Positions 1 to 64,000 of a DNA stretch of 64,000 nt are shown in pieces. The stretch is from Chiloscyllium plagiosum (taxonomy: Eukaryota). The stretch lies in NCBI RefSeq assembly GCF_004010195.1, contig NC_057752.1, positions 7,631,651 through 7,695,650 of the forward strand. The letters run 5' to 3'. The notes beneath the pieces were generated by a model, which saw only the letters and a list, made by a program, of their open reading frames with translations, was not told the DNA's origin and did no database searches. Within the stretch, counting starts at the first letter, position 1; every line of letters starts with the position of its first letter. The position numbers and the translations under genes were made by a program.

Positions 1-90
1 TGAAGAAGGGCTTATGCCCGAAACGTCGATTCTCCTGTTCCCTGGATGCTGCCTGACCTGCTGCGCTTTTCCAGCAACACATTTCCAGCT
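1..90 (+). repeat. Penelope-type terminal short repeat with minimal hammerhead-like core (cut by window start)
   Basis: (C)TGAAGA-AGGGC-TTAT-GCCC-GAAACGTC followed by the tail GATTCTCCTG...GATGCTGCCTGACCTGCTG; the same repeat recurs at ~706-830, 16290-16410, 17565-17745, 39528-39665, 51336-51465 and 61140-61336. Confidence 0.7.
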
Positions 91-705
91 CCAGTGTTTG
101 TCTAACAAGGTTTTGCATAGCTGTAGTTTAACATCTTCCACTTTATATTCTAGTCCTCTAGATATAAAGGTCAGCATTCCATTTGCCTTTTAGTGCTTAT
201 TTTCTACTTGTTCACAACATTTTAACAAACTATGCATATGGTTGTGGGCATGACCTTCACCCACCCCACCAGTCTCTTTGGATTTCCATTGTATTTTCCA
301 CCAGCCATGTTGCCACTAGATAGTGCTACAATGGAACACTGCAACAGGAGAAATACCTTTGTTTTGGAATGTTTAATTTTTGTCATCTTTTATTTTTGCA
401 TTGTGGAAAAACATCTGTTGTGACCATCAGTCACACAAGGAAGGTAAAATATGTGCCTATTGCTGAATGGAATATTGACATAGCTTTGCTGGCATTGCTT
501 GTCTGCAATCTGACCAGAAAGAAGCTATCTAGGCTGTTGCTTCTCTGCCCTTTCCTCCTTCTCATCATGCTGTACTCTTGAGGCATTTGCTCAGCCAGTG
601 ATAAGGGCTGTCACCTCATGAAAATGAGGATGTGTGGCATTCAGCAGACCATGACAATTCATGCCACCCATGCTTCTGAGTGCTAAGGGCTCATCCTTAG
701 CAGTG

Positions 706-1075
706 AGGATAAAATGAGGACTGCAGATGCTGGAGATCAGTGTCGAGAGTGTCGTGCTGGAAAAACATCATCCGAGGAGCAGGAGAGTCGTCATTTTGGG
801 CCTAAGCCCTTCATCAGGAATGAGACTTGTGGGCTGGAGGGGAAGATAGCTGAGAATGCAATAGGTAGATGAAGGTGCGGGAGAAGGTGATAGGTCGGAG
901 GGTGGAGCAGATAGATGGGAAAGGTGATGGACAGGTCAGGAAGGCGGTACTGAGTTGGAAGCTTGAGACTGAGACAATGTGGGGGGGGAGGGGAAATGAG
1001 GAAACTGGTGAAATCCACATTGATCCAGTGTGGTTGCAGGATCACAAGGTGGAATACGAGGCGTTCTTCCTCCAG
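706..1075 (-). mobile_element. Penelope-like element 3'/pLTR fragment
   Basis: Reverse complement of the repeat at 1-90 (CCTGATGAAGGGCTTAGGCCCAAAATGAC on minus) preceded on the minus strand by a pyrimidine-rich region; similar sequence at 12863-12935 (+). Confidence 0.55.
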
Positions 1076-2241
1076 GCATTGTTTCAGCACACTTGTCTGC
1101 TCTACCATATTTCATGTGTTCGCATGGCTTTCTTTATACCTATGCTACGCACTTGTGCGGGTTGTGCACTGGAGTCATCCAGTGATAGACCTTGCCACTC
1201 AGTGACCAATTTTGGTTTGCTGAAATGCAATTACCACAGTGGATTGCTGTGGAATGAAAGCATCTTGACTGCTGCCAAAGCACTGAGCATTAACATGCCT
1301 GATCCTCTATATGCGCCAGTTGGATGTTGAAGTGGAATCTTTATCAGTAGAGGGTCAATTCAGAATAAGCCACCCACAAATCAACAAGTGTGTGATCAGT
1401 GGTGATATGGATCAAGATAGGGCTACATCATGGGAAAGCCTGCAACTCCAGCTCAATTTGCCTGCTTCCCTTTGTGAAGAGAGATGTGATGTAGTTAGCT
1501 CTCAATGATTTGTCTGTATCAATCACCTCCCAAAAGCAACAGTGGAGAGTAAACTGCATGGTGTCTCCACCTGCAACCCAACAGGAGTCAGGCACATAAA
1601 AGTTAATTGCTACAGTCACCTACACAACGACTGGCAATACACTGCCCTACCTGAAATTGTAAGGAGAATTGTAGCTAAGGAGAGTGGCGGATTTCAGTGA
1701 GAACAGACTTACGGAACTGTAGGTATCTTGAACATTGTTGCTTGATGAGGTTCAGGTCGGAGAATTGGTCCCTGGGTGAATATGGTCTCCTGCTAAGAGT
1801 CCTTTTTCCCCTTCCTCCTCTCCTTTCAAGTGGCTTTCTGTGCCCTCTGTTAATTCCCCAAGTTATGTTGTGTTGCCAACAGAACGTCTACTAGCATGCC
1901 AATGTCTGGAAACGGCTTCAAAACCAGAAGTTGTTGGAAAAGTTCAGGTCTGGCAGCATCTGTGCAGAGAAATCGGTGTTAATGTTTCAGGTCTGGGGAC
2001 TCTTCCTCAGAACAGCCTGAAACAGCTTGTTTGTACAGAGGCCATGGAGTTGGCAAAATAGCTCGTAGCTTCTATCACAATACTCCATATAGACCTTTGT
2101 AATGTTAAACAACTCTTCTATATAAGCAAAGGGTGCTACTGATCCCAGTTTTGCACTATTTAATTCCCTGGCCTCATTCAAATAAGTTAAACCAAACCTA
2201 GCAGGGGAACATCTACCACAAGAATATGGAGATGAAAGATT

Positions 2242-2887
2242 TGTTATGGACCAGGCTAGACCCCCTCAAAACATTTCAAGAAGATAGCCCAAACCCTAAC
2301 TTTTCTAGTTGTTTTGAGCAGGTGTGTAGTGGATGTTTCAGGAGTGATACAGCTGGTCAAATCATGCAGTTTTAAATAAAACAGAATTTATTTACAGACT
2401 ACCAGATGAAACTCGAACAAAAGTGAACAGAATATGGACTAACTTAACCTATCGGAAAACCCAACCGACTCTGTCACAACTTAATGATGTTTCAATTTCC
2501 TGCAACATCTCAAAAACACATCCCTTGGCAAAAAAAAGGTAAAATCAAAAACCGATTCCTAAAGGAGAGATGTCAGAGAGAGAGAGAGAGCGAAAGGATC
2601 AGCTAGCGACCATTTGCTCAAGCATGGGCCGCCTTTCCATTGCTGCTCTGTCTCTAGCTAAAACTAGAAACGTCCCTGAACTGGAAGAACTGGCCATTCC
2701 CTTTTCATTGTATGAGTGTTTTAAAAAAAATCTAAAGGCCTTTTCCCTGATTGTTGCCTTGGGCAGTATCTATTAGCCATTAGCAAAGACCCCTAATCCC
2801 AGACAAATTGGAATTTCTGCCTTTTACAACCTCTCTTGAAAAAAACCAAGGACTACATAACCTTGTTAAAGGAGCAGCATTGTCACA
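2242..2887. mobile_element. Solo LTR
   Basis: Begins TGTTA and ends TCACA, flanked by a 4-bp direct repeat GATT (2238-2241 and 2888-2891); no coding content. Confidence 0.7.
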
Positions 2888-4554
2888 GATTGCACCAAGT
2901 TAAATAGAATGTATGACACAGAAATAGGTCATACAGCCCACTTGGTCCATGCAGGTGTTCCACACATATCTCCTCCCACCCTACTTTGACCAGCCTCTCG
3001 ATTTCTTTCTCATGTATTTATCTGGCTTCCCCTTAAATGTATCTCTGTAATTCATCTCGATGGGGAGTTTCACCTTGAAACCACTCTCCAGATAAAGAAA
3101 TTTCTCCTGATATCTCATTGACACATATTGCCAGATTGTCGTCTTTGTGGCAAATTTTAGCTTCAGTTGGGGGTTATTCTGTGAAGGATCGCTCTAGTGC
3201 GGGATCACAATTCCGACATGCAAGTCTTAAAATCAAACAATGCAGGACGCAAGAATAAGTAATCTTCTTTGTAATGTTATTGTCCTTCAACTTTACATCT
3301 ACATCTGTAAATCAGATAGGATGAAAATACATCAAGCTTCAGCATCCTGTATAATGAATTTGAAGAACTGCAGCTAGTGTTATACCCACAGAAGGTTTAT
3401 GCATTTAAATGGTTTGTCTAGTTTAGGAATTAGGGAAAAGAGTAGGAATCAATTTTATTTTATAGAAATTGTCTGCGTAGATTGGGTCTGTGGTTATTTG
3501 AAGTTGACTGCATTATTATGAGACCCCTTGTGTATAGAATATTGCCTTTTAAATGCATCAGATAATAGTTTAAAACACTACATTCCTCTTCATTGAAGAA
3601 TTATAACTGTCTTCCTTGGTTATTATAAGAATGCAAAACAAGCAGTAAATTCCCACAGGTGTTGCCTTGAAAGCAAAATAGGGATGGAATTGAACTGTGG
3701 AATAAACAAGGTTAAATTCTGCTGTAGCTTTCTGTCTCCTTGTTATCGACCCTGGTGGTTACGAGGTTGTCGTTTATCAACCCGTGGAGGGATCTGGCTG
3801 TTTGCCACAATGCACAATGTGTGACCTGACTCCCTTTAAATTGGTTTGTGTGGAGCTGAGCCGGCGTCCAATTTAAACACCACCTTTGCAATACAAAGAG
3901 TTTGTCTGACAGCTCAGGGACAGTCCAACTCCCCAGGATACCATAAACTATGCAATTGGAAAAAATCCGTTATTTAATTAAAGGGGTTTGGTTGGGAGGG
4001 GTGGAATCTTTCTGCGTAATAAGTATAGCAATTCAAATTTTCTGTTTCAAATGTTTCTAGAAGGGTTTTTTTTCAATTTGTATTTACCAATTTACAGGGG
4101 TGTGTGGGGGAGAAATAATTTATTTCACTTTTGATCTTCGTGCAATGCAGCAAGAATAACGAGGAAGTGCATTTAGCATTCGTGAATCCTCTCTTTGATA
4201 TGCTATCCTTCACAAGTGTCAATAGTGACCCTATGATACAAGAATAGTGCACTCCACCAATCAATTAAATGAAGGAAAATAAAATATTATTGTGGTGTCA
4301 CTGGTTAGAAAAAAGTACTCTCTGGGGGAACAATGCAACATCATTTTGCAAGGACCATTTTGTTAAGCAGGTCACCTGATTTAAAAGGAACAGTTCTTCC
4401 CATGTTCATGATGCCATGATACACCCCTGTTCTGAAAATGTAGATATGCACATGCTGCCAATGGCAATTATGATGTAGGAGCCATTGTCACATACTAGAT
4501 TACAGGAATGAGCAAATAACTTCCCATAGCACTATAACCACACGGACATTTTTA

Positions 4555-5010
4555 GTTTATTCATGGGATGTGGGCACAAACAAGCATTTGTTGCCCATCC
4601 TTAACTGCCCTTGAACTGAGTGGTTAGCAGGCCATTTCAGACGGCAGTCAAGACTCAACCACATTGCTGTGGAACTGGAGTCACACATGGGCCAGATCGG
4701 GTAAAGCTGGCAGATTTCTATCCCGCTCGGCTTTGACAAAGGGTCAATTAGATTCAAAACGTCAGCTCTTTTCTCTCCTTACAGATGCTGCCAGACTTGC
4801 TGAGATTTTCCAGCATTTTCTCTCTTTTTGGTGACATTCATACACAACTGTATGAGTTTTGAAAACCATTAATGATTGTTTATATTATGTTCCAAAATTA
4901 TTCAATGAATTTAAATGACCACCAGCTGCCATGCTGGCATTTGAAATCATAACTCCAGAGCATTAGCCTGAACCTCTAGATTACTAGTCCAGTGATAATA
5001 TATCACCATC
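4555..5010 (-). mobile_element. Deu-domain SINE (SacSINE1-like), interrupted at ~4730-4830 by a Penelope-type short repeat
   Basis: Reverse-complement similarity to the SINE at 11700-12075 (e.g. ...CCACTCAGTTCAAGGGCAGTTAAGGATGGGCAACAAATGC...CACATCCCATGAATAAA on minus). Confidence 0.6.
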
Positions 5011-5299
5011 TCTCCTTTCAGACCCAAATAACCTGAAATGTTTGACTTGACTAATATTAGATTTTGGGACAAGACAATTAACTGTATTGACTAATTTGAA
5101 TTTAGGCTGAGATAAATACAGATTTGAAACAACAAAAATCTTGGATTCAAGTCCACAATAACTTTTAATTTCACCTATGATTACACAACATTTCTGAATT
5201 GGTTAAGTTCAGATTTCAAATATGCAATTTGCATTTTGTTTCACTATTAGGTGGAGCAAGTTTGAATGGGAGATTCCCACAGATACCCTTAGACGATAT

Positions 5300-7900
5300 A
5301 ATCACATAGAGTCGTAGAGATGTACAGCATGGAAACAGACCCTTCGGTCCAACCCGTCCATGCCGACCAGATATCCCAACCCAATCTAGTCCCATTTGCC
5401 AGCACTTGGCCCATATCCCTCTAAACTCTTCCTATTCATATACCCATCCAGATGCCTCTTAAATGTTGTAATTGTACCAGCCTCCACCACTTCCTTTGGC
5501 AGCTCATTCCAGACACGTACCACCCTCTCTGTAAAGAAGTTACCCCTTAGGTCTCTTTCATTTCTCTCCCCTCTCACCCTAAACCTACGCCCTCTAGCTC
5601 TGGACTCCCCGACCCCAGGGAAAAGACTGTCTATTTATCTTATCCATGCCGTTCATGATTTTATAAACCTCTATAAGGTCACCCCCCCTGCCTGCGATGC
5701 TCCATAAGAAACAGCCCCGGCCTGTTCAGCCTCTCCCTATAGCTCAAATCTTCCAACCCTGGCATCATCCTTGTAAATCTTTTTGAAATCCTTTCAAGAT
5801 TCACAACATCCTTCTGATAGGAAGGAGACCAGAATTGCACGCTATATTTCAAAAGTGGCCCAACCAATGTCCTGTACAGCTGCAACATGACCTCTCAACT
5901 CCTGTACTCAATATTCTGACCAATAAAGGAAAGCCTACCAAACGCCTCCTTCACTATCCTTTCTACCTGCGACTCTACTTTCAAGGAGCTATGAACTCGC
6001 ATTCCAAGGTCTCTTTGTTCAGCAACACTCCCTAGGACCTTACCATTAAGTGTATAAGTCCTGCTAAGATTTACTTTTCCAAAATGCATCACCTTGCATT
6101 TATCTAAATTAAATTCCATCTACCACTCCTCAGCCCATTGGCCCATCTGATCAAGATCCTGTTGTAATCTGAGGTAACCTCCTTCACTGTCCACTCCACC
6201 TCCAATTTAGATGTCTTCTGCAAACTTACGAACTGTACCTCCCTATGTTCACATCCAAATCATTTACATAAATGACAAAGTAGTGGACCCAGCACCGATC
6301 CTTGTAGCACATCACTGCTCACAGGCCTACAATCTGATAAACAACCCTCCACCACCACCCCCTTTGAGCCAGTTCTGTATCCAAATTGCTAGTTCTCCTT
6401 GTAATCCATGAGATCTAACCTGACTAACCAGTCTCCCATGAGGAACCTTGTTGAGCGCCTTACAGAAGTCCATATAGATCACGCCCACTGCTCTGCCCTC
6501 ATCAATCCTCTTTGTTACTACTTCAAAAAATTCAATCAAGTTTGTGAGACATGATTTCCCACGCACAAAGCCATGTTGATCATCCCTAATCAGTCCTTGC
6601 CTTTCCAAATACGTGTACATCCTGTCCCTCCGGATTCCCTTCAACAACTTGCCCACCATCAATGTCAGGCTTAACGGTCTATAGTTCCCTGGCTTGTCCT
6701 TACCACTCTTCTTAAACAGTGGCACCACGTTTGCCAACCTCCAGTCTTCCAGCACCTTATCTGTGACTATTGATGATGCAAATATCTCAGCAAGAGGCCC
6801 AGCAATCACTTCTCTAACTTCCCACAGAGTTCTAGGGTACACCTTTGTGTTTCAAGACATCCAGCTCTGCTTCCTCTGTAACATGAACATTTTTCAAGAT
6901 GTCACCATCTATTTCCCCACATTCTATATCTTCCATATCCTTTTCCACAGTAAACACTGATGCAAAATATTCGTTTAGTATCTCCCCCACCTCCTGCGGC
7001 TCCACACAAAGGCCGCCTTGCTGATCTTTGAGGGGCCCTATTCTCTCCCTCGTTACCCTTTTGTCCTTAATGTATTTGTAAAAACCCTTTGGATTCTCCT
7101 TAACACTATTTACCAAAGATACCTTATGTCCATTTTTGTCCTCCTGATTTCCCTCTTAAGTATACTTGTACTGCCTTTATACTCTTCTTGGGAATCACTC
7201 AATCCCTACTGTCTAGACCTGACATATTCTTCCTTCTTTTTCTTAACCAAAACTTCAAGTCCAACAGGTTTAATTGGAAGCACTAGCCACCTGATGAAGG
7301 AGCAGCACTCCGATTAAACCTGTTGGACTATAACCTGGTGTTTTGTGATTTTTAACTTTCCATCACTATTTTAAAACAAATAGAATTATGGTCGCTGGCC
7401 CCAAAGCGCTCCCCCACTGACACCTCAGTCACCTGCCCTGCCTTATTTCCCAAGAGTCGGTCAAGTTTTGCACCTTCTCTAGTAGGTACACCTACATACT
7501 GAATCTTTTCTTGTACACACTGAACAAATTCCTCTCTATCTAAACCCTTAACACCTATGGCAGTCCCAGTCTATTTTTGGAAAGTTAAAACCCCTGAGCA
7601 TAACCACCCTATTATTCATACAGATAACTGAAATCTCCTTACAAATTTGTTTCTCAATTTCACACTGACGATTAGGGACTCTGTAATACAATCCCAATAA
7701 GGTGATCATCCCTGTCTTCTTTCTCCATTCCACCCAACTCACTTCCCTTGATGTATCCCTAGGAATACCCTCCCTAAGTACAGCTGTAATACTATACCTT
7801 ATCAAAAACACTACCCCACCTCCTCTCTTGCCTCTCTTTCTATCCTTCCTGTAGCATTTGTATCCTGGAACATTAAGCTGCCAGTCCTGTCTGTTCCTGA
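5300..7900 (-). mobile_element. CR1 LINE, degenerate ORF2 (APE remnant + RT) and 3' tail
   Basis: Minus-strand ORFs with CR1 motifs: [70 protein letters not shown]; frameshifts and internal deletions. Confidence 0.92.
7255..7360. repeat. Short Penelope-type repeat inserted in CR1
   Basis: CCACCTGATGAAGGAGCAGCACTCCG...AAACCTGTTGGACTATAACCTGGTG with a short inverted segment; related sequence at 32545-32695. Confidence 0.45.
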
Positions 7901-7989
7901 ACTTACTGTGATCAGTAACTCTGTATATAATATGGAAGCTTTGACAGTACACAAAGGTTGTAATATAATGAAAGACCAATTCCCACCAT

Positions 7990-8325
7990 TCTGAAGGGTG
8001 CCAGAACAAAGGAGATCTGGACATGGGAGACAGAGAGAAACTGATCTCGTAGACCGGCGAGTCCAGAATCAAAGGTGATTGGAAAAAGAAGCAATGGTGA
8101 CATGAGGAAAACATTTTATGCAATGAATGGTTGCATCTGGAATGCACTGCCTGAGTGTTGAGGCTGGCTCTTTTGAAGCTTTCAAAAGAGAATTGGAATC
8201 TGATGAAAGCATTTGCATGGCTATGGAAAAGAAAGGTAGGGAAGTGGGACTAAGGGAGTTGCTCTTGTGGAGAGCTAGAACAGACAGCCGAATGGCCTCC
8301 TTCTGCACTGTAACTATTCTGATTT
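7990..8325 (+). mobile_element. Old CR1 3' fragment
   Basis: Degenerate FF..RMV..WNALP-like coding and the CR1-type tail GCCGAATGGCCTCCTTCTGCACTGTAA. Confidence 0.65.
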
Positions 8326-8364
8326 CTGAACTAGTGCTTTCTCATCTAATCACATTTCTCCATA

Positions 8365-9505
8365 TAATTTTTTTATTCACCAGTGGCATGTGGGTATCAC
8401 TGGCTAGGCCAGCATTTATTGCCTGTTTCTAATTGCCCCTTGAGAAGGAGGTGGTGAGCTGCCTTCTTGAATAGCTGCAGTCCACAATGCCCTTAGGGGG
8501 GAATTCAAGGACTTTGACCCAGCGACACTGAAGGAATGGCAATATATTTCCAAGTCAGGATGGTGAGTGGCTTGGAGGGGAACTTGAAGGCAGTGGCTTT
8601 CCTTTGTAACTGCTGCCCTTGTTCTTCTAGATTGAAGTGGTTATGGTGTTTGGAAGGTGCTGTCTAAGGATCATTGGTGAATGTCTGCAATGTATCTTGT
8701 GGATAGTACACACCGCTGCTACTGAACATTGGTGATGGACGGAGTGGATGTTTGTGTAGATGGTGGATAGGCTTTGAGGAGTCAGGAGATCATAGTATCA
8801 TAGGGATTCTATCATTCTATTATTCTATGTTGTGAGTTATTGAGTTATTTGCCACAGTATTCCTTGCCTCTGACCTGCTTTCAAAGCCACTGTGTTCAAG
8901 TGGCGAGTGGTCAATGGTAGTCCCTAAGATGTTGATAGTGGGGATTCAGTGATGACAACACCATTGAATCTCAAGTGGTGATGATTAGACCATTGGAGAT
9001 GGTCATTGTCACTTGTCAGCCCAAGCCTGAGTGTTGTCCAGATCTTGTTGCATTTGAACATGGACTGGCCTCAGTATCTGAGGAGTCATGAATGATGCTG
9101 AACATTGTGCAATTATCAGCAAGGATTGCCATTTCTGACCTTATAATGGAGGGAAGGTCATTGATGAAGCAGCTGAAGATGGTTGGGCCTTGACCACTAC
9201 CCTGAGGAACTCCTACAGAGAGATCCTGGAACTGAGATGACTGACTTCCAACAATCACAAGTATCTTCCTATGTTCAAGGTTCGTGTAAATATTTGTAGC
9301 TGGATTGCCAGTTGTGATTGTGAGTGTGTTCGCCGAGCTGGGGAGTTGATTTGCACTGAAGATGTCACCTAGACAGGGGACTAAACATCTGCAAATCAAC
9401 TTCAACACAACCACAACATCTTCCTATGTACCAGGTATGACTCCAACCAGCAGGGAGTTTTTGCCCGATATCCATTGATTCCAGTTTTGCTCAGCTTCCT
9501 GACGC
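8365..9505 (-). mobile_element. CR1-group LINE RT/3' fragment (tail shared with the Deu-SINEs)
   Basis: ORF 9016..9414: GVPQGSGQGPTIFSCFINDLPS...ADNCT; homologous to 47585-48460 (+) and 50480-51035 (-). Confidence 0.85.
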
Positions 9506-11699
9506 TACAAGGCTTCATTCGACTGGGTTATCTCAAGATATCCTTTTATGGACTTATCCAATGCCCTTTTAAATTACGTTACAGGCTCTGCCTCAGTGCC
9601 CTCTTGTGGTAAAGCAATCCATATTTCAATGACCTTCCTAGGTGATGAAGAAATCTTTTAACTTTCCTTTGTTTTTCCCATGATAATCCCCAGTTTATTT
9701 CCCACCTTGCTACCAATTCATCTATCAAGAGAAATAATCTTTTAGTATTCTTTGAAGCGATTATTCATTTTGAAATCTTTTATTAGATCTTTCTTAACTG
9801 TCTCTTGTTTTAATAACAAAAGCTCCAACATTTTGAACTATTTAATGTATGACATATGCAATAGGTAAATGAATCTTTTCTGAGACCAAGAATGCAAAGT
9901 TTAACATGATAGCAGTAATTTATTTTTCTGAGGCTTGAGGTAAGGTATATTGACACAGAGTGGAGTAAAGCCCTGCACCTACATATGTCCTACCTAAATG
10001 AAAATGTTGAGATTTGGGGCACTTATAATGTTCCACCCCATCAGATTTCATTAGAAATATTAAGTTATTCATTTTGTGAAACCTACGAACAATCAAAACT
10101 AATTTGATTATGTTTCTGAAGTATAATCCATTTTGATCTTGACATTTTGATGTGAGCCTAATTTATTATGTTAATAGCTCATATAGATAAAATGTGTGCA
10201 GAAACATTAGTGGGGTCATGCAGGCCTGAGCATTTGATGACATTTCATTCAGAATTAACATACTCAAAACAACCTCATGCAGTTGCTTTGCAGCTGACAC
10301 TGTGAGGTGTGTATCTTTACTTGTCTAATTTTGTTCTGTATTGCTTAATCTATTTCATCCGAACACAAACATCGCCTTATGAGCCGACAGTTGCCACTTC
10401 AGAGTTGATTCCTTTTTCTCTTTCCCTCCCCCATCCCAACCACCATAATCTCCAGAGATTCCTTTACTATCAGGTGAGCATTCGATCGTCTTAGCTGGAA
10501 GCTAGTTTGAAATCCTGACCACAGTCGTGTTCTATTCAAGGGCAATTTTCTCCCAATTTATTTAGACAAGTCATCGTTTACTGATAAACATGCCCAGGCA
10601 AGGAAAAAATGCTAGCTCGCCTGCTCCTTACCATCTATATTAATTTGCACAATTTTCTTTACAAATCACTTCTGCTGCCAGTGACACAGGCAATTTGTCT
10701 TTTATCTACAACATGATATGATAATTGGTGGGAAGATATTATGCAGGAATGAATGCTAGGTTCTGGGACCTCTGTGGAATTCTGGTTCTATCCTTCATAT
10801 TGCATAGCAAGTTCATAGTATAGTCAATTCTGGCTTGGTACAAAATGTTATTTACTTATTAGGAACAGTCACGTTGAAATATTGGATTGTAACACTTATT
10901 TTGTAACTTGTTAAGTGAAAAACACAGAAGTCAAAAATACTGACAAGAAAACTCTGTTGATAATGTAGAAAGTTTGAGAAGCTAATAAAAATAAAAGGAC
11001 AAGGAACATTATGCACATGTGAAAATATGGCAATCAACAAAACTGTTGATGTAAAATTGACTCTCATGGATTTTCTCACAATTTAGACCAAAAAGAATAA
11101 TGGCAGGTCTCAGCCAGAATCATAAAGAAATATATTGGCTATTTGCCATGATTAGAATATTGGCATTGTTGCAAATATTCACACCAACGGTGAGAGCAAA
11201 GAACTGCATGTGTGAAGTTTAAAAGGAAAGAATACAGGTAGAGGGAGAAAGTGCTGAAAGCCATGGAATGTCTCAGAATGTATTGCAACTGATTTGTGAG
11301 TTTTGCTTGGACTTTAGGGGAGTCAGCCAGTACAATTGGGGCAAAGTTTGCTGGCAGTGGTGGAATTGGCAAATAGAAGTAAGCCGAAGGAAAACACAGT
11401 GCAAGTACAACTCTGCATTTGAGTAACAAAGGAGTCTGGCCCTGAAGCCTCTGAACCTGAAGCTGATGGCTTCTGAAGTGGAGGTTGTGCTCTATGAAAT
11501 GGTTATGAATGCCACTGCTGACCAATATTGTCACTGGGTGTGGCAGTCCTACGCTGGCATTGTAGTTGTTTGCAGATAATTCAAGATTAGCTGGATCCCT
11601 AACAGTGACGAAGAAAGCTTTAGATTGCAGGCAGATATCAATGGACTGGTCAGGTAGGCAGAAAAGCAGCAAATGGATTTTAATCCAATGTATTTCAGA

Positions 11700-12075
11700 G
11701 ACAGATGGTAGCCTAGTGATAATTTTTACTGTTCTAGTAATCCAACAGTGCAGGCTCACATTCTGTGGATATGGGTTCAAATCTTGCAATGGCAGCAGCT
11801 GGAAAACTGAGCTCAGTAGTAAACCTGGAGTATAAAACTAGTCTCAGTTGTGGTGAGTATAACAGCTTTTTTTTTGTTATTTTAAAAATGATCTGGTTTA
11901 CAAGTGCCATTCCTGGAAGGAAATCTGCTGCCCTTACCCAGTCTGGCCTATATGTGACACAGATCAACAGTAATGTGATTGGCTTTTAACCTACCTCTGA
12001 AACAGTGTAGAAAGCCACTCAGTTCAAGGGATAGGCAACAAACATTGGCCTTGTCAGAGAGACCTACATCCCATA
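11700..12075 (+). mobile_element. tRNA-derived Deu-domain SINE (SacSINE1-like)
   Basis: A/B-box-like head (TGGTAGCCTAGTG...GGGTTCAAATC), central GGAAGGAAATCTGCTGCCCTTACCCAGTCTGGCCTATATGTGAC, LINE-like tail; flanked by CR1 RT fragments. Confidence 0.65.
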
Positions 12076-13089
12076 AGGGGTAATAAAAATCACAGAAAAT
12101 TTAGGTAACATTTTCTCTAAGCTACTCTGAGGATCTACACATGCCATCAATGTGCTGACATATTGACTTCTGGTTTTGGAAGTCGCTGCCAGCATAGAAC
12201 AGGGAGGTCTGCACAGAATAAAAAAAGTTAGAGGGAATGCAAGTGTTAGGCAATGCATTTCGGCATGGCAAATGGAATACAGAATAAATGACAGCATACT
12301 GAGAAATATCGCAGAACAGAGGAACCTTGGAATACACATCTTTGCAGATCCCAGAAAATAACAGAATAGCTAGTTATAAAAAGACATTGGGCAGGGTTTT
12401 AAAATAATTGAACAAAATAATCTTGATTAAGACTGAAGTTTTTCTACTGGCTATTTATAAATTGAATCACTCCAGCGAGGCAGGCTGACCCGATTGGATT
12501 GTTGGCAGCAAACAGCACAGTGAGCCCTAAGTTCTCTTTTACTTTGAAAAACACCTCTAGTGACGGGTTTGAGTGGATCTGGGAAGTTTGTGTCCTGACT
12601 CAGTACTCCTGAGTGTAGGAAAATCAAGAAAGTTGCAGGGCTGTGCAGGTGAGTGGAGGCTTCACTGTGTTTCTGCTCCCGTCTTCCTGTTGCTCCTTAC
12701 CTCAGGATACCCCAGAAACTAGACCAAAAGTGGGGAAGGGAAGACAGACTGATGAGCGAGTGAATGAGTGGGAGTGAAGGGAGATTTGGCAAGAGGAGCT
12801 GTGTGTGTGGTCGGGAGAGAGGAGCTGGTTACAATGGGTCCATTCACCTATTGTACTCTTTGCTACCTTCTCCCCAGCCTCGCCCAACCCCATCCCCCAC
12901 CCCCACCCCCACCCCCATTTATCTCTCCACCCTGGNNNNNNNNNNNNNNNNNNNNNNNNNNNNNNNNNNNNNNNNNNNNNNNNNNNNNNNNNNNNNNNNN
13001 NNNNNNNNNNNNNNNNNNNNNNNNNNNNNNNNNNNNNNNNNNNNNNNNNNNNNNNNNNNNNNNNNNNNNNNNNNNNNNNNNNNAGGGCA

Positions 13090-13465
13090 AAAAAATATTT
13101 GGATAGGTTGGTGTTGTTTTCTTTGGAACACATAGTGAGGGGACATTTTAGTGAGGTGTATAAAATTAGGAGGGGCCAAGATCGAGTGAATAGGAAATAT
13201 TTATTTCTGTTAGCAGAGAGGCTAATAACCAGGAGACAGGTAGGAGAGTTGAGTAGAAATCCTTTCTTCCAGATGCTGATGCCTGAATGGATTTTAGAGG
13301 CAGAAACTCTCATTACATTTAAATAAAATATTTGCAGTACTGTAACCCTCAGGGTTACTGATTCAGAGCTACACCGTGGGATTAGACTGACTAGCTCTTG
13401 TGTGAATTGTATGGATACAATGAGCTGAATGACATCCTCCTGTGTCAAAGGTTTTCTGTTTCTGA
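13090..13465 (+). mobile_element. Old CR1 3' fragment
   Basis: LDRLVLFSLEHIVRGHFSEVYKI..G.DRVN peptide plus CR1-like tail. Confidence 0.75.
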
Positions 13466-14779
13466 ATTTCTATAACATTTCAACAAATAGCACAGGACAA
13501 TATCCGGTTCTCTGCTGACTCAGGCCATGTGAAGATTGTTCCCTAAAATAATTGCCAAGTAAGCATGTTATGGCTTACAAACATGGTTGGTGCCATCTTG
13601 ATGGACGCAGCCAACCAGCTGTTGATCAGCATGGCATCATGCAATATCAGGGTAAATTTGATCTATATCTTTGGTGCTTTTCAGAGAGCATTCAGTATCA
13701 TGGTTAGTCAAACACTCATCGATCTATCAGTGTGAGGATCCTGGCAAACTGAAATAGAGCACCTTTGAGGTGAAATTTTCCACTTGGAATGCAAGTGAGT
13801 AATTATAAGCAAAGTTCCTTTCACTAGATCCTCACCCAATTCAATGTAATACATGAACCCTCTGTCAGCTAAAGTTCTCTTTGATATTTTGTGTCAGACT
13901 TCATTTAATTATTGAAGCGAATTTAAATCCACACAAGTATTGCTTCATGCAATTTCCTGTGTTAGTGTGCAAACTGACTATGTGACCTGCTCACCCATTT
14001 GTTCTGCCCAATTAAGAACTGCTCTCTTGATGGGTTATCCAATCCTCAGTAATTTGTGCTACAGTCAAGCTTTGGGCAAGCTTTTCCTGTATCAACAGGA
14101 GCATTGAAATTAAAGGGAGCAACTCGCGTTGGAAAATTAAGTCAGGTCTCCCTTTTTGTGATGCAGGTGAAGCAGTGCATTGGGTCTGTTCAAATGTATT
14201 GTCTCATGATCAGAAAATAAAGACTTTCTTTTTTCTGAAAGAAGTGAATAAAATACACCACAGTAAATTAGACCTTCCATTATTCACTGCTATCAGGCAA
14301 CATTGGGCACGCTCTTCCTAGCCACTGAGCAACACGGGCAATGGGGTATCAGTTGGCAAGATGTGACAAGATCAGAAAAATGAGATTCCCAATGCTGAGT
14401 TTAAAAAGTACATTTCTCCAACCAGATTTTGAACAGTGAGATGACAATCTTGCTAGTGAGCAGTGAGAGGCCTATTTGCATCAATTTACATGCATTAGCA
14501 TGTCCTTAGTACCTAACTTCACCTCATTAATATGCAGTTTCCTATTCTCTCATGCTCCGGATAGAAGCTCGTCAAGTGTGACAAGTGCTGACATGACTCC
14601 AGGGCACCACTTGCTCCTCCAGGCCTCCATCTTGGACAGCAGTCGCCAACATCTGAGGGCATGCTCCAAGGGCAGTGAATGCCCATGTTCCCTGTCCATG
14701 GATGTTGGCATCGGACACTTACCTGCCTCTCTGCACCTTCGTAGCTCATCTCCAACCCACTTACGATACAATTCTGAAG

Positions 14780-17250
14780 GAAGTGAGGCATGAAATTGTG
14801 GATGCACTGACCATAATCTTTCAGTTTTCCCTGGATTTGGGGGAGGTGCCAAAAGATTAGGGAATTGCAAATGTTATGGCCTTCTTCAAGAAAGATTGTA
14901 AGCATAATCTCAGCAATTACAGACCAGCTACTTTCACTTTGCTGGCGGGGAAACGTCTAGGAACAGTTATTTGGGATAGAATTAGTAATCATGTCAAAAA
15001 AGATGGGTTGATTAGGAAGAGTCAGCATGGATTTCTAACAGGAAATCATGTTTAACTAACTTGCTGAAGATTTTTTGAAGTGGTAATAGAACAGTCAATC
15101 GTTGTTGATGTGTTATACTTGGATCTCCAGAAGGCATTGGATACAGGGCTACATGACAGACTTGTGAGCAAAGTTATAAAGGACAGTAGCAACATGGATA
15201 CAAAATTGGCTGAGAAACAGAATAAGGGTTAATGGATATTTTGGGGCTGGAGGAAGATTTGTAGTGCAGTTCTCCAGGGACTGGTATTGGTACCCTTCCT
15301 TTGCCTGACCTGCACTAGTGATATGGTCGACATTGGAGGAGAGGTGACTTCCAAGATACGGAAAGTGGTCCACGTTTTCCAGGGTTGTTTCACCAAGTTG
15401 AATTGATGGTTCTATCCGATTTGTCTTAGTTGGTGATGGTTGATAGATGATCAGTCTAATGACAAGATCCAACATCGTCTCCAAACAAGAGTCTTTCATG
15501 ATTGTGACATCCAGCCAGACACCAAAATGTTAGTGTACAAAGCAGTGGTGATCCCAACACTCCTGTATGCATCAGAAACTTGGCCAACATACTGACAACG
15601 TCTGAAGGTGCTTGAAAAGTTCCATCAACAATGCCTTCGAAACATCTTGAATGTCAGCTGGGAAGATAGAAGAACCAATGTCAGCGTGCTGAATGAAGCA
15701 TAAACAACAAACATTGAAGCCTATATCATCATGAACCAACTAAGATGGAGCGGTCATGAGGTTTGGATGGAAGACGAATGTCTGCCGAAACAAATCTTCT
15801 ACTCCCAGCTTAAAGAAGGCAATCGTAAAAGAGGTGGACAACAGAAGAGATTCAAACATGTTTTAAAAGCCAACATGAAGAAATGTAACATCGATATCAA
15901 CAATTGGGAAACCAATGCCAAGATTAGAAAACTTTGGCAAACCATCATCCGAGAAGGAGCAACAACTTTCGAAGCCAACGGATGTGCAGAACTAGAAGAA
16001 AAGAGAAGAAAACGGAAAGTGAGGCAGCAACAACCAAAGGCCGTTCTGCCATCTGGAATTCCTCGTCCTAAATGCAGAAGAACTTTCAAAGCCAAGATTG
16101 GATTCATAAGCCACCTGAGAGCCCATAAATAGATCATCCTTGACCTCGAGGGATAGCCATGATGACGATTAAATGATCTGGATCTTGTTGAGCAGGAGAC
16201 CATTGCAAAGTTTGCAGATGACACTAAACTTGGAAGAATTGTGAACTGTGAGGAGGACGGTGTGAAATGTCAAAAGGACATTGACAAGCCCTAAAGAAGG
16301 GATTCACCCAAAACGTGGACCTCCACCTCTTGATGCTGCCTGGCTTGCTGTGTTCTTTCAGCCTCCTGCCTGTCTACCTTGGATTCCAGCATCTGCCGTT
16401 TTTCTGTTTCTAAGTTGGTTGAGTGGGCAGACAGGAGGCAGATGAGCTTCGATGCAGAGAACTGTGAGGTAATGCACTTTGGTAGTCAGAGCATTGAAAG
16501 ACAATATAAAATAGGGGGTACAATTCTATAGATGATTTAGGAACAGAGGGGAATACATTTATGAGCACAGATCATTGAAGGTGGAAGGACAAGTGGAAAG
16601 AGATGTTAACAAAGCATTCCCAGCTTTATCAATAGCAGTGTAGAGTACAAGAACAGGGAGGTGTTGTTGAACTTGTATAAGACACTTCTTAGAGCTCAGC
16701 TGGAGTATTGTGTACAGCTGTGGGTGTCACATTATAGGAAAAATGTGAATGCATTGGAGTGAGTACAGAAGCGATGGTTCCAGGAATGAGAAACTTCAGT
16801 TATGAGAATAAATTGAAGAAATTGGAACTGTTCTCTTGAGAGAGAGAGGGGGGGAAGGCTGAGAGGAGATCTGATTGAGATTTTCAAAACCATGAGCAAG
16901 CTGGACAGAGTAGATAGAGAGAAGTTGTTCCCATTCAAAAAAGGAACAGGAACAAGAGGGCATAGATTTTCAGTGATGTGCACACAAAGCAAGGATGATG
17001 TGAGAAAAAGCTTTTTCACATAGCAGATAGTTAGGGTATGGAATGCACTGCCTGGAAGTATGGTGGAGGAAGGTTTGTTGGATGCATTCAAGAGGGCATT
17101 AGGTGGTTATTTGGATAAAAATGATGTGCAAGGGAATGGGGAAAAGGCAGGAGATTGGCGTCAGGCATTGGAATTCATACTCATTTGAAGAGCCAATGCA
17201 AGCCCATTGGTCAAAATGATCTCCTTCTGTGTCATAACAATTCTGTGATT
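14780..17250 (+). mobile_element. Degenerate CR1 LINE carrying nested RTE and Penelope-type inserts
   Basis: ILKEVRHEIVDALTIIFQ, NYRP, SQHGFL, KFADDTKLG, LEYCVQLW and WNALP motifs in pieces. Confidence 0.85.
15301..16169 (+). mobile_element. RTE-clade LINE 3' end with inverted 5' segment
   Basis: + strand TKMLVYKAVVIPTLLYASETW...QLRWSGH..LPKQIFYSQL.EG.R.RGGQ.KRFK...GFISHLRAH; 15301-15460 reads LENVDHFPYLGSHLSS on the minus strand. Confidence 0.88.
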
Positions 17251-17564
17251 CTGTTTCTTTGGAGCAGACTGACACTTTCATTTTAATTCTGTTGTCAGGA
17301 CATTTTGTGTACAGAAACAGGTACCTATCTCATGGATTCTGGTGGGGTACATCTCAGATACATCATTTCCTCTCAGTTCTCGCTCATTTTGTGTCTGCAA
17401 GTGCTTTAGGCCTTGTCTTTTTGTGCTTTGTCCCCTCAGCTACAGCTTAAAGGTTCCTCGTCTTTCTGCCTTCTAGTGCATACACAAAGCTTTGCAGTTT
17501 GTCATGGTTGTAAATGATGATCAATCAACAGGATTGCCATCTTATTGTATGGCACCATACCACG

Positions 17565-17745
17565 GTAAAAACAAGGACTGCAGATGCTGGAAACCAGACT
17601 CTAGATTAGAGTGGTGCTGGAAAAGCATAGCAGTTCAGGTAGCATCCGAGGAGCAGGAAAATCGACGTTTCAGGCCTGAAACGTCGATTTTCCTGCTCCT
17701 CGGATGCTGCCTGAACTGCTGTGCTTTTCTAGCACCACTCTAATC
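17565..17745. repeat. Fold-back (palindromic) copy of the Penelope-type short repeat
   Basis: ...GGAAAATCGACGTTTCAGG|CCTGAAACGTCGATTTTCC... with ~70-bp inverted arms. Confidence 0.85.
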
Positions 17746-19879
17746 TGCAGCCTGCCACTATACTACGTCAATGTTATACCTGCAGCATGAGCCAGCAGTT
17801 TACATGGCAAACATATTGCATGAGCATCAACCAAATGGCCATGTCTCAAAGTCTAAAGGGAGTAGTCCTCAGTCAGTTCAAGGGAAACACCCTGTCATCT
17901 GGGGGCCTCAGCGCAGCAAGTCAAAGGCTTGGCCATGATCAGTCAGCCATTTGGGATGGTCAGGGATATGGGATTCATACCTCTACAGTTTGAGGGAGTG
18001 GGCTACAGTCAGCTCTGTAGGTCCAACGGATCCAGTCTGGGGAGTCAAGGGGAGTTGGGGAGCTGAATAGAGACCAGTCTAGGGTCTGGTTAATCATCGG
18101 CTGGGGCTGTGATCCAAGTCAATCGAGGGGGTAGGCTATGGTCAGTTCTGAAGGTCTGTCCACAATAAGTCAAGAGGGGGTTATCAGGGCCCACTGCTGC
18201 AGGAGGGTAGCAAGGGAACTCAATTGTGGGGATTGCTGGGAAGCAGAGGGAATCATATTGTAAAGGGCAGCAACTCAGCATGTAAGAGCAGTGGCATTCA
18301 AGCACGGTCGGGAAAAGTGTAATGCAGTGGCCAGGGTTCATCAATGGCCAGCAACCCCCATTTCCATTCAGGGGATATGCCTGGAGCCCGGGGTAAAAAC
18401 AGTTACATAAGCAGATTGGATGGGAACATGGGGATTTCAAAGCTGATAATATCTCTGGAGCGGACTACCAAGAAGGGAAAGTGTACATTTAGGGGTTCAC
18501 AGAGAGTAAGAGGCTGAGCTTGAGTCTCATTGTGTGACTGCAGTTTCCTTCCATCAAATAGCATGAAATTGCAAGTGCTTATTGGAGATGAAAATGACTG
18601 CCATCACAGCCACAGAAGGCAGTGTAAGGGTATTGTTCTGTGGGAGCAGAGGCTTCGCTGTCACGTATTGTGAAGTCCTTCAAAGGGCAAAAGCATAAAA
18701 CAGACACCCATATAGTATAGAGGAAAGAAACCTGCAAGCATTCCGTACTCCATGAACCCGGGTCAGCAACCTACTTTATGGACTACAAATCATGGCTTCA
18801 AGTGTTCTTGACCACATCATGCAGCAGCAGGAATCAATCCCACTGATGTGTGATGCACAAGTAATGGCTTGCAGCCTGGAAGGATCCATACTAGTTGCAA
18901 AAGTAGCCAGCTAAGTTCCCATACCCTGCTCACTTCACATGTTGGACAATAACATTTTGTGTAGGGCTAAGAATGGCGAGGTTTTGTATCTTCAATGTTG
19001 CAGGTAAACAGACATTCACTCACCCAGCTGATGAAGAAAAGTGAGCACATATTTACAAAAGTGAGAACATATTGATGATGAAGTGCCACCAATGTGCTCT
19101 CAGAAGGTCTCATTCTGCCTTTCCCTCCCACTATATCTTGGTGCAGTCCTGGGGTGGAGGAAACCTGACCTATAGTGGAGTACAGTTGGACTTTTGTTCA
19201 GGTGACGCTGGGTCATTTGTGTCTTGAGAGGACAGACCTGCTGAGTGAATCATGCCTAAAGGTGGGTGCACCTTCCTTGGCTTGAACTTCCACAGGAATG
19301 AGGATGGTCGGTGCACTGGTGTTGGAAGGCCAGGCCACCTCTGGAATGTCTTGAGAAGAGGGTTGCTGGCACTGAGCATCAATGGCTGGAGCAAAGGAGT
19401 GCAGGTCTGTGCATGGACTCAGCAGACACTGAGCATGCCAGAGTTGGCTCTTCATGGCAGCTATCGACCTGACAATGGAGGCAGCTAGGCTCTCACATGC
19501 CAGAGGCAGCATGGTCCAAATGGCACTGGTGCAGATAAAGGGAGGGATTGAGCGAGATGGAAGTATCTGGAAAAGCTGATAGTGTGAGTGCAGGTAGGGG
19601 TAAGGGGATGAGGTGTCCCGAGTGAGTGAGTAGGCAACACAGACTCCATGCAGGGTTCAAAGTCTGAGGGGGAGAGGATGAAAGTGAGTGAGGGAAGTTG
19701 CTTGTAATGAGGATGGATCATGAGCTTTGGTAACAGAGAGAAGATCATGGCACTTACCCTGGCAGAGCAGAGGTCAGTTCTTGTAGCATTGTTGAGTATT
19801 TCTCGCAAGCTATAGAGACCACACTGGCATGGCTGGTAATCACCGTGGTCTGTAATTATCTTTAAGCCTCCAAGGTCCA

Positions 19880-20125
19880 TGCACAGCAGTGAACTGCACA
19901 TGTGGAGGTCATTGTGTTGGCATGCCGATCAGTGTGCACGGAAACTCCCAACAGTTTCAACATCCTGCAACTTCTAGTGAACATTGGTGGCAAGGTTGGA
20001 CCAGGCTGGCAGGGTCTGTTGTTATGGGAAAGGGGAAGGACCTCTTCTGCACAAACCCAACCACCAGGATCTCCAGATCCCTGTCCGCATGCAAGGCACC
20101 AATTTTCCCTTGTCTGCCACATCCA
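19880..20125 (-). pseudogene. Myb/SANT-like remnant of a Harbinger-type DNA-binding ORF
   Basis: GKIGALHADRDLEILVVGFVQKRSFPFP resembles the 'APRF...DLE.LV..V......LF' N-terminus of Harbinger-associated Myb/SANT proteins. Confidence 0.45.
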
Positions 20126-20304
20126 GGACAAATAAAGACAAACTGGACAGGGTAGCTCCAGACTGACAGCACTTGGCCAGGTGCACAACTGCATGTGAAT
20201 ATGACATCTATATCCTGGGAATTTCGTGATGGTTACTAATAGTAAGGTGCTTCCACCTACGCTGAGGGGGGAGAATATGACAAGTAGGAGCCAATAGGTG
20301 ATCA

Positions 20305-20782
20305 TGCAAATATTTTTAGCTCAGCTAAATTAATTGAGTTACAACAGAAAGATGAAAATGTAAAGCAGTTGTATCAAAAGGCATATCCATAATAGGAATC
20401 AGAATGTATCCCTGAATGTTATTAACTGAAAAATGATGTCTTAATGAGGAAATGGAGACCATCGCATATTCAGACAGATGAGAAATGGGCAGAAATTCAT
20501 CAAATCATATTGCCAGTGGGGTATAGAAAGGGGGTGTTGCAAGTGGCACATGAGCTACCACTTGGAGGTCATTTCGGAGTGAGGAAAATACAGGCTAAAA
20601 TACAAGGACATTTTTTACTGGCCTGGAGTGCACAAGGTTGTAGGTGAATTTTGCCAAACATGTCATACATGTCAGGTAATTGGAAACACACAGGCAGTAA
20701 TAAAATCCACACCTTTAATACCTATTCCAGAATTTGAGGAACCTTTCACAAGAGTCTTAATTGATTGCAAAGGTCCCCTATC
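20305..20782 (+). mobile_element. Gypsy/Gmr1-type integrase fragment
   Basis: VLQVAHELPLGGHFGVRKIQAKI...C.TCHTCQVIG...PLIPIPEFEEPFTRVLIDCKGPL (HHCC zinc finger and start of the rve core). Confidence 0.8.
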
Positions 20783-21104
20783 AACCAGTCACATCTAACC
20801 CATCCCAGTCAACTGTGATATCATCAAATTTAAATACGCATTCATCACTGGACCTCAAAGCCACGCAATGTCTTGGGGTGAGGCAAAACAGAACAAAAAC
20901 CCAGTCCAAATGGGGTAGTGGAGGAGTAGGGAAGTGGGAGCAGGCAGGGGTGGAAGGAGTGGTGTGGGGATATTGAAAGTTCCTGGCTTGTGATTAATCT
21001 AAAAGCCCACTCTGGCCCTGATTACTGTTAGATACTACCCATCCTTTCTATGAAGTAATTCTTGCCCTTAGTACATAACCTGTAACATCTGGAACCTGGA
21101 CCTG

Positions 21105-22505
21105 TAACACCCCTGTTTAAGAAGGAAGGGAAGATGGGAAACTATAGGCAGTTATCCTGACCTGAGTCATTAGTGAGATTTTAGAGTGCAATATTAAGAA
21201 CGAGATTGTGGAGTACTTGGAAGTGCATGTTAAAATGGGGCTGAGTCAGCATAGCTTCATCAAGGGGAGGGCATGCCTGACAGATCTGTTAGAATTCTTT
21301 GAAATCTTAATAAGCAAGTTAGATAAAGGAATGCCAGTCCACATTATCTACTTGGATTTCCAGGAGGCCTTTGACTGGTGCGGCACAGGAGGTTGCTCAA
21401 TAAGAAAAGAGCTAATGGTGTTAGGGCAAAGTACTGGCATGGATAGAGGATTTGCTGACTGGCAGAAGGCAGAGAGTGGGCATAAAGGGGTCATTTTCAA
21501 GGTTGGCAGCTGGTGACTATTGAATATCCCCAGGGGTCAGTGTTGGGACCACAACTATTCACGTTATACTTTAATGATCCGGATGAAGGACCTGAGGGTA
21601 TTGTTGTGAAGTTTGCTGATGACGCAAGGATAGATGAAGGAACAGGTAGTGTTGAGAAAGTGGGAAGGCTGCAGAAGGACCTGGACAGACTAGGCGAGTG
21701 GGCAAAGAGGTGGCAGATGGAATGCAATGTCAGTTTATGTGAGCTTATGCATTTTGGTAGGTAGAGGCATAGGCTATTTTCGAAATGGGGAAAGGCTTCA
21801 GAAATCTAAGCCACCAAGGGACTTGGGAGTCCTAGTTCAGGATTTTCCCAGGGTTAACATGCAGATTCAGTTGGCAGTTAGGAAGGCAAATGCAGTGCTC
21901 GCATTCATTTTGCGAGCGTTAGAATACAAGAGCAGAGATGTACTGCTGAGGCTATATAAGGCTCTGGTCAGACTGCATTTGGAAAATTGTGAGCAGTTTT
22001 GGGCCCTGTATCTAAGGAAGGATGTGTTGGCCTTGGAAGGGGTCCAGAGGAGGCTTCCAAGAATGTTCCTGGGGATGAAGAGCTTGTCATGCGAGGAGTA
22101 TTTGAGGACTCTGGGTCTGTCCTCAATGGAGTTTAGAAGTATGAGGGGAGATCTGATTGAAACTTAAAGAATACGGAGAGGCCTGGATAGAGTGGATATG
22201 GAGAAGATGCTTCCAACTAGGACCTGAGGGCAGAGTCTTAGAGTGAAGGATGACCCTTTAGAACTCAAATGAAGAGGCATTTCTTCAGCTAGAGGGTAGT
22301 GAACCTGTGCTACAGTGGGCTGTGGAGGCCACGTCATCGAGTGTATTTAAGAAAGAGATAGATACATTCTTGATTTTTAAGGGGATCAAGGGTTATGGGG
22401 AGAAGGCAGGAGGAGGGGGTTGAGAAACATATCAGCCATAATAGAATGGCAGAACAGATTTGATGGGCTGAGTGGCCTAATTCTGCTCTTCTATCTTTCG
22501 GTCTT
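21105..22505 (+). mobile_element. CR1 LINE RT and 3' end
   Basis: SQHSFIKGRACLTDLLEFFE, PQGSVLGPQLFTLYFND, KFADD, LYKALVRLHLE; CR1 tail GGGCTGAGTGGCCTAATTCTGCTC. Confidence 0.9.
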
Positions 22506-23220
22506 TTGGTGTAACTAGAAAAGGCCTAGCAAATGTACTCTCTTAAAATTCAGTTTTAACTTTGTGCCTCTGTCTATGATTCTAACTACCTGTCTGGCAT
22601 GAAGACTTGGATGAGTTGTAATTTACTCTACTTTCATGTTGATAAACTATTCTTTTGATTCCTAGCAACAAATCCAGACTTCTAGCCTTGACTGTATCAA
22701 CCTGCTCAGGAGTTACCTCAGGTTAAATATATAGGTCAATGCACAAGCTGGAATTTCTTCCTCACACCAATTCCAGAGCTCATTTAAAAAATGCCCCTAT
22801 CTTTCCCTACCACAGTCAGGACTTTAATCCATACCTTTATTGTCTTGAAGATCAACATCTCCAACATTATGTTGACTTGTACTATTCACAAGTTACAACT
22901 TGCAGCTACCATGGGTTAGATTTTACCAGCCTTCTGGATGCAGGCTGGGGATCTCATAAAACTGGTGGCAGAAGGCATCCCAAAGGCTTCCCAGTATCCT
23001 CTTGCTGAGGGACTAACAATAGCGAAACCCAACTGGTGGTGGGCAGCTAAGTAAGCCAGTTAATTGACCACTTTTACCAGTATAATGAAGGACACTCACC
23101 ATGTGGGTGTGGTGATTGTAACGAGGTCAGCCAGGTGGACCTCATAGAATATGAGTTCCCTAATTGGGGCTGTTAATCTGGTCAAATCAGGGAGCCCTGG
23201 CTGACTGATATAAACAGGAG

Positions 23221-23287
23221 ATTCAGAGTCTCCTCAGTTTAGGGGACTGACTCTGGTAAACTGTTTTGTAAATAAAAAAAAAAAAAA
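23221..23287 (+). mobile_element. Mini (head+tail only) copy of the non-autonomous LTR-targeting element
   Basis: 35-bp head ATTCAGAGTCTCCTCAG...GACTCTG fused to the tail GTAAACTGTTTTGTAAAT and poly(A), between two TATAAACAGGAG copies (23209-23220 and 23288-23299). Confidence 0.7.
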
Positions 23288-23299
23288 TATAAACAGGAG

Positions 23300-25237
23300 A
23301 TTCAGAGTCTTCTCAGTTTAAGAACTGACTCTGTGCTGGCTGGTGTTACAGTCAGTATGTTACTGTTAGTTTCTGCTTCCTTTTTTGAACTGGCTGAATT
23401 ATTTAGCCAGTTTGTTAACTGGCATTCCTTTTAGTGAGGACTGATTGTTAAATTCCTGATGCACACAATGTGTTTCAGGTGTAGCTCAGTTCTCATTAGG
23501 GGACTGTTGTTTCACTGGCTGGTTACAGCCTGTGTGTGACTCTTTTCGAGAAAAGGACAATGTTAATTTTGTGGTAGGGCTTAGCCCTTGGACTCTAGTT
23601 TCCTTTGTTTTTTGTGTAAGTGTCTTCACTGTTTTTGGTGTTTTGGACTGAGCCCTTGTGGAAGACCTACATTTTACCAGAGGAGCTGTTCCTGTGGGGA
23701 GGCCTAGCCCTGGGACTAGGCCTCTGAAGATTGAACACCTGTGTGTGCGCTGGGAGGTGAGCAGTTGCTGTATCCTGGAGTTTGGGAGAAGACCTTTCCT
23801 TCAGGAGTGGACTAAACCTGTGAGTTAACTGCACCTGTACTGTGTTCCTGTGAGTGGGCCTGGCTCTCCAAGGCTGGGCCAGGACTCCATGAAGGCTGAA
23901 CACCTAGGTGCTGTGGGGTGTACATTTGCTGCCTCCAGGAGTGGACTCTGCCCTTGGTTGCAGACTTTGTTTTTAGCAACGGACTCTGCAGTTTGGAGTG
24001 GACTCTAATTCTGACATTGCACATTGTATACTGGAGTGGACTCTTCCTGGAAATGGATTCCATATGTTGTGGTTCTGTTCGCCGAGCTGAAAGTTTTTGT
24101 TGCAAACGTTTCGTCCCCTGGCTAGGTGACATCATCAGTGCTTGGGAGCCTCCTGCAAAGCGCTTCTTTGATGTTTCCTCCGGTGTTTATAGTGGTCTGT
24201 CCCTGCCGCTTCCGGTTGTCAGTTTCAGCTGTCCGCTGTAGTGGTTGGTATATTGGGTCCAGGTCGATGTGTTTGTTGATGGAATTTGTGGATGAATGCC
24301 ATGCCTCTAGGAATTCCCTGGCTGTTCTGTCTGGCTTGCCCCACGATAGTAGTGTTGTCCCAGTCGAACACACGCAGACAACAAGCAACATGAATTCGAC
24401 TGGGACAACACTACTATCGTGGGGCAAGCCAGACAGAGAACAGCCAGATGGTGGGTAGGCCGTTCTGAGCACTGTCGTCCCGATAAGGTGTACTCGGGAC
24501 GGGCTGTCCTAGAGGTGGTCGAAAGGTGTCCGAGCAGCCGAGAGCCAGAAGGTGCGTAGGGGCGGGCTGAGATCCGGAAGGCTTGTGGGCTACCCTGCAC
24601 GCTGTCGTCCCAGGGAAGGGGACGGGCTGTCCTAGAGGTGGCTGAAAGGTGTGCCAGGGTAGCCCACTGGTCAGAGGCGCAACGGGGTGGGTGAGAGCCC
24701 AATGGTACATAGGGGCAGACTGAGAGCCAGAAGGCGGGTAGCCGTCCTCAGCGCTGTCACCCCAGGCAGGTACCGGGGCAGGCTGCCCCAGAGGTGGTCG
24801 AAAGGTGCTGAGGGTGGTTACTGAAGCCGGAAGGTGGGTAGGCTGTCCTGACCGCTGTCACCCCAGGCGGGTACCAGGGTGGGCTGTCCTAGAGGTGGTA
24901 GAAAAGTGTGTCAGGGCGGACCGAGAGCCGGAAGGTGTGTAGGGGCGGGCTGCCTTAGAGTGGTCGGAAGGTGGGAGGCTCGTGGGCTTGCTGGGTCTGT
25001 ATTGTCTACATTTTTATTATGTAACTGGATTGTCTTATGTATAACGGTCATTGTTGCTGTCTTTTTATATTTGAAACTGGGAATTGTGGTTTGTCCTTAT
25101 TTCCCTGTAAACTGGTTGAACAGTAGGCTTGGGGCCTAGCTTTGCTGCTCCTCTCCCTTGTAAAATTGCTGTTGTATACAGCTGTATATGTTAACTGTTT
25201 TTCTGTAAACAGGTTTGTAGTTTGTTTAATAAAATAT
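23300..25237 (+). mobile_element. Non-autonomous, apparently non-coding A-tailed element, copy 1
   Basis: Highly similar to the reverse complements of 51971-53701 and 58332-60420; ends TTTAATAAAATAT, followed by TATAAACCGGAGT. Confidence 0.85.
24062..24448 (-). mobile_element. Penelope-like 3' fragment (GIY-YIG C-terminus, pLTR with hammerhead motif) with terminal hairpin
   Basis: REFLEAWHSSTNSINKHIDLDPIYQPL on minus; hammerhead core at 24102-24141; inverted repeat 24318-24448. Confidence 0.85.
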
Positions 25238-25250
25238 TATAAACCGGAGT

Positions 25251-25569
25251 CTCCGGGAGAGGTGGGCGCCGCAGGGAGTGGAGTGCATTATTTCCCCCTC
25301 CAACTCTGTTTTGATTTAATCCCTGCCCTCCTTTCACTGTTTGATCACACAGCATTGCCCTTTGATGTGCTTGTCACTGGCCACCCGGGTGTTTCCTTTC
25401 TTCCTGGTGGTGGAAATTTGAATAAAGATTCGTGCACTTTGTGTCTTTCACTGTGTCTCACACCTACACATACACACACACAACATGGGTACTCAGGGAA
25501 AAAAAAATAAGCGCTACCACAGTTAGGCAGTAGTGTGGGGGTAATGAATAATAAAAAAAGTTTTTAAAA
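25251..25569 (+). mobile_element. 5'-truncated Tx1-clade-like LINE 3' end (ORF2 C-terminus, 3' UTR, A-rich tail)
   Basis: 25251-25319 encodes LRERWAPQGVECIISPSNSVLI*, which resembles Tx1-clade ORF2 C-termini as I recall them; then AATAAA and an A-rich tail, followed by ATAAATAGGAGT. Confidence 0.65.
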
Positions 25570-25697
25570 ATAAATAGGAGTGGTTCTGTTCACTCTGAGA
25601 GCTGGCTCTGAGGGAGCTGGATCAGTGTCAAGGACTCTCTACTTGTAAATAAAGGGTGACTTGATGACGGGATACCAACCTCTGTGGAGTTATTTCA

Positions 25698-27200
25698 GTA
25701 TGACAAGAGTGGGATGTGACTTTGGCTAAAGCAGAGTGTAAATACATCCAGATAGAGAAGGAAGGTTTGACGGTCATATTTGGTGTGACAAAGTTCCACC
25801 AATACCTTTACGGATGTGAATTTGTAATAATAATGGACCACAAACCCCTGCTAGGTCTAATTAAAGAGGACAAGATAGTGCTGCCCATAGCTTCAGGCCA
25901 AGTTCAGCAGTGGGCTGTAATATTAAGTGCATATAAATACAACTTGGAACACTGTCCAGGAGGCCAAGTAGTGCATGTGGATGCATTGAGCCGCCTCCCA
26001 TTGGCCCATACACCACTGGTGGTACTGTCACTTGAACAGTCCGTAACTTTTAAAATTTTCTAGGCACCCTTCCAGTCACAGCTGACACTATCAGACTTTG
26101 GATGCAGAAAGATCCAGTCCTGACAAAACTGAAACCGCTGGTGGGGATGGAGGAAACCAACAGGTTGTCATAACCAGAATCAAAACAAGATCACCGTAGA
26201 GGATGTCATTAGTATGGGGAGCAAGGGTGATTGTCCCAAGCAAAGGTCACCACCAGATATTGGCTGAACTCCACCAGGGTCATCTGGGATGTCCAAAGTG
26301 AAGGTGTTGTGAGAAGTTATGTCGGGTGGCCAGGATCGCTGCGTTGGTGGGGCAGTGTCCAGGTGCTAACAAGGGCAAAAATTACTGCCAGCAGCTTCCC
26401 CATTTATGGGAATGGCTGGGTAAACCTGGATTTGTTTACATGTTGACTATGCAGGTCCTTTCATGGGCTTAATGTTCTTCGTCATTGTGGATGCCCACTC
26501 TAAGTGGTTGGATGTGCGTAGAGTTTACTTGTCAAACATAGGGATGATGATAGAAAACCTGCAAGCATCTTCTGCAGTACACAGACTCCTAAAAGTGTTG
26601 GTCACAGGTAACAGGCCACTGTTTACCAGCAAGGAATTTGTGTCTTTCCTAAAGTTGAATAGTATTCAACGTGGTAAGGACAGCTCTAAGCCATCCATCA
26701 TCCAATAGTCTGGCAGAAACAGCTACCCAAACTTTGAAGGCAGGCTTAAATAAACAGCCTACAGTTTCACTAGATACCGAAGTGTCCCGGTTCCAATTTG
26801 ATTATAAGACCACCCCTCATGCAGCTACATGGGTTGGCTCCAGCATAGTTGCTAATGGGGAGAAGGCTCTGCACCAGGTTAGGTCTGATCTTCCAGGGCC
26901 TGGCAGGCAGGGGTGAAATGGCATCAGGAGCTTCAATGCCAGAAACTAGACTCCGCTAAACGAGAGAGATAGTTTACTTCAGGGGGCGAAGTTTGGTGTA
27001 GGAATCTCAGGAATGGCCCTCCATGGGTAAGAGGCATGGCCGATGCGAGGCAGGGCCAGTGACATATAAAATTTGATATATAAAGATGCGATGGTCCTGA
27101 ACAAGCACATGGCTCATATGAAAGCTCCAAGCTCACAGACAGTGCAGGAGCAAAAATGTGCCCTGTTCCTTAACAGCATTCCAACTATTCCAGAACCCGT
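25698..27200 (+). mobile_element. Gypsy A internal remnant (RNase H + integrase); gag/PR/RT deleted
   Basis: YIQIEKEGLTVIFGVTKFHQYLYG...DHKPL...DALSRLPL; DYAGPFMG.MFFVIVDAHSKW; HPSSNSLAE. Confidence 0.9.
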
Positions 27201-28689
27201 GGAATAATTTGGCATTTTGACTTCAAATCTCGTGTTTGAATACTTTCCTCTTGCTTTCTCCTTAAAATGCTTTTTTTTAACTGCAGTGTCAATTTTAACC
27301 ACTTTGGAGGGAACAAAACAGGAGACATCTGAAGTTAATTGAAGACTTACCATTTCCTTTCTCCCCCACAAAGCAGATTACATAACTGGAACTCGGTCTG
27401 CCATTTTAAATTGGAATCTGAGTCGGGGAAGGAGGTGGTTTCCTCAGTAGGCCGAAACTCTCAAGAATAGAAGCCAAGGCCAGAAGAAGTCCAGAAGGAT
27501 ATGTTTGAAACACTTCAAAAAATACTTATGTATTCCTCCAAGACCCAAAACAAAATCTTAGGCCTCCTATGTCTTCCGCCAGCTACACATCCCACTTCTC
27601 CTTCACCACCAACTGGGATTTCGCTCAGGGAGCAATTACTTGGTGGCACGGATAGTTGTCATTTGGCAGCTCTTGCTGCCCAATTTTAACATCTGCTTCT
27701 TTCCGACCTCACAGCTGTTTTGGTAGCTAGTCCACAAGAAGCTTATTAATGAAGGCTAGCTAGGAAAACTGGCTAAGCAGTCGCACTACTGTTGTAAGAT
27801 GAATTCTCACCACTGCTTATCATGTTGTATGAGCTCTCTGGTAGATTTGCTGCCACTATTCTCTTTCCTTGTTGGGTCAACAGGATCTGTTTGGTCTAGC
27901 GTGACAGAGGAAAATCCGTTGATCTTCTGACAAGGAGAGGCTCTTGTCTTTGACATGATGTAGTTTATTGCATAATAGCAACTAAATACAAGTTACACTG
28001 ATGCGATAGATATTGGACTGATTTCTAATTATGTTTTCTTGGCTGAGTGTGAGTAGCTTCAGGTGTTTGGGGATTTGTTTCCACAAGGCCGAGCAAGCTC
28101 TCTTGCTGTATCTTAACCAAACTGTTGTATTGACTACCTATCTGGCACCTATGGCGTCAAACTCCATACCATTCCCAGTACGACTTGCCACTCAGCAGAT
28201 CTCTGCTGAAAGACTGGCATCCCTTGCACCCCTGCCGTCTTTGTGTGACCACTGTGCACCTGGACACATGTTCCTCACCAGCAACATAATGACACAACAG
28301 CCACAAAGGCATACTGTTCACAGCATACAGCTGGCATTGGTGACACTCCCCCCACATATCGATCCATTCTCCTCCTCAATACTGTTTAACCACCAGGCCA
28401 CACGGTTTACCTGTCCTTAGCTACATTCTGTCTAAACTCCCCTTCTAAGTCACTGCGATTCTATCCCCAGAGCCCACAGGAAACCTTTAACTTGTCATTG
28501 TCGAGTAGGGGGACATCACACACAGGCCAGCCATTGGACAATTCCAAACATGAGCTTTTATTTACAGCCAGCAGAAGTGAACAATGCAAACCAGATGTTG
28601 GCATCATAACCAACAATCCACAATGATCTGCTGCACCCAGCTCTTATCTATTGGAGGTGGGTGTCAATGAGGTTCTGTCTGGATTGGAG

Positions 28690-29960
28690 CACTTAATGTA
28701 GCTGAATTCTATCATGGACAATGACAGCTTCTTCCTCCTCAATGTTCTTATCCCTCTCCTCAGATGACTGCTCCTGTTCCCTCAGTCCCTCAACATTTGT
28801 TACATCACCTCATTGCTCGCTCCAATTATGCAAAGCACAGCACGTCAGAATGATGTTACAAGTTCCCCTCCAAACTATTCATCATCCTGACTTGGAAATA
28901 TGTTGCTGTTCCTTCAGTGTCACTGGATCACAATCCTTGAATTCCTTCCCGAACAAAGTTGTGAGTCTACCTACAGCATGTGGACTGTAGTGGTTCAAGA
29001 AGACAGCTTACCACACCTTCTCATGGGGCAACTCAGGATGGCCAATAAATGATGGCCCAGCCTGTGATGCTCACATTCCATGAATGAATTTTTAAAAAGT
29101 CTGTCTGGACGATATTGGAGCTCCCCCTAACCCAGACCAGTCCAAGCAGCAGAACTGCATCTTCAACAGCCCTATAGTGTGCTCTACTATGGCCTTGGTT
29201 GAGACATGGGCGGTACTAAACCTGTGCTCTGCATGAATCAGTGGTTTGCACAATGGTGTCATGAGCCATGGTTGCAGTGGGTAGCCCTTGTACAATGTTC
29301 TGTCTGCTCTGAGGCTCTGTGCATGCTGATTGGCCTGCCAGCATATTGACTTCTGGGTTTGAAAGCCACTGACACACACACAGACCTTGGAAGTGTGCAC
29401 AGTGAATAAACAATGAAAGGGAGTGCTGCCTTTGCAACTCAGTAACCAGCCTTGCAATGCTCCTGGACCGTCAAGCACATCAGATATCTGGGAGCGCTCA
29501 GGATGTAGGAGTTGGGGCAGCTGCCAGGGTAGTGGGCAGACACTTCCAGGAAGTGGGAATGGTGATCACAGATCACCTGAACATGAAAGGAGTGGAATGG
29601 AATCCCTTCCTGTTGATGAACTCCACAGCATAGTGCCACGTGCGTGCAGCCGATGGCACCCTGCAGATGGAGGAAGGCAACTATGTTCCCAAATCTTACC
29701 CTGACTAACAACCACCTCATCATGGAGAAATAAAATGAACCGGTGTGATCTTGCAGAGATGGTATTAGTATTCACAACCACTAGAAAAGGATAGCCTGCA
29801 GGCCAGAAAGAAATTCCTGTAGGTTTCAGGTCCCATTCCAGAATCCAGCAAAATGCAGTCCCAGTGTCCTGGGACTTACAGAGCCTGCTCATCCTCAGGA
29901 AATGGAGTTGGGGTGGGAAAACGCTGGCCCTCCTGCGCACCTCACACATCCTGAGGGACC
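28690..29960 (-). mobile_element. PIF/Harbinger transposase remnant, with a LINE tail inserted at ~28860-29095
   Basis: QGAIGCTHVAL, FHSFHVQVICDH, YPGSCPNSYIL, GYPLQPWLMTP, AHVSTKAIVEHTIGLLKMQFCCLD and IILTCCALHN are HARBI1-like DDE motifs. Confidence 0.82.
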
Positions 29961-32900
29961 CTGCATCTCCCTGATCTCTCCCTGAGCTGGGTGCTCCTTA
30001 TCCTCCATGGTAGGCCACAGCTGCTTCTATGCTTTTTTCCAAAGGTAGCCCCAGCAACCAAGGTCCCATCAGTAACTAAACGTCAGACTCTTGGTGGAAA
30101 TGACCTAAAATAGCAATAGAAGGAGCAGAAGAGGTTCTTCAGTTTCAGAACAATCATCGGTGACATAAGTTGCCAGTCAAGGTTGAGCACACTTCCCTGC
30201 CAATTTTCACCTACAGGCGTCATTCTTCAACCTTCCTGAAAGATGAACAGGCAGAATCCCAAAACTGTATTCACCCCAGAACTGTGACCAACTTCGATGA
30301 GCAGCCCCTGGATAACCAGATCCTGACTGCTGTGTTTGCAGCTCACTTGACTCACGATGAACAATTCCCCTGAGTGCTGGTCCTGGCCTTATAGGGCTGG
30401 GACAGATCCCCTAACTGTGCCAAGCAGGCAACTGACCGTGGTGAAGGCTTTGGACTGTGTGCGGACTGTTCCCCTGACTAGATCCTGGATTCCCTGACCT
30501 ACTGGACTGAGGACTGGCTGCCGCCAGTTTCCAACACAGCCATTTGGTTGATTAAACATGCTGTATTTGCTGCACAGGCATCTTGCATATGCTTTAGGTG
30601 TTAGATTGACATCTTGGTGCTGTAAATCAAGATGGCCTCCACCCTGCTCACCTTGGACAGATCCCAACTGACAAACAGCCCACCTGTGTGTCTGTGCAAA
30701 AGAGCACATCAATATGGCAGTACTGATAGCCTCTGGTTCCAGCTGCATTGCCAATGTGCTAACAGACGGGGCACCCAGGGCAAGGGAAAGCAATGCAGAG
30801 AAGCTGTGAGCATGTAGGTAGGCGCTAAGTAAGTGAGCACTAATTCAACGAACGAGCAGCCTTGTGATGCAACCTGGTCCAGAGAGTGAGCTGTGTGCCT
30901 GTCCCTAAGTGCAAGGTGTCCCTGCTGCAGCCTTTCAAAACTAGTTACAATGTGCTCTGCAGTGCAAGTCTGTACTTCCTAAGCAGTCTGCCAGTATATC
31001 GGAGAGGTGCTATGAAGATCTTAATGGGTTGGCAGATGCCAGGTGTCAATGTCTTTTTGCGAGGGGTGCGTGAGGCTGGTGCCCATGGATTGTGCCCTGA
31101 GCTGCTGTTATATCCAAATGCACTTGGAGATCATTCAAAGTAATTGATGAGCTGAATGTGTCGGTTCCCGCTCTGCTTTCCATGTGGAGTTTTCTTGACA
31201 TCTAACTTGCTTGGTGAGTTTGGTAAGATAGAAAGGTGAATATTAATGAGGCGAGTTGGGCCATCAACAAGGTGAATAATCCTGCTTCATGAATAACTCC
31301 CCATTGCCGAGCGAGAATCTTGGCACACCACTTGTCAAATGCATAAAAGATGGAGTGAGATCAAAACATATCAGCCTTGGTGGACTTCTTGTCTGGTTCT
31401 GCTACAAATGTTGGCTGAGCCCACATTACTCAGACCTCTATAAGATTCCACCCATTGTTTCAGAGATTATGAGTAAGACTCAGTTAGTAGCTCTTCCCCC
31501 TAAGCTGTTCTTTCACCAAGCCCACATGATATCATCATATTGGGCAGTGCTTAAGGTACTCCTCAGCATTAACCCTTTCAAACCCTTGAACCGTACTACC
31601 GCACCTGGATGGGCTGGGGCCACTTGCTTAACCAAGTTTGCCACATTGGAGTTAAAATCCAGTCCTATATTTTCATCTCCCCATGTTTTTTGTCCCCCTT
31701 GTTTCTCTGTCCATCTTTTTCTTTCTTCTATTCTGCAAGATGCTCAGAGACATTTTTTTCTTCTACAGGAAGACCAAATAGCAGTGGAAGTTATTATTTT
31801 GCCACTTCCCTGTACCTCTTCCCCACCTGTCTTCCCACTGCCTTCAGTTTTTGGAATTTAATACTTGCTTCAGATAATGACTTAACATTAGTTCACATTT
31901 CCTGCTACCCAATCAATTGAATTGTCTGCTGCTTTCCATGTAATCAATTTCCAAGGGCTTTCTAACCTTCTTATTAGGCTCTCCAGTCAACACATCTGAA
32001 CTGAATAAAGACACATGTAAATTTCTTCATCATGAATGAAGATCAGTTAATGGAGCTAGAATTGTGCATCTTATAAAAATAACTTGAATTCATATAAAGC
32101 TATATATCATGTCCTTGTAACCGCTCAAAGATTTTTGCATTAATTTAAATGTTTTGAAATGTTATTCTATGAAGAAACATGCCAGCCAATTTCTGTACAG
32201 CAAGGTCTCTTAAACAGTAAACTTACCAGTGAATCTGTTTCTGATGATATTGATTGAAAGAGCGGGATGGTCACTGGGGACCTTTGCTCTTCGGCAAAGC
32301 CTAGCACAAATTATTTGTAATTGAATATTAGTTTCCTTCAAAAAGAAGCATGATATAATTCTTGTCTGGGATACCCGTCTAGAGGCTGGATGTGATGCTG
32401 CTTAGGTACTTCACTGTATGTGGGGTGAGCTAGTTGAGTTGAGCCTGTGCGTCTTAGGTTTTTATGAGTAAACATTACAGCCCATTAGTCAAATGATCTG
32501 GCACTAACTGTTCCATAAAACATCTGCTTCAATGCTTTTTGATCTTATAAAGTCAGAAGTCACACAACACCAAGTTATAGTCCTACAGATTTATTTGAAA
32601 TCACATGCCCCTTCATCCTATTGGGCTATAACTTGGTGTCGTGTGATTTCTGACTTTGTCCACCCCAGTCCAACACCAGCACCTCCACATCTTGACCTTA
32701 TAAGCATCATCAAAGTTACATAGATTGCTTGTGATGCATTAAAGCAGTGAGTTCAACCCATAAAAACCCCAAACCTCAGTTTCCAGCCTTTAGCTATTCC
32801 ATCCAAACTATCAAAAGTAATGGAGGAGCGTAAAGTAATGTTATTACAATGTCCAAAAAATGATTTGGGGAATGTTGGCTAATCTAATAGTAGCCTGATT

Positions 32901-34351
32901 ATGTTATCAAAAGGAAGAACAGATCCACAGATCATAGCAAACTGTTTGGGAAAGAGGAAGACATTGAACAGAGTAGTGAGCATTACTTTGGAATCTAGTC
33001 CCTATCCTATCACTGGAGATGGTCATACGATACATTGATGACAGTATGATAATGAAGATGAAGAATTGTTTTGTCAGGACATTCTGAGTGAATTCAAACT
33101 ATGCAGCCTAATCTGTGATGCATCCCATTTGAGTGGATAGTGGAGTGCTTTTGGACGGAATCATATTGGAATTCTTTTTCCTGGACACTGCTAATGACTG
33201 TGATTAAATGAACTTTGTTTAGCAAAGAAAAAAAGATTTATTTTCTTCATTCTAGAAGGCAAGAGGGTAATCAACTCCCTTCCAAAACACTCCCCCTCCT
33301 GAAATTCATGTAGATTTTGACTTTTGAGTAGCTGACTAACCAACTGGGAACCCTGAGACAGCCATTGTATTTGGTTGATGCAGGTAGATCCTGTGGGTTG
33401 GTGCAAAATCTGAACTGGCAACACCCTGCAGTATCTTTGTAGTGATCAGAAGTACACCCTGCTCCTTCAGGCTCCCCCAAAATAATTTAAAGCTTACAAG
33501 AACCATTTTAATTCTATCGCCAATGACATTGTGTGATTTCTGCACAAACAAACCTGATTCAAAAGACCTTTCAAAGACTTTGCTCAGCTCTGATAATAAT
33601 CAGTGTTAATGGAACTATAAATTTTGCAATCTAATTTTAAGGCTGTTACCACCCCATGACCAGTTGATTTTGTGAGGTTAGAATCGATCCCTTTGTATTT
33701 CACCTGGTCTGCTACATTCTTGTTTTTGTCTACCCTGAGCTATTCCTAACATAAAAGAGTTAATCTCTACATTGTTCCTCAGATTCTGCCTATGCTGATC
33801 TTTAGCTGCCTGCTGAGTGTTCCCAGGCTGATTTGTGCTCTGACCTTCTGCCCCTTGGTTACCTCAGTTGGCTGGATGGCTGGCTTGTGATGCAGAGTCT
33901 GCATAGCTAAGATCACCATGAAGATCCCATCTTCTCAACCTCTTCCCTTGCCTGAGGCCTGATGACTTATGCTGGGGATTACCTGACTCCCTCCCTATAT
34001 CCCCATAAGGAGGGGAACCAATCCATATTGTATTCCTTATGCCATCATCTAAAACTTGTGTCAGAATACGAAAATGTTCCCATCTGGTTTAATCCACTTG
34101 GATGGAGATATGCAATTATTGGTCCTGTTCAATTGTAAGTTTTTGTCAATCGGGAAGACCACACTGAATACATATTGGATGCAATCTTCCTGTTTTTCTA
34201 TGTATTTTTGGCTGTAAGCAACATTTTCTCTGAAGTAACCCAGCCCACATAATAGACAGGTTTAACGTCCTAATCATTTAAGCCAGGAAATTGCTGTTTG
34301 CATGGCATATTGGCCAGGAGTTTCTCTACCTACCATTATTACACAGATGTC

Positions 34352-35626
34352 TAGTTGTCGGTTTGCTCAGCATATCTGGTTGGTTTGTTCTCAGACGTTT
34401 TGTCACCATGCTAGGTGACATCATCAGTGAGCCTCTAGTGAAGCTTTGGTGTTCTATCATAGAGTCATAGAGATGCACAGCATGGAAACAGACCCCCTTG
34501 CCGACCAGATATCCCAACCCAATCTAGTCCCACCTGCCAGCACCCGGCCCATATCCCTCCAAACCCTTTCTATTCATATACCCATCCAAATGCCTCTTAA
34601 ATGTTGCAATTGTACCAGCCTCCACCACTTCCCGCTTGCTATTTTTGTGTCTTGGCTTGTTCTAGTGGGTGGTATCATTTCCAGTTCTGTTTCTGAGTGG
34701 TTAGTGAATGGGGTCCAAATCTATATATTTCTTAATGGAGTTCTGGTTTGAATGCCAGGCTTCCAGGAATTCCCACATGTCCCTTTGTTGAGCCTGTCCC
34801 AGGGTGGATGCATTGTCCCAGCCAAACTGGTGTCCCTCTTCATCTGTGTGTTTGGATACCAGTGATAGTTGGTCATGTCTTTTGGTGGCTAGTTGGTGCT
34901 CCTGGTGGCTAGTTTCCAGCTCGTTTGTCCAATATAATGTTTGTTGCAGTCCCTGCAGGGTATTTTGTATTTAACGTTCGTTCTGCTAGCTGTGGGTACA
35001 GGGTCCTTTAAATTCATCAGTAGCTGTTTCAGTGTGGTGGTAGGTTTGTGAGCTACCATGATGCCAAGGGGCCGGAGCAGTCTGGCTGTCATCTCTGAAA
35101 TGTCTTTGATGTACGGTAAGGTGGCTAGAGTCTTTGAGCATGTTGTCCCTTCCTGTTTTGGTATGTTGTGCAGGAATCGGTGGACTGCGCATATCGGGTA
35201 ACCGTTGTTCCTGAATATGTTGTATAGGTGTTTCTCCTTGGCTTCTCATGGTTCCGGGGTGCTGCAATATGTTGTGGTTGTCCAGATGCAGCTCTGTTTG
35301 TGGGTGTTGGGATGGTTGCTCCTGTAGTTGAGTATCTGGTCCGTGTATGTAGCTTTCCTGTAAACGCTGGTCTGCAGTTCTCTATTGGCTTTGCATTCTA
35401 CCATGACGTCCAAGAAGGGGAGTCGGTCATTGTTCTCTTCCTCTTTGGTGAACTTTATACCAGTCAGGATGTTGTTTGTGTTTTGGGTTTCTCCTAGTTT
35501 GTCGCATTTCATGGTGACAAAGGTGTCATCCACATAGCGCACCCAAAGCTTTGGTTGGATTGCGGGAAGGGCTGTTTGTTCTAATCTCCACATAACTGCT
35601 TCTGCTGTAAGTCCTGACATTGGTGA
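34352..35626 (-). mobile_element. Penelope-like element, inverted 3' half (RT core to GIY-YIG and pLTR)
   Basis: SPMSGLTAEAVM...WVRYVDDTF...LPFLDV...SVYRKATYTDQILNY.SNHP; YKIPCRDCNKHYIGQT; a CR1 tail is inserted at ~34455-34632. Confidence 0.92.
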
Positions 35627-37603
35627 TTGGCTGCAGAATGCTATGAGAAATGAGAAATGATGCCCACAACTGACTCCACAAATACAAACGAGAAATTTCA
35701 CACCAAAAAACTCTACACTAACGTGATCAACCACGAATGGACAAGTATGCTGGAACAAGCCATCAGCATTAAACAACAGCAGACCAGGACAAAGAAAGGA
35801 CTGGCCCTACAAGAGAAACTAACCAAGCTCACACACAGCAACAATACAGATAAATCAGAGACCTGGGATAAAGAACTTATCTGACCGACCACTTACAGAA
35901 ACTGAAAAGCTGTTCTAGTACGAAAGCTGAACTACAACTGCAGGGATGTGGACAAAAAGGACTTCCTAGCAGCACTGGAATCCACACTAAAAGACAACGG
36001 ACTTACAGAAGATACTCTGTAGGACATCAGACAGATGGTAGCATCCACACTAAGCAGAAAGAAAGAAGGGAACACCCTCAACACACTGGAAAGGAAAGCT
36101 CTGGAAAGACTCAGAAAAGACAGAAATATTGTAATTCTACCTGCGAACAAAGGGCACATGACCGTCATCCTGAACAGAACACAGTATGATGAAAAAGTGA
36201 ACACACTACTAACCGATCCTGACACCTACCAACAGGTGGTGATGGACCGGACTCCACAGCTAGAAAACCACATCCCTAAGGAAACTACACAAGACAGGTG
36301 AAATTAACAAGACAGATCCCCAAAGGATGAAACCAGAAGGACCCAACACACCCTGCTTCTACGGATTACCAAAGGTACATATCCAAGGGGTCCCCCTCAG
36401 ACCCATAGTCTCAGTTCCCAGCATACCGACATACAGGCTAGCAAAGGAACTGCAGCGAAAACTGAAACACCTGGTAGAAGACTCAATCCACTTCATCCGC
36501 TCCACCCAGGAATTCCTTCACATCATCAAAGACACCAAGGTAGAGGACGACAAGATCATAGTCTCCTTCGATGTGACGGCCCTATTTACATCAATAAGTG
36601 TCACCCAAGCTAAATAAGCACTGGCCTCACTGCTGGACAAACCAGGGATACAAACACCTGACAGTGCCAACTCCAACAGCAAGGACAGTATCCTCAAACT
36701 ACTGGACCTGTCCCTCACAACTCACTTCACATTCAACGACAAGATATATAAACAGATCACCAATGACCACCCCAATGCCCACAAACAGAGATGCATCAGG
36801 ACATTATTTAAATGAGCCACAACACACTACAGCACCCAGGAACTACGAGAAGCCAAGGAGAAACACCTATACAATATATTCAGGAACAACAGTTACCCGA
36901 TAAGCATAGTCCACCGATTCCCACACAACGGACCTAACCATGAAGACACAACATACCCAGAGACTCTAGCCACCTTACCGTACATCAAAGACATTTCAGA
37001 GATGACAACCAGACTACCGCCGGCCCCTAGGCATCATGGTAGCCCACAAACCTACCACCACACTGAAACAAATGCTGATGAATTTAAAGGACCCTGTACC
37101 CACAGCCGGCAGAACTAATGTTAAATACAAAATACCCTGCAGGCACTGCAACAAACATTATATTGGACAAACGGGCAGGAAACTAGCCACCAGGAGCACC
37201 AACTAGCCACCAAAAGACGTGACCAACTATCATCAGTATCCATACACAGACGAAGAGGGACACCAGTTCACCTGGGGCAATGCATTTACCCAGGGCCAGG
37301 CTAAACAAAGACACGTGCAGGAATTTCTGGACGCCTGACATTCAATCTGCAACTCCATTAACAAACATATAGATCTGGATCCCATTTACCAACCTTCAGA
37401 AACAGAACTGGAAATGATACCACCCGCTAGAACAAGCCAAGACACACACATAGCAGGCGGGACAGAACACAACGCTTCACCGGAGGCTCACTGATGATGT
37501 CACCTAGCATGGTTACGAAATGTCTGAGAACAAACCCACCAGCTCAGCAAGCAAACCGACAACCTGATCCACAACTTCAGCTACAAATCTTTTCCAAGAT
37601 CTC
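35627..37603 (+). mobile_element. Penelope-like element (RT + GIY-YIG), degenerate, RT core deleted
   Basis: NIVILPANKG, FYGLPKVH...PLRPIVS, VSFDVTALFTSI, YKIPCRHCNKHYIGQTGR; hammerhead core at 37487-37528. Confidence 0.92.
37487..37528 (+). ncRNA. Minimal type I hammerhead ribozyme motif (Penelope pLTR)
   Basis: CTCA-CTGATGA-TGTCACC-TAGCAT-GGTTAC-GAAA-TGTC-TGAG: stem I CTCA/TGAG, conserved CUGAUGA and GAAA boxes, GUC cleavage triplet; mirror copy at 34390-34431 (-). Confidence 0.75.
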
Positions 37604-38477
37604 ATGTACATATCCATTTTAGATGCATAAGCTCCCACACTAAACGAGTAGAGATGTAATATCATTCAGAACCTATGTTGAGCTATCATCCATTAATACT
37701 GCCTGCAGTAAATTTGAGGCTTGAATGTTTTCTGAAAAAGGGGCTATTGCAAAGGTGTGATCCTCATTAGCTGTGAACAAGGACAAGAAAAGGGTGCTTC
37801 TCTCTCTTTAACTGTGACCTTGGGGTCATAGGGAGACCACCTTTTCTTCTTATTCCTTTCTCTCCTAAATCTCTCATCCATCCATCATCCCTGCACCCAA
37901 GAGACTCGAACAGACATAACACATGCACACATGAATCTGAATGGAGCAAGCAGGCCCCAGCTGAAGATAAATTGTGAACAAGCTGTGAATAAAATTTATA
38001 TTTACGAGGTGAATATCGCCTCCCCTGGCACTACCCATTACTCAGTGTCAGCTCTAGAATTCAGATTGAGATAATTGTCCAAACAACTTTCTGTTCCTGT
38101 ACTTGCTGAAACTGGAAGATGTAGATTCAGAGCTAAGTGAGAAAAGTGCCAAAAGATACTAAGTACAAAGGGAATAAAGAAGATTCTAAGGTAAATTGTA
38201 CAAGTACATGAGAGGGAAAGAAATTAACAGTCACAGCAATTTGCGATGCCACAAAAAGCCTATTATAATCTCTGGTGTTTCTGTCTTGCAGGCATATTTA
38301 CATGCTACATTTATGGATTTGTTCCAACTAATGCACATGGGAAAATAATAGCAATAATCTGAGAATGAGAAAACTCAAAATCTGATAAACTGGTAGACGA
38401 AAATTACAGCTCACGAGATGGACAATGGGGATTGCAGGCAGACCTGTTGGTTGATTCATGTGAAAAATAAAAAACCT

Positions 38478-38695
38478 GAGAGATAGACAGATAGCTAAAT
38501 TAAATAGCTAGCTGGATAGATAGCTAAATCTCAATGGAAAGACCTAAAACAGCTTTGTACATAGTTAAAGAGAGAAATAGTTTGATAAATAGTAAACGAG
38601 GCAGACAGATAAATAGTAAAACATTTTGCAACAGATGAATGGATAGATAGATAGCAAAATAGATAGAAAAAAAGATGGATGACAGATTAATAGCT
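38478..38695 (+). repeat. Degenerate (GATA)n-type simple repeat
   Basis: Recurrent GATAGATAGA/TAGCTA units. Confidence 0.55.
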
Positions 38696-39034
38696 GGTTG
38701 AATGTAGCTATTTGTATGCCACTGGGAGTCTGCGTTGAAAGCTGCACAACTGAAAAACAAAAGGCATACAATTAGATGAAACCTTGCAGACTCTTGCACG
38801 ATAAATCCCAAGTACAGGAGATTCAGTTTTCTTGTCTTCAGACAGCACTTTTTTAATGGAAGCATTTCTCATTTGACAAATTGGCTTTTCTTTCAGAATA
38901 AAAGCACACAATCCAAACGCTTGCTCTATGCAATTGTATTCGATGCTGTTGAGAAAAAGATACACCTGAAGTTAATACGATCCTGCATACTGTACACTAA
39001 TGAGACATCACTATCAAATCAAATGTTTTTTTAA

Positions 39035-39124
39035 CCTTTTCGAGGACTGTAGTAATACTGTCATCCCTATAGATTTTTTATATATATATAGGGATGACAG
39101 TATTACTACAGCCCTCAAAAAGGT
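39035..39124. mobile_element. Palindromic mini-MITE, piggyBac-like
   Basis: ~37-bp inverted arms CCTTTTCGAGGACTGTAGTAATACTGTCATCCCTATA / TATAGGGATGACAGTATTACTACAGCCCTCAAAAAGG, with TTAA on both sides (39031-39034 and 39125-39128). Confidence 0.65.
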
Positions 39125-40791
39125 TTAAAAATGATTTGGAGAAAGAGGGAGCATTTTATATATACTCCCTCTTTCTCCAAATTCAATATAAATTCATAGC
39201 AGGTGGAATTTAATGGAGTAAAATGTACACTATTACATAGAGGAAGGAAAAATGCAAGCAAATGTACTTGACGATACAGTTGAAAGAAACTAAGGGCACT
39301 GAGGAGTCTGATCCAGCATACAACAAAGCCAATCAAATATTGATTAGTGTTACCCAAACTGTCAGCTACCAGCCAAAGGATGTTACATATGATCAAACTG
39401 TACAGTCTGTTTGCATGTTGAGCACTGTGTTAAAGATTATAATTTTTAAACAAACCACTTCCTATTCTCACCACTTATAAGCAGACTGATTTCATTTTTC
39501 CCCTTCTTTGCAAAAAAAGTGTGGGGGCTCGACGTTACGGGTATAAGCCCTTCATCAGGATTTGAGACTCTCCTGCTCCTCGGATGCTGCCTGACCTGCT
39601 GTGCTTTTCCAGCACCACACTCTTCAACTCTGATCTCCAGCGTGTGCAGTCCTCATTTTCTCCTAAAGCAATAGTGGGTGTATTTTCTCCATTCTTTCTA
39701 TTTGTGGACCCTGACTTCATAAGAACCTGAAAAACATTGTTGTAATGTTAAATCAGAAGTAGGGTAAATTTCACACATTTTTAGATGTAAGGAAATACTT
39801 TGCAATGTATGTAACTTTATCTTCTGGTTCACAGTTTTGAGAAAAGTTGATTACTTGCAGAGAGCACAAACTCAAGCTCTTGGATACTTTTTGCAGGTCA
39901 GAGGCTTTTCCATTGCAGCCTAAGTTTGGAAGTTTTGATATTGTCGGTAGATGTCATACAGAGCAGGTTGATTCCTTAACTGACTGCTGTTTCAAAAGCA
40001 TGTGGACATGAGGCAATTGGATTCAGAACTGTGGGAGTCATGTGACCAAGCCTTCTTGTGGAGATGAAACAGTTACCATCAAGACAAAGGTTTGCATTGA
40101 AGATGGCTAAATGTTTGTGGCCCATTTCAGAGGGGAAGTGGAAAGCCGGTAGTACATTTTCTTACAGGGTAGGGATTTTTTTTCTTGGAGATTCCTCTGT
40201 TGCTGAAGCAGATTGGAACACAATACCTCCCATTCCAGTCCCATTAGGAGGTACATGAGATGTTCATCATCTGGCTGATTTTGGCTTCTGANNNNNNNNN
40301 NNNNNNNNNNNNNNNNNNNNNNNNNNNNNNNNNNNNNNNNNNNNNNNNNNNNNNNNNNNNNNNNNNNNNNNNNNNNNNNNNNNNNNNNNNNNNNNNNNNN
40401 NNNNNNNNNNNNNNNNNNNNNNNNNNNNNNNNNNNNNNNNNNNNNNNNNNNNNNNNNNNNNNNNNNNNNNNNNNNNNNNNNNNNNNNNNNNNNNNNNNNN
40501 NNNNNNNNNNNNNNNNNNNNNNNNNNNNNNNNNNNNNNNNNNNNNNNNNNNNNNNNNNNNNNNNNNNNNNNNNNNNNNNNNNNNNNNNNNNNNNNNNNNN
40601 NNNNNNNNNNNNNNNNNNNNNNNNNNNNNNNNNNNNNNNNNNNNNNNNNNNNNNNNNNNNNNNNNNNNNNNNNNNNNNNNNNNNNNNNNNNNNNNNNNNN
40701 NNNNNNNNNNNNNNNNNNNNNNNNNNNNNNNNNNNNNNNNNNNNNNNNNNNNNNNNNNNNNNNNNNNNNNNNNNNNNNNNNNNNNNNNNNN

Positions 40792-40929
40792 ATGGCGGTG
40801 GCCACATACCGGACGTCTACCGCTTCCCTGCTCGCTATGTCCTGCGGTAGCGTCCAGCCCAGGCCCTCGGCACCCAGCACCTCCCCGACCCTGGTCACCC
40901 TCGCTGCCACGGCCCTCCCCTCCGACAAC
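40792..40929 (-). mobile_element. 5'-truncated Tx1-clade-like LINE ORF2 fragment inserted in the Gypsy B 3' LTR (continues into gap)
   Basis: GC-rich open frame LSEGRAVAARVTRVGEVLGAEGLGWTLPQDIA..., resembling the post-RT 'G.TRV.DLL....W' region of Tx1/L1-type ORF2; starts right after GATATAAACAGGAGTGT. Confidence 0.55.
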
Positions 40930-43900
40930 ACACTCCTGTTTATATCTGTCAGCCAGGGCTCCCTGATTGGACCAGCTTAACAGCCCCAATCAGGGAACTC
41001 ATATTCTATGCGGTCCACTTGGCTGACCTTGTCACAATCACTACATCCCTCTTCTTCTGTGTCTGAGAACATAGGCCATTTCTTTTCCCTGTATTTCCTC
41101 CTGGGGCATTTTAGCACGGATCAGGTTCCTCTGACTCTGCCTCTGATATGGATGACGTGTAACACACAGTAGTTCACCTCTTGTGCCCAAAGCATCTTGG
41201 AAGAAATTCATTCTCTTCTTCAGGCGGCAAAGGCGTTGAGGTGGCGATATCCATTGTGTCCATCTCAGATTCCGAGGTTTCTTCAACGCTTGATGGAAAG
41301 GAAGAGCCCACAGGTTGTACAACTGTCAGAAAGGCTTTTGAGGAACTGGGCATGTTTTGCTCCTGCACTGTTTGGGAGTTTGCAGCTTTCATATGGTTCA
41401 TGTGCTTGTTCAGGACAGTCGCACCTACCCAAACATTATACATCACTGGACCTGAGCTTGCGTTGATCAGTCCTCTTACCCATGCAGGGCCATTCCTGTG
41501 ATTCTGAAACGAAACTTCATCCCCTGAAGTAAACCGTCTCTCATGCTTGTGTCCAGCACTGGCATTCCTGGTTTCAATTTCGCCCTGCTCCCCCCAGGTC
41601 TGGGAAGATGAGATTTAACTTGGTGCAGAGTCTTCTCCGCATGAGCAACAATGCTGGAGCTATCCCTGTAGTTGTATAAGGGGTGGTCCTGCAATCAAGT
41701 AGAAACTGGGACAGTTTGGTATCTTGAGAAGCTGTAGGCTGTTTCTTCAAGCCAGCCTTCAAAGTTTGGACTGTTACTTCTGCCAGACCATTGGATGATG
41801 GATGGTGTGGAGCTGTCCTTATATGCGAATTCCATTTGACTTTAGGAAATACTCAAATTCCCTGCTGGTAAACAACATCTGTGACTAACACCTCTGGGAG
41901 TCCATGCATTGCTAAAGATGCACACAGTTTTTCTATCATCATCCCTGTATGTGATGAATGAACTCTATGCACGTCCAGCCACTTTCAGTGAGCAACCACA
42001 ATGATTAAGAACAATGACCCCATGAAAGGACCAGCACAGTCGATGTGTAACCAAATCCAGGGTTTATCTGGCCAGTCTCACAAATATGGAGGAGCTGCTG
42101 GTGGTAAATTCTGTCCTTGTTAGCACTCTGGGTACTGCCTCACCAATGCGTCCATGTCTGCATCCAATTCTGGCCACCAGACATAACCTCTCACCACCAT
42201 CTTCATTTTGGACACCCCTGGATGACCCTGGTGGCATTCAGCCAGTATCTGACAGCAAACTTTGCTCGGGACAATCACTCTTGCTCCACATAATAATGTG
42301 CTATTCCCTGACTGTGCTCTGGTCTCTCTGGGTCCAAAAACATTTCAGTTCTATTTGTTTCTCCCATCACCACCAGCTGTTTCAGTTTTGCCAGGACTGG
42401 ATCTTTCTGCGTCCTAAGTCTGATATCGTCAGCTGTAACTGGAAGTGTATCCAGAAAATTTAAAACCATCATGGGCTCTTCTAGTGGCGGTACCACTGGT
42501 GGTGTATCTGCCAATGAGAGGGGGCTCAGTGCATTCGCATTCGCTACTCAGCCTGCCAGACTGTGTTCCAACTTGTAATTATATGCACTTAGTATTAGAG
42601 CCCATTGCTGAATTCAACCTGAAGCTAAGGGTGGCACTGGCTAGTTCTCTTTAATTAAACCAAGTAGGGGTGTGTGGTCTGGTATTATTAAAAATTTCCA
42701 TCCATAAAGGTATTGGTAGAACATCCTGACTCCAAATATGACCGCCATTTCTTTCTTCTCTACCTGGGGGTATTAATGCTCTGCATTAGCCAAAGTCCTG
42801 GATGCATATGTCATTGGGCAGTCCTCTCCACTAGGCCACCTATGAGCTAGTACCACCTTAATACTGTATGGGGAGGCATCATATGTCAATACCAGATCTT
42901 TCTTGGGATCATTGTGGGCCAGCACATTAGAGAATGAGAGCTGTTCCTTTACTTCACTGGAAGCTATGATTTGGCTACACGATCATTTCCAAGATTGACC
43001 CCTTTTTTAGGAATTGGTACAACGGTGCCAGGATGGAGGCCAGGTTATGTATGAACTTTCTGTAATAATTCACCAAACCAAGGAAAGACCTAAGCCCTGG
43101 TACAGATTTGGGAGCCAGGACACCTTTGATCACTCTCATTTTATCTTCCAACAGGTATAACCCGGTCTTGTCAACTCTGTTGCTCACCTTGGGGTGCCTG
43201 AAACATATGTTTTTACCTTCTAAGGTGTTTAAGCACTATGTCCAAAGTGAGAAATGTTTAAGCACTATGTCCAAGTTCTCTAAGGGCTCCTTATTGGTCT
43301 TCCCTGTTATTAGCACATCATCTAGATAAATGGAGACCTGGATAGACCTTGTAAAATGTTGTCCATCATTCACTGAAAAATGGCTCAGGCTGAAGATACC
43401 CCTAAAGGCAGTCTCGTATATTGGGATAAACCCTTATGGTTATTAATTGTTGCATACTACTGGGAATCCTCATCTAACCAAAATTGCAAGTATGCATGGC
43501 AAGCTTTGTGAAGGACAGCTCCCCTTGCCAGCATTGTGTATAAATCCTCTGCGGGAGGGATTGGGTATTTATCCAGCTGTGAAAAGCGGTTTACCATTTG
43601 TTTCAAATCCCCTCAAAGGCGAACCGACTCATCAGGCTTCACAATCGATACGACCAGTGCTGCCCATTCCACAAACTGGATTGGTTTGATGGTTCCTTCA
43701 CTTTCCAGCCTCCTGATTTCTGCCTCTACTTTTGCCCGTGAAGCAAATGGCACCAGGCAGGCCTTGCAGAATCATGGAATTGTTTCCTTGTCAACCTTCA
43801 AGATGGCCTTGGCTCCTTTGATAGTCCTTAGACCTTCCTGAAAAACCTTTGTGTATTTAATTAGGACTTCACTCAGGCAGCCATTTTCTAATCAAAAAAT

Positions 43901-45082
43901 GTTGAGCCAATCAAGGTGAATCTTTCTCAACCAATTCCACCCCATCCAGCTTGGGCCTGAGCCTTTTACTACAATCAGTGGGAACTGAACCAGCTGCTTC
44001 TCATAAGGGACCAGAACCGAAGTTGTACCCTTGATCTGTAAAGGTTCCCCGGTATAGGTTCTCAGTCTAGCCGAGGTCTTGCACAAAGGGCTGGAGTCCA
44101 GAGTGGATTTTGTTAAAGACTGGTTCAGCGATCACTGATACAGCCGTGCCGGTATCAACCTCCATTTGAACCGGGTGACCATTTAACCAGACGTTTATTT
44201 TGATCGATTCTGTTTGGATGTTGCTAAGCAATTTAACTGCTCCAAACCAGATGTAGATAGGCTTTCCAGGGTGTGCACTCTCCTGAATACCGGCCTATGA
44301 ATTATCTTACTCAATTCAGGCCTAGTGGGACTCTTACTGTCTCGAGTCCACATATTGGCAGCAACTACAATGGCTTACCAGCCCAGATCCTGAAGAAGAT
44401 GTTAACCATTTAGCTGAGGCTTGGCTTTGTTCTGGGATTTTGCTGTGGGCTGATCTAGAATCCCTCTGTTCAGGATATGTCCTGAGTGATGCTATGCAAT
44501 TGCCTTCACTCAATTGGTATTCCCTAAGTTCAGTCAGACTGGCGAGGGTGTCCACTTCCATTGGAATACCCTGCAACTCATATGCTCCACTTGCTACATT
44601 TTCTAATACAAAGCCAGTTGTAGGGCCAATTTGAAGTCCAGTTGAGTTTCAGCTAGTAGACACTTTTGCATGGTCACATCATTAATTCTACATACCAAAT
44701 GGTCTCTCAGCATCTCATTTAGGATTAAACCAAAGTCACATGCCTCTGCCAATCATCTTAACCTAGTCAAAACTCTTGAAAAAAGATTCCCTTTGGTATC
44801 AAATTTCTGAGTAAAACCAATAGCATCTCTGAATAAGAGGAGGCTTGGGGTCATAATATCCCTTAACTAAATATGTCAATTCTAGAAAAGGTTTAATGTT
44901 TGGTGCCTCAGGAAACATTAGGCTCCTAATAACTGAAAAGGCTGTGGGTCCACAAGCTGTCAGGAGAATTACTTGTTGCTTTTCATTGCCCCAACGTCAT
45001 TTGCCCAGAAAAGTAACGCATTCTTTTCATATACCGGAAGAGGACTTTGCTGGAGTGCTGTGGGTTTGAAGCAGTGGACGTG

Positions 45083-45131
45083 ATACTTACCTGTGGCCTT
45101 TTGGCTAAGATCAAGTGTCTGTTCTTATCAG
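45083..45131 (+). other. Chimeric U1 + U2 snRNA-derived segment
   Basis: ATACTTACCTG = U1 nt 1-11; GGCCTTTTGGCTAAGATCAAGTGT + CTGTTCTTATCAG = U2 nt 11-34 and 40-52 (vertebrate sequences from memory). Confidence 0.85.
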
Positions 45132-45289
45132 GACAGGGGTCAAGTTGTGAGTCATCAGAGCTAGTGGAGATCATCGCTGGATTGTGATTGGACATTGGAG
45201 GATCGCTTGGTTGTGCTGACCTGCTATTGGTGAATCTTCATGCTGGCTTCGGCCTAACGCCAATTCAGGGACCAGCCAACCTCAGAGCT

Positions 45290-46549
45290 ATGGCCTTAAC
45301 AGCTGCCCGCAGCCCTGGGCAGGAGGTTCGAAACACAGTCCAGGTGTCTGTGAAGAAGGTAGAGGGTCGTACACCGGTGGATTGCATCCTGTTTATTAAG
45401 AAAGTGCTGCTGGGATGCTGTGGGTTCGCTGCAGCGGACGTGGCTGCTGGGATGCTGTGGGTTCGCTGCAGCGGACGTGTACTGCCTGCAGGATTTCCCT
45501 GGGGCAGACTACTTTGATGTGACCTTCAGGAGTGTGAAGCAGTGCGAACAGCTCCTGAAGGTCTTCAAGGAGAAGGAAGGGGAGCCGCTGTTCTCCATCT
45601 TGTCGGCAACCCCATTGTGTGTGCTTCCTGCACAGAGGAATCGGGTTGTTACAATCCATATGTACAACCCCTATGTTCCAGCGGCTGACGTCCTGACCTT
45701 CCTGACGTGGCGGCAGACTGCAAGGTGACCATCTGCAGGAACTGCAAACAGGAGGGTCACCTGACTAAGGACTGTCAGGAAGCAAAGAGCTGCAACCTGT
45801 GCGGAGAGGCGGGTCACATGTACAAGACCTGCCCAAGACGCGGGGGCCCCAGTTGCGCACAGATGGCTGGAGGTGGCAATGTGAGCCGTGGACCCCCAAA
45901 GACCAGTAAGGTCCACACAGACAGCAGGGAAACGGAGTCTGGTGGCACCCAGAAAGAAGAACAGGCCGGAGTGGCAACCAGCGGAGAGACACAGCAGCTG
46001 ATCCTAGCTCTCGCTGGGCAGATGGAAGCAATGGAGGAGGAGGTAATCGAGCAGACAGAGGAGTGGATACCTGTTAAAAACAGGAAGAGAAAATCCGGCC
46101 AGGCCCCCAAAGCCTCCCAGCAAAGGGGGAAAAGACAGCTGAACGAGGGAGGGACGGCCAGCTCTTCAGATGTGGAAGACGGGCGCACAGAATGTCATCA
46201 CCACCAGAAGAAGAGACAGAGCGCCATAGCTAAAGAGGAGGGCATCTCCTCCCAACCAGGAAACAACAGACCCCCCGAAGTCCACCTTCCACCCAATGAG
46301 AACCAGGGGGTACCCACTGCCCCACAACTACAGACAACTGAGAGCTGTGATCCTCTGACAGTCCCATTGTCAGACACAGAACTGGACGGTGCGGACCCTT
46401 GCCTTGGCTCGATGACTCCAGAGCAGGTAAATGACCCCAGTGAGAGCCTGGATAGCTACCTCAGCCCAGCGAGGGTCCAGCAGTTCGTGCTCACCATGGG
46501 GATGCAGACAGGTACCCCAGATACAGGACAGTCAAATGGACAACGGTAA
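45290..46549 (+). pseudogene. Tx1-type ORF1 / ZCCHC3-like zinc-knuckle protein, frameshifted
   Basis: MALTAARSPGQEVRNTVQV...DVYCLQDFPGADYFDVTF...VTIHMYNPYVP; CRNCKQEGHLTKDC and CNLCGEAGHMYKTC (CX2CX4HX4C); 37-bp duplication and an internal deletion near 45705. Confidence 0.82.
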
Positions 46550-46976
46550 CCCCATAAACTGGGATTAAAAAAGGTTCATTTGCTATAGTATAACAGGGCA
46601 CCCACTCAGTAGGTGGGTTCTGCTGAAGCCACAGCTAAATAATAAGAGACTGGGAATAATAATAAAGGGAACTGTAAATAGGATAACTGTAAATTCGAGT
46701 AATTCAATCTGTTCTTTGTAATGTTAAGACATGCAAAGTTTATATCTATGAATGACATGACAAATTGTACAAGTACCAAAGATTTATTTCTAAGAATAAA
46801 ATATATTTTGAAATATAAAAAAAATTCTTTCCATATACTGGGCCCAGTCTTTGATGGCAGGATTGAACGAGTCAAGCTTCCCAAACGATGGCATGATGCC
46901 AGAAATGCTTATCACAACTTAAAGACAATTGTTGCGAGTGAATCTCTTCAGGAGTGTGCTTTTCACTTGTTGCCAC

Positions 46977-47212
46977 TGAAATAACTCCACAGAGGCCGGT
47001 ATCTCATCACTAAGTCCCCCTTTATTTACACATGGAGAGTCCTTGACACTGATCCAGCTCCCTCAGAGTCAGCTCTCAGAGTGAACAGAACCTCTGACCC
47101 TCCTGTTTCTATCTGTCAGCCAGGGCTCCCTAATTGGACTAGATTAACAGCGCCAATCATGGAACTCATATTCTATGAGATCTACCTGGCTGACCTCGTT
47201 ACAATCATCACA
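46977..47212 (-). repeat. Intact (empty) Gypsy LTR, 236 bp
   Basis: TG...CA termini, AATAAA, adjacent PBS; reference copy for the interrupted LTRs. Confidence 0.9.
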
Positions 47213-47584
47213 TGATACAGGAATGTAATATTGTTCTGAATAGATATATTAAGATGGGTCAGATGGTCTTCCTTAACTGTAAATACATTTTAAAAAGGCT
47301 AATATACTCTGTGCAAAGGTGTTTTTTATACACCTTGATCAATGATATATCCTTTTGATAAAACTAGCCAGTCTGTTCTTTTAAGACAAGATATTATCGA
47401 TGAGTAACATGAGATCTACTTCAGACCTAGAACGCATTCCATCTGTCCCTGAACTAAAAGCCAACAAACAGAATTACAGTGTCATGTTGTTGGGGTTCAT
47501 TCCTACAGTAGATATTTTCTTTTAAACAAATTAAATAATAGATAAGTAAACAGCCTTTACATTTTTATAGAACAGAATGTTTAT

Positions 47585-48460
47585 AGGTCGCTGATGATTG
47601 CACAATGTTCAGCACCATTCGTGACTCCTCAGATTCTGAAGCAGTCCATGTCCAAATGCAGCAAGACCTGGACAATATCCAGGCTTGGGCTGACAAGTGG
47701 CAAGAAGCATTCACGCCACGCAAATGCCAGGCTATGACCATCACCAATAAGAGATAATCTAACCACCACCCCTTGACATTCAGTGGTGTTAGAATCACTG
47801 AATCCCCACCATCATTGATCAGAAACTCAGCTGGAATCACCAGATAAACACAGTGGCTACAAGACCAGGTCAGAAGCTCTGAATACTGGGGCAAGTAACT
47901 CACCTCCTGATACCCCAAAACCTGCCCACCATCTACAAGGCACAAGTCAGGAGTGTGACAGACTATTCCCCATTTGCCTGGATGAGTGCAGCTCCAACAA
48001 CACTCAAGAAGCTTGACACCATCCAGGACAAAGTAGCCCACTTGATTGGCACTACATCCACAAGCATCCACTCCCACCACCACCGATGCTCAGCAGCAAG
48101 TGTGTACCATCTACAAGATGCACTGCAGAAATTCACTAAAGATCCTCAAACAGCACCTTCTAAGCCCACGGCCACTTCCATCTAGAAGGGCAAGGGCAGC
48201 AGATATGTGGGAACACCATCACCTTCAAGATCCCCTTCAAGCCATTTACCATCCTGACTTGGAAATGTATCACCATTCCTTCACTGTCGCTGGGTCCAAA
48301 TCCTGGAATTCCCTCCCTCCCAGCATTGTGGGTAACCCACAGCAGGTTGACTGCAGCAATTCAAGAAGGCAGCTCAGCACCACCTTCTCAAGGGCAAATA
48401 GGGACAGGCAATAAATGCTGACCCAGCCTGCGACCCCCATATCCCATAAAATGAATAACT
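47585..48460 (+). mobile_element. CR1-group LINE 3' fragment
   Basis: ADDCTMF...QQDLDNIQAWADKWQ, IYKAQVRSV.DYSP.AW, KSWNSLP; homologous to 8365-9505. Confidence 0.85.
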
Positions 48461-48929
48461 TTTTAAAATGGCTAGGAATGTGCAGTTGCAGACTGCCTCT
48501 CCCCCAGAAGTCATCTTCTCCCTGATTAGAACTGGAAATCACAACTCTGTCAATTCATTTACATTTTCTGTTCAAATAAGCTGTTCAATCACTACTATTT
48601 GCCACTTTCCTAAAGGCAGGTTGTCTACTGACTGCCATTTTGAATCTTGCTGAAGGATGATAATTTCTAGTTTAACCAGCTACTTAACAACAACAACAAG
48701 AAACTGTGCCTCAATGAGACTGATTCCACACAATGTAAATGTCAATTTTGTTTTGCCCTTGGAGGCACAGGCCTCATTCTGAATATTCAGCGTGGACCAT
48801 AAGAGTGCTGTAAGGAAAGCCTGCTCTTTTAATAAGCGCACAAGAAAAAGGCAAGGACAAGGAAAAGGAGAGGCACTCATCTCATCATGCAGTGTCAAGA
48901 TTAGTGGGAAACTTGTAAAAACCAGCAGA

Positions 48930-49785
48930 GGACGACTAAAAAACCTGTAAGGGGTGGGGGAGAAGAGGAAATATGAGGGTAAGCTAGCTAGTAATAAAAA
49001 AGAAGATTGCAAGTTTTTAAAAAAATATGTAACAGGTAAGCAAGAGGGGCAAGAGTGGACATTGGACCGCTGCAAAACGAGGCTGGAGAAGTAGTCATGG
49101 AGAACAAAGAAATGGCAGAGGAACTGAAGACATACTTTGCATCAGTCCTCATGGTGGAAGACACCAGCAGCATACCAGAACTTAAAGAGAGTTTGGGGCA
49201 GAGGTGAGTGTGGTGGCCATCACTATGGAGAAGGTGTGGGGAAGCTGAAAGGTTTAAAGATGGATAAATCACCTGGACCAGATGGACTACACCCCGGTGT
49301 TTTGAAGGAAGTCGCTGAGGAGATTGTGCAGGTATTGGTGGTGATCTTTCAGGAATCACAGGAATTAGGTAGGGTCCCAGAGATCTGAAAAATGGCTAAT
49401 GGAACACCCCTATTTAAGAAGGGAGGACGGCAAAACACAGGAAATTATATGCTGCTTAGCCTGACCTTGGTCACTGGTAAGATTTTAGAGTTCATTATTG
49501 AGGTTGGGATTGCAGAGGACTTGGAAGTGCATGGAAAAATAGGGCTGAGTCAGCACGGCTTCATCATGGGGAAGTCATTTCTGCCAAATCTGTTTGAATT
49601 CTTTGAGGACGCAAGAAGCAAGTTAGACAATGGAGGACTAGTGGATTTCCAGAAGACCTATCCGGATTTAGATAGATTCTCGATCAGTAAGGAGTTCAAG
49701 GGTCTCAGGAAGGAAGCATATCAGCCATGATTGAGTTGTGGAGATGACTTGATGGGCGTAATTCTGCTCCTACATCTTATGCTCT
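48930..49785 (+). mobile_element. CR1 fragment with internal deletion
   Basis: DKSPGPDGLHPGVLKEVA, PLFKKGGRQNTGNY, SQHGFIMGKS. Confidence 0.85.
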
Positions 49786-50479
49786 CAGCATACCCCACCA
49801 GTACTCCAACCCAGACAGTTGATTCTTGCTATATACTCTGAAAGCTTGACTTGTTAGTGATACATATTGGTAGAACGTGTGTAGTTCCAGAGGAGGAGAC
49901 AAATCACACTGATGTTTGTATCATTCTTGGTCTTGGTCAAAGTATCTCAAGTTTTTCACAGCAGTCTGTTCAGGTTGATGAGGATTGGTGAATTTGCCGG
50001 ATATAATCGTGCCTTCCTGGACTTCTCCATGTGCCATTCATTTCTCTGCAACTCATTGGCATAATGTTTTTATAATGGCATGCTTCTCTCTCTCACTCTC
50101 TCAATCCATCTACCTAATGGTTTACTTTTCTCACTGTCTTGACCTAAGTGTTGCATATGACTCAAAATTCTTAAACATGTAAATTTTGAAGCTGGAAATG
50201 AGGTCATGGAACAAATGTCCGATCTAAAATATTCTATATGCACCTGTTCTTGGGAGTCTTACAGTGACTTGTCTTATCCATAAGACACTCGTCTGGCAGC
50301 CAACTAGTGCAGTGAAGGAAGCCACTTATTCAGCATGCTCACAGGGTTAGAAAGAGACAACATTGAGTGGTTTGAAGTTATTTTTCCAGATTTATTTTTT
50401 TGTTTTTTTTTCTTTCATCCTGGCCCTTCTGACACTCAGCTTCTCATGAGACTTTATGCCGAGTGATTTACTGTGTGAA

Positions 50480-51035
50480 CTTTTCTTTATTCATTCCTAC
50501 AGTGATAGTAAATTGCCCAGCCCATTGCTTTTGAGAAGGTGGTGGTGAACTGCCTTCTTGAACCATTGAAGCCCATTAGATACATCAACAGTGCCATTAG
50601 GAAAGAAGTTTCAGGATTTGACCCAGTGATAGTGAAGAAGTGGCGATATATTTCCAAGTCAGGATGGTGAGTAGTTTGGAAGGGAACTGGAAGGTGGTGG
50701 TGTTCCCATGTATCTGCTGTCCTTGTCTTTCTAGATATTAGACGTTCGTGAGTTTGGAAGGTGCTGTCTAAGTTTCAGCTGTGCATCTTACAGACGGCAC
50801 ACACTGTTGCTGGGCATCAGTTGTGGAAGGGAGTGATTGTGGGTGTGGTGCCAATCAAGTGGGCTGCTTTGTCCTGAAAGCTTCAAGTGTTATTGGAGCA
50901 ACATCCATCCAGGCAAGTGGGGAGTATTCCAGCACACTCCTGACTTGTGCCTTGTAGATGGTGGATAGGCTTTGGGGAGTCAGGAGATGAATTACTCGCC
51001 GCAGGATTCCTAGCATCTGACCTGTTTTTGCAGCC
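50480..51035 (-). mobile_element. CR1-group LINE 3' fragment
   Basis: LSTIYKAQVRSVLEYSPLAW on minus. Confidence 0.8.
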
Positions 51036-51335
51036 AAGAACTCTTCAGTTCTGAAGAAAGGTCACTCGACCCAAAACGTTGACTCTACTTTCTCTCCATG
51101 GCTGCTGAGTTTCTGCAGCAATTTCTGTTTCTGTTTCAGATTTCCAGCATCTGCAGCTCTTTTGTTTATTTTCCATGAAGATTGTCCAGGTCTTGCTCCA
51201 GTTGGACATGGACAGCATATAATTCTTTCCATGTCCTGCATGGAAATGCCAAGGTGAGCTTTTGCCAGCAAACCATAATTAGCTACAATCAAGGTGTCTA
51301 TGACCGGATTAAAGGTATTGTCCTAACTATTGTTG

Positions 51336-51465
51336 ATTCCTGAGGAAGGGCTCATGCCCGAAACGTCGATTCTCCTGTTCCTTGGATGCTGCCTGACCTG
51401 CTACGCTTTTCCAGCAACACATTTTCAGCTCTGATCTCCAGCATCTGCAGTCCTCATTTTCTCCT
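51336..51465 (+). repeat. Penelope-type short repeat with intact minimal hammerhead core
   Basis: GATTC-CTGAGGA-AGGGC-TCAT-GCCC-GAAAC-GTC-GATTC; flanked by the direct repeat TATTGTCCTAACT (~51317 and ~51465). Confidence 0.75.
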
Positions 51466-51970
51466 ATTGTCCTAACTCGCCAGCAATTTTTTAAAAAAGA
51501 ATTATTTTCATGGTATCTCGGTCAGGAAAAAGCCAGATGCGAAATAATGAGACTTGCTGCTACCATGGATCATTGGGCTGGCACATCCAATGACTCAGTT
51601 AGTCAACTGTGGCCACACTTGAGGTTTCCATTCCCTTAATTTCTGTCCATCACTTTTACATCCAAGCCACTTCAGAATTGATCCAATTTTTCCACTCCGT
51701 CCACTAATGTGCTCTCTTTGCCAGTTACAGCCAATGCAAATAAGCAAACCAAGGATGTGTACTCTGAGCACATTATTAGTCAGTGGTGTCAGAGCCATTT
51801 TTTAAATCATGCCCGATTTGTTTATGCTAGTAGAGGAGAATCAGCTCCCCCTGTTTACTGAATAAATAAAATACAGTCTGGGAACTGAAATAACTCCACA
51901 GAGGCTGCTATCACGTCAGCATGTCATCCTTTATTTACAGATGAACAGTATCACTGACACTCCTATTTAT

Positions 51971-53701
51971 TTTTTTAAATTTTATTAAACATTTACAAAA
52001 GAGTTTACAGAAAAACAGTTAACATTTACAGCTGTATACAACAGCAATTTTACAAGGGAGAGGAGCAGCAAAGCCAGGCCCCAAACCCGACCGTTCAACC
52101 AGTTTACAGGGAAATGAGGACAAACCACAAATCCCAGTTTCAAATGTACCAATGTCATTGTTGATGTCTTTGCATAGGAGACAATCCTGTTACATAGGAA
52201 AGTGCAGACAATACAGACCCAGCAAGCCCCCGTGCCTCCCACCTTCCGGCCACTCTAAGGCAGCCCGCCCCTACGCTGCTCCTGGCTCTCGGCCCAGCCC
52301 ATGCCTCTACCAGTTCTTGGTCCACCCTGACACACCTTACAACCACCTCTCGGACAGCCCACCCCCGTACCTGCCCGAGGTGACAGCACTGAGGATGGCT
52401 ACCCGCCTTCTGGCTCTCGGTCTGCCCCTACGTACCATTGGACTCTCACCCACCCCGATGCGCCGTCCGACCAGTGGGCTATCCTGACACACCTTCCGGC
52501 CAGCCCTCTAGGACAGCCCATCCCTTACCTGGGATGACAGCGTGCAGGGTAGCCCACAAACCTTTTGGATCTCAGCCTGCCCCTATGCGCCTTCTGGCTC
52601 TCAGCTGCTCTGACACACCTTCCGACCACCTCTAGGACAGCCTGTCCCGAGCATCCCTTCTCGGGACGACAGTGCTCAGAATGGTCTACCCACCATCTGG
52701 CTCTCGGGGCGACTGGCATCAGGGTGGCCTACCCACCCTCCGGCCCTCAGGGTGACAGCTTTCAGGACGACCCATGAGGCTCCCAGCTCACAGTAAGGCC
52801 TGCCAGACCCAGGGACACACAAGACAGTGCAAGTGATAGACCCAACAAATGCCACAATACAGTTAATTACCAAAAAACACAGAGTCCTTTCTGGTGCACA
52901 CAGAGTCCAGATATAGAGTCTTCAAAGTGTAGAGTCCATTCTCAGGAACAGAGTCCACTCCAGTTTTTGAGGTGCATTGTCCAAAATGGAGTCCACTCCA
53001 AATGGTAGAGTTCACGCCTGAAGGCAGCAAATGCACACCCCACAGCACACAGGTGTTCAGTCTCCACGGAGTCCTGACCCAGCCTTGGAAAACCAGGCCC
53101 ACTCACAGGAACAGTACATTGTACAGGTGCAGTTAACTCACAGGTTTGGTCCACTCCCAAAGGGAAGGTCTTCACCCAAACTCCAGGATACAGCAACTGC
53201 TCACCTCCCAGCGCACACACAGGTGTTCAATCTTCAGAGGCCTAGTCCCAGGGCTAGGCCTCCCCACAGGAACAGCTCCTCTGGTAAAATGTATGTCTTC
53301 CACAAGGGCTCAGTCCAAAACACCAAAAACAGTGAAGACACTTACACAAAAAACAAAGGAAACTAGAGTCCAAGGGCTAAGCCCTACCACAAAATTAACA
53401 TTGTCCTTTTCTCAGAAAGAGAAAGGAGAGAAAAGAGTAACACACAGGCTGTAACCAGCCAGTGAAACAACAGTCCCCTAATGAGAACTGAGCTACACCT
53501 GAAACACATTATGCACATCAGGAGTTTAACAATCAGTCCTCACTAAAAGGAATGCCAGTTAACAAACTGGCTAAATAATTCAGCCAGTTCAGGAATCAGG
53601 TTTCCCCCTCAAAAAAAAGGAAGCAGAAACTAACAGTAACATACTGATTGTAGCACCAACCAGCACAGAGTCAGTCCCCCTAAATTGAGGAGACTCTGAA
53701 T
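51971..53701 (-). mobile_element. Non-autonomous A-tailed element, copy 2
   Basis: Flanked on both sides by ATAAATAGGAG (minus; 53702-53712 and 51960-51970); same head and tail as copy 1. Confidence 0.88.
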
Positions 53702-53976
53702 CTCCTATTTATATCTGTCAGCCAGGGCTCCCTGGTTGGACCAGATTAACAGCCCCAATCAGGGAACTCATTCTATGAGATCCATGTGGCTGACCTCGTT
53801 ACAGTCTGAGGATATACGCTGGTCCTTTTGCTTGGAGAGCCTCCTGGGGCGTTTTAGCACCAGGTCAGGTTCCTCCGACCAGATATCTGACATGGACGGC
53901 ATGTTGCGCCAGGCACGCCTTGGTAGAATTTCTCTCTTTTTCCGGCATCAAACGTATTGAGGTGACTACATCAGTG

Positions 53977-54300
53977 GGCGGCACGGTGGCACAGTGGTTA
54001 GCACTGCTGCCTCACAGCGCCAGAGACCCGGGTTCAATTCCCGCCTCAGGTGACTGACTGTGTGGAGTTTGCACATTCTCCCCGTGTCTGCATGGGTTTC
54101 CTCCGGGTGCTCCGGTTTCCTCCCACAGTCCAAAAAATGTGCAGATTAGGTGAATTGACCATGCTAAATTGCCTGTAGTGTTAGGTGCAGGGGTAAATGT
54201 AGGGGAATGGGTCTGGGTGGGTGCGCTTCAGCGGGTCGGTGTGGACTTGTTGGGCCGAAGGGCCTGTTTCCACACTGTTAGTAATCTAATCTAATCTAAT
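53977..54300 (+). mobile_element. HE1-like V-SINE (tRNA head, V domain, CR1-type tail)
   Basis: GGCACGGTGGCACAGTGGTTAGC...GGGTTCAATTCC; TGTGTGGAGTTTGCACATTCTCCCCGTGTCTGC...GGGTGCTCCGGTTTCCTCCCAC; GGGCCGAAGGGCCTGTTTCC followed by (TAATC)n. Confidence 0.9.
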
Positions 54301-56254
54301 CATGTCCATCTCTGATTCAGAGGACTCGACAACGCTTGATGGACAGAGTGAATCTATGGGCACCGGCAGCATTTCAGAATGGTCTGAGGAGCCGGGCATG
54401 TCTTACTCCCGCACAATTCGCAAAATTGCACCTTTCATCTGGTTCACATGCTTGTTCAGGACCATCGCTGCTAGCCGAATTTTATATGTCACTGGACCTG
54501 ACCTCGTGTTGACCATGCCTCTTACACCAAACTGTCTCTTTCACTTGGGTGGAGTCTTATTTCTGGGATTATTGTTTGTGATGCTTTTTCATCCTCCATC
54601 CCCAGGTCTGGGAAGATCAGAGCTAACCTGGTGCGGTGCCTTCTCCCCATTAGTGACTCTGCCAATGCTATCCCTGTAGTTGCACGAGGGGTGGTCCTAT
54701 AATCAAACAGGAACCAGGACAGTTTGGTAACTAGTGAAACTGTAGGCTGTTTCTTCAATCCAGCCTTCAAGTTTGGACAGCTTTTAATGCCAGGCCATCG
54801 GATGATGGGTGGTATGGAGCCATCCTTATATGTTGAATCCCACTCAACATTAGGAAATACCCATATTCCCTGCTGGTAAGTGATGGCCCATTTTCTGTGG
54901 CCAACAGCTTCAAGACTCCATGTGTAGAAAAAGATGTGCACAGTTTTCCTTCTGTGATCCCAGTGTTTGACGAATGGACCCGATACACGTCCAACCACTT
55001 TGGGCATCTACAATGAGTACGAACATTCAGTCCATGAAAGGACCGGCATAGTCGATGTGCCACTGTGTCCAAGGTTTACCCAATCATTCCCACAGATGTG
55101 GGGGAACTGCTGGCAGTAATCTTTGTTCTTGTTGGCACTCTGGGCACTGCCCCACCAATGTGACTATGTTTATATGTAGACCTGATCACCAGACATAACT
55201 TCGCACCATCATCTTCACTTTGGATACCCCTGGATGGCCCTGGTGGAGATCAGCCAGTGTTTGACAGCAACCTTTGTTCAGGATGATCACTCTCACTCCC
55301 ATAACAATATGTCATCCTCTACCAGGAGCTGGACTCTCTGGGTCCAAAAAGGTTTTGATTCTAGTTGTGACAGGCCTTTGGTTTCCCCATTAATACCAGT
55401 TGTTTCAATTTTGCCAGGGCAGGGTCTTTCTGCATCCAAAGTCCAATCTTGTCAGCTGTGATTGGGATTGTGTCCAGAAAATTTAATCCCTTTACAGACT
55501 CTTCCATTGGGGGTACCACTGATGATGGACCTACTAATGGGAGGGAGCTCAATGCTTCCACATTTGCTAATCGGCCTCCTGGATGGTGGTCCAACTTGTA
55601 ATTACAAGCACTTATTCTTAAAGACCACCGTTGAATGTGGCCTGAAACTATGGGCAGCGCTGCCTTGTCCTCTTTAAGCATACCATGTAAGGGTTTGTGG
55701 TCCGTACTTATCATATATTTTCATCCATAAAGGTTTTGGTGGAATGTACTGACTCCAAATACAACTGCCAATCCTTCTATTTCTATCTGGGCGTATTTAT
55801 GCTTTGCATTCACCCAAGTCCTGGATGCATGCGCTATTGGGCATTCCTCTCCACTGGGCCTCCTCTGATCTAATACCACTTCGATGCTGTATAGGAAGGC
55901 ATTGCACGTCAATACCAGATTTCACTTGGGATCATAAATGTGCCAATGCCTGAGAGGATGATAGCTGTGTCTTCACTTTCCTGAAGACAATGGCTTGGCT
56001 ATGCAACCATTTCAAAAGCTGACCCTTTTTTAAGATGCAAAGATGCCAGGATGGAGGCCAGGTTATGTCTGAACTTTCTGTAATAATTCACCAACCCAAG
56101 GAAAGCTCCAGTACAGATGTGGGAACCAGGACGCCTTTAATCACCCTCACTTTATTTCCAATGGGTGTAACCTGGTTTTGTCGACTCTGTAGCCCAATTA
56201 GGTCACTTGGGGTGCCTGGAACAAATAATTTTCCCTTCTCAGTCATACACCTCA

Positions 56255-57080
56255 TACAGTCATAGTATCATGGAGATGTACAGCATGGGAACAGATCTTT
56301 TGGTCCTACCTGTTCGTGCCGACCAGATATGCTAAATAAATCCAGTCCCCTTTGCCAGCAGTTGGACCATATCCCTCTAAACCCATCCTAATCATATACC
56401 CATCCAGATGCCTTTGAAATGTTGCAATTGTACTAGCCTCCACCACTTCCTCTGGCAGCTCATTCCATACACATACCACCCTCTGCATGAAAAACTTGCC
56501 CCTTAGGCCCATTTTAAATCTTCCCCCTGTCACCTTAAATCTATGCCCTCTAGTTTTGGACTCCCCCACCCCAGGTAAAATATCTTATTTACCTTACCTG
56601 TGCCCCTCATGATTTTATAAAACTCTATAAGGTCATCCCTCAGCCTCTGACGCTCCAGGGAAAATAGCCCCAGCCTATTCAGCCTGTCTCTACCCAGTCT
56701 CCAACCCTGGCAACATGCTTGTAAATCTTTTCTACACCCTTTCAAGTTTCACAACATCCTTCCTATTGCAGGAGACCAGAATTGCACGCAGTATTCCAAA
56801 GGGTGCCTAACAGCCACAACATGACCTCCTAACTACTATACTCTATGCTCTGACCAATAAAGGAAAGCATACTAAATACTTTCTTCACTATCCTATCATT
56901 GTTCCACTTTCAAGGGACTATGAACCTGCACTCCAAGGTCTCTTTGTTCAGCAACACTCCCTAGGACCTGACCATTAAGTGTATAAGATTTGCTTTCCCA
57001 AAATGCAGCACCTCGCATTTATCTAAATTAAACTCCATCTGCCACTCTTTGGCCCATTGGCCCATCTGATCAAGATCCCG
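56255..57080 (-). mobile_element. CR1 3' fragment nested in Gypsy C RT
   Basis: KTRGHRFKV, FFMQRVVCVWNELPEEVVEA; same family as 5300-7900. Confidence 0.9.
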
Positions 57081-58331
57081 CTTGCCTTAGAAAAACACCT
57101 TAGGACTACATCCAAGTTCTCTAAGTGTTCCTTATTAGTTTTCCCTGTTATTAGGACATCATCTAGATAAATGACGACCTGCGGTAGACCTTGCAAAATG
57201 CTCTCCATCATCCGCTGAAAAATTAAATAGGCAGAAGTTACCCCAAATGGCAGTCTTGTATGTTGCTACTAACCCTTATGGAAACCCTTCTGGGAACCCT
57301 CATTTAACCACAATTGCAAATACACATGGCTCATATCCAGCTTCATGAAAGACAGCCCACCCCCACCCCCAGCCAGCATTGTGTATAAATCCTCTGTGCG
57401 AGGCATTGGGTATTTACCCAGCTGTGAGAAGCGGTTTACCAGTTGTTTAAAATCCTCACAAAGGCAAACTAACCCGTTGGGCTTCACAATCAGTACAACT
57501 GGTACTGCCCATTCCACAAACTGGATGGGTTTGATGATTCCTTCACTTTCCAACCTCTGATTTCTGACTCTACTTTTGCCCATAAGGCAAATGGCACTGG
57601 ACGGGTCTTGCAGAATCGTGGAATTGCTTCCTGGTCAATATGTAAGGTGACCTTGGCTCCTTTGATAGTCCCTAGACCTTCCTGAAAAACATATAGGTAT
57701 TTAATTAGGACTTCACCCAGGCAGTCATTTTCTAACTGAAAAATGTTAAGCCAATCAAAATGAATCTTTCTCAATTTCCCTCATTAAGCTTGGGCCTGAG
57801 TCTTTTACTACAACCAGTTGTAACTGAACCAGCTGCTTTTGATAAGAGACCGAAATCGAAGTTGTACTCTTAATCTGTAAAGGTTCTCTGGGATCAGTTC
57901 TCAGTCTCGCCGAGGTATTGCACAAACATATGGGTTGGAGACCAAAGTGAATTTTGTTCAAGACTGGTTCTGTAATCACTGAAACGGCTGCGCCGGTATC
58001 AACCTCCTTTAGAGCTGGGTGACCATTTAACCAGACGTTTATTTTGATTGGTTCTGATTTGGATGTTGCTAAGTAATTTAACTGTTCCAGACCAAATGCC
58101 ATGGGCTTTCCAGGGTGTGCACTCTCCTGGATACCAGCTGATGTGTTCTCTTACTCAACTCAGGTCTAATAGGACTCCTTTGCTATCTGAAGTCTGCATA
58201 CTGGCAACAACTACAATGGCTTGCTGTATCCATCACCAAGTCACCCTTTATTGACCGGTCCTTGACTTTTGTACTGCCTCATTCAGAATCAGGCACCAGA
58301 GTGTCAGCATCTCTGCAACTTCTCTTTTTAT

Positions 58332-60420
58332 TATTTTATTAAACAATTACAAAAGAGTTTACAGAAAAACAGTTAACATTTACAGCTGTATACAACAGCA
58401 ATTTTACAAGGGAGAGGAGCAGCAAAGCCAGGCCCCAAACCCTACCGTTCAACCAGTTTACAGGGAAATGAGGACAAACTACAAATCCCAGTTTCAAATA
58501 TGAAAAGACATCAACAATGACATTTCTACATGAGACAATCCTGTTACATAGGAACGTGCAGACAATACAGACCCAGCAAGCCCCCGTCCCTCTAAGGCAG
58601 CCCGCCCCTACTCACCTTCCGGCTCTCGATCCACCCCATGCCCCTTCCAGTTCTCGGTCCGCCCTGACACACCTTACGACCAGCTCTAGGACAGCCCATC
58701 CCGGTACCCGCCCGAGGTGACAGCGGTCAGGACGGCCTACCCACCTTCCGGCTTCACTAACCACCCTCAGCACCTTTCGACCACCTCTCGGACAGCCCGC
58801 CATGATACCTGCCCAGGGTGACACCACTGAGGACGGCTACCTGCCTTCTGGCTCTTGGTCTGCCCCTACGTACCATTGGGCTCTCACCCACCCAAATGCA
58901 CCATCCGGCCTGTGAACTGCCCTGACACACCTTCCAGCCACCTCTAGGACAGCCCGTCCCCTTCCCCAGGGACGACAGCGTGCAGGGTAGCCCATAAGCC
59001 TTCCGGATCTCAGCCTGCCCCTACGCACCTTCTGGCTCTTGGCTGCTCTGACGCCTCCCGACCACCTCTAGGACAGCCCATCCCTTCTCAGGGCGACAGC
59101 GCTCAGAACGGCGTACCCACCATATGGTTCTTGGGGTGACAGCTTTCAGGACGACCCATAAGGCTCCCAGCTCACAGTAAGGCCTGCCAGACCCAGGGAC
59201 ACACAAGACAGTACAAGTGATAGACCCAACTAACACCACAATACAGTTAATTACCAAAAAACAGAGTCCTTTCTGGTACACATTCCAAATATAGAGTCTT
59301 CAAAATATAGAGTCCATTTCCAGGAAGAGTCCACTCCAGTATACGATGTACATTGTCAGAAATAGAGTCCGCTCCAAACTGCAGAGTCCATTGCTAAAAA
59401 CAGAGTCCACAACCGAGGGCAAAGTCCACTCCTGGAGGCAGCAAATGCACACCCCACAGCACACAGGTGTTCAGTCTCAATGGAGTCCTGGCCCAGCCTT
59501 GGAGAGCCAGGCCCACTCACAGGAACACAGTACATAGTACAGGTGCAGTTAACTCACAGGGGTTTGGTCCATTCCTGAAGGAAAGGTCTTCTCCCAAACT
59601 CCAGGATACAGCAANNNNNNNNNNNNNNNNNNNNNNNNNNNNNNNNNNNNNNNNNNNNNNNNNNNNNNNNNNNNNNNNNNNNNNNNNNNNNNNNNNNNNN
59701 NNNNNNNNNNNNNNNNNNNNNNNNNNNNNNNNNNNNNNNNNNNNNNNNNNNNNNNNNNNNNNNNNNNNNNNNNNNNNNNNNNNNNNNNNNNNNNNNNNNN
59801 NNNNNNNNNNNNNNNNNNNNNNNNNNNNNNNNNNNNNNNNNNNNNNNNNNNNNNNNNNNNNNNNNNNNNNNNNNNNNNNNNNNNNNNNNNNNNNNNNNNN
59901 NNNNNNNNNNNNNNNNNNNNNNNNNNNNNNNNNNNNNNNNNNNNNNNNNNNNNNNNNNNNNNNNNNNNNNNNNNNNNNNNNNNNNNNNNNNNNNNNNNNN
60001 NNNNNNNNNNNNNNNNNNNNNNNNNNNNNNNNNNNNNNNNNNNNNNNNNNNNNNNNNNNNNNNNNNNNNNNNNNNNNNNNNNNNNNNNNNNNNNNNNNNN
60101 NNNNNNNNNNNNNNNNNNNNNNNNNNNNNNNNNNNNNNNNNNNNNNNNNNNNNNNNNNNNNNACAGGCTGTAACCAGCCAGTGAAACAACAGTCCCCTAA
60201 TGAGAACTGAGCTACACCTGAAACACATTGTGTGCATCAGGAGTTTAACAATCAGTCCTCACTAAAAGGAATGCCAGTTAACAAACTGGCTAAATAATTC
60301 AGCCAGTTCAGGAATCAGGTTTCCCCCTCCCAAAAAAAGGAAGCAGAAACTAACAGTAACATACTGACTGTAAAACCAACCAGCACAGAGTCAGTCCCCC
60401 AAACTGAGGAGACTCTGAAT
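58332..60420 (-). mobile_element. Non-autonomous A-tailed element, copy 3 (spans gap)
   Basis: Head follows TATAAACAGGAG (60421-60432); tail TTTAATAAAATAATAAAAA; body homologous to copies 1 and 2. Confidence 0.85.
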
Positions 60421-61139
60421 CTCCTGTTTATATCAGTCAGCCAGGGCTCCCTGATTTGACCAGATTAACAGCCTCAATCAGGGAACTCAGAATCTATGAG
60501 GTCCACCTGGCTGACCTCATATCATCACTGCAGGAACAATTTGGCCTGGCCTGGTCATATAGAGGTGTTGAGAATGAAGCTACTGAATACAAAACAATCT
60601 CTGAAATTGCACTACTACTGTTGACTCACTTAGCTATGTAGTCCACTATTTGGTTTTGGCAGAGGTTGTGTAGTAATATGAGTGCACTGAGAGCTATGAA
60701 AATAGCATAATTGAATTAAATATGATGAAAATGGAATTATTATATGGCCTTAAGGCATTTGGAATCACATTTTGTGTTCCTCATTTTTCGTGGCAGCAAA
60801 TACTCAGGAAATAAGTCCTTTTTTGATTTAACTAGCAATTTCTCTTTTGTCTGTGGTGGCCAATCAAATTGTTACTGTACAAGCACACTTGTAGTGACAT
60901 TGTAACTTTGTAATTTACGACTTCTATGTGGTAGCTTTATATATTGGTTGCTACATCCTAACTAATTTTATGGTCAGTTATTCCATCTTGATGATATTGT
61001 GGCATTGTAATTTACAACTTCTAATTAATTATTGAATTGAACTGGGTATACATTAGTATACATTTAGTATACATTTAGAAACTGAGGTGCAAATAAAAGT
61101 TACAGTTAGCTGTATATCACCATTACCCTGCAGGGAGTC

Positions 61140-61336
61140 AGAGCTGAAGATGTGTTGCTGGAAAAGCGCAGCAGGTCAGGCAGTATCCAAGGAACAGGAG
61201 AATCGACGTTTCGGGCATAAGCCCTTATGCCCAAAATGTCAATTCTCCTGTTCCTTGGATGTTGCCTGACCTGCTGCACTTTTCCAGCAACACATTTTCA
61301 GCTCTGATCTCCAGCATCTGCAGTCCTCACTTTCTC
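61140..61336. repeat. Fold-back copy of the Penelope-type short repeat
   Basis: ~80-bp inverted arms meeting at GGGCATAAGCCCTTATGCCC; flanked by the direct repeat CTGCAG(G/A)GAGTCA (61128-61140 and 61337-61349). Confidence 0.85.
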
Positions 61337-61354
61337 CTGCAGAGAGTCACCCTA

Positions 61355-62545
61355 TTTTGACACATTGAGACAGAGGGAGCTTGGCTGAGGTGTTAGATGA
61401 ATAGTTTGCATCTGTTTTTACAAAAGAGGAGGATGCTGCCCAGGCCATGCTGACAATGAAGAAAAGTATGTTACCAGAAGGGTTCAAAATTAATAATTCT
61501 CACCAGTCATATTTCGCTTGACAGGATGATTAACTTTGCAAATTGGACAGCTATTGCAGATGACATTAAGAAATAATGATTTTTTTGTTCCTGGTTATTG
61601 GACTGGATTTTAAGATTTTTGTCCTGCAGCTCCACTTATTTGATACAAAGATAGAATAAGGAAGAAGTCGTGGATAGATTATTGGTACTTACAGTTGACA
61701 AGGAACCAGGAGAGATGTAATCAAAGATTTTGAAGAATGTGAGGATTGAAATCGGATTCAGGGGAGGCGCCGAAAGACTGGAGAAATGTAAATCAAAAAA
61801 GCTTCTCAGGATAATCCCTGCAATTACAGACCAGCTAGTTTAACTTTGGTGGTGGGGAAACTCCAACAAATAATTATTTGGAATAGAATTACTAGTTGCA
61901 TAGAAAAAGGTAAGTTGATTAGGAAGAGTCAGCATGAATTTCTGAAGGGAAAATCATGTTTAACTAACTTTGTCGAGTTTTCATTTAGGTCGTAATAGAA
62001 AGGGTCAATGAAGGTAACGCTGTGGATGTGGTATGTGTAGATTTCCAGAAGGTACTTGATGCAATGCCACACAAGAGACTTGTGAGGAAAGTTATAGGTC
62101 ATGGTATAAGAGGGAAAGTAGCAATGTGGATATAAAACTGGCTGAGTGATATGAAACAGAGAGTAAGGGTTAATGTATACTTTGTGTGCTCGAGGAATGT
62201 TTGTAGTCCAGTTCACCAAGGTTCGGAATTGGACCCTTGCTTTTCCTGTTATATATTAATAATCTCAATCTTGGTGGGCAGGGTACAATTTAAAAGTTTG
62301 CAGATGAATTGTAAACTTTGAGAAAAGCAGTGTGGATATTCAAAAGGACATTGACAAGTTGGTGGAGTGGGCACATAAGTGGCAGATAAGGTTCAATACA
62401 TGGAGGTGCGAGATGATGTACTTTGTTTGAAAGGACATTGAAAGGCAATATAAAATAGGGGATACAATTCTAAAAGGGGTGCAGCAGCAAAGGGACCGTG
62501 ACAAAGACATACACAGATCATAGAAAGTGGCAACACAGTTTGAGA
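61355..62545 (+). mobile_element. Old CR1 LINE fragments
   Basis: DE.FASVFTKE, NYRP, SQHEFLKGKSCLTN and KFAD motifs. Confidence 0.75.
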
Positions 62546-62579
62546 CGGCAATATTTTAGGGCAGCATAGTTGCACAGTG

Positions 62580-64000
62580 GTTATGTCCTGACACGGTGGT
62601 GAACCCTTCTGCTAAGTAAACCAAACAACCAGAAAAGCACACCTCACCTCGTAATCTGTTAAAGTATGAGTGACAGAGAACTACCCAAGTTCCACTATTT
62701 AAAGAAAAGAAAATATCAATTTATTCTTTAAAAGTGAACATTAAACAACAACCATTTACAACTCTAAGCTTCCTTTCTTCTAACTGCTTGTTATCTGCTT
62801 CCAACTGTATGTAATATACTGTTCCAATAAATGCCCCAATTAAAATTACATTAACCTAATTTTTAAAACCCTATTGTGACTTTCATCTCTGGTGTCTGTC
62901 TTCCTCTAACTGTAGATCTCCCTGGCTTGTCTTCGGTCTTTTGTTGCAAAGATATTTCATATGAAAAGGTACCTTTGATAGAGAGTGTTTTGATAGCAGT
63001 TACACTGACGATGGCAGTTGGTCTCTCTTTCTCTGGCTAACTGTCAAAATGCCAGCTTCTTTATACCCAAAACATTGGATCATCTCATTGGTTCGATGTT
63101 GTCAAAACATTGAATTCAAATTCGATTAGGTTTTAGTATCTTGGGGAATAATTTAAACTGATTGGTTCAATTCAAACTATTGTGAAAACATAGCACCAAA
63201 AGTCAGGTATTTATTTCATAGCCAAATGTTACATATTTTTAATTTTCCAGTAAACCCTGAGACTGCTCGTCAGTCACATTACAGGCGCCTACAAGCTTTA
63301 AGTGCAAAACAGCTTTCACTCTCTCTTCAAGGTACAGTACACTCCTTCAACTTCATAACACCTTCCCCCTTAAGAAAAAAATGAACCATCATAATGAAAA
63401 GATGGCTTCGTTTATTTTCCAATTCTTAACCCCATTACTGTGAAATACATAGGACGTTGATCTAAGTTCATATTAATTTTTGCACACACACATATAAAAC
63501 ATTGGTATCTGTTCAGTCTTACCTATAATTCATCCTTTAAATCTGCAATAACGCTGCTATCACATTCTTATGACCCGCAGCATGTACGATTTGTAAATTG
63601 AAAGTCTGTAACATAAGACTCCAATGAAATAGTCTCATATTCTTGTCTTTAAATCATTCCAAGAATGTAAGAAGATTGTGATCTGTGTACACAACCGTCT
63701 CTAACATATTGTTCATCACATAAACATTAAAAATGTTGTAAGGCCAGTACCAAACTCAATAATTCACTTTTGATGGTAGAATATTTTCTCTGGTGTGTGT
63801 TGAGTTTCTTTGAAAAGTAACCAACTGGCCATTCAATTCCATCATCCTCTTCCTGTAGCAGTACAGCTCCAACTCCTATGCCGTTAGCATCAATTACAAC
63901 CTTGAAGGCTTTCAAACCGTTTGGTGTAGCTAAAACTGGTGCAGTGGTTAATACGGCTTTTAAATTGTCAAATGCTTTCTGGCATTGTTCTGTCCACTGA
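62580..64000 (-). mobile_element. LTR retrotransposon 3' end (RNase H, PPT, 3' LTR ~62580-63360), Gmr1-like
   Basis: FKVVIDANGIGVGAVLLQ...PVGYFSKKL...YSTIKSELLSLVLALQHF...VYTDHNLL; PPT AAGGGGGAAGG next to TGTTATGA at 63360. Confidence 0.8.

Follow-up and report, generated by a model that had tools for sequence, protein, structure and literature searches.

A Tx1-clade LINE that inserts preferentially beside the TATA box of a Ty3/Gypsy LTR in Chiloscyllium plagiosum

Target preference is a trait of many members of the Tx1 clade of LINEs, not of all. As described in the main text of Kojima (2015, PMC4494074), two crocodilian Tx1 families, Tx1-8_Crp and Tx1-4_AMi, inserted preferentially into LTR retrotransposons; Tx1L has as its target the non-autonomous DNA transposon Tx1D; and Tx1-Mar LINEs share the target Mariner-N4_AMi with SINEU-3. 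Transcription from the flanking target, with 5' additions of target-related sequence, is proposed in the same text (Kojima 2015, PMC4494074). The habit of targeting LTRs is already in print there for crocodilian Tx1, and the shark family described here is a further case of that kind. An earlier note on this DNA, which knew of no described family with such a target, is too strong at the level of kind. A search of the literature, outside Repbase and Dfam, found no cartilaginous-fish Tx1 element targeting an LTR.

The window, that is, the whole stretch analysed, comprises 64,000 nt of the forward strand of Chiloscyllium plagiosum (GCF_004010195.1, NC_057752.1 positions 7,631,651–7,695,650; host genome size 3.56 Gb). 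Five copies of a Ty3/Gypsy LTR, 238 bp, are present. As claimed in the earlier note, four of the five are broken at one point, directly 3' of TATAAAYAGGAG (23220, 40933, 53702, 60421), a spot of about 14 bases beside the LTR TATA box. The inserts in the broken LTRs are LTR-sense and A-tailed, with motif repeats on their flanks. The repeats announced in that note for the visible 3' junctions stand at 23288, 25238, 25569 and 51960; near 58332 the motif is degenerate. The motif TATAAAYAGGAG occurs 10 times in the window at ≤1 mismatch, against 0.65 expected; 10 occurrences were reached in 0 of 100 shuffles. LTR copy A (23108–25697, plus strand) is broken at 23220. Its U3 part (23108–23220) aligns to LTR 1–113 of the uninterrupted copy and ends in the target motif TATAAACAGGAG (23209–23220); its motif repeat with R-U5 (25569–25697) aligns to LTR 103–238 and lacks 7 nt directly after the motif at 25569. 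The 5' LTR of Gypsy copy B (46977–47212, minus strand) is uninterrupted, 238 bp long, with an empty target site at LTR 102–113. The 3' LTR of the same copy is occupied: its U3 part (40933–41045, minus strand), preceded by the polypurine tract agaagaagaggga, ends in the motif and is broken at 40933. The leader after the copy B 5' LTR adjoins LTRs at other genome loci too, and Gypsy internal sequence is flanked by the same LTR at other loci. More than 7303 first-look candidates for the LTR were found in the genome.

Gypsy copy C lies on the minus strand. The composite 3' LTR (about 51886–53813) consists of U3 with motif to 53702, a long non-coding element (53701–51972), a motif repeat (51971–51960) and R-U5. 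The internal region (53814–58201) retains remnants of protease, RT, RNase H and integrase; no gag was seen in it. The composite 5' LTR (58202–60532) consists of U3 with motif (60532–60421), a second long element (60420–58333, with an N gap at 59615–60162), the degenerate motif and a diverged R-U5. LTR ends are TG..CA. A 5-bp target duplication, GTTCC, is present at 51885–51881 and 60537–60533. Pfam matches on copy C and on the homologues A and B are gag-asp_proteas, RVT_1, RT_RNaseH and Integrase_H2C2; in the PDB, the RNase H piece matches Ty3 and nothing else. With these LTR ends, a short duplication, a polypurine tract and the PR-RT-RH-IN set, the target element is a Ty3/Gypsy LTR retrotransposon. 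Both LTRs of copy C carry the long element inside one 5-bp duplication, and the two elements probably go back to a single insertion that both LTRs inherited. For a large part of the long element, the two LTRs resemble each other no more closely than they resemble copy A; the probable shared inheritance rests on the improbability of two insertions, not on sequence. The six inserts of the window are therefore probably not six independent events, and the long element is also copied by LTR-type replication. The occupied LTR has passed at least one further LTR-type cycle, which speaks against the suggestion of the earlier note that the guest disables the host retrotransposon.

All six inserts are LTR-sense. 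Copy A holds three of them, all on the plus strand. A mini copy (23221–23287) is made of long-element head and tail with a 14-A tail, its head matching the long-element heads at 53701 and 60420; the motif repeat follows at 23288–23299. A long non-coding A-tailed element (23300–25237) has self-matches to 53714–53001 and 60433–60163. After a further motif repeat (25238–25249), the target-site duplication copy, follows a 5'-truncated LINE 3' end (25250–25568) with about the last 22 ORF2 codons, 3' UTR and A-rich tail. The count of six given in the earlier note stands; its reading of this last insert as a fragment of the ORF2 body does not. The insert matches the head region of a genomic LINE taken as reference (copy C6). 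It has 3489 first-look genome candidates; the best 40 are 85–88% identical, and most of these extend upstream into LINE ORF2. A 5'-truncated fragment coding for the ORF2 C-terminus (40792–40932, minus strand, sense to the LTR) occupies the copy B 3' LTR. It is 90% identical to the ORF2 region of copy C6 and runs from 40932 to 40792 into a 500-N gap (40292–40791), which hides its 3' part. Other genome matches to it continue upstream into LINE sequence or have a different junction (39 of 39), so the window LINE is truncated at 40932.

ORF2 of a genomic LINE copy shares 52% identity with Xenopus Tx1 ORF2 over 712 aa (P0004 = YTX2_XENLA; 751 bits), as expected from the Tx1 assignment in the earlier note; human L1 ORF2p scores 126 bits. 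Top named matches are YTX2 or fish 'pol-like' proteins. RVT_1 is matched at E 2.6e-33. The Exo_endo_phos match, on the frameshifted EN of the copy, is weak (E 0.0013); in the EN part, 110 aa align at 41% identity to Tx1 residues 101–210. The C-terminal alignment reaches the C..C motif, after which an N run ends the locus. The sole Pfam match of ORF1 is a weak zinc knuckle. An N-terminal APE-type endonuclease, an RT and a C-terminal Cys motif are the domains of a Tx1 ORF2, and a target sequence preference, a trait of the clade, is likewise present. Placed by similarity, the autonomous insert is a Tx1-clade LINE. At the start of the full-length LINE stand 120 bp that duplicate a part of its 3' UTR, then an LTR R-like piece, a start common to at least 30 of 40 copies. 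An exact-word search with the LINE head gave 73 matches, of which 12 abut CAGGAG and most others are internal 3' UTR copies; so small a number does not fix the full-length 5' end.

The genome counts come from samples short of a census (the top-scoring 40 candidates, or the first 100 places in a listing), and the first-100 listings were sorted by hand and eye. With 17 free positions added, the exact 18-mer GACAGATATAAACAGGAG gave 1841 genome matches, against 0 and 1 for controls. Among the first 100 of the 1841, about 65 run on as LTR, 15 as LINE 3' UTR starting at no fewer than 10 different points, 5 as long-element head, 7 as unknown sequence and 1 as a bare motif repeat; 3 break later and 4 have LTR deletions. 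About 30 of the first 100 listed LTR copies with the exact 18-mer are broken at the target site, and over the whole genome the insertions of the LINE family there number in the hundreds. The different LINE starts mean that the insertions are independent. In contigs of a same-species run, U3 position 23220 is joined to six different LINE 3' UTR points. The 5' junction of inserts is confined to 0–5 nt after CAGGAG. The LTR halves overlap by 12–16 nt: U3 matches end at LTR 112–120, R matches start at 103–108. TAAACAGGAGTGTCAGA has 624 matches; in the first 100, the sequence just before the match is an A-rich tail in 52, U3 in 42 and other sequence in 6. Of 29 loci, 18 have AACAGGAG (≤1 mismatch) no more than 70 nt from the LINE tail, compared with 101 of 1953 control windows, motif counts at 3' junctions being inflated by 3' transduction of LTR tags. 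Of 29 sampled LINE 3' ends, 13 lie in the LTR, 3 in motif-flanked stacks, 8 off-target with their own 8–15-bp duplications, and a further 5 are not placeable. The LINE thus uses one position and one orientation, with target duplications and independent events, as a target-specific LINE does; its use of the target is not near-exclusive. 'Preferential' is the accurate word: the preference for the LTR site put forward in that note is very strong, strand-specific and seen in many independent events, and is not absolute.

The long element is non-coding, its ORFs having no Pfam match. First-look genome candidates number 4629 for the head and 2344 for the tail. Nucleotides 3–44 of the head align to LTR nt 116–159 with a score of 19, against 6.5 ± 1.4 for shuffled sequence (19 reached in 0 of 2000 shuffles). 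The tail is unlike the LINE tail. The copy A element contains a 101-bp tandem array (24713–24943, TRF) and a nested, unrelated, very-high-copy repeat (about 24034–24443). Rfam gave a sub-threshold miRNA-family match in a nested repeat only. Over 23000–25800, Rfam found no tRNA, 7SL, 5S, snRNA or other Pol III-type head. The 1.9-kb element and the mini copy do not have the Pol III head and LINE-matching tail of a SINE; a more apt name is non-autonomous poly(A) retroposon, the head being LTR-derived.

The reading considered likely is that of a Tx1-clade LINE that very strongly prefers a single site of an abundant 238-bp Ty3/Gypsy LTR and inserts by target-primed reverse transcription, with passengers and hitch-hiking included. 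The nick in the bottom strand would fall in the T-rich stretch complementary to the TATA box (...GAT^ATAAACAGGAG...), and the top strand would be cut 11–17 nt downstream, 0–5 nt past CAGGAG. The resulting insert would be LTR-sense, with a random 5' truncation, an A-tail and, on its flanks, a 12–16-bp duplication, which recreates the target, so that inserts can stack in tandem. Non-autonomous passengers (the 1.9-kb element and its mini derivative) would use the site of the LINE. The site would lie upstream of the expected LTR start, i.e. in U3, so that an insert in the 3' LTR would be copied to both LTRs on Gypsy replication, as in copy C.

Three explanations dispense with specific targeting by the LINE or with its nicking. 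An ordinary L1-like endonuclease favouring TTTAT/A-type sites may have met a hot spot in an abundant and open LTR. The nick site resembles a generic L1-type site, off-target duplications likewise start with A-rich runs, and LTR candidates exceed 7303. However, 13–16 of 29 sampled LINE 3' ends fall in one site of a 3.56-Gb genome, the 5' junction keeps to its 0–5 nt, the remainder of the motif has look-alikes at several off-target sites (e.g. AAAAAGGAG, AACAGG), and target-specific members are described in the Tx1 clade in the text cited above (Kojima 2015, PMC4494074); a hot spot is improbable. In a second account, targeting was not repeated: Gypsy replication spread a single ancestral composite LTR from which all interrupted LTRs descend, the case named in the earlier note as what would undo its claim. 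This account holds in part for the 1.9-kb element, which lies in both copy C LTRs within one duplication and, among the 40 best genome matches, has the same U3/long-element junction in at least 25. For the LINE it is refuted by at least 10 truncation points at one site; moreover, the order of insert stacks differs between loci, copy B has one empty and one occupied LTR, and several loci have the long-element tail in short tandem copies. As a general account it is very improbable. Just as little credit is due to a capture of the inserts during Gypsy reverse transcription, through a template switch to polyadenylated RNAs close to the U3/R border, with no nick made in DNA by the LINE endonuclease: the site is close to the expected border, the inserts are polyadenylated RNAs and composite LTRs are inherited, yet a 12–16-bp duplication flanks each insert, solo LTRs and single LTRs of pairs are occupied, off-target LINE copies show classic 8–15-bp duplications, and the LINE encodes its own APE-type endonuclease.

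A further explanation keeps the LINE and shifts the specificity to its RNA, a 3' tag pairing with the nicked LTR and the endonuclease being weakly selective. At 12 of 29 LINE copies, a 19–42-nt LTR piece is followed by a second A-run, and 27 of 29 have no AATAAA or ATTAAA in the last 60 nt of the LINE. The tag persists in off-target copies (5 of 8, 21–40 nt), in contrast to many LTR insertions, which are seamless. The principle is known for R1 and R2 (cited in Kojima 2015, PMC4494074). Against it, the partly motif-like off-target sites point to protein recognition, and many LTR insertions (e.g. L067, L080, L082) keep tag, second A-run and motif, so that insertion was primed on the terminal poly(A) and the site was still reached. 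RNA-led specificity has an appreciable chance, and is the less likely view. Under preferential targeting by the LINE, the endonuclease recognition supposed in the earlier note and the RNA tag, a second route, may act together. Resident copies would be transcribed from the LTR promoter, to which the composition of the LINE 5' UTR and the LTR-like head of the long element point indirectly. The A-tail with the following TATAAA would form an AAUAAA signal, so that transcripts would end 20–40 nt inside the LTR with a target-derived 3' tag, and this tag may pair with the nicked target and assist endonuclease recognition in aiming the next insertion. With about 30 nt between TATA and start, transcription would begin 13–18 nt inside the insert, a position that the model has yet to account for. 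In raw single-cell poly(A) reads, depth is up to 252 on the LINE 3' UTR and 33 or less on U3, and neither starts nor ends form peaks; since the reads cover about 2% of the run and the stretch has many copies, the difference in depth says little about transcription. It is proposed tentatively, as a possibility rather doubtful in full, that the guest uses the TATA box three ways (nick site; poly(A) signal with a 20–40-nt guiding target copy; U3 promoter), and that LINE and Gypsy amplify each other by mutual hitch-hiking, the guest not simply killing its host.

The case gives a junction-level view of a target-specific LINE living inside the promoter of another retrotransposon, whose LTR family runs to thousands of copies, with a guest spread by the host element's own replication and passengers sharing the site. 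If the tag-guided and promoter-borrowing steps are true, the system would be a small, natural instance of an APE-type LINE whose choice of site is RNA-assisted, and would bear on the evolution of LINE targeting and on aiming retrotransposon machinery at chosen sites. For annotation, composite LTRs of up to 2.6 kb are not to be taken for a separate LTR family.

Among described systems, Tx1L of Xenopus laevis is like the shark LINE in its ORF2 (identity given above) and, in the text cited, in a fixed site in another transposon, hence in composite units; the target is a DNA transposon, in contrast to an LTR promoter region here. R1 and R2 of 28S rDNA belong to other clades and have a host gene, not a transposon, as target; the R2 endonuclease is restriction-like. 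They resemble the proposed model in dependence on target transcription and in a target-derived RNA 3' end aiding precise insertion, as cited by Kojima (2015). Tx1-Mar and SINEU-3, as described there, likewise combine an autonomous Tx1 with non-autonomous retroposons on one transposon target; the passengers here differ in having no snRNA head, the target is an LTR, and host replication also copies the passenger. For Tx1-8_Crp and Tx1-4_AMi, the main text of Kojima (2015, PMC4494074) gives no site within the LTR element, occupancy or passengers, and the comparison is by description. Their hosts are crocodilian, whereas the host here is a cartilaginous fish; in both cases a Tx1-clade LINE has an LTR retrotransposon family as its preferred target.

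The motif TATAAAYAGGAG, which includes a TATA box and whose 3′ part is CAGGAG, occurs ten times in the window at no more than one mismatch (0.65 expected). Five copies of a 238-bp repeat, identified by self-comparison and alignment, belong to three Ty3/Gypsy copies, A, B and C. As the earlier note had reported, the repeat is interrupted at one point, directly after the motif (LTR positions 102–113), in four of the five. LTR of A at 23108–25697 (+), interrupted. LTRs of B at 47212–46977 (−, 5′), uninterrupted, and from 41045 (−, 3′), interrupted. LTRs of C at 60532–58202 (−, 5′) and about 53813–51886 (−, 3′), both interrupted. The interruption of A consists of three inserts, with the motif repeated after each: a 67-bp mini element with a 14-A tail, a 1.94-kb non-coding element and a 319-bp A-tailed piece. 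Each LTR of C contains a 1.9-kb element. The insert of the B 3′ LTR is a GC-rich coding fragment extending into an N gap (40292–40791), which conceals its 3′ junction. Other N gaps are at 12936–13083 and, within the long element of the C 5′ LTR, at 59615–60162.

The repeat is a Ty3/Gypsy LTR. In copy C the LTR ends are TG..CA, with an exact 5-bp duplication, GTTCC, at both sides. A polypurine tract stands before the B 3′ LTR, and remnants of protease, reverse transcriptase, RNase H and integrase lie between the LTR repeats; in the PDB, the RNase H piece matches Ty3 alone. The 3.56-Gb assembly holds 7303 first-look LTR candidates. Of a further 29 genomic copies without interruption, several adjoin the same leader or integrase-side sequence as B, and at least 14 appear solo within 1.5 kb.

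Gypsy copies internally deleted (25698–27180; 58201–57758), with internal regions 74–81% identical to one another versus 88–96% for the LTR pieces. RNase H comes almost immediately after the LTR in A; protease follows the 5′ LTR in C, and gag is absent. An ORF1-like LINE gene (45363–46546, +) with ZCCHC3-type RNA-binding domains and CCHC knuckles lies antisense within B, between leader and protease; it lacks nucleotide similarity to the Tx1 LINE copy read here and so represents a different LINE family. DDE_Tnp_4 (Harbinger/PIF-type) transposase remnants are present at 29095–29771 (−; E 4e-8).

One genomic locus contains both the B 3′ fragment and the 319-bp piece, equally oriented and separated by about 1.2 kb; the two are parts of one element. 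Its ORF2, taken from one genomic copy, matches RVT_1 (E 2.6e-33) and, weakly and on a frameshifted stretch, an APE-type endonuclease. The top match among solved structures is human L1 ORF2p (126 bits). A search of a large protein set returned Xenopus Tx1 ORF2 (YTX2_XENLA, 751 bits), along with sea-turtle proteins and fish 'YTX2' and 'pol-like' proteins. Pairwise identity to Xenopus Tx1 ORF2 is 52% over 712 aa, and 41% over 110 aa for the endonuclease part. By this similarity the autonomous insert is assigned to the Tx1 clade of LINEs, and the Tx1-like character proposed for the ORF2 fragments is upheld.

At L094, a genomic locus with a LINE copy outside the window, the LINE 5′ region upstream of ORF1 (L094:559–1500) consists of a long series of imperfect repeats, open in several frames and Pro/Leu/Cys-rich. 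At L094:1–480, three consecutive units of about 300–450 bp share the same LINE 3′ UTR start right after CAGGAG. Together with exact-word matches elsewhere, they suggest a short, 3′-UTR-only derivative with a fixed 5′ end, re-inserted in tandem.

Occupied LTRs could descend from one ancestral composite LTR or result from separate insertions. In the genome, 1841 sites match an exact 18-mer that ends the U3 part of the LTR, with 17 free positions after it (control 0 and 1). Taken in contig order, the first 100 were hand sorted by the bases that come next: the LTR continues in about 65, the LINE 3′ UTR follows in 15, with at least ten different start points, the long-element head in 5, unnamed sequence in 7 and a bare motif repeat in 1; the break lies 11–14 nt further on in 3, and LTR-internal deletions account for 4. 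The junction is always 0–5 nt after CAGGAG in these 100. In contigs of a same-species run, U3 position 23220 adjoins six different LINE 3′ UTR points and, in 11 contigs, the R part of the LTR (uninterrupted form). On the 3′ side, the motif plus R start has 624 matches; in the first 100, hand sorted, it is preceded by an A-rich tail in 52, by U3 in 42 and by other sequence in 6. From the best 40 of 3489 candidates for the LINE 3′ UTR, 30 loci were cut, 29 outside the window and the window itself. At 18 of the 29, AACAGGAG occurs, with at most one mismatch, no more than 70 nt from the LINE tail, versus 101 of 1953 control windows from the same loci. The LTR halves, at loci where both can be seen, share 12–16 nt (U3 matches end at LTR 112–120, R matches start at 103–108), and this overlap is a target duplication. 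The differing LINE start points, the 3′ junctions and copy B, with its 3′ LTR occupied and its 5′ LTR empty, exclude that the LINE inserts all go back to one ancestral composite LTR, an origin that the earlier note had held open.

Both junctions were read at the 29 non-window loci. LINE 3′ end within the LTR at 13, in a motif-flanked stack at 3, at an unrelated site with its own 8–15-bp duplication at 8, and not placeable at 5. All off-target duplications have an A-rich start, and some are motif-like (AAAAAGGAG..., ..AACAGG.., TTAATCAAGAGTT). The preference of the LINE for the LTR site is strong, not exclusive.

An LTR piece of 19–42 nt, beginning at the motif and followed by a second A-run, stands after the LINE A-tail at 12 of 29 loci, including 5 of 8 off-target copies. 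In 27 of 29 copies the final 60 nt of the LINE contain neither AATAAA nor ATTAAA, and at 3′ junctions the A-tail and the TAAAC of the target usually form AATAAA. Transcripts of LTR-resident copies may be polyadenylated 15–40 nt inside the LTR and would thereby bear a target-derived 3′ tag. At the LTR such a tag could pair with the nicked bottom strand, giving a seamless junction; at other sites the terminal poly(A) would prime and the tag would remain visible.

Every insert is in sense orientation, at a site that follows the TATA box and precedes the expected start. In the copy read, the full-length LINE opens right after CAGGAG with 120 bp that duplicate part of the LINE 3′ UTR, followed by an R-like LTR piece that has lost AATAAA; of the 40 best genome matches, at least 30 have this whole 5′ region. 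The first 44 nt of the long element, a 1.9-kb non-coding passenger retroposon, show a colinear alignment to the LTR stretch immediately 3′ of the site (score 19 versus 6.5 ± 1.4 in shuffles; 0 of 2000 shuffles at 19). Judged from sequence, both features are compatible with source transcripts begun upstream of the element proper, within an occupied LTR. If the start lay about 30 nt past the TATA box, it would fall 13–18 nt within the insert, a position that transcription from the LTR does not account for. No start peaks were present in the RNA run (multicopy stretch, about 2% of the run read).

The long element has 4629 first-look genomic candidates by its head and 2344 by its tail. Among the 47 tail matches listed, the motif usually follows, and seven loci have short tandem tail copies; the long element has thus been re-inserted at the site. 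It is probably also inherited through Gypsy replication. About 5 in 100 LTRs (first 100 listed) contain it, so C is unlikely to have been hit twice independently; in a 3′ LTR, an insert that lies upstream of the transcription start belongs to U3 and is thus carried into both LTRs when Gypsy next replicates. Copy C, with the long element in both LTRs inside one 5-bp duplication, speaks against the proposal that an insert disables its host. Comparison of composite LTRs did not show the two of C as closest relatives. The long element of A contains an unrelated nested repeat (24034–24443), absent from the copies in C, with a summed depth in same-species contigs of about 1–2 million versus 0.13–0.18 million for the LTR U3. 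It has a long hairpin and a sub-threshold Rfam match to the MIR9672 precursor family (24327–24436, −; 67.7 bits, gathering score 74).

No cartilaginous-fish Tx1 of this LTR-targeting kind was found in the literature (Repbase and Dfam outside this scope), nor any earlier description of the 3′ tag, the chimeric 5′ UTR or inheritance via composite LTRs. According to Kojima (2015; PMC4494074), many Tx1 families are target-specific: Tx1 inserts in a piggyBac-type element, Keno in U2 genes, Kibi and Koshi in microsatellites, and crocodilian Tx1 families share a Mariner family as target with SINEU-3. Two crocodilian families, Tx1-8_Crp and Tx1-4_AMi, are reported there to insert preferentially into LTR retrotransposons. 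The flanking target is considered there as a possible source of transcription. Beside these families, a Tx1 LINE targeting an LTR site is real and well documented here.

Follow-up and report, generated by a model that had tools for sequence, protein, structure and literature searches.

Keno, described by Kojima and Fujiwara in 2004, is reportedly a U2-specific LINE of the Tx1 clade. It inserts 37 nt into U2 (PMC6136364, available part), and the 3′ flank that it has in common with Utopia begins at U2 nt 39, according to the available part of PMC4640811. Tx1 elements with heads derived from snRNA have already been published from crocodilians as Tx1-Mar and SINEU; in the available text of that study no promoter-like sequence was found and the transcription of SINEU was left open (PMC4494074). 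LINE derivatives that keep ORF1 are also known, and their list, in the accessible portions of two sources, names no Tx1-clade case (PMC5786205, PMC5753468).

Here we analyze an insert at positions 45038–46823 of the window, which is the whole 64,000-nt stretch of Chiloscyllium plagiosum DNA under study (NC_057752.1, positions 7,631,651 to 7,695,650, forward strand). Genome-wide searches covered the 3.56-Gb genome. It proves to be a dead and decayed member of a family that has ORF1 only. This family and both of its insertion targets are firm, and the decoy-promoter mechanism that we propose for it stands at about even odds.

Results

Anatomy of the insert

The insert lies antisense within the start of the first ORF of a decayed, Gypsy-like LTR element, splitting this first reading frame, which begins at 46894. 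The preliminary description placed the insertion in Gypsy gag; the LTR host and its first ORF are upheld, and the gag label is a tentative one, given for a likeness to gag N-termini. The features are listed below by window position.

40930..47213, − strand: host LTR retrotransposon, Gypsy-like, decayed (reading frames, LTR-like repeat, weak integrase match)
45020..45037, + strand: left target-site duplication, 16/18 bases identical to 46824–46841
45038..45082, + strand: ORF1-derived leader, ~+1 to +45 of the predicted internal start site of a C-type sister element
45083..45093, + strand: U1 snRNA nt 1–11, exact match to U1 gene copies, specific to this copy
45094..45131, + strand: U2 head, nt 10/11–34 joined to nt 40–52, family-wide, with a 5-nt gap
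45132..45289, + strand: 5′ UTR, common to long and short families
45290..46549, + strand: ORF1 with two ZCCHC3-type RNA-binding domains, CCHC knuckles and a low-complexity tail, broken here
45338..45356, + strand: PSE-like 19-mer in the first ORF1 codons, a degraded variant at the position homologous to the siblings' 11.8–16-bit word
45406..45479, + strand: 37-nt tandem duplication that ends at this copy's own hot-spot position (from sequence)
46550..46823, + strand: short-family 3′ UTR of ~270 nt with poly(A) signal and A tail, 67–80% like the long partner's 3′ UTR
46824..46841, + strand: right target-site duplication, 18 nt with two mismatches to 45020–45037

The initial view of an A-tailed insert bounded by target-site duplications holds, with 16 of 18 duplicated bases identical, a poly(A) signal at 46795–46800 and an A run reaching 46823. 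So do the claims of U1 nt 1–11 in the head, matched exactly at 45083–45093, and of a U2 piece missing 5 nt, as the gap is displayed by the Rfam U2 alignment (22.9 bits, E 0.084, under the gathering score). The gap (nt 35–39) takes out the insertion point of Keno and Utopia. The 8 bases 3′ of the U2 head had been called U1-like, which is not assignable to U1 with confidence; they may be the remnant of the U1 relic that sister heads carry, or else the body of the element may begin with them.

With ~110 copies, an 11/11 U1 match at a head junction would arise by chance with a probability of ~5e-4. The U1(1–11)+U2 junction has one exact match genome-wide, which is this copy. Thus, the chimeric U1+U2 head in this order, proposed earlier as a family trait, belongs to this copy, and other mixed U1/U2 heads occur in sister subfamilies. 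The U1 11-mer resembles ORF1 and could be read as ORF1 sequence that continues in decayed form, but this reading is disfavored because it takes three edits versus none, and also by the U1-headed copies at the same site (L145, L148, L250 and L322).

ORF1 of the insert matches Pfam RBD_ZCCHC3_1st (E 3e-12) and zf-CCHC, and the insert is without ORF2, in agreement with the ZCCHC3/CCHC ORF lacking ORF2 that was first noted. In this copy, ORF1 is disrupted by the 37-nt tandem duplication and by a ~212-nt deletion at 45704/45705.

The 45-nt leader at 45038–45082 was left uninterpreted in the preliminary description, where the ORF1 self-target behind a PSE-like word likewise went unnoticed. Its translation is part of the first RNA-binding domain of the C-type sister ORF1, and its 3′ end falls within the family's ORF1 insertion hot spot. 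Similar ORF1 leaders, with differing 3′ junctions, are present at 12 other loci.

An ORF1-only family and its long partner

The U2 head with the 5-nt gap has 96 exact 32-mer matches genome-wide, and these 96 head-bearing loci were retrieved for family comparison. Assembly gaps are numerous inside the elements, and many sibling loci are gapped. The loci sort into long elements of ~5.2 kb, which have Exo_endo_phos (endonuclease), RVT_1 and zf-RVT domains, and short elements of ~1.9 kb, which have ORF1 only.

The junction of the short ORF1 stop with the 3′ UTR is matched 175 times genome-wide (≤2 mismatches). Among retrieved loci, the ORF1 stop is joined to the short 3′ UTR in 45 (44 distinct), and an S-type ORF1 end followed by ORF2 was found in 0 of 97 loci. 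The 16 short-family (S) rows of ORF1 form one clade (100/100, 566 columns), separate from the L and C clades of long elements. L054, L080 and L100 are short copies of full length that contain no gaps and have individual target duplications, and L054 has an open ORF1 of 477 aa. The expected multi-copy, protein-coding family without ORF2 and with an snRNA-derived head is therefore real, by the 175 junctions and 96 head matches.

The head and 5′ UTR are common to the short and long families, and their 3′ UTRs are 67–80% alike, from which it follows that the short family arose via loss of all ORF2. As in other non-autonomous LINEs with ORF1, ORF1 is kept and ORF2 absent in many copies, and the ends are homologous to those of a partner. 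The short family is an ORF1-only non-autonomous derivative of a U2-headed Tx1/Keno-like LINE that retains ORF2. The domain layout, with a CCHC/ZCCHC3-type ORF1 and with APE, RT and zf-RVT in the partner's ORF2, points to membership in the Tx1 clade. The closest named relatives of ORF1 are from sharks and rays; Heterodontus, Mobula and sturgeon are among the sources of relatives.

Sister subfamilies carry U1 heads, U1/U2 heads or the layered head C, which consists of U2-variant nt 1–38, an ORF1 leader and U1 nt 9–27. In family C, the leader and U1 layer is fixed in many copies. An intact U2 5′ end has been regained in four copies. Full-length copies often have an additional G ahead of U2 nt 1, which looks untemplated and was seen in 20 of 29 cases; a G ahead of transcript nt 1 is the expected trace of a cap, as known for L1.

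Selection on ORF1 and RNA reads

The preliminary description had called for dN/dS of ORF1. When the N-terminal 240 codons are compared between the short and long families, dN is 0.056 and dS is 0.68, giving a ratio w of 0.08, which indicates purifying selection. Within the short family, w is 0.35 for variants in at least three copies versus 0.69 for singletons (p 0.0007), a contrast that has p 0.04 without CpG-type sites and is not significant in every sub-region. The short-family ORF1 has been under purifying selection after ORF2 loss.

In a poly(A) single-cell RNA run, which captures 3′ ends, 717 reads align to a stretch with the short 3′ part and the long 5′ part. The depth peaks at ~250 on the short 3′ UTR versus <5 elsewhere, and 203 reads end in poly(A) at the tail. 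Because most reads are 90–95% alike, they may come from a related subfamily. In a second RNA run, 0 reads aligned to the short/long family stretch.

Insertion into U1 genes

Ten junctions of family tails with U1 were found, at U1 nt 37–42 or with U1 nt 40–51 as a spacer. In L193–L198 and L304, tails meet U1 at nt 37–42; in L201, the alignment puts the meeting point at nt 35. L304 is a clean insertion, ordered as U1 1–46, element and U1 37–164, and in L302 and L303 U1 nt 40–51 stands as a spacer between tandem tails. Short-family tails are at three U1 junctions, against an expectation of 1e-5. The 13 matches of the tail–U1 pattern search comprise five verified U1 loci, four spacers of U1 40–51 (three in L302 and one in L303), one chance match, one doubtful match and two without inspection.

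Copies in real U1 loci with an upstream PSE, which had been suggested as something to look for, do occur: a whole U1 gene with a PSE upstream is present at L193, L196 and L209. Promoterless U1 copies were uninterrupted in six of six cases, but these had been chosen as whole matches. In the 12 U4 loci, which were also selected as whole matches, no tail is at +37. None of the 120 tails in hand, a sample not aimed at U2, was classed as U2. Of the successive targeting of U2 and U1 genes proposed at the outset, the U1 part is confirmed by the tails at nt 37–42, and U2 is represented as a Keno-like leader. We make no claim of long target duplications in U1 arrays, where the flanks before and after differ.

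Insertion into the family's own ORF1

Family tails adjoin the 16-mer at the ORF1 site 54 times genome-wide, whereas 0.003 is expected from 320 site 16-mers and 3247 tails, an approximate figure as tail words vary in length. A control 16-mer ~70 nt downstream, similarly common, has 0 tail junctions. At many loci the host 5′ end continues to ~nt 350, the inserted copy follows, and then the host resumes; among the 22 ORF1-site loci retrieved, several have both ends, with duplications of 6–16 nt. Long and short elements alike are inserted at this site. The source region of the 45038–45082 fragment is an insertion hot spot of the family within its own ORF1.

Because ~98% of insertions are outside the U1 and ORF1 targets, the insertion aim is a strong preference rather than strict specificity. 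Strict U2 specificity of the Keno type does not apply either, as ~98% of tails are elsewhere.

A PSE-like word and a common register

A PSE matrix was made from nine sites of this genome's U1, U2, U2-variant and U4 genes, three being U1 and two U4. Real PSEs score 5.8–16.4 bits when left out one at a time, and the background rate of scores of at least 10 bits is 2e-4. In the first codons of the C-type ORF1, the matrix finds a 19-mer of 16.0 bits (13.5 bits in one host), which is the top match in 420 nt of five out of five hosts. A PSE guessed by eye at −60 was discarded for its score of −5.8 bits; the matrix word is 6 nt further upstream.

The PSE-like word sits 61–62 nt upstream of the common start of ORF1 leaders. 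When +1 is counted from 62 nt after the first base of the word, the short ORF1 leaders at 13 loci have their starts between −1 and +13 and their ends between +29 and +56, and nested 5′ junctions are at +28 to +58. The 54 ORF1-site nicks are at +36 to +44 with a mode of +39, comparable to U1 (+37) and to Keno in U2 (+38/39). By its sequence and spacing, with a PSE at ~−61 from the start, this arrangement is a candidate snRNA-type Pol II promoter. Among the 12 loci with the aimed pattern, 10 have the short ORF1 leader and only two are nested, so the leaders are carried along by the element, and this copy is one example.

Nesting was compared between hosts with stronger and weaker words. It occurs in 8 of 33 hosts with a stronger word (8–16 bits) versus 0 of 32 with a weaker one (≤7.5 bits; p 0.005), in a hand-curated count of hosts anchored by their own head, from which seven gap rows and the non-anchored hosts were dropped. 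An automated count gives 23/61 versus 6/37 (p 0.04). The test is confounded because weak-word hosts are younger (1.7% versus 2.5% divergence) and have one base different at the site. Among hosts selected by tail, the word is visible in 10, and in each of these it reaches at least 11.8 bits.

As a conserved peptide of ORF1 is encoded where the word lies, the PSE likeness may partly follow from codons. Only 1 of 55 un-nested copies begins at the predicted internal start, so there is no excess of such copies. The ORF1 site was also considered as a sequence mimic of the Keno site in U2, and this was rejected since the likeness is out of register with the nick.

Discussion

Proposed mechanism

That the short elements are an ORF1-only clade, that tails enter U1 at nt 37–42 and the ORF1 site, and that the long ORF2 mobilizes the short elements in trans are, taken jointly, highly probable. 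The long partner's ORF2 would act on the short RNA, as suggested by the targets, tail and duplication lengths shared with the long partner.

We conceive that insertion is aimed by position behind snRNA-type promoters, and that the ORF1 decoy lends a promoter and a target to the next copy; judged from the sequences, this has a little better than an even chance. The heads (U2 1–52, U1 pieces and ORF1 +1 to ~+50) would be the first bases of host transcripts, acquired when the host promoter's transcription reads through into a copy behind a PSE. The integration machinery may be tethered by SNAPc or a complex associated with it. The PSE-like word in ORF1 may then act as a decoy promoter, drawing new copies and transcribing them. 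For this copy, the layers would have been added in the order of U2 head, U1 1–11 and ORF1 leader, before landing in Gypsy. The U1 piece might stem from an insertion into a U1 gene or from a template switch; U1 1–11 is far shorter than the observed 46–52-nt U1 junctions.

In total, the insert reads as a dead ORF1-only Tx1 derivative that, with its long partners, inserts at U1 nt 37–42 and at its own ORF1 site, likely through a positional aim ~38 nt behind snRNA-type promoters and a PSE-like decoy, and we consider this account reasonably likely. A stronger form is possible, and we put it just short of even: the lineage would target ~+38 of SNAPc-bound promoters by position and not by sequence, a working snRNA promoter would be written into the ORF1 codons, and each full-length copy would be a landing pad and a promoter in one.

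Alternative explanations

Could a relaxed, sequence-specific, Keno-like APE read a short word common to U1 nt 37–42 and the ORF1 site, with the PSE likeness and equal distances being coincidental? Both sites do begin with GG-N-N-GT at the modal nick, the un-hit weak-word hosts are without the first G, and Tx1-clade targeting is usually ascribed to the endonuclease, as the available text of PMC4494074 has it. However, among 97 other insertion sites, none has the initial word of the two targets and only 3 begin with GG, which argues against an endonuclease that simply reads sequence. Some hit hosts lack GG but have a strong PSE word (L312 and L324), nicks are spread across 8–9 nt, the Keno site in U2, from partial sources, is a different sequence at the same distance, and the fixed leader start is left unexplained. 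We regard such an endonuclease as improbable. Exposure of the ORF1 site by a conventional Pol II promoter of the 5′ region, or by open chromatin there, with no SNAPc role, would suit the absence of an octamer-type distal element noticed by eye in the host 5′ region. It predicts neither the 61–62-nt spacing of a PSE-grade word nor the +37–39 register common to U1 and U2, and is quite improbable.

A different possibility accepts the targeting but has each insertion event gain its head or leader anew through template switching onto capped small RNAs (U1, U2 and an ORF1-internal RNA), as proposed for SINEU, and not by transcription running on from a host promoter. Almost every leader copy has a junction found nowhere else, and the search for source copies yielded none, so that per-event switching fits as well; U1 1–11 is found once, four copies have regained the intact U2 5′ end, and the same model was put forward by Kojima for the SINEU-2 extensions (PMC4494074, available part). 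On the other hand, leader 3′ ends match nested 5′ junctions, family C has fixed its leader and U1 layer in many copies, and switching still requires an RNA that begins at the ORF1 position, as the PSE word would lead one to expect. As a general explanation template switching is unlikely, if worth serious consideration, and it can be reconciled with the positional-aim account where only the U1 piece is concerned. Last, the locus could be a one-off chimera or an assembly artefact with a head and an ORF2-less junction unique to it. The U1 11-mer is indeed unique and many sibling loci have gaps, but the junction recurs 175 times, the short ORF1s have a clade of their own, and L054, L080 and L100 are free of gaps with separate duplications. 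Such an artefact has next to no probability and, except for the U1 piece, is refuted.

Comparison with known systems

In the literature searched, we found no ORF1-only Tx1 element, U1-targeting LINE, ORF-embedded PSE or ORF1 self-target, although a catalogued shark family could be in Repbase. With the shark family, the few ORF1-only LINE derivatives on record gain a member from the Tx1 clade. It also provides a non-LTR element entering U1 genes, for which the surveyed literature lists only Dada DNA transposons. Three unrelated targets, U1, U2 by descent and the family's own ORF1, are at an equal distance from an snRNA-type start, which points to promoter-tethered targeting in a vertebrate LINE. 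This bears on how snRNA-headed retroposons without an internal promoter are transcribed, the question left open for SINEU in the available part of PMC4494074. If true, the ORF1 promoter would let an element that has no promoter and relies on snRNA genes become independent of the few real U1/U2 genes, and the layered snRNA heads of SINEU, Tx1-Mar and Keno would be explained as captured leaders.

As far as the partial sources on Keno go, the shark family resembles it in being an APE-type, Tx1-like LINE that inserts ~37–38 nt into an snRNA gene, and its head equals U2 through nt 52, which is what a leader taken from a U2 gene would look like. Unlike Keno, its observed targets are U1 genes and its own ORF1 with ~98% of copies elsewhere, the shark head lacks the Keno site, and an ORF1-only derivative exists.

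With Tx1-Mar and SINEU, as described in the available part of PMC4494074, it shares layered U1/U2-derived heads, tandem insertions around a repeated duplication and a proposed transcription from flanking sequence. Those elements target Mariner-N4 or LTR elements, unlike the shark family. The U1/U2 head of SINEU is present here and the short non-coding body is not: SINEU encode no protein and are below ~500 bp, whereas the short shark element is 1.9 kb with a 477-aa ORF.

Two further snRNA-gene invaders differ in kind, by the available text on each. Utopia also targets snRNA genes, with intact snRNA genes upstream of insertions in arrays (Phytophthora), a layout also seen at the shark U1 loci, but uses a restriction-like endonuclease and a U2 target (PMC4640811). 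Dada-U1 targets an snRNA gene as well, but is a DNA transposon (PMC8869645).

Like HAL1 (L1), HeT-A (Jockey) and Ag-Sponge (CR1), the short family combines the 5′ part, ORF1 and 3′ part of an autonomous LINE without RT, going by the accessible portions of PMC5786205 and PMC5753468; unlike these three, it has snRNA heads and shares its partner's targets. It is not HAL1 proper, as its ORF1 is of the ZCCHC3/Tx1 type and not of the L1 clade. The closest parallel to the predicted promoter lending is HeT-A 'promoting in tandem', in which an ORF1-only element also has its promoter lent by a neighboring sister copy (PMC5537684, available part). According to the same text, the HeT-A promoter lies in the 3′ UTR of the upstream copy at telomeres, whereas the promoter predicted in the shark would be snRNA-type, lie inside ORF1 and need nesting.

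Head renewal and exchange

Several divergent U2 variants are present in the genome (L226-L244), and the one at L229 carries the snRNA promoter element (PSE) and has many promoterless copies. The layered head of family C (head C), which comprises U2-variant, ORF1-leader and U1 parts, derives from this L229 variant. The U2 branch-point stretch is intact in the heads at L171, L172, L174 and L176, one of which sits on a short-type body (that of the ~1.9-kb ORF1-only family). It seems that U2, as RNA or as genes, serves to renew the head.

Short-family bodies are also found with other heads: at L136, L148, L194 and L199 they carry head C or a U1 head fused to nt 185. Therefore, subfamilies exchange heads. 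In an older, U1-headed subfamily (L285-L287 and L312), the PSE match lies in the same ORF1 codons and is closer still, at 16.4 bits.

At L228 and L236, a U2-variant gene with a PSE is followed by ~220 nt of flank and then by a truncated long (ORF2-containing) element, whose tail continues into ORF1 from the hot spot, the insertion site inside the family's own ORF1, onward.

Duplications, stacks and neighbouring sequence

ORF1 of the window copy contains a 37-nt tandem duplication (45406-45479). Its end base is that of the 5′ leader and falls at the copy's own hot spot; the duplication may be a scar left by an aborted insertion or a leader that was inserted. Elsewhere, tails and full copies are stacked in tandem (L070, L074, L079, L098, L123 and L127); one short duplication recurs between the units, and the genomic sites are unrelated.

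A 434-aa open frame adjoining a long copy (L113:3-1304) looks like a host gene exon, presumably of a putative very large GTPase-like protein. Several related LTR-element copies occupy window 23100-27200, 40900-47200 and 51900-60500, with repeats in common in both orientations. The window also contains:

52300-52650, 51-nt repeats
58650-59090, 51-nt repeats

U1 gene arrays

Four tandem 42-nt tails with U1 nt 40-51 between them lie at L302:2700-2970, not within any U1 gene. In the U1 gene arrays (L193, L194, L196, L209, L178, L179 and L184), a frequent order is a whole U1 gene with 150-340 nt of 3′ flank, a 5′-truncated element, and U1 nt 37-164. Duplication and recombination are indistinguishable here because the flanks differ. 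The intact U1 kept in front in these arrays resembles the arrangement described for Utopia in Phytophthora, where an intact snRNA gene is retained ahead of the insertion.

Follow-up and report, generated by a model that had tools for sequence, protein, structure and literature searches.

How a sequence that encodes no protein comes to occupy, several times over, one and the same word in the LTRs of another transposon, and from which RNA it is copied, is the question raised by positions 51971-53701 of a 64,000-nucleotide stretch of the genome of the shark Chiloscyllium plagiosum, referred to here as the window. With moderate confidence, we read this sequence as a poly(A) retroposon, 1.7-2.1 kb long, that neither codes for protein nor moves autonomously; a LINE specific for this target, and most probably a Tx1-clade member, would have inserted it via TPRT at the TATA box of a Gypsy LTR, from read-through RNA.

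Copies and insertion site

Within the window, the non-coding retroposon is present in three copies, located at 23300-25237 on the forward strand (copy A), 51971-53701 on the reverse strand (copy B) and 58332-60420 on the reverse strand (copy C). The original prediction had placed the copies at these coordinates, which are correct. By sequence comparison within the window, A and C are homologous to B, and the three range in length from 1731 to 2089 nt. Copy B, of 1731 nt, sits in the 3ʹ LTR of a decayed Gypsy element and is bounded by identical 11-bp words, ATAAATAGGAG, at 53702-53712 and 51960-51970. These words form a perfect 11-bp TSD in which a T variant is common to both sides. Upstream of B, the U3 remnant (53702-53803, reverse strand) closes on the TATA-box word, with 53702-53712 as the left TSD copy; the downstream flank (51886-51970, reverse strand) consists of the right TSD copy at 51960-51970 and of LTR R-U5 with an internal deletion.

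Copy A is a member of a stacked array in a 5ʹ LTR. Its TSD, TATAAAC[A/C]GGAG, is found at 23288-23299 and 25238-25249, with TATAAACAGGAG and TATAAACCGGAG as the flanking words. The copy contains a foreign insert of ~375 bp (about 24066-24441), presumably Penelope-like and head-to-head, that takes the place of ~230 nt of the element; pieces related to this insert lie near 9353-9394, 34384-34774 and 37320-37563. Copy C lies in the Gypsy element that also harbours B, in its 5ʹ LTR, and spans a gap of 548 N (59615-60162); its left word is present, and its right-hand TSD is degenerate rather than clean.

A fourth head in the window belongs to a 67-nt mini copy at 23221-23287 (forward strand), in which exactly the first hairpin of the element, H1 (35 nt), is fused to the last ~33 nt of the tail. 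This head-plus-tail copy has its own 13-bp TSD (23208-23220 and 23287-23299). Its head is identical to that of C at 34 of 35 positions and to that of the neighbouring A at 31 of 34 and, being nearer to C's, marks a separate insertion rather than a long duplication of A. The structure of the mini copy is compatible with a template jump and also with deletion at a microhomology of 4 nt. TSDs of 11-13 bp flank three of the four copies (B, A and the mini copy), and an A-rich 3ʹ end is found in all four.

These copies are inserted at a word made up of the TATA box and six more bases of a Gypsy LTR of ~235 bp. The window is rich in repeats and holds several decayed Gypsy elements with this LTR, which have Pfam RNase H and protease matches. 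Four of the five LTR copies in the window are interrupted at the TATA-box word, by a total of six insertions: B, C, a LINE-like fragment at 40792-40929, and the three members of the array (the mini copy, A and a second LINE-like fragment). An empty, uninterrupted LTR at 46977-47212 (reverse strand) provides the reference for the target. The array (23108-25697) runs from the U3 of its LTR (23108-23220, forward strand) through the mini copy, a TSD, A, a TSD and the LINE-like fragment to a final TSD copy with R-U5 (25570-25697, forward strand). Within it, a perfect 6-bp palindrome, CCGGAG-T-CTCCGG (25244-25256), is formed where the variant TSD copy meets the first bases of the truncated LINE-like fragment; it may reflect fold-back during 5ʹ joining, or chance.

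Anatomy and coding capacity

From its 5ʹ end (nt 1, at 53701 in B), the element consists of a leader (nt 1-258), ~300 nt of conserved sequence, a minisatellite with a period of ~19 nt, three to four GC-rich units, a hypervariable segment of ~35 nt and, directly downstream of the latter, a tail of ~170 nt; coordinates of these parts in B refer to the reverse strand. The first ~500 nt are strongly conserved, with differences between A and B at 15 of 501 positions. The cluster of GGAGTGGACTC motifs claimed for the body is real and corresponds to the degenerate minisatellite (52882-53018), which has two fewer units in B than in either A or C. Equally real is the claimed variation in the number of GC-rich units containing GGGCTGTCCTAGAGGTGG. 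These tandem units (52262-52772), with periods of 43 nt and 101 nt, number four in A, three in B and four in C, and all 11 matches to the GGGCTGTCCTAGAGGTGG word in the window (at most 3 mismatches) fall inside these copies. The conserved tail (51971-52142) has an A-rich end, and the element's only AATAAA lies at nt 1716.

The element is non-coding, and the absence of a common long ORF, as originally proposed, is borne out by short sense ORFs, stops and frame-breaking indels. The longest sense ORFs beginning with M measure 64 aa in B, 63 aa in C and 95 aa in A, which contains the foreign insert. In B, an antisense frame of 154 aa is interrupted by stops in A and C and has no homologue among 64 candidates, and most indels between copies have lengths that three does not divide. 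Moreover, no frame is supported by a Pfam scan of the 10 element-overlapping frames or by tblastn of 12 frames against the remainder of the window, with no hits in either search.

The element is also not a Pol III SINE. As had been stated for the head, nothing tRNA-like was detected: the element contains no tRNA, and an A/B box is found in none of the three heads examined with a B-box pattern that is positive on a control SINE. Runs of 6-8 T occur at nt 82-84, internal to the element. Lacking a small-RNA-derived head and A/B boxes, containing an internal T-run and not being under ~500 bp in length, the element was rejected as a classical SINE. Membership among the SINEUs was likewise rejected, in this case for lack of a U1- or U2-derived head; no snRNA match was found over 51880-53830 by a search that does detect U2 at 45083. 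In Rfam, no family reached its gathering score on the element, and the best match, mir-194 (E 0.78), is at chance level. Among short words, the G-quadruplex pattern is not enriched (125 of 300 shuffles), GC boxes are weakly enriched (16 of 300) and an ETS-like word is enriched (1 of 300) solely through repetition of the units.

Independent insertion into diverged LTRs

B and C occupy the 3ʹ and 5ʹ LTRs of a single Gypsy element that retains an intact 5-bp host duplication, GTTCC: the copy at 60533-60537, beyond the U3 upstream of C (60421-60532, reverse strand), matches 51881-51885. This arrangement favours an explanation in which the element is simply part of an enlarged LTR that was copied with the Gypsy element, or in which the copies are segmental duplications. 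Such hitch-hiking, to which we give only a very slight probability, is largely refuted by the sequences themselves. The leaders of B and C differ at 8 of 257 positions and the host U3s at 9 of 96 (Fisher p 0.023), and B and C also differ in unit number and in minisatellite length. As the leaders are less diverged than the U3s and the unit numbers differ, the two copies were not copied together with the Gypsy element; they were inserted after the host LTRs had diverged. The GC units of B and C are more diverged (34 differences in 268, 16 of them CpG-type), so that the age contrast rests on the leader. Furthermore, B has its own TSD, an empty LTR is present, and the largest of the junction loose ends listed in contig data is the ordinary R of empty sites.

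A target-like head and a leader with a predicted fold

The head of the element (nt 1-46; 53656-53701, reverse strand) is an in-register homologue of LTR R. Its loose likeness to the LTR sequence that it displaces, pointed out in the original prediction, can be quantified: in all four heads, 25-26 of 34 aligned columns, about 75%, are identical to the displaced R. When anchored, the alignment of head and R scores above every one of 2000 shuffles in A, B and C alike. Unanchored local scores are weak, being reached by 11, 373 and 56 of 2000 shuffles for A, B and C, respectively. The likeness is real but dependent on the position being given.

The head opens a structured 5ʹ leader, which spans nt 1-258 (53444-53701, reverse strand) and comprises a predicted series of tight hairpins. 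H1 (nt 4-36, 53698-53666) has 12 bp and an initiator-like word in its loop; it is followed by H2 (53665-53642), a 12-bp hairpin (53590-53564) and a 32-bp interrupted stem (53551-53474), all on the reverse strand. The changes that separate the head from R build the predicted H1, with fold z scores of -3.6 to -3.9 for the first 60 nt and of about 0 for R itself. The leader as a whole folds strongly on the sense strand (z of -9.3, -6.0 and -7.0 in the three copies) and less so on the antisense strand (-4.9, -3.4 and -4.0). Most later windows of B have z near zero, and as a background only 2 of 62 windows reach z -6, one of which lies on an inverted repeat. Folding of the tail is ordinary (z -1.6), and 12 of its 48 consensus pairs are broken in at least one copy. 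Very stable fold-backs elsewhere in the window are found at 39001-39258 (z -13.9) and 61134-61338 (z -6.5), the latter being an inverted pair of a short dispersed repeat.

Variation among the copies is largely accommodated by the predicted 65-pair leader structure: 12 of 13 variable columns are compatible with it, two pairs change on both sides and one predicted pair is broken in A. Positions 43 and 54 form a U43-A54 pair in B, and C43 and G54 account for 88% and 97% of depth, respectively, in the contig run X1. Covariation of the RNA structure, suggested as a check on the prediction, is not significant over the three copies (119 of 500 shuffles; P 0.07 and 0.11). In B's own minimum-energy fold, H1 is rearranged into a longer stem. 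As modelled, this target-derived hairpin leader is the new feature of the element: an abundant, apparently undescribed RNA leader of 260 nt with a predicted fold.

A fold of this kind could also act by releasing the RNA. The leader would then be a self-cleaving or nuclease-processed RNA that excises the element from read-through transcripts near the U3 junction, comparable to the R2 ribozyme. Co-transcription geometry, uniform junctions, a very stable and sense-biased predicted fold with many G-U pairs (15 of 75) and a 78-nt stem of pre-miRNA size are in keeping with this proposal. It is nevertheless quite improbable, given that no Rfam family is matched at gathering score or at an E below 0.78, that the hairpins are simple with small and variable loops, and that crude HDV-like and hammerhead patterns are absent from all three copies. 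In particular, Rfam and a crude descriptor found no HDV-like ribozyme at or upstream of the 5ʹ junction of the three copies.

The transposing RNA

The insertion site lies between the TATA box and the start that it directs, and consequently a TATA-directed start, an internal promoter and read-through transcription predict three different RNA 5ʹ ends. The family thereby makes the transcription of promoterless retroposons testable, a matter stated as an open question for SINEU-like elements in the account of Kojima (2015, PMC4494074).

According to the original prediction, the element is a promoterless RNA that is transcribed from the LTR U3 and mobilised in trans. Much of this is supported: the element is non-coding and not transcribed as a Pol III SINE, TSDs, A-rich tails, stacking and truncated copies point to TPRT in trans, and the element is tied to its LTR site. 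Not supported in the form proposed is a direct start from the U3 TATA box. Usually, a TATA box lies ~30 nt from the start of transcription. The initiator-like word, located within the H1 loop, lies 27 nt from the TATA box in all four heads and 29 nt in the empty LTR, and at this spacing a TATA-directed RNA would start ~16 nt inside the head and lack nt 1-15. These 15 nucleotides are common to all four heads, unlike the target, and paired in H1, whose 5ʹ arm they form; the transposing RNA must therefore include them, beginning upstream or at nt 1. The RNA of the element thus probably starts upstream of the TATA-directed start.

Joined to a TATA start was the suggestion that the target-like head anneals to the target and helps 5ʹ joining. 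Retention of the initiator-like word in every head with two consensus-compatible changes, together with the homology of head and R, speaks for such a combination. The head, however, resembles sequence downstream of the site, and annealing there would leave target letters at the 5ʹ end, which none of the four heads shows; all four have head letters. The head is accordingly not the apparent annealing part at the 5ʹ junction, its role in joining is unsupported, and a directly TATA-driven RNA with an annealing head has little probability in our estimation.

The flanks of C point the same way as an upstream start. The U3 of C has 4 differences in 98 from the U3 of A and 9 in 96 from that of its sister LTR. 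The R segment downstream of C (58226-58331, reverse strand) differs from the R of A at 27 of 97 positions and from the empty LTR at 27 of 105. C is thus like A in U3 (4/98) and unlike it in R (27/97; p 3.5e-6). Two U3 variants are common to A and C and absent from the sister LTR of C; two other sites group the copies otherwise. Donor U3 may have been carried along with the insertion at C, a single, gap-spanning copy for which recombination or conversion would also be an explanation. In B, whose flanks differ from the empty LTR at 15 of 85 positions in R-U5 and 10 of 102 in U3, carry-over of U3 is not clear. On the C side, the R is ~26% diverged from other LTR copies, unlike its U3, and the stretch from U5 to most of gag is deleted.

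A bolder version joins this carry-over to processing. A promoterless retroposon would have rebuilt the displaced half of the LTR core promoter into a hairpin leader. A new structure, acting in RNA processing or cleaving itself, would release it from read-through transcripts of Gypsy elements or arrays, and every insertion would replace the target U3 with donor U3. We regard this as rather improbable. If true, it would be an R2-like life cycle on a Pol II LTR that inactivates and homogenises host promoters.

In the reading that we favour, retroposition from read-through RNA by a LINE protein, the transposing RNA would be initiated on the upstream side of the TATA-directed start, read through the U3 of a 3ʹ LTR or through a preceding member of a tandem array, and end at the element's poly(A) signal. 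The conserved ~170-nt tail would be the part recognised by the LINE protein, and the hairpin chain could be a domain that stabilises the RNA or binds protein. The cut target would anneal to U3/TSD sequence of the cDNA rather than to the head, giving uniform 5ʹ junctions. The head itself may go back to an unusually long duplication of downstream target, inherited thereafter and reshaped into H1 in the manner of earwig R2.

Contig and RNA runs

In a word search, parts of B were found in 20 listed runs from 10 studies and 4 organisms. No run contained half of B's words, the best share being 0.44, and no RNA run was among the matches listed. Four of 24 runs were aligned to 51850-53830, namely contig runs X1, X11 and X15, which represent three species, and the poly(A) RNA run X21. 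Joints, between-letter rows and loose ends were considered for the best 15 of 802, 12 of 232 and 24 of 2412, respectively. All 30 bins are covered in each of the three contig runs, as for a multicopy family in three species. Summed depth in X1, which is not a copy number, lies at about 1-4 x 10^4 for most body bins vs 4.6 x 10^5 over U3. The family is abundant, yet far rarer than its target LTR. The largest loose ends at the junction, among those listed, are ordinary R, that is, empty sites.

Three informative joints, each at the TATA word, were among those listed for X11: tail-TSD-head, indicating tandem copies; U3 fused to a copy beginning near nt 1440; and tail fused to a copy beginning near nt 1327. 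From the two latter joints, 5ʹ-truncated copies exist and strike the same site. The claim that all copies are full-length at the 5ʹ end therefore holds in the window, for the three copies plus the mini copy, and fails elsewhere, at these two listed junctions.

For X21, about 2 in 100 reads were sampled and 438 reads aligned. Sense reads pile up at the tail (depth up to 73) and through U3 (99 vs 31), and antisense reads adjoin an A-rich stretch. Past the hypervariable segment, 18 reads stay element-like. Nineteen have the last ~170 nt in common with the element and depart at nt 1560 (52142) into a different, T-rich sequence upstream, which is possibly the 3ʹ UTR of the partner LINE or a sister family. 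Oligo-dT priming on genomic A-runs can be a source of the read piles. No cluster of RNA starts or ends was reported in X21, so the proposed mapping of a start site by RNA reads yielded none in this poly(A) run, and 95 in 100 aligned reads continue into unlike sequence. Together with possible internal priming, these observations mean that a dedicated transcript is not demonstrated. Junction and tail patterns had no matches in metagenomes, and the U3 pattern had none in viral contigs.

The proposed partner LINE

The mobilising enzyme is inferred from two 5ʹ-truncated LINE-like fragments at the same LTR word as the element, with which they have in common a target site inside another transposon. 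The fragment in the array (25250-25569, forward strand) has 21 codons, a stop, a 3ʹ UTR and an A tail; the other (U3 and fragment together 40792-41045, reverse strand) comprises U3 at 40933-41045 and a fragment at 40792-40929 with 45 open codons followed by an N gap. Both may belong to the Tx1 clade. The 45-aa fragment has no relatives in protein searches (Atlas best 0.79, no family), so that the Tx1 label is a putative one. A comparison of tails, also suggested originally, was negative in the window: the tail of the element matches neither of the two complete LINE-like tails, including the single complete same-site tail (184 and 54 of 300 shuffles reach the scores).

A second candidate partner, an ORF1-only non-LTR element at 45034-46823 (forward strand), was rejected since both its target and its tail differ. 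This element lies inside an opposite-strand Gypsy gag, encodes a Pfam RBD_ZCCHC3 domain and zinc knuckles, and has a 15-bp TSD with one mismatch and an exact 37-bp tandem duplication in ORF1. Its leader contains a U2-like stretch at 45083-45131 (Rfam U2, E 0.015, below gathering), whose first bases, as we take them, read like U1. It appears to be a second, SINEU/HAL1-like parasite of the same Gypsy family with another target. A non-LTR ORF1 remnant in the window has four homologues, all from Chiloscyllium, with a best identity of 85%.

The family might instead descend from the partner itself, as an internally deleted derivative of an autonomous Tx1 LINE that kept the 5ʹ UTR and 3ʹ UTR and lost its ORFs. 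The leader would then be a 5ʹ UTR with an internal Pol II promoter starting at nt 1, and no upstream transcript would be required. Such an origin would suit the uniform 5ʹ ends of all four heads in the window and the high conservation of the 5ʹ ~500 nt (15 of 501 differences between A and B). As if the tail were common to another family, summed depth in X1 is 3-4 times as high in tail bins as in the best body bins, and 19 RNA reads exit at nt 1560; deletion derivatives are also described for R2 (PMC3414825). Set against this are the lack of any protein remnant (no tblastn or Pfam hits and no homologue of the 154-aa frame), the fact that no listed loose end lies inside the body except at nt 1560, and the tail depth in X11, which is only ~1.4 times that of the best body bin. 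On balance, descent from a deleted LINE is possible but unlikely.

Relation to known systems

The features found in the window and in contig data are those of a TPRT retroposon: TSDs and an A-rich end (degenerate on the right side of C), no coding capacity, multiple independent insertions and 5ʹ-truncated forms. On the best reading, the element would work like SINEU/Tx1-Mar and earwig R2, with no new principle. A literature search, which did not extend to Repbase or Dfam, found no description of the family.

The SINEU-1/2/3 families and Tx1-Mar LINEs of crocodilians are described as poly(A) retroposons without a Pol III promoter that have a target in a transposon in common with Tx1 LINEs (Kojima 2015, PMC4494074). 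The same account reports tandem stacking around the TSD, tails for which often no LINE is known, possible transcription from the flanking target, a 5ʹ extension of SINEU-2B that is weakly like its target, and two crocodilian LINEs, Tx1-8_Crp and Tx1-4_AMi, that prefer LTR retrotransposons (PMC4494074). The shark element is like the SINEUs so described in its target within another transposon, its stacking, the absence of a Pol III promoter, its target-like 5ʹ end and possible transcription from the flank. SINEUs as presented there are mostly under 500 bp, have U1- or U2-derived heads and target Mariner-N4 (PMC4494074). In contrast, the element measures 1.7-2.1 kb, has a target-derived hairpin head and minisatellite blocks, and targets an LTR core promoter.

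Read-through transcription would have a close precedent in earwig R2, in which all 5ʹ junctions are reported to have a 22-bp duplication of downstream target with 3 substitutions (Eickbush et al. 2013, PMC3774820). Annealing of co-transcribed upstream target was proposed in that report to give uniform junctions that propagate such variants (PMC3774820). R2 as described there is autonomous, resides in the 28S rRNA gene and has an HDV-like ribozyme (PMC3774820), whereas the element is non-coding, has a Pol II LTR as host and bears a head of ~46 nt that is ~25% diverged. R2 SIDEs are described as non-autonomous and site-specific, with a structured 5ʹ end and a LINE-recognised 3ʹ end, as co-transcribed with their target and as subject to template jumps (Eickbush and Eickbush 2012, PMC3414825). 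Unlike the element, for which no parent LINE was found, they are presented as shown deletion products of known LINEs (PMC3414825).

In size and build, the element is also like SVA and Sadhu, which are treated in the discussion of PMC4494074 as LINE-mobilised, non-coding retroposons of considerable length (0.9-2 kb) that belong neither to the SINEs nor to the deleted LINEs. In that discussion, some SVA are transcribed from upstream promoters, and neither SVA nor Sadhu is presented as target-specific (PMC4494074). The shark family is a case of a non-coding parasite disabling another transposon's promoter. The anatomy of SVA includes a VNTR, and the element is not expected to be related to SVA or Sadhu in sequence.

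Two further mobile elements were noted in the window. A SINE of the tRNA type that has a B box and is tailed by (TAATC)n, which we take to be HE1-like, lies at 53977-54301, inside the Gypsy element adjoining B. At 29095-29771 (reverse strand), a remnant of a Harbinger-type transposase (Pfam DDE_Tnp_4) is present in two frames.
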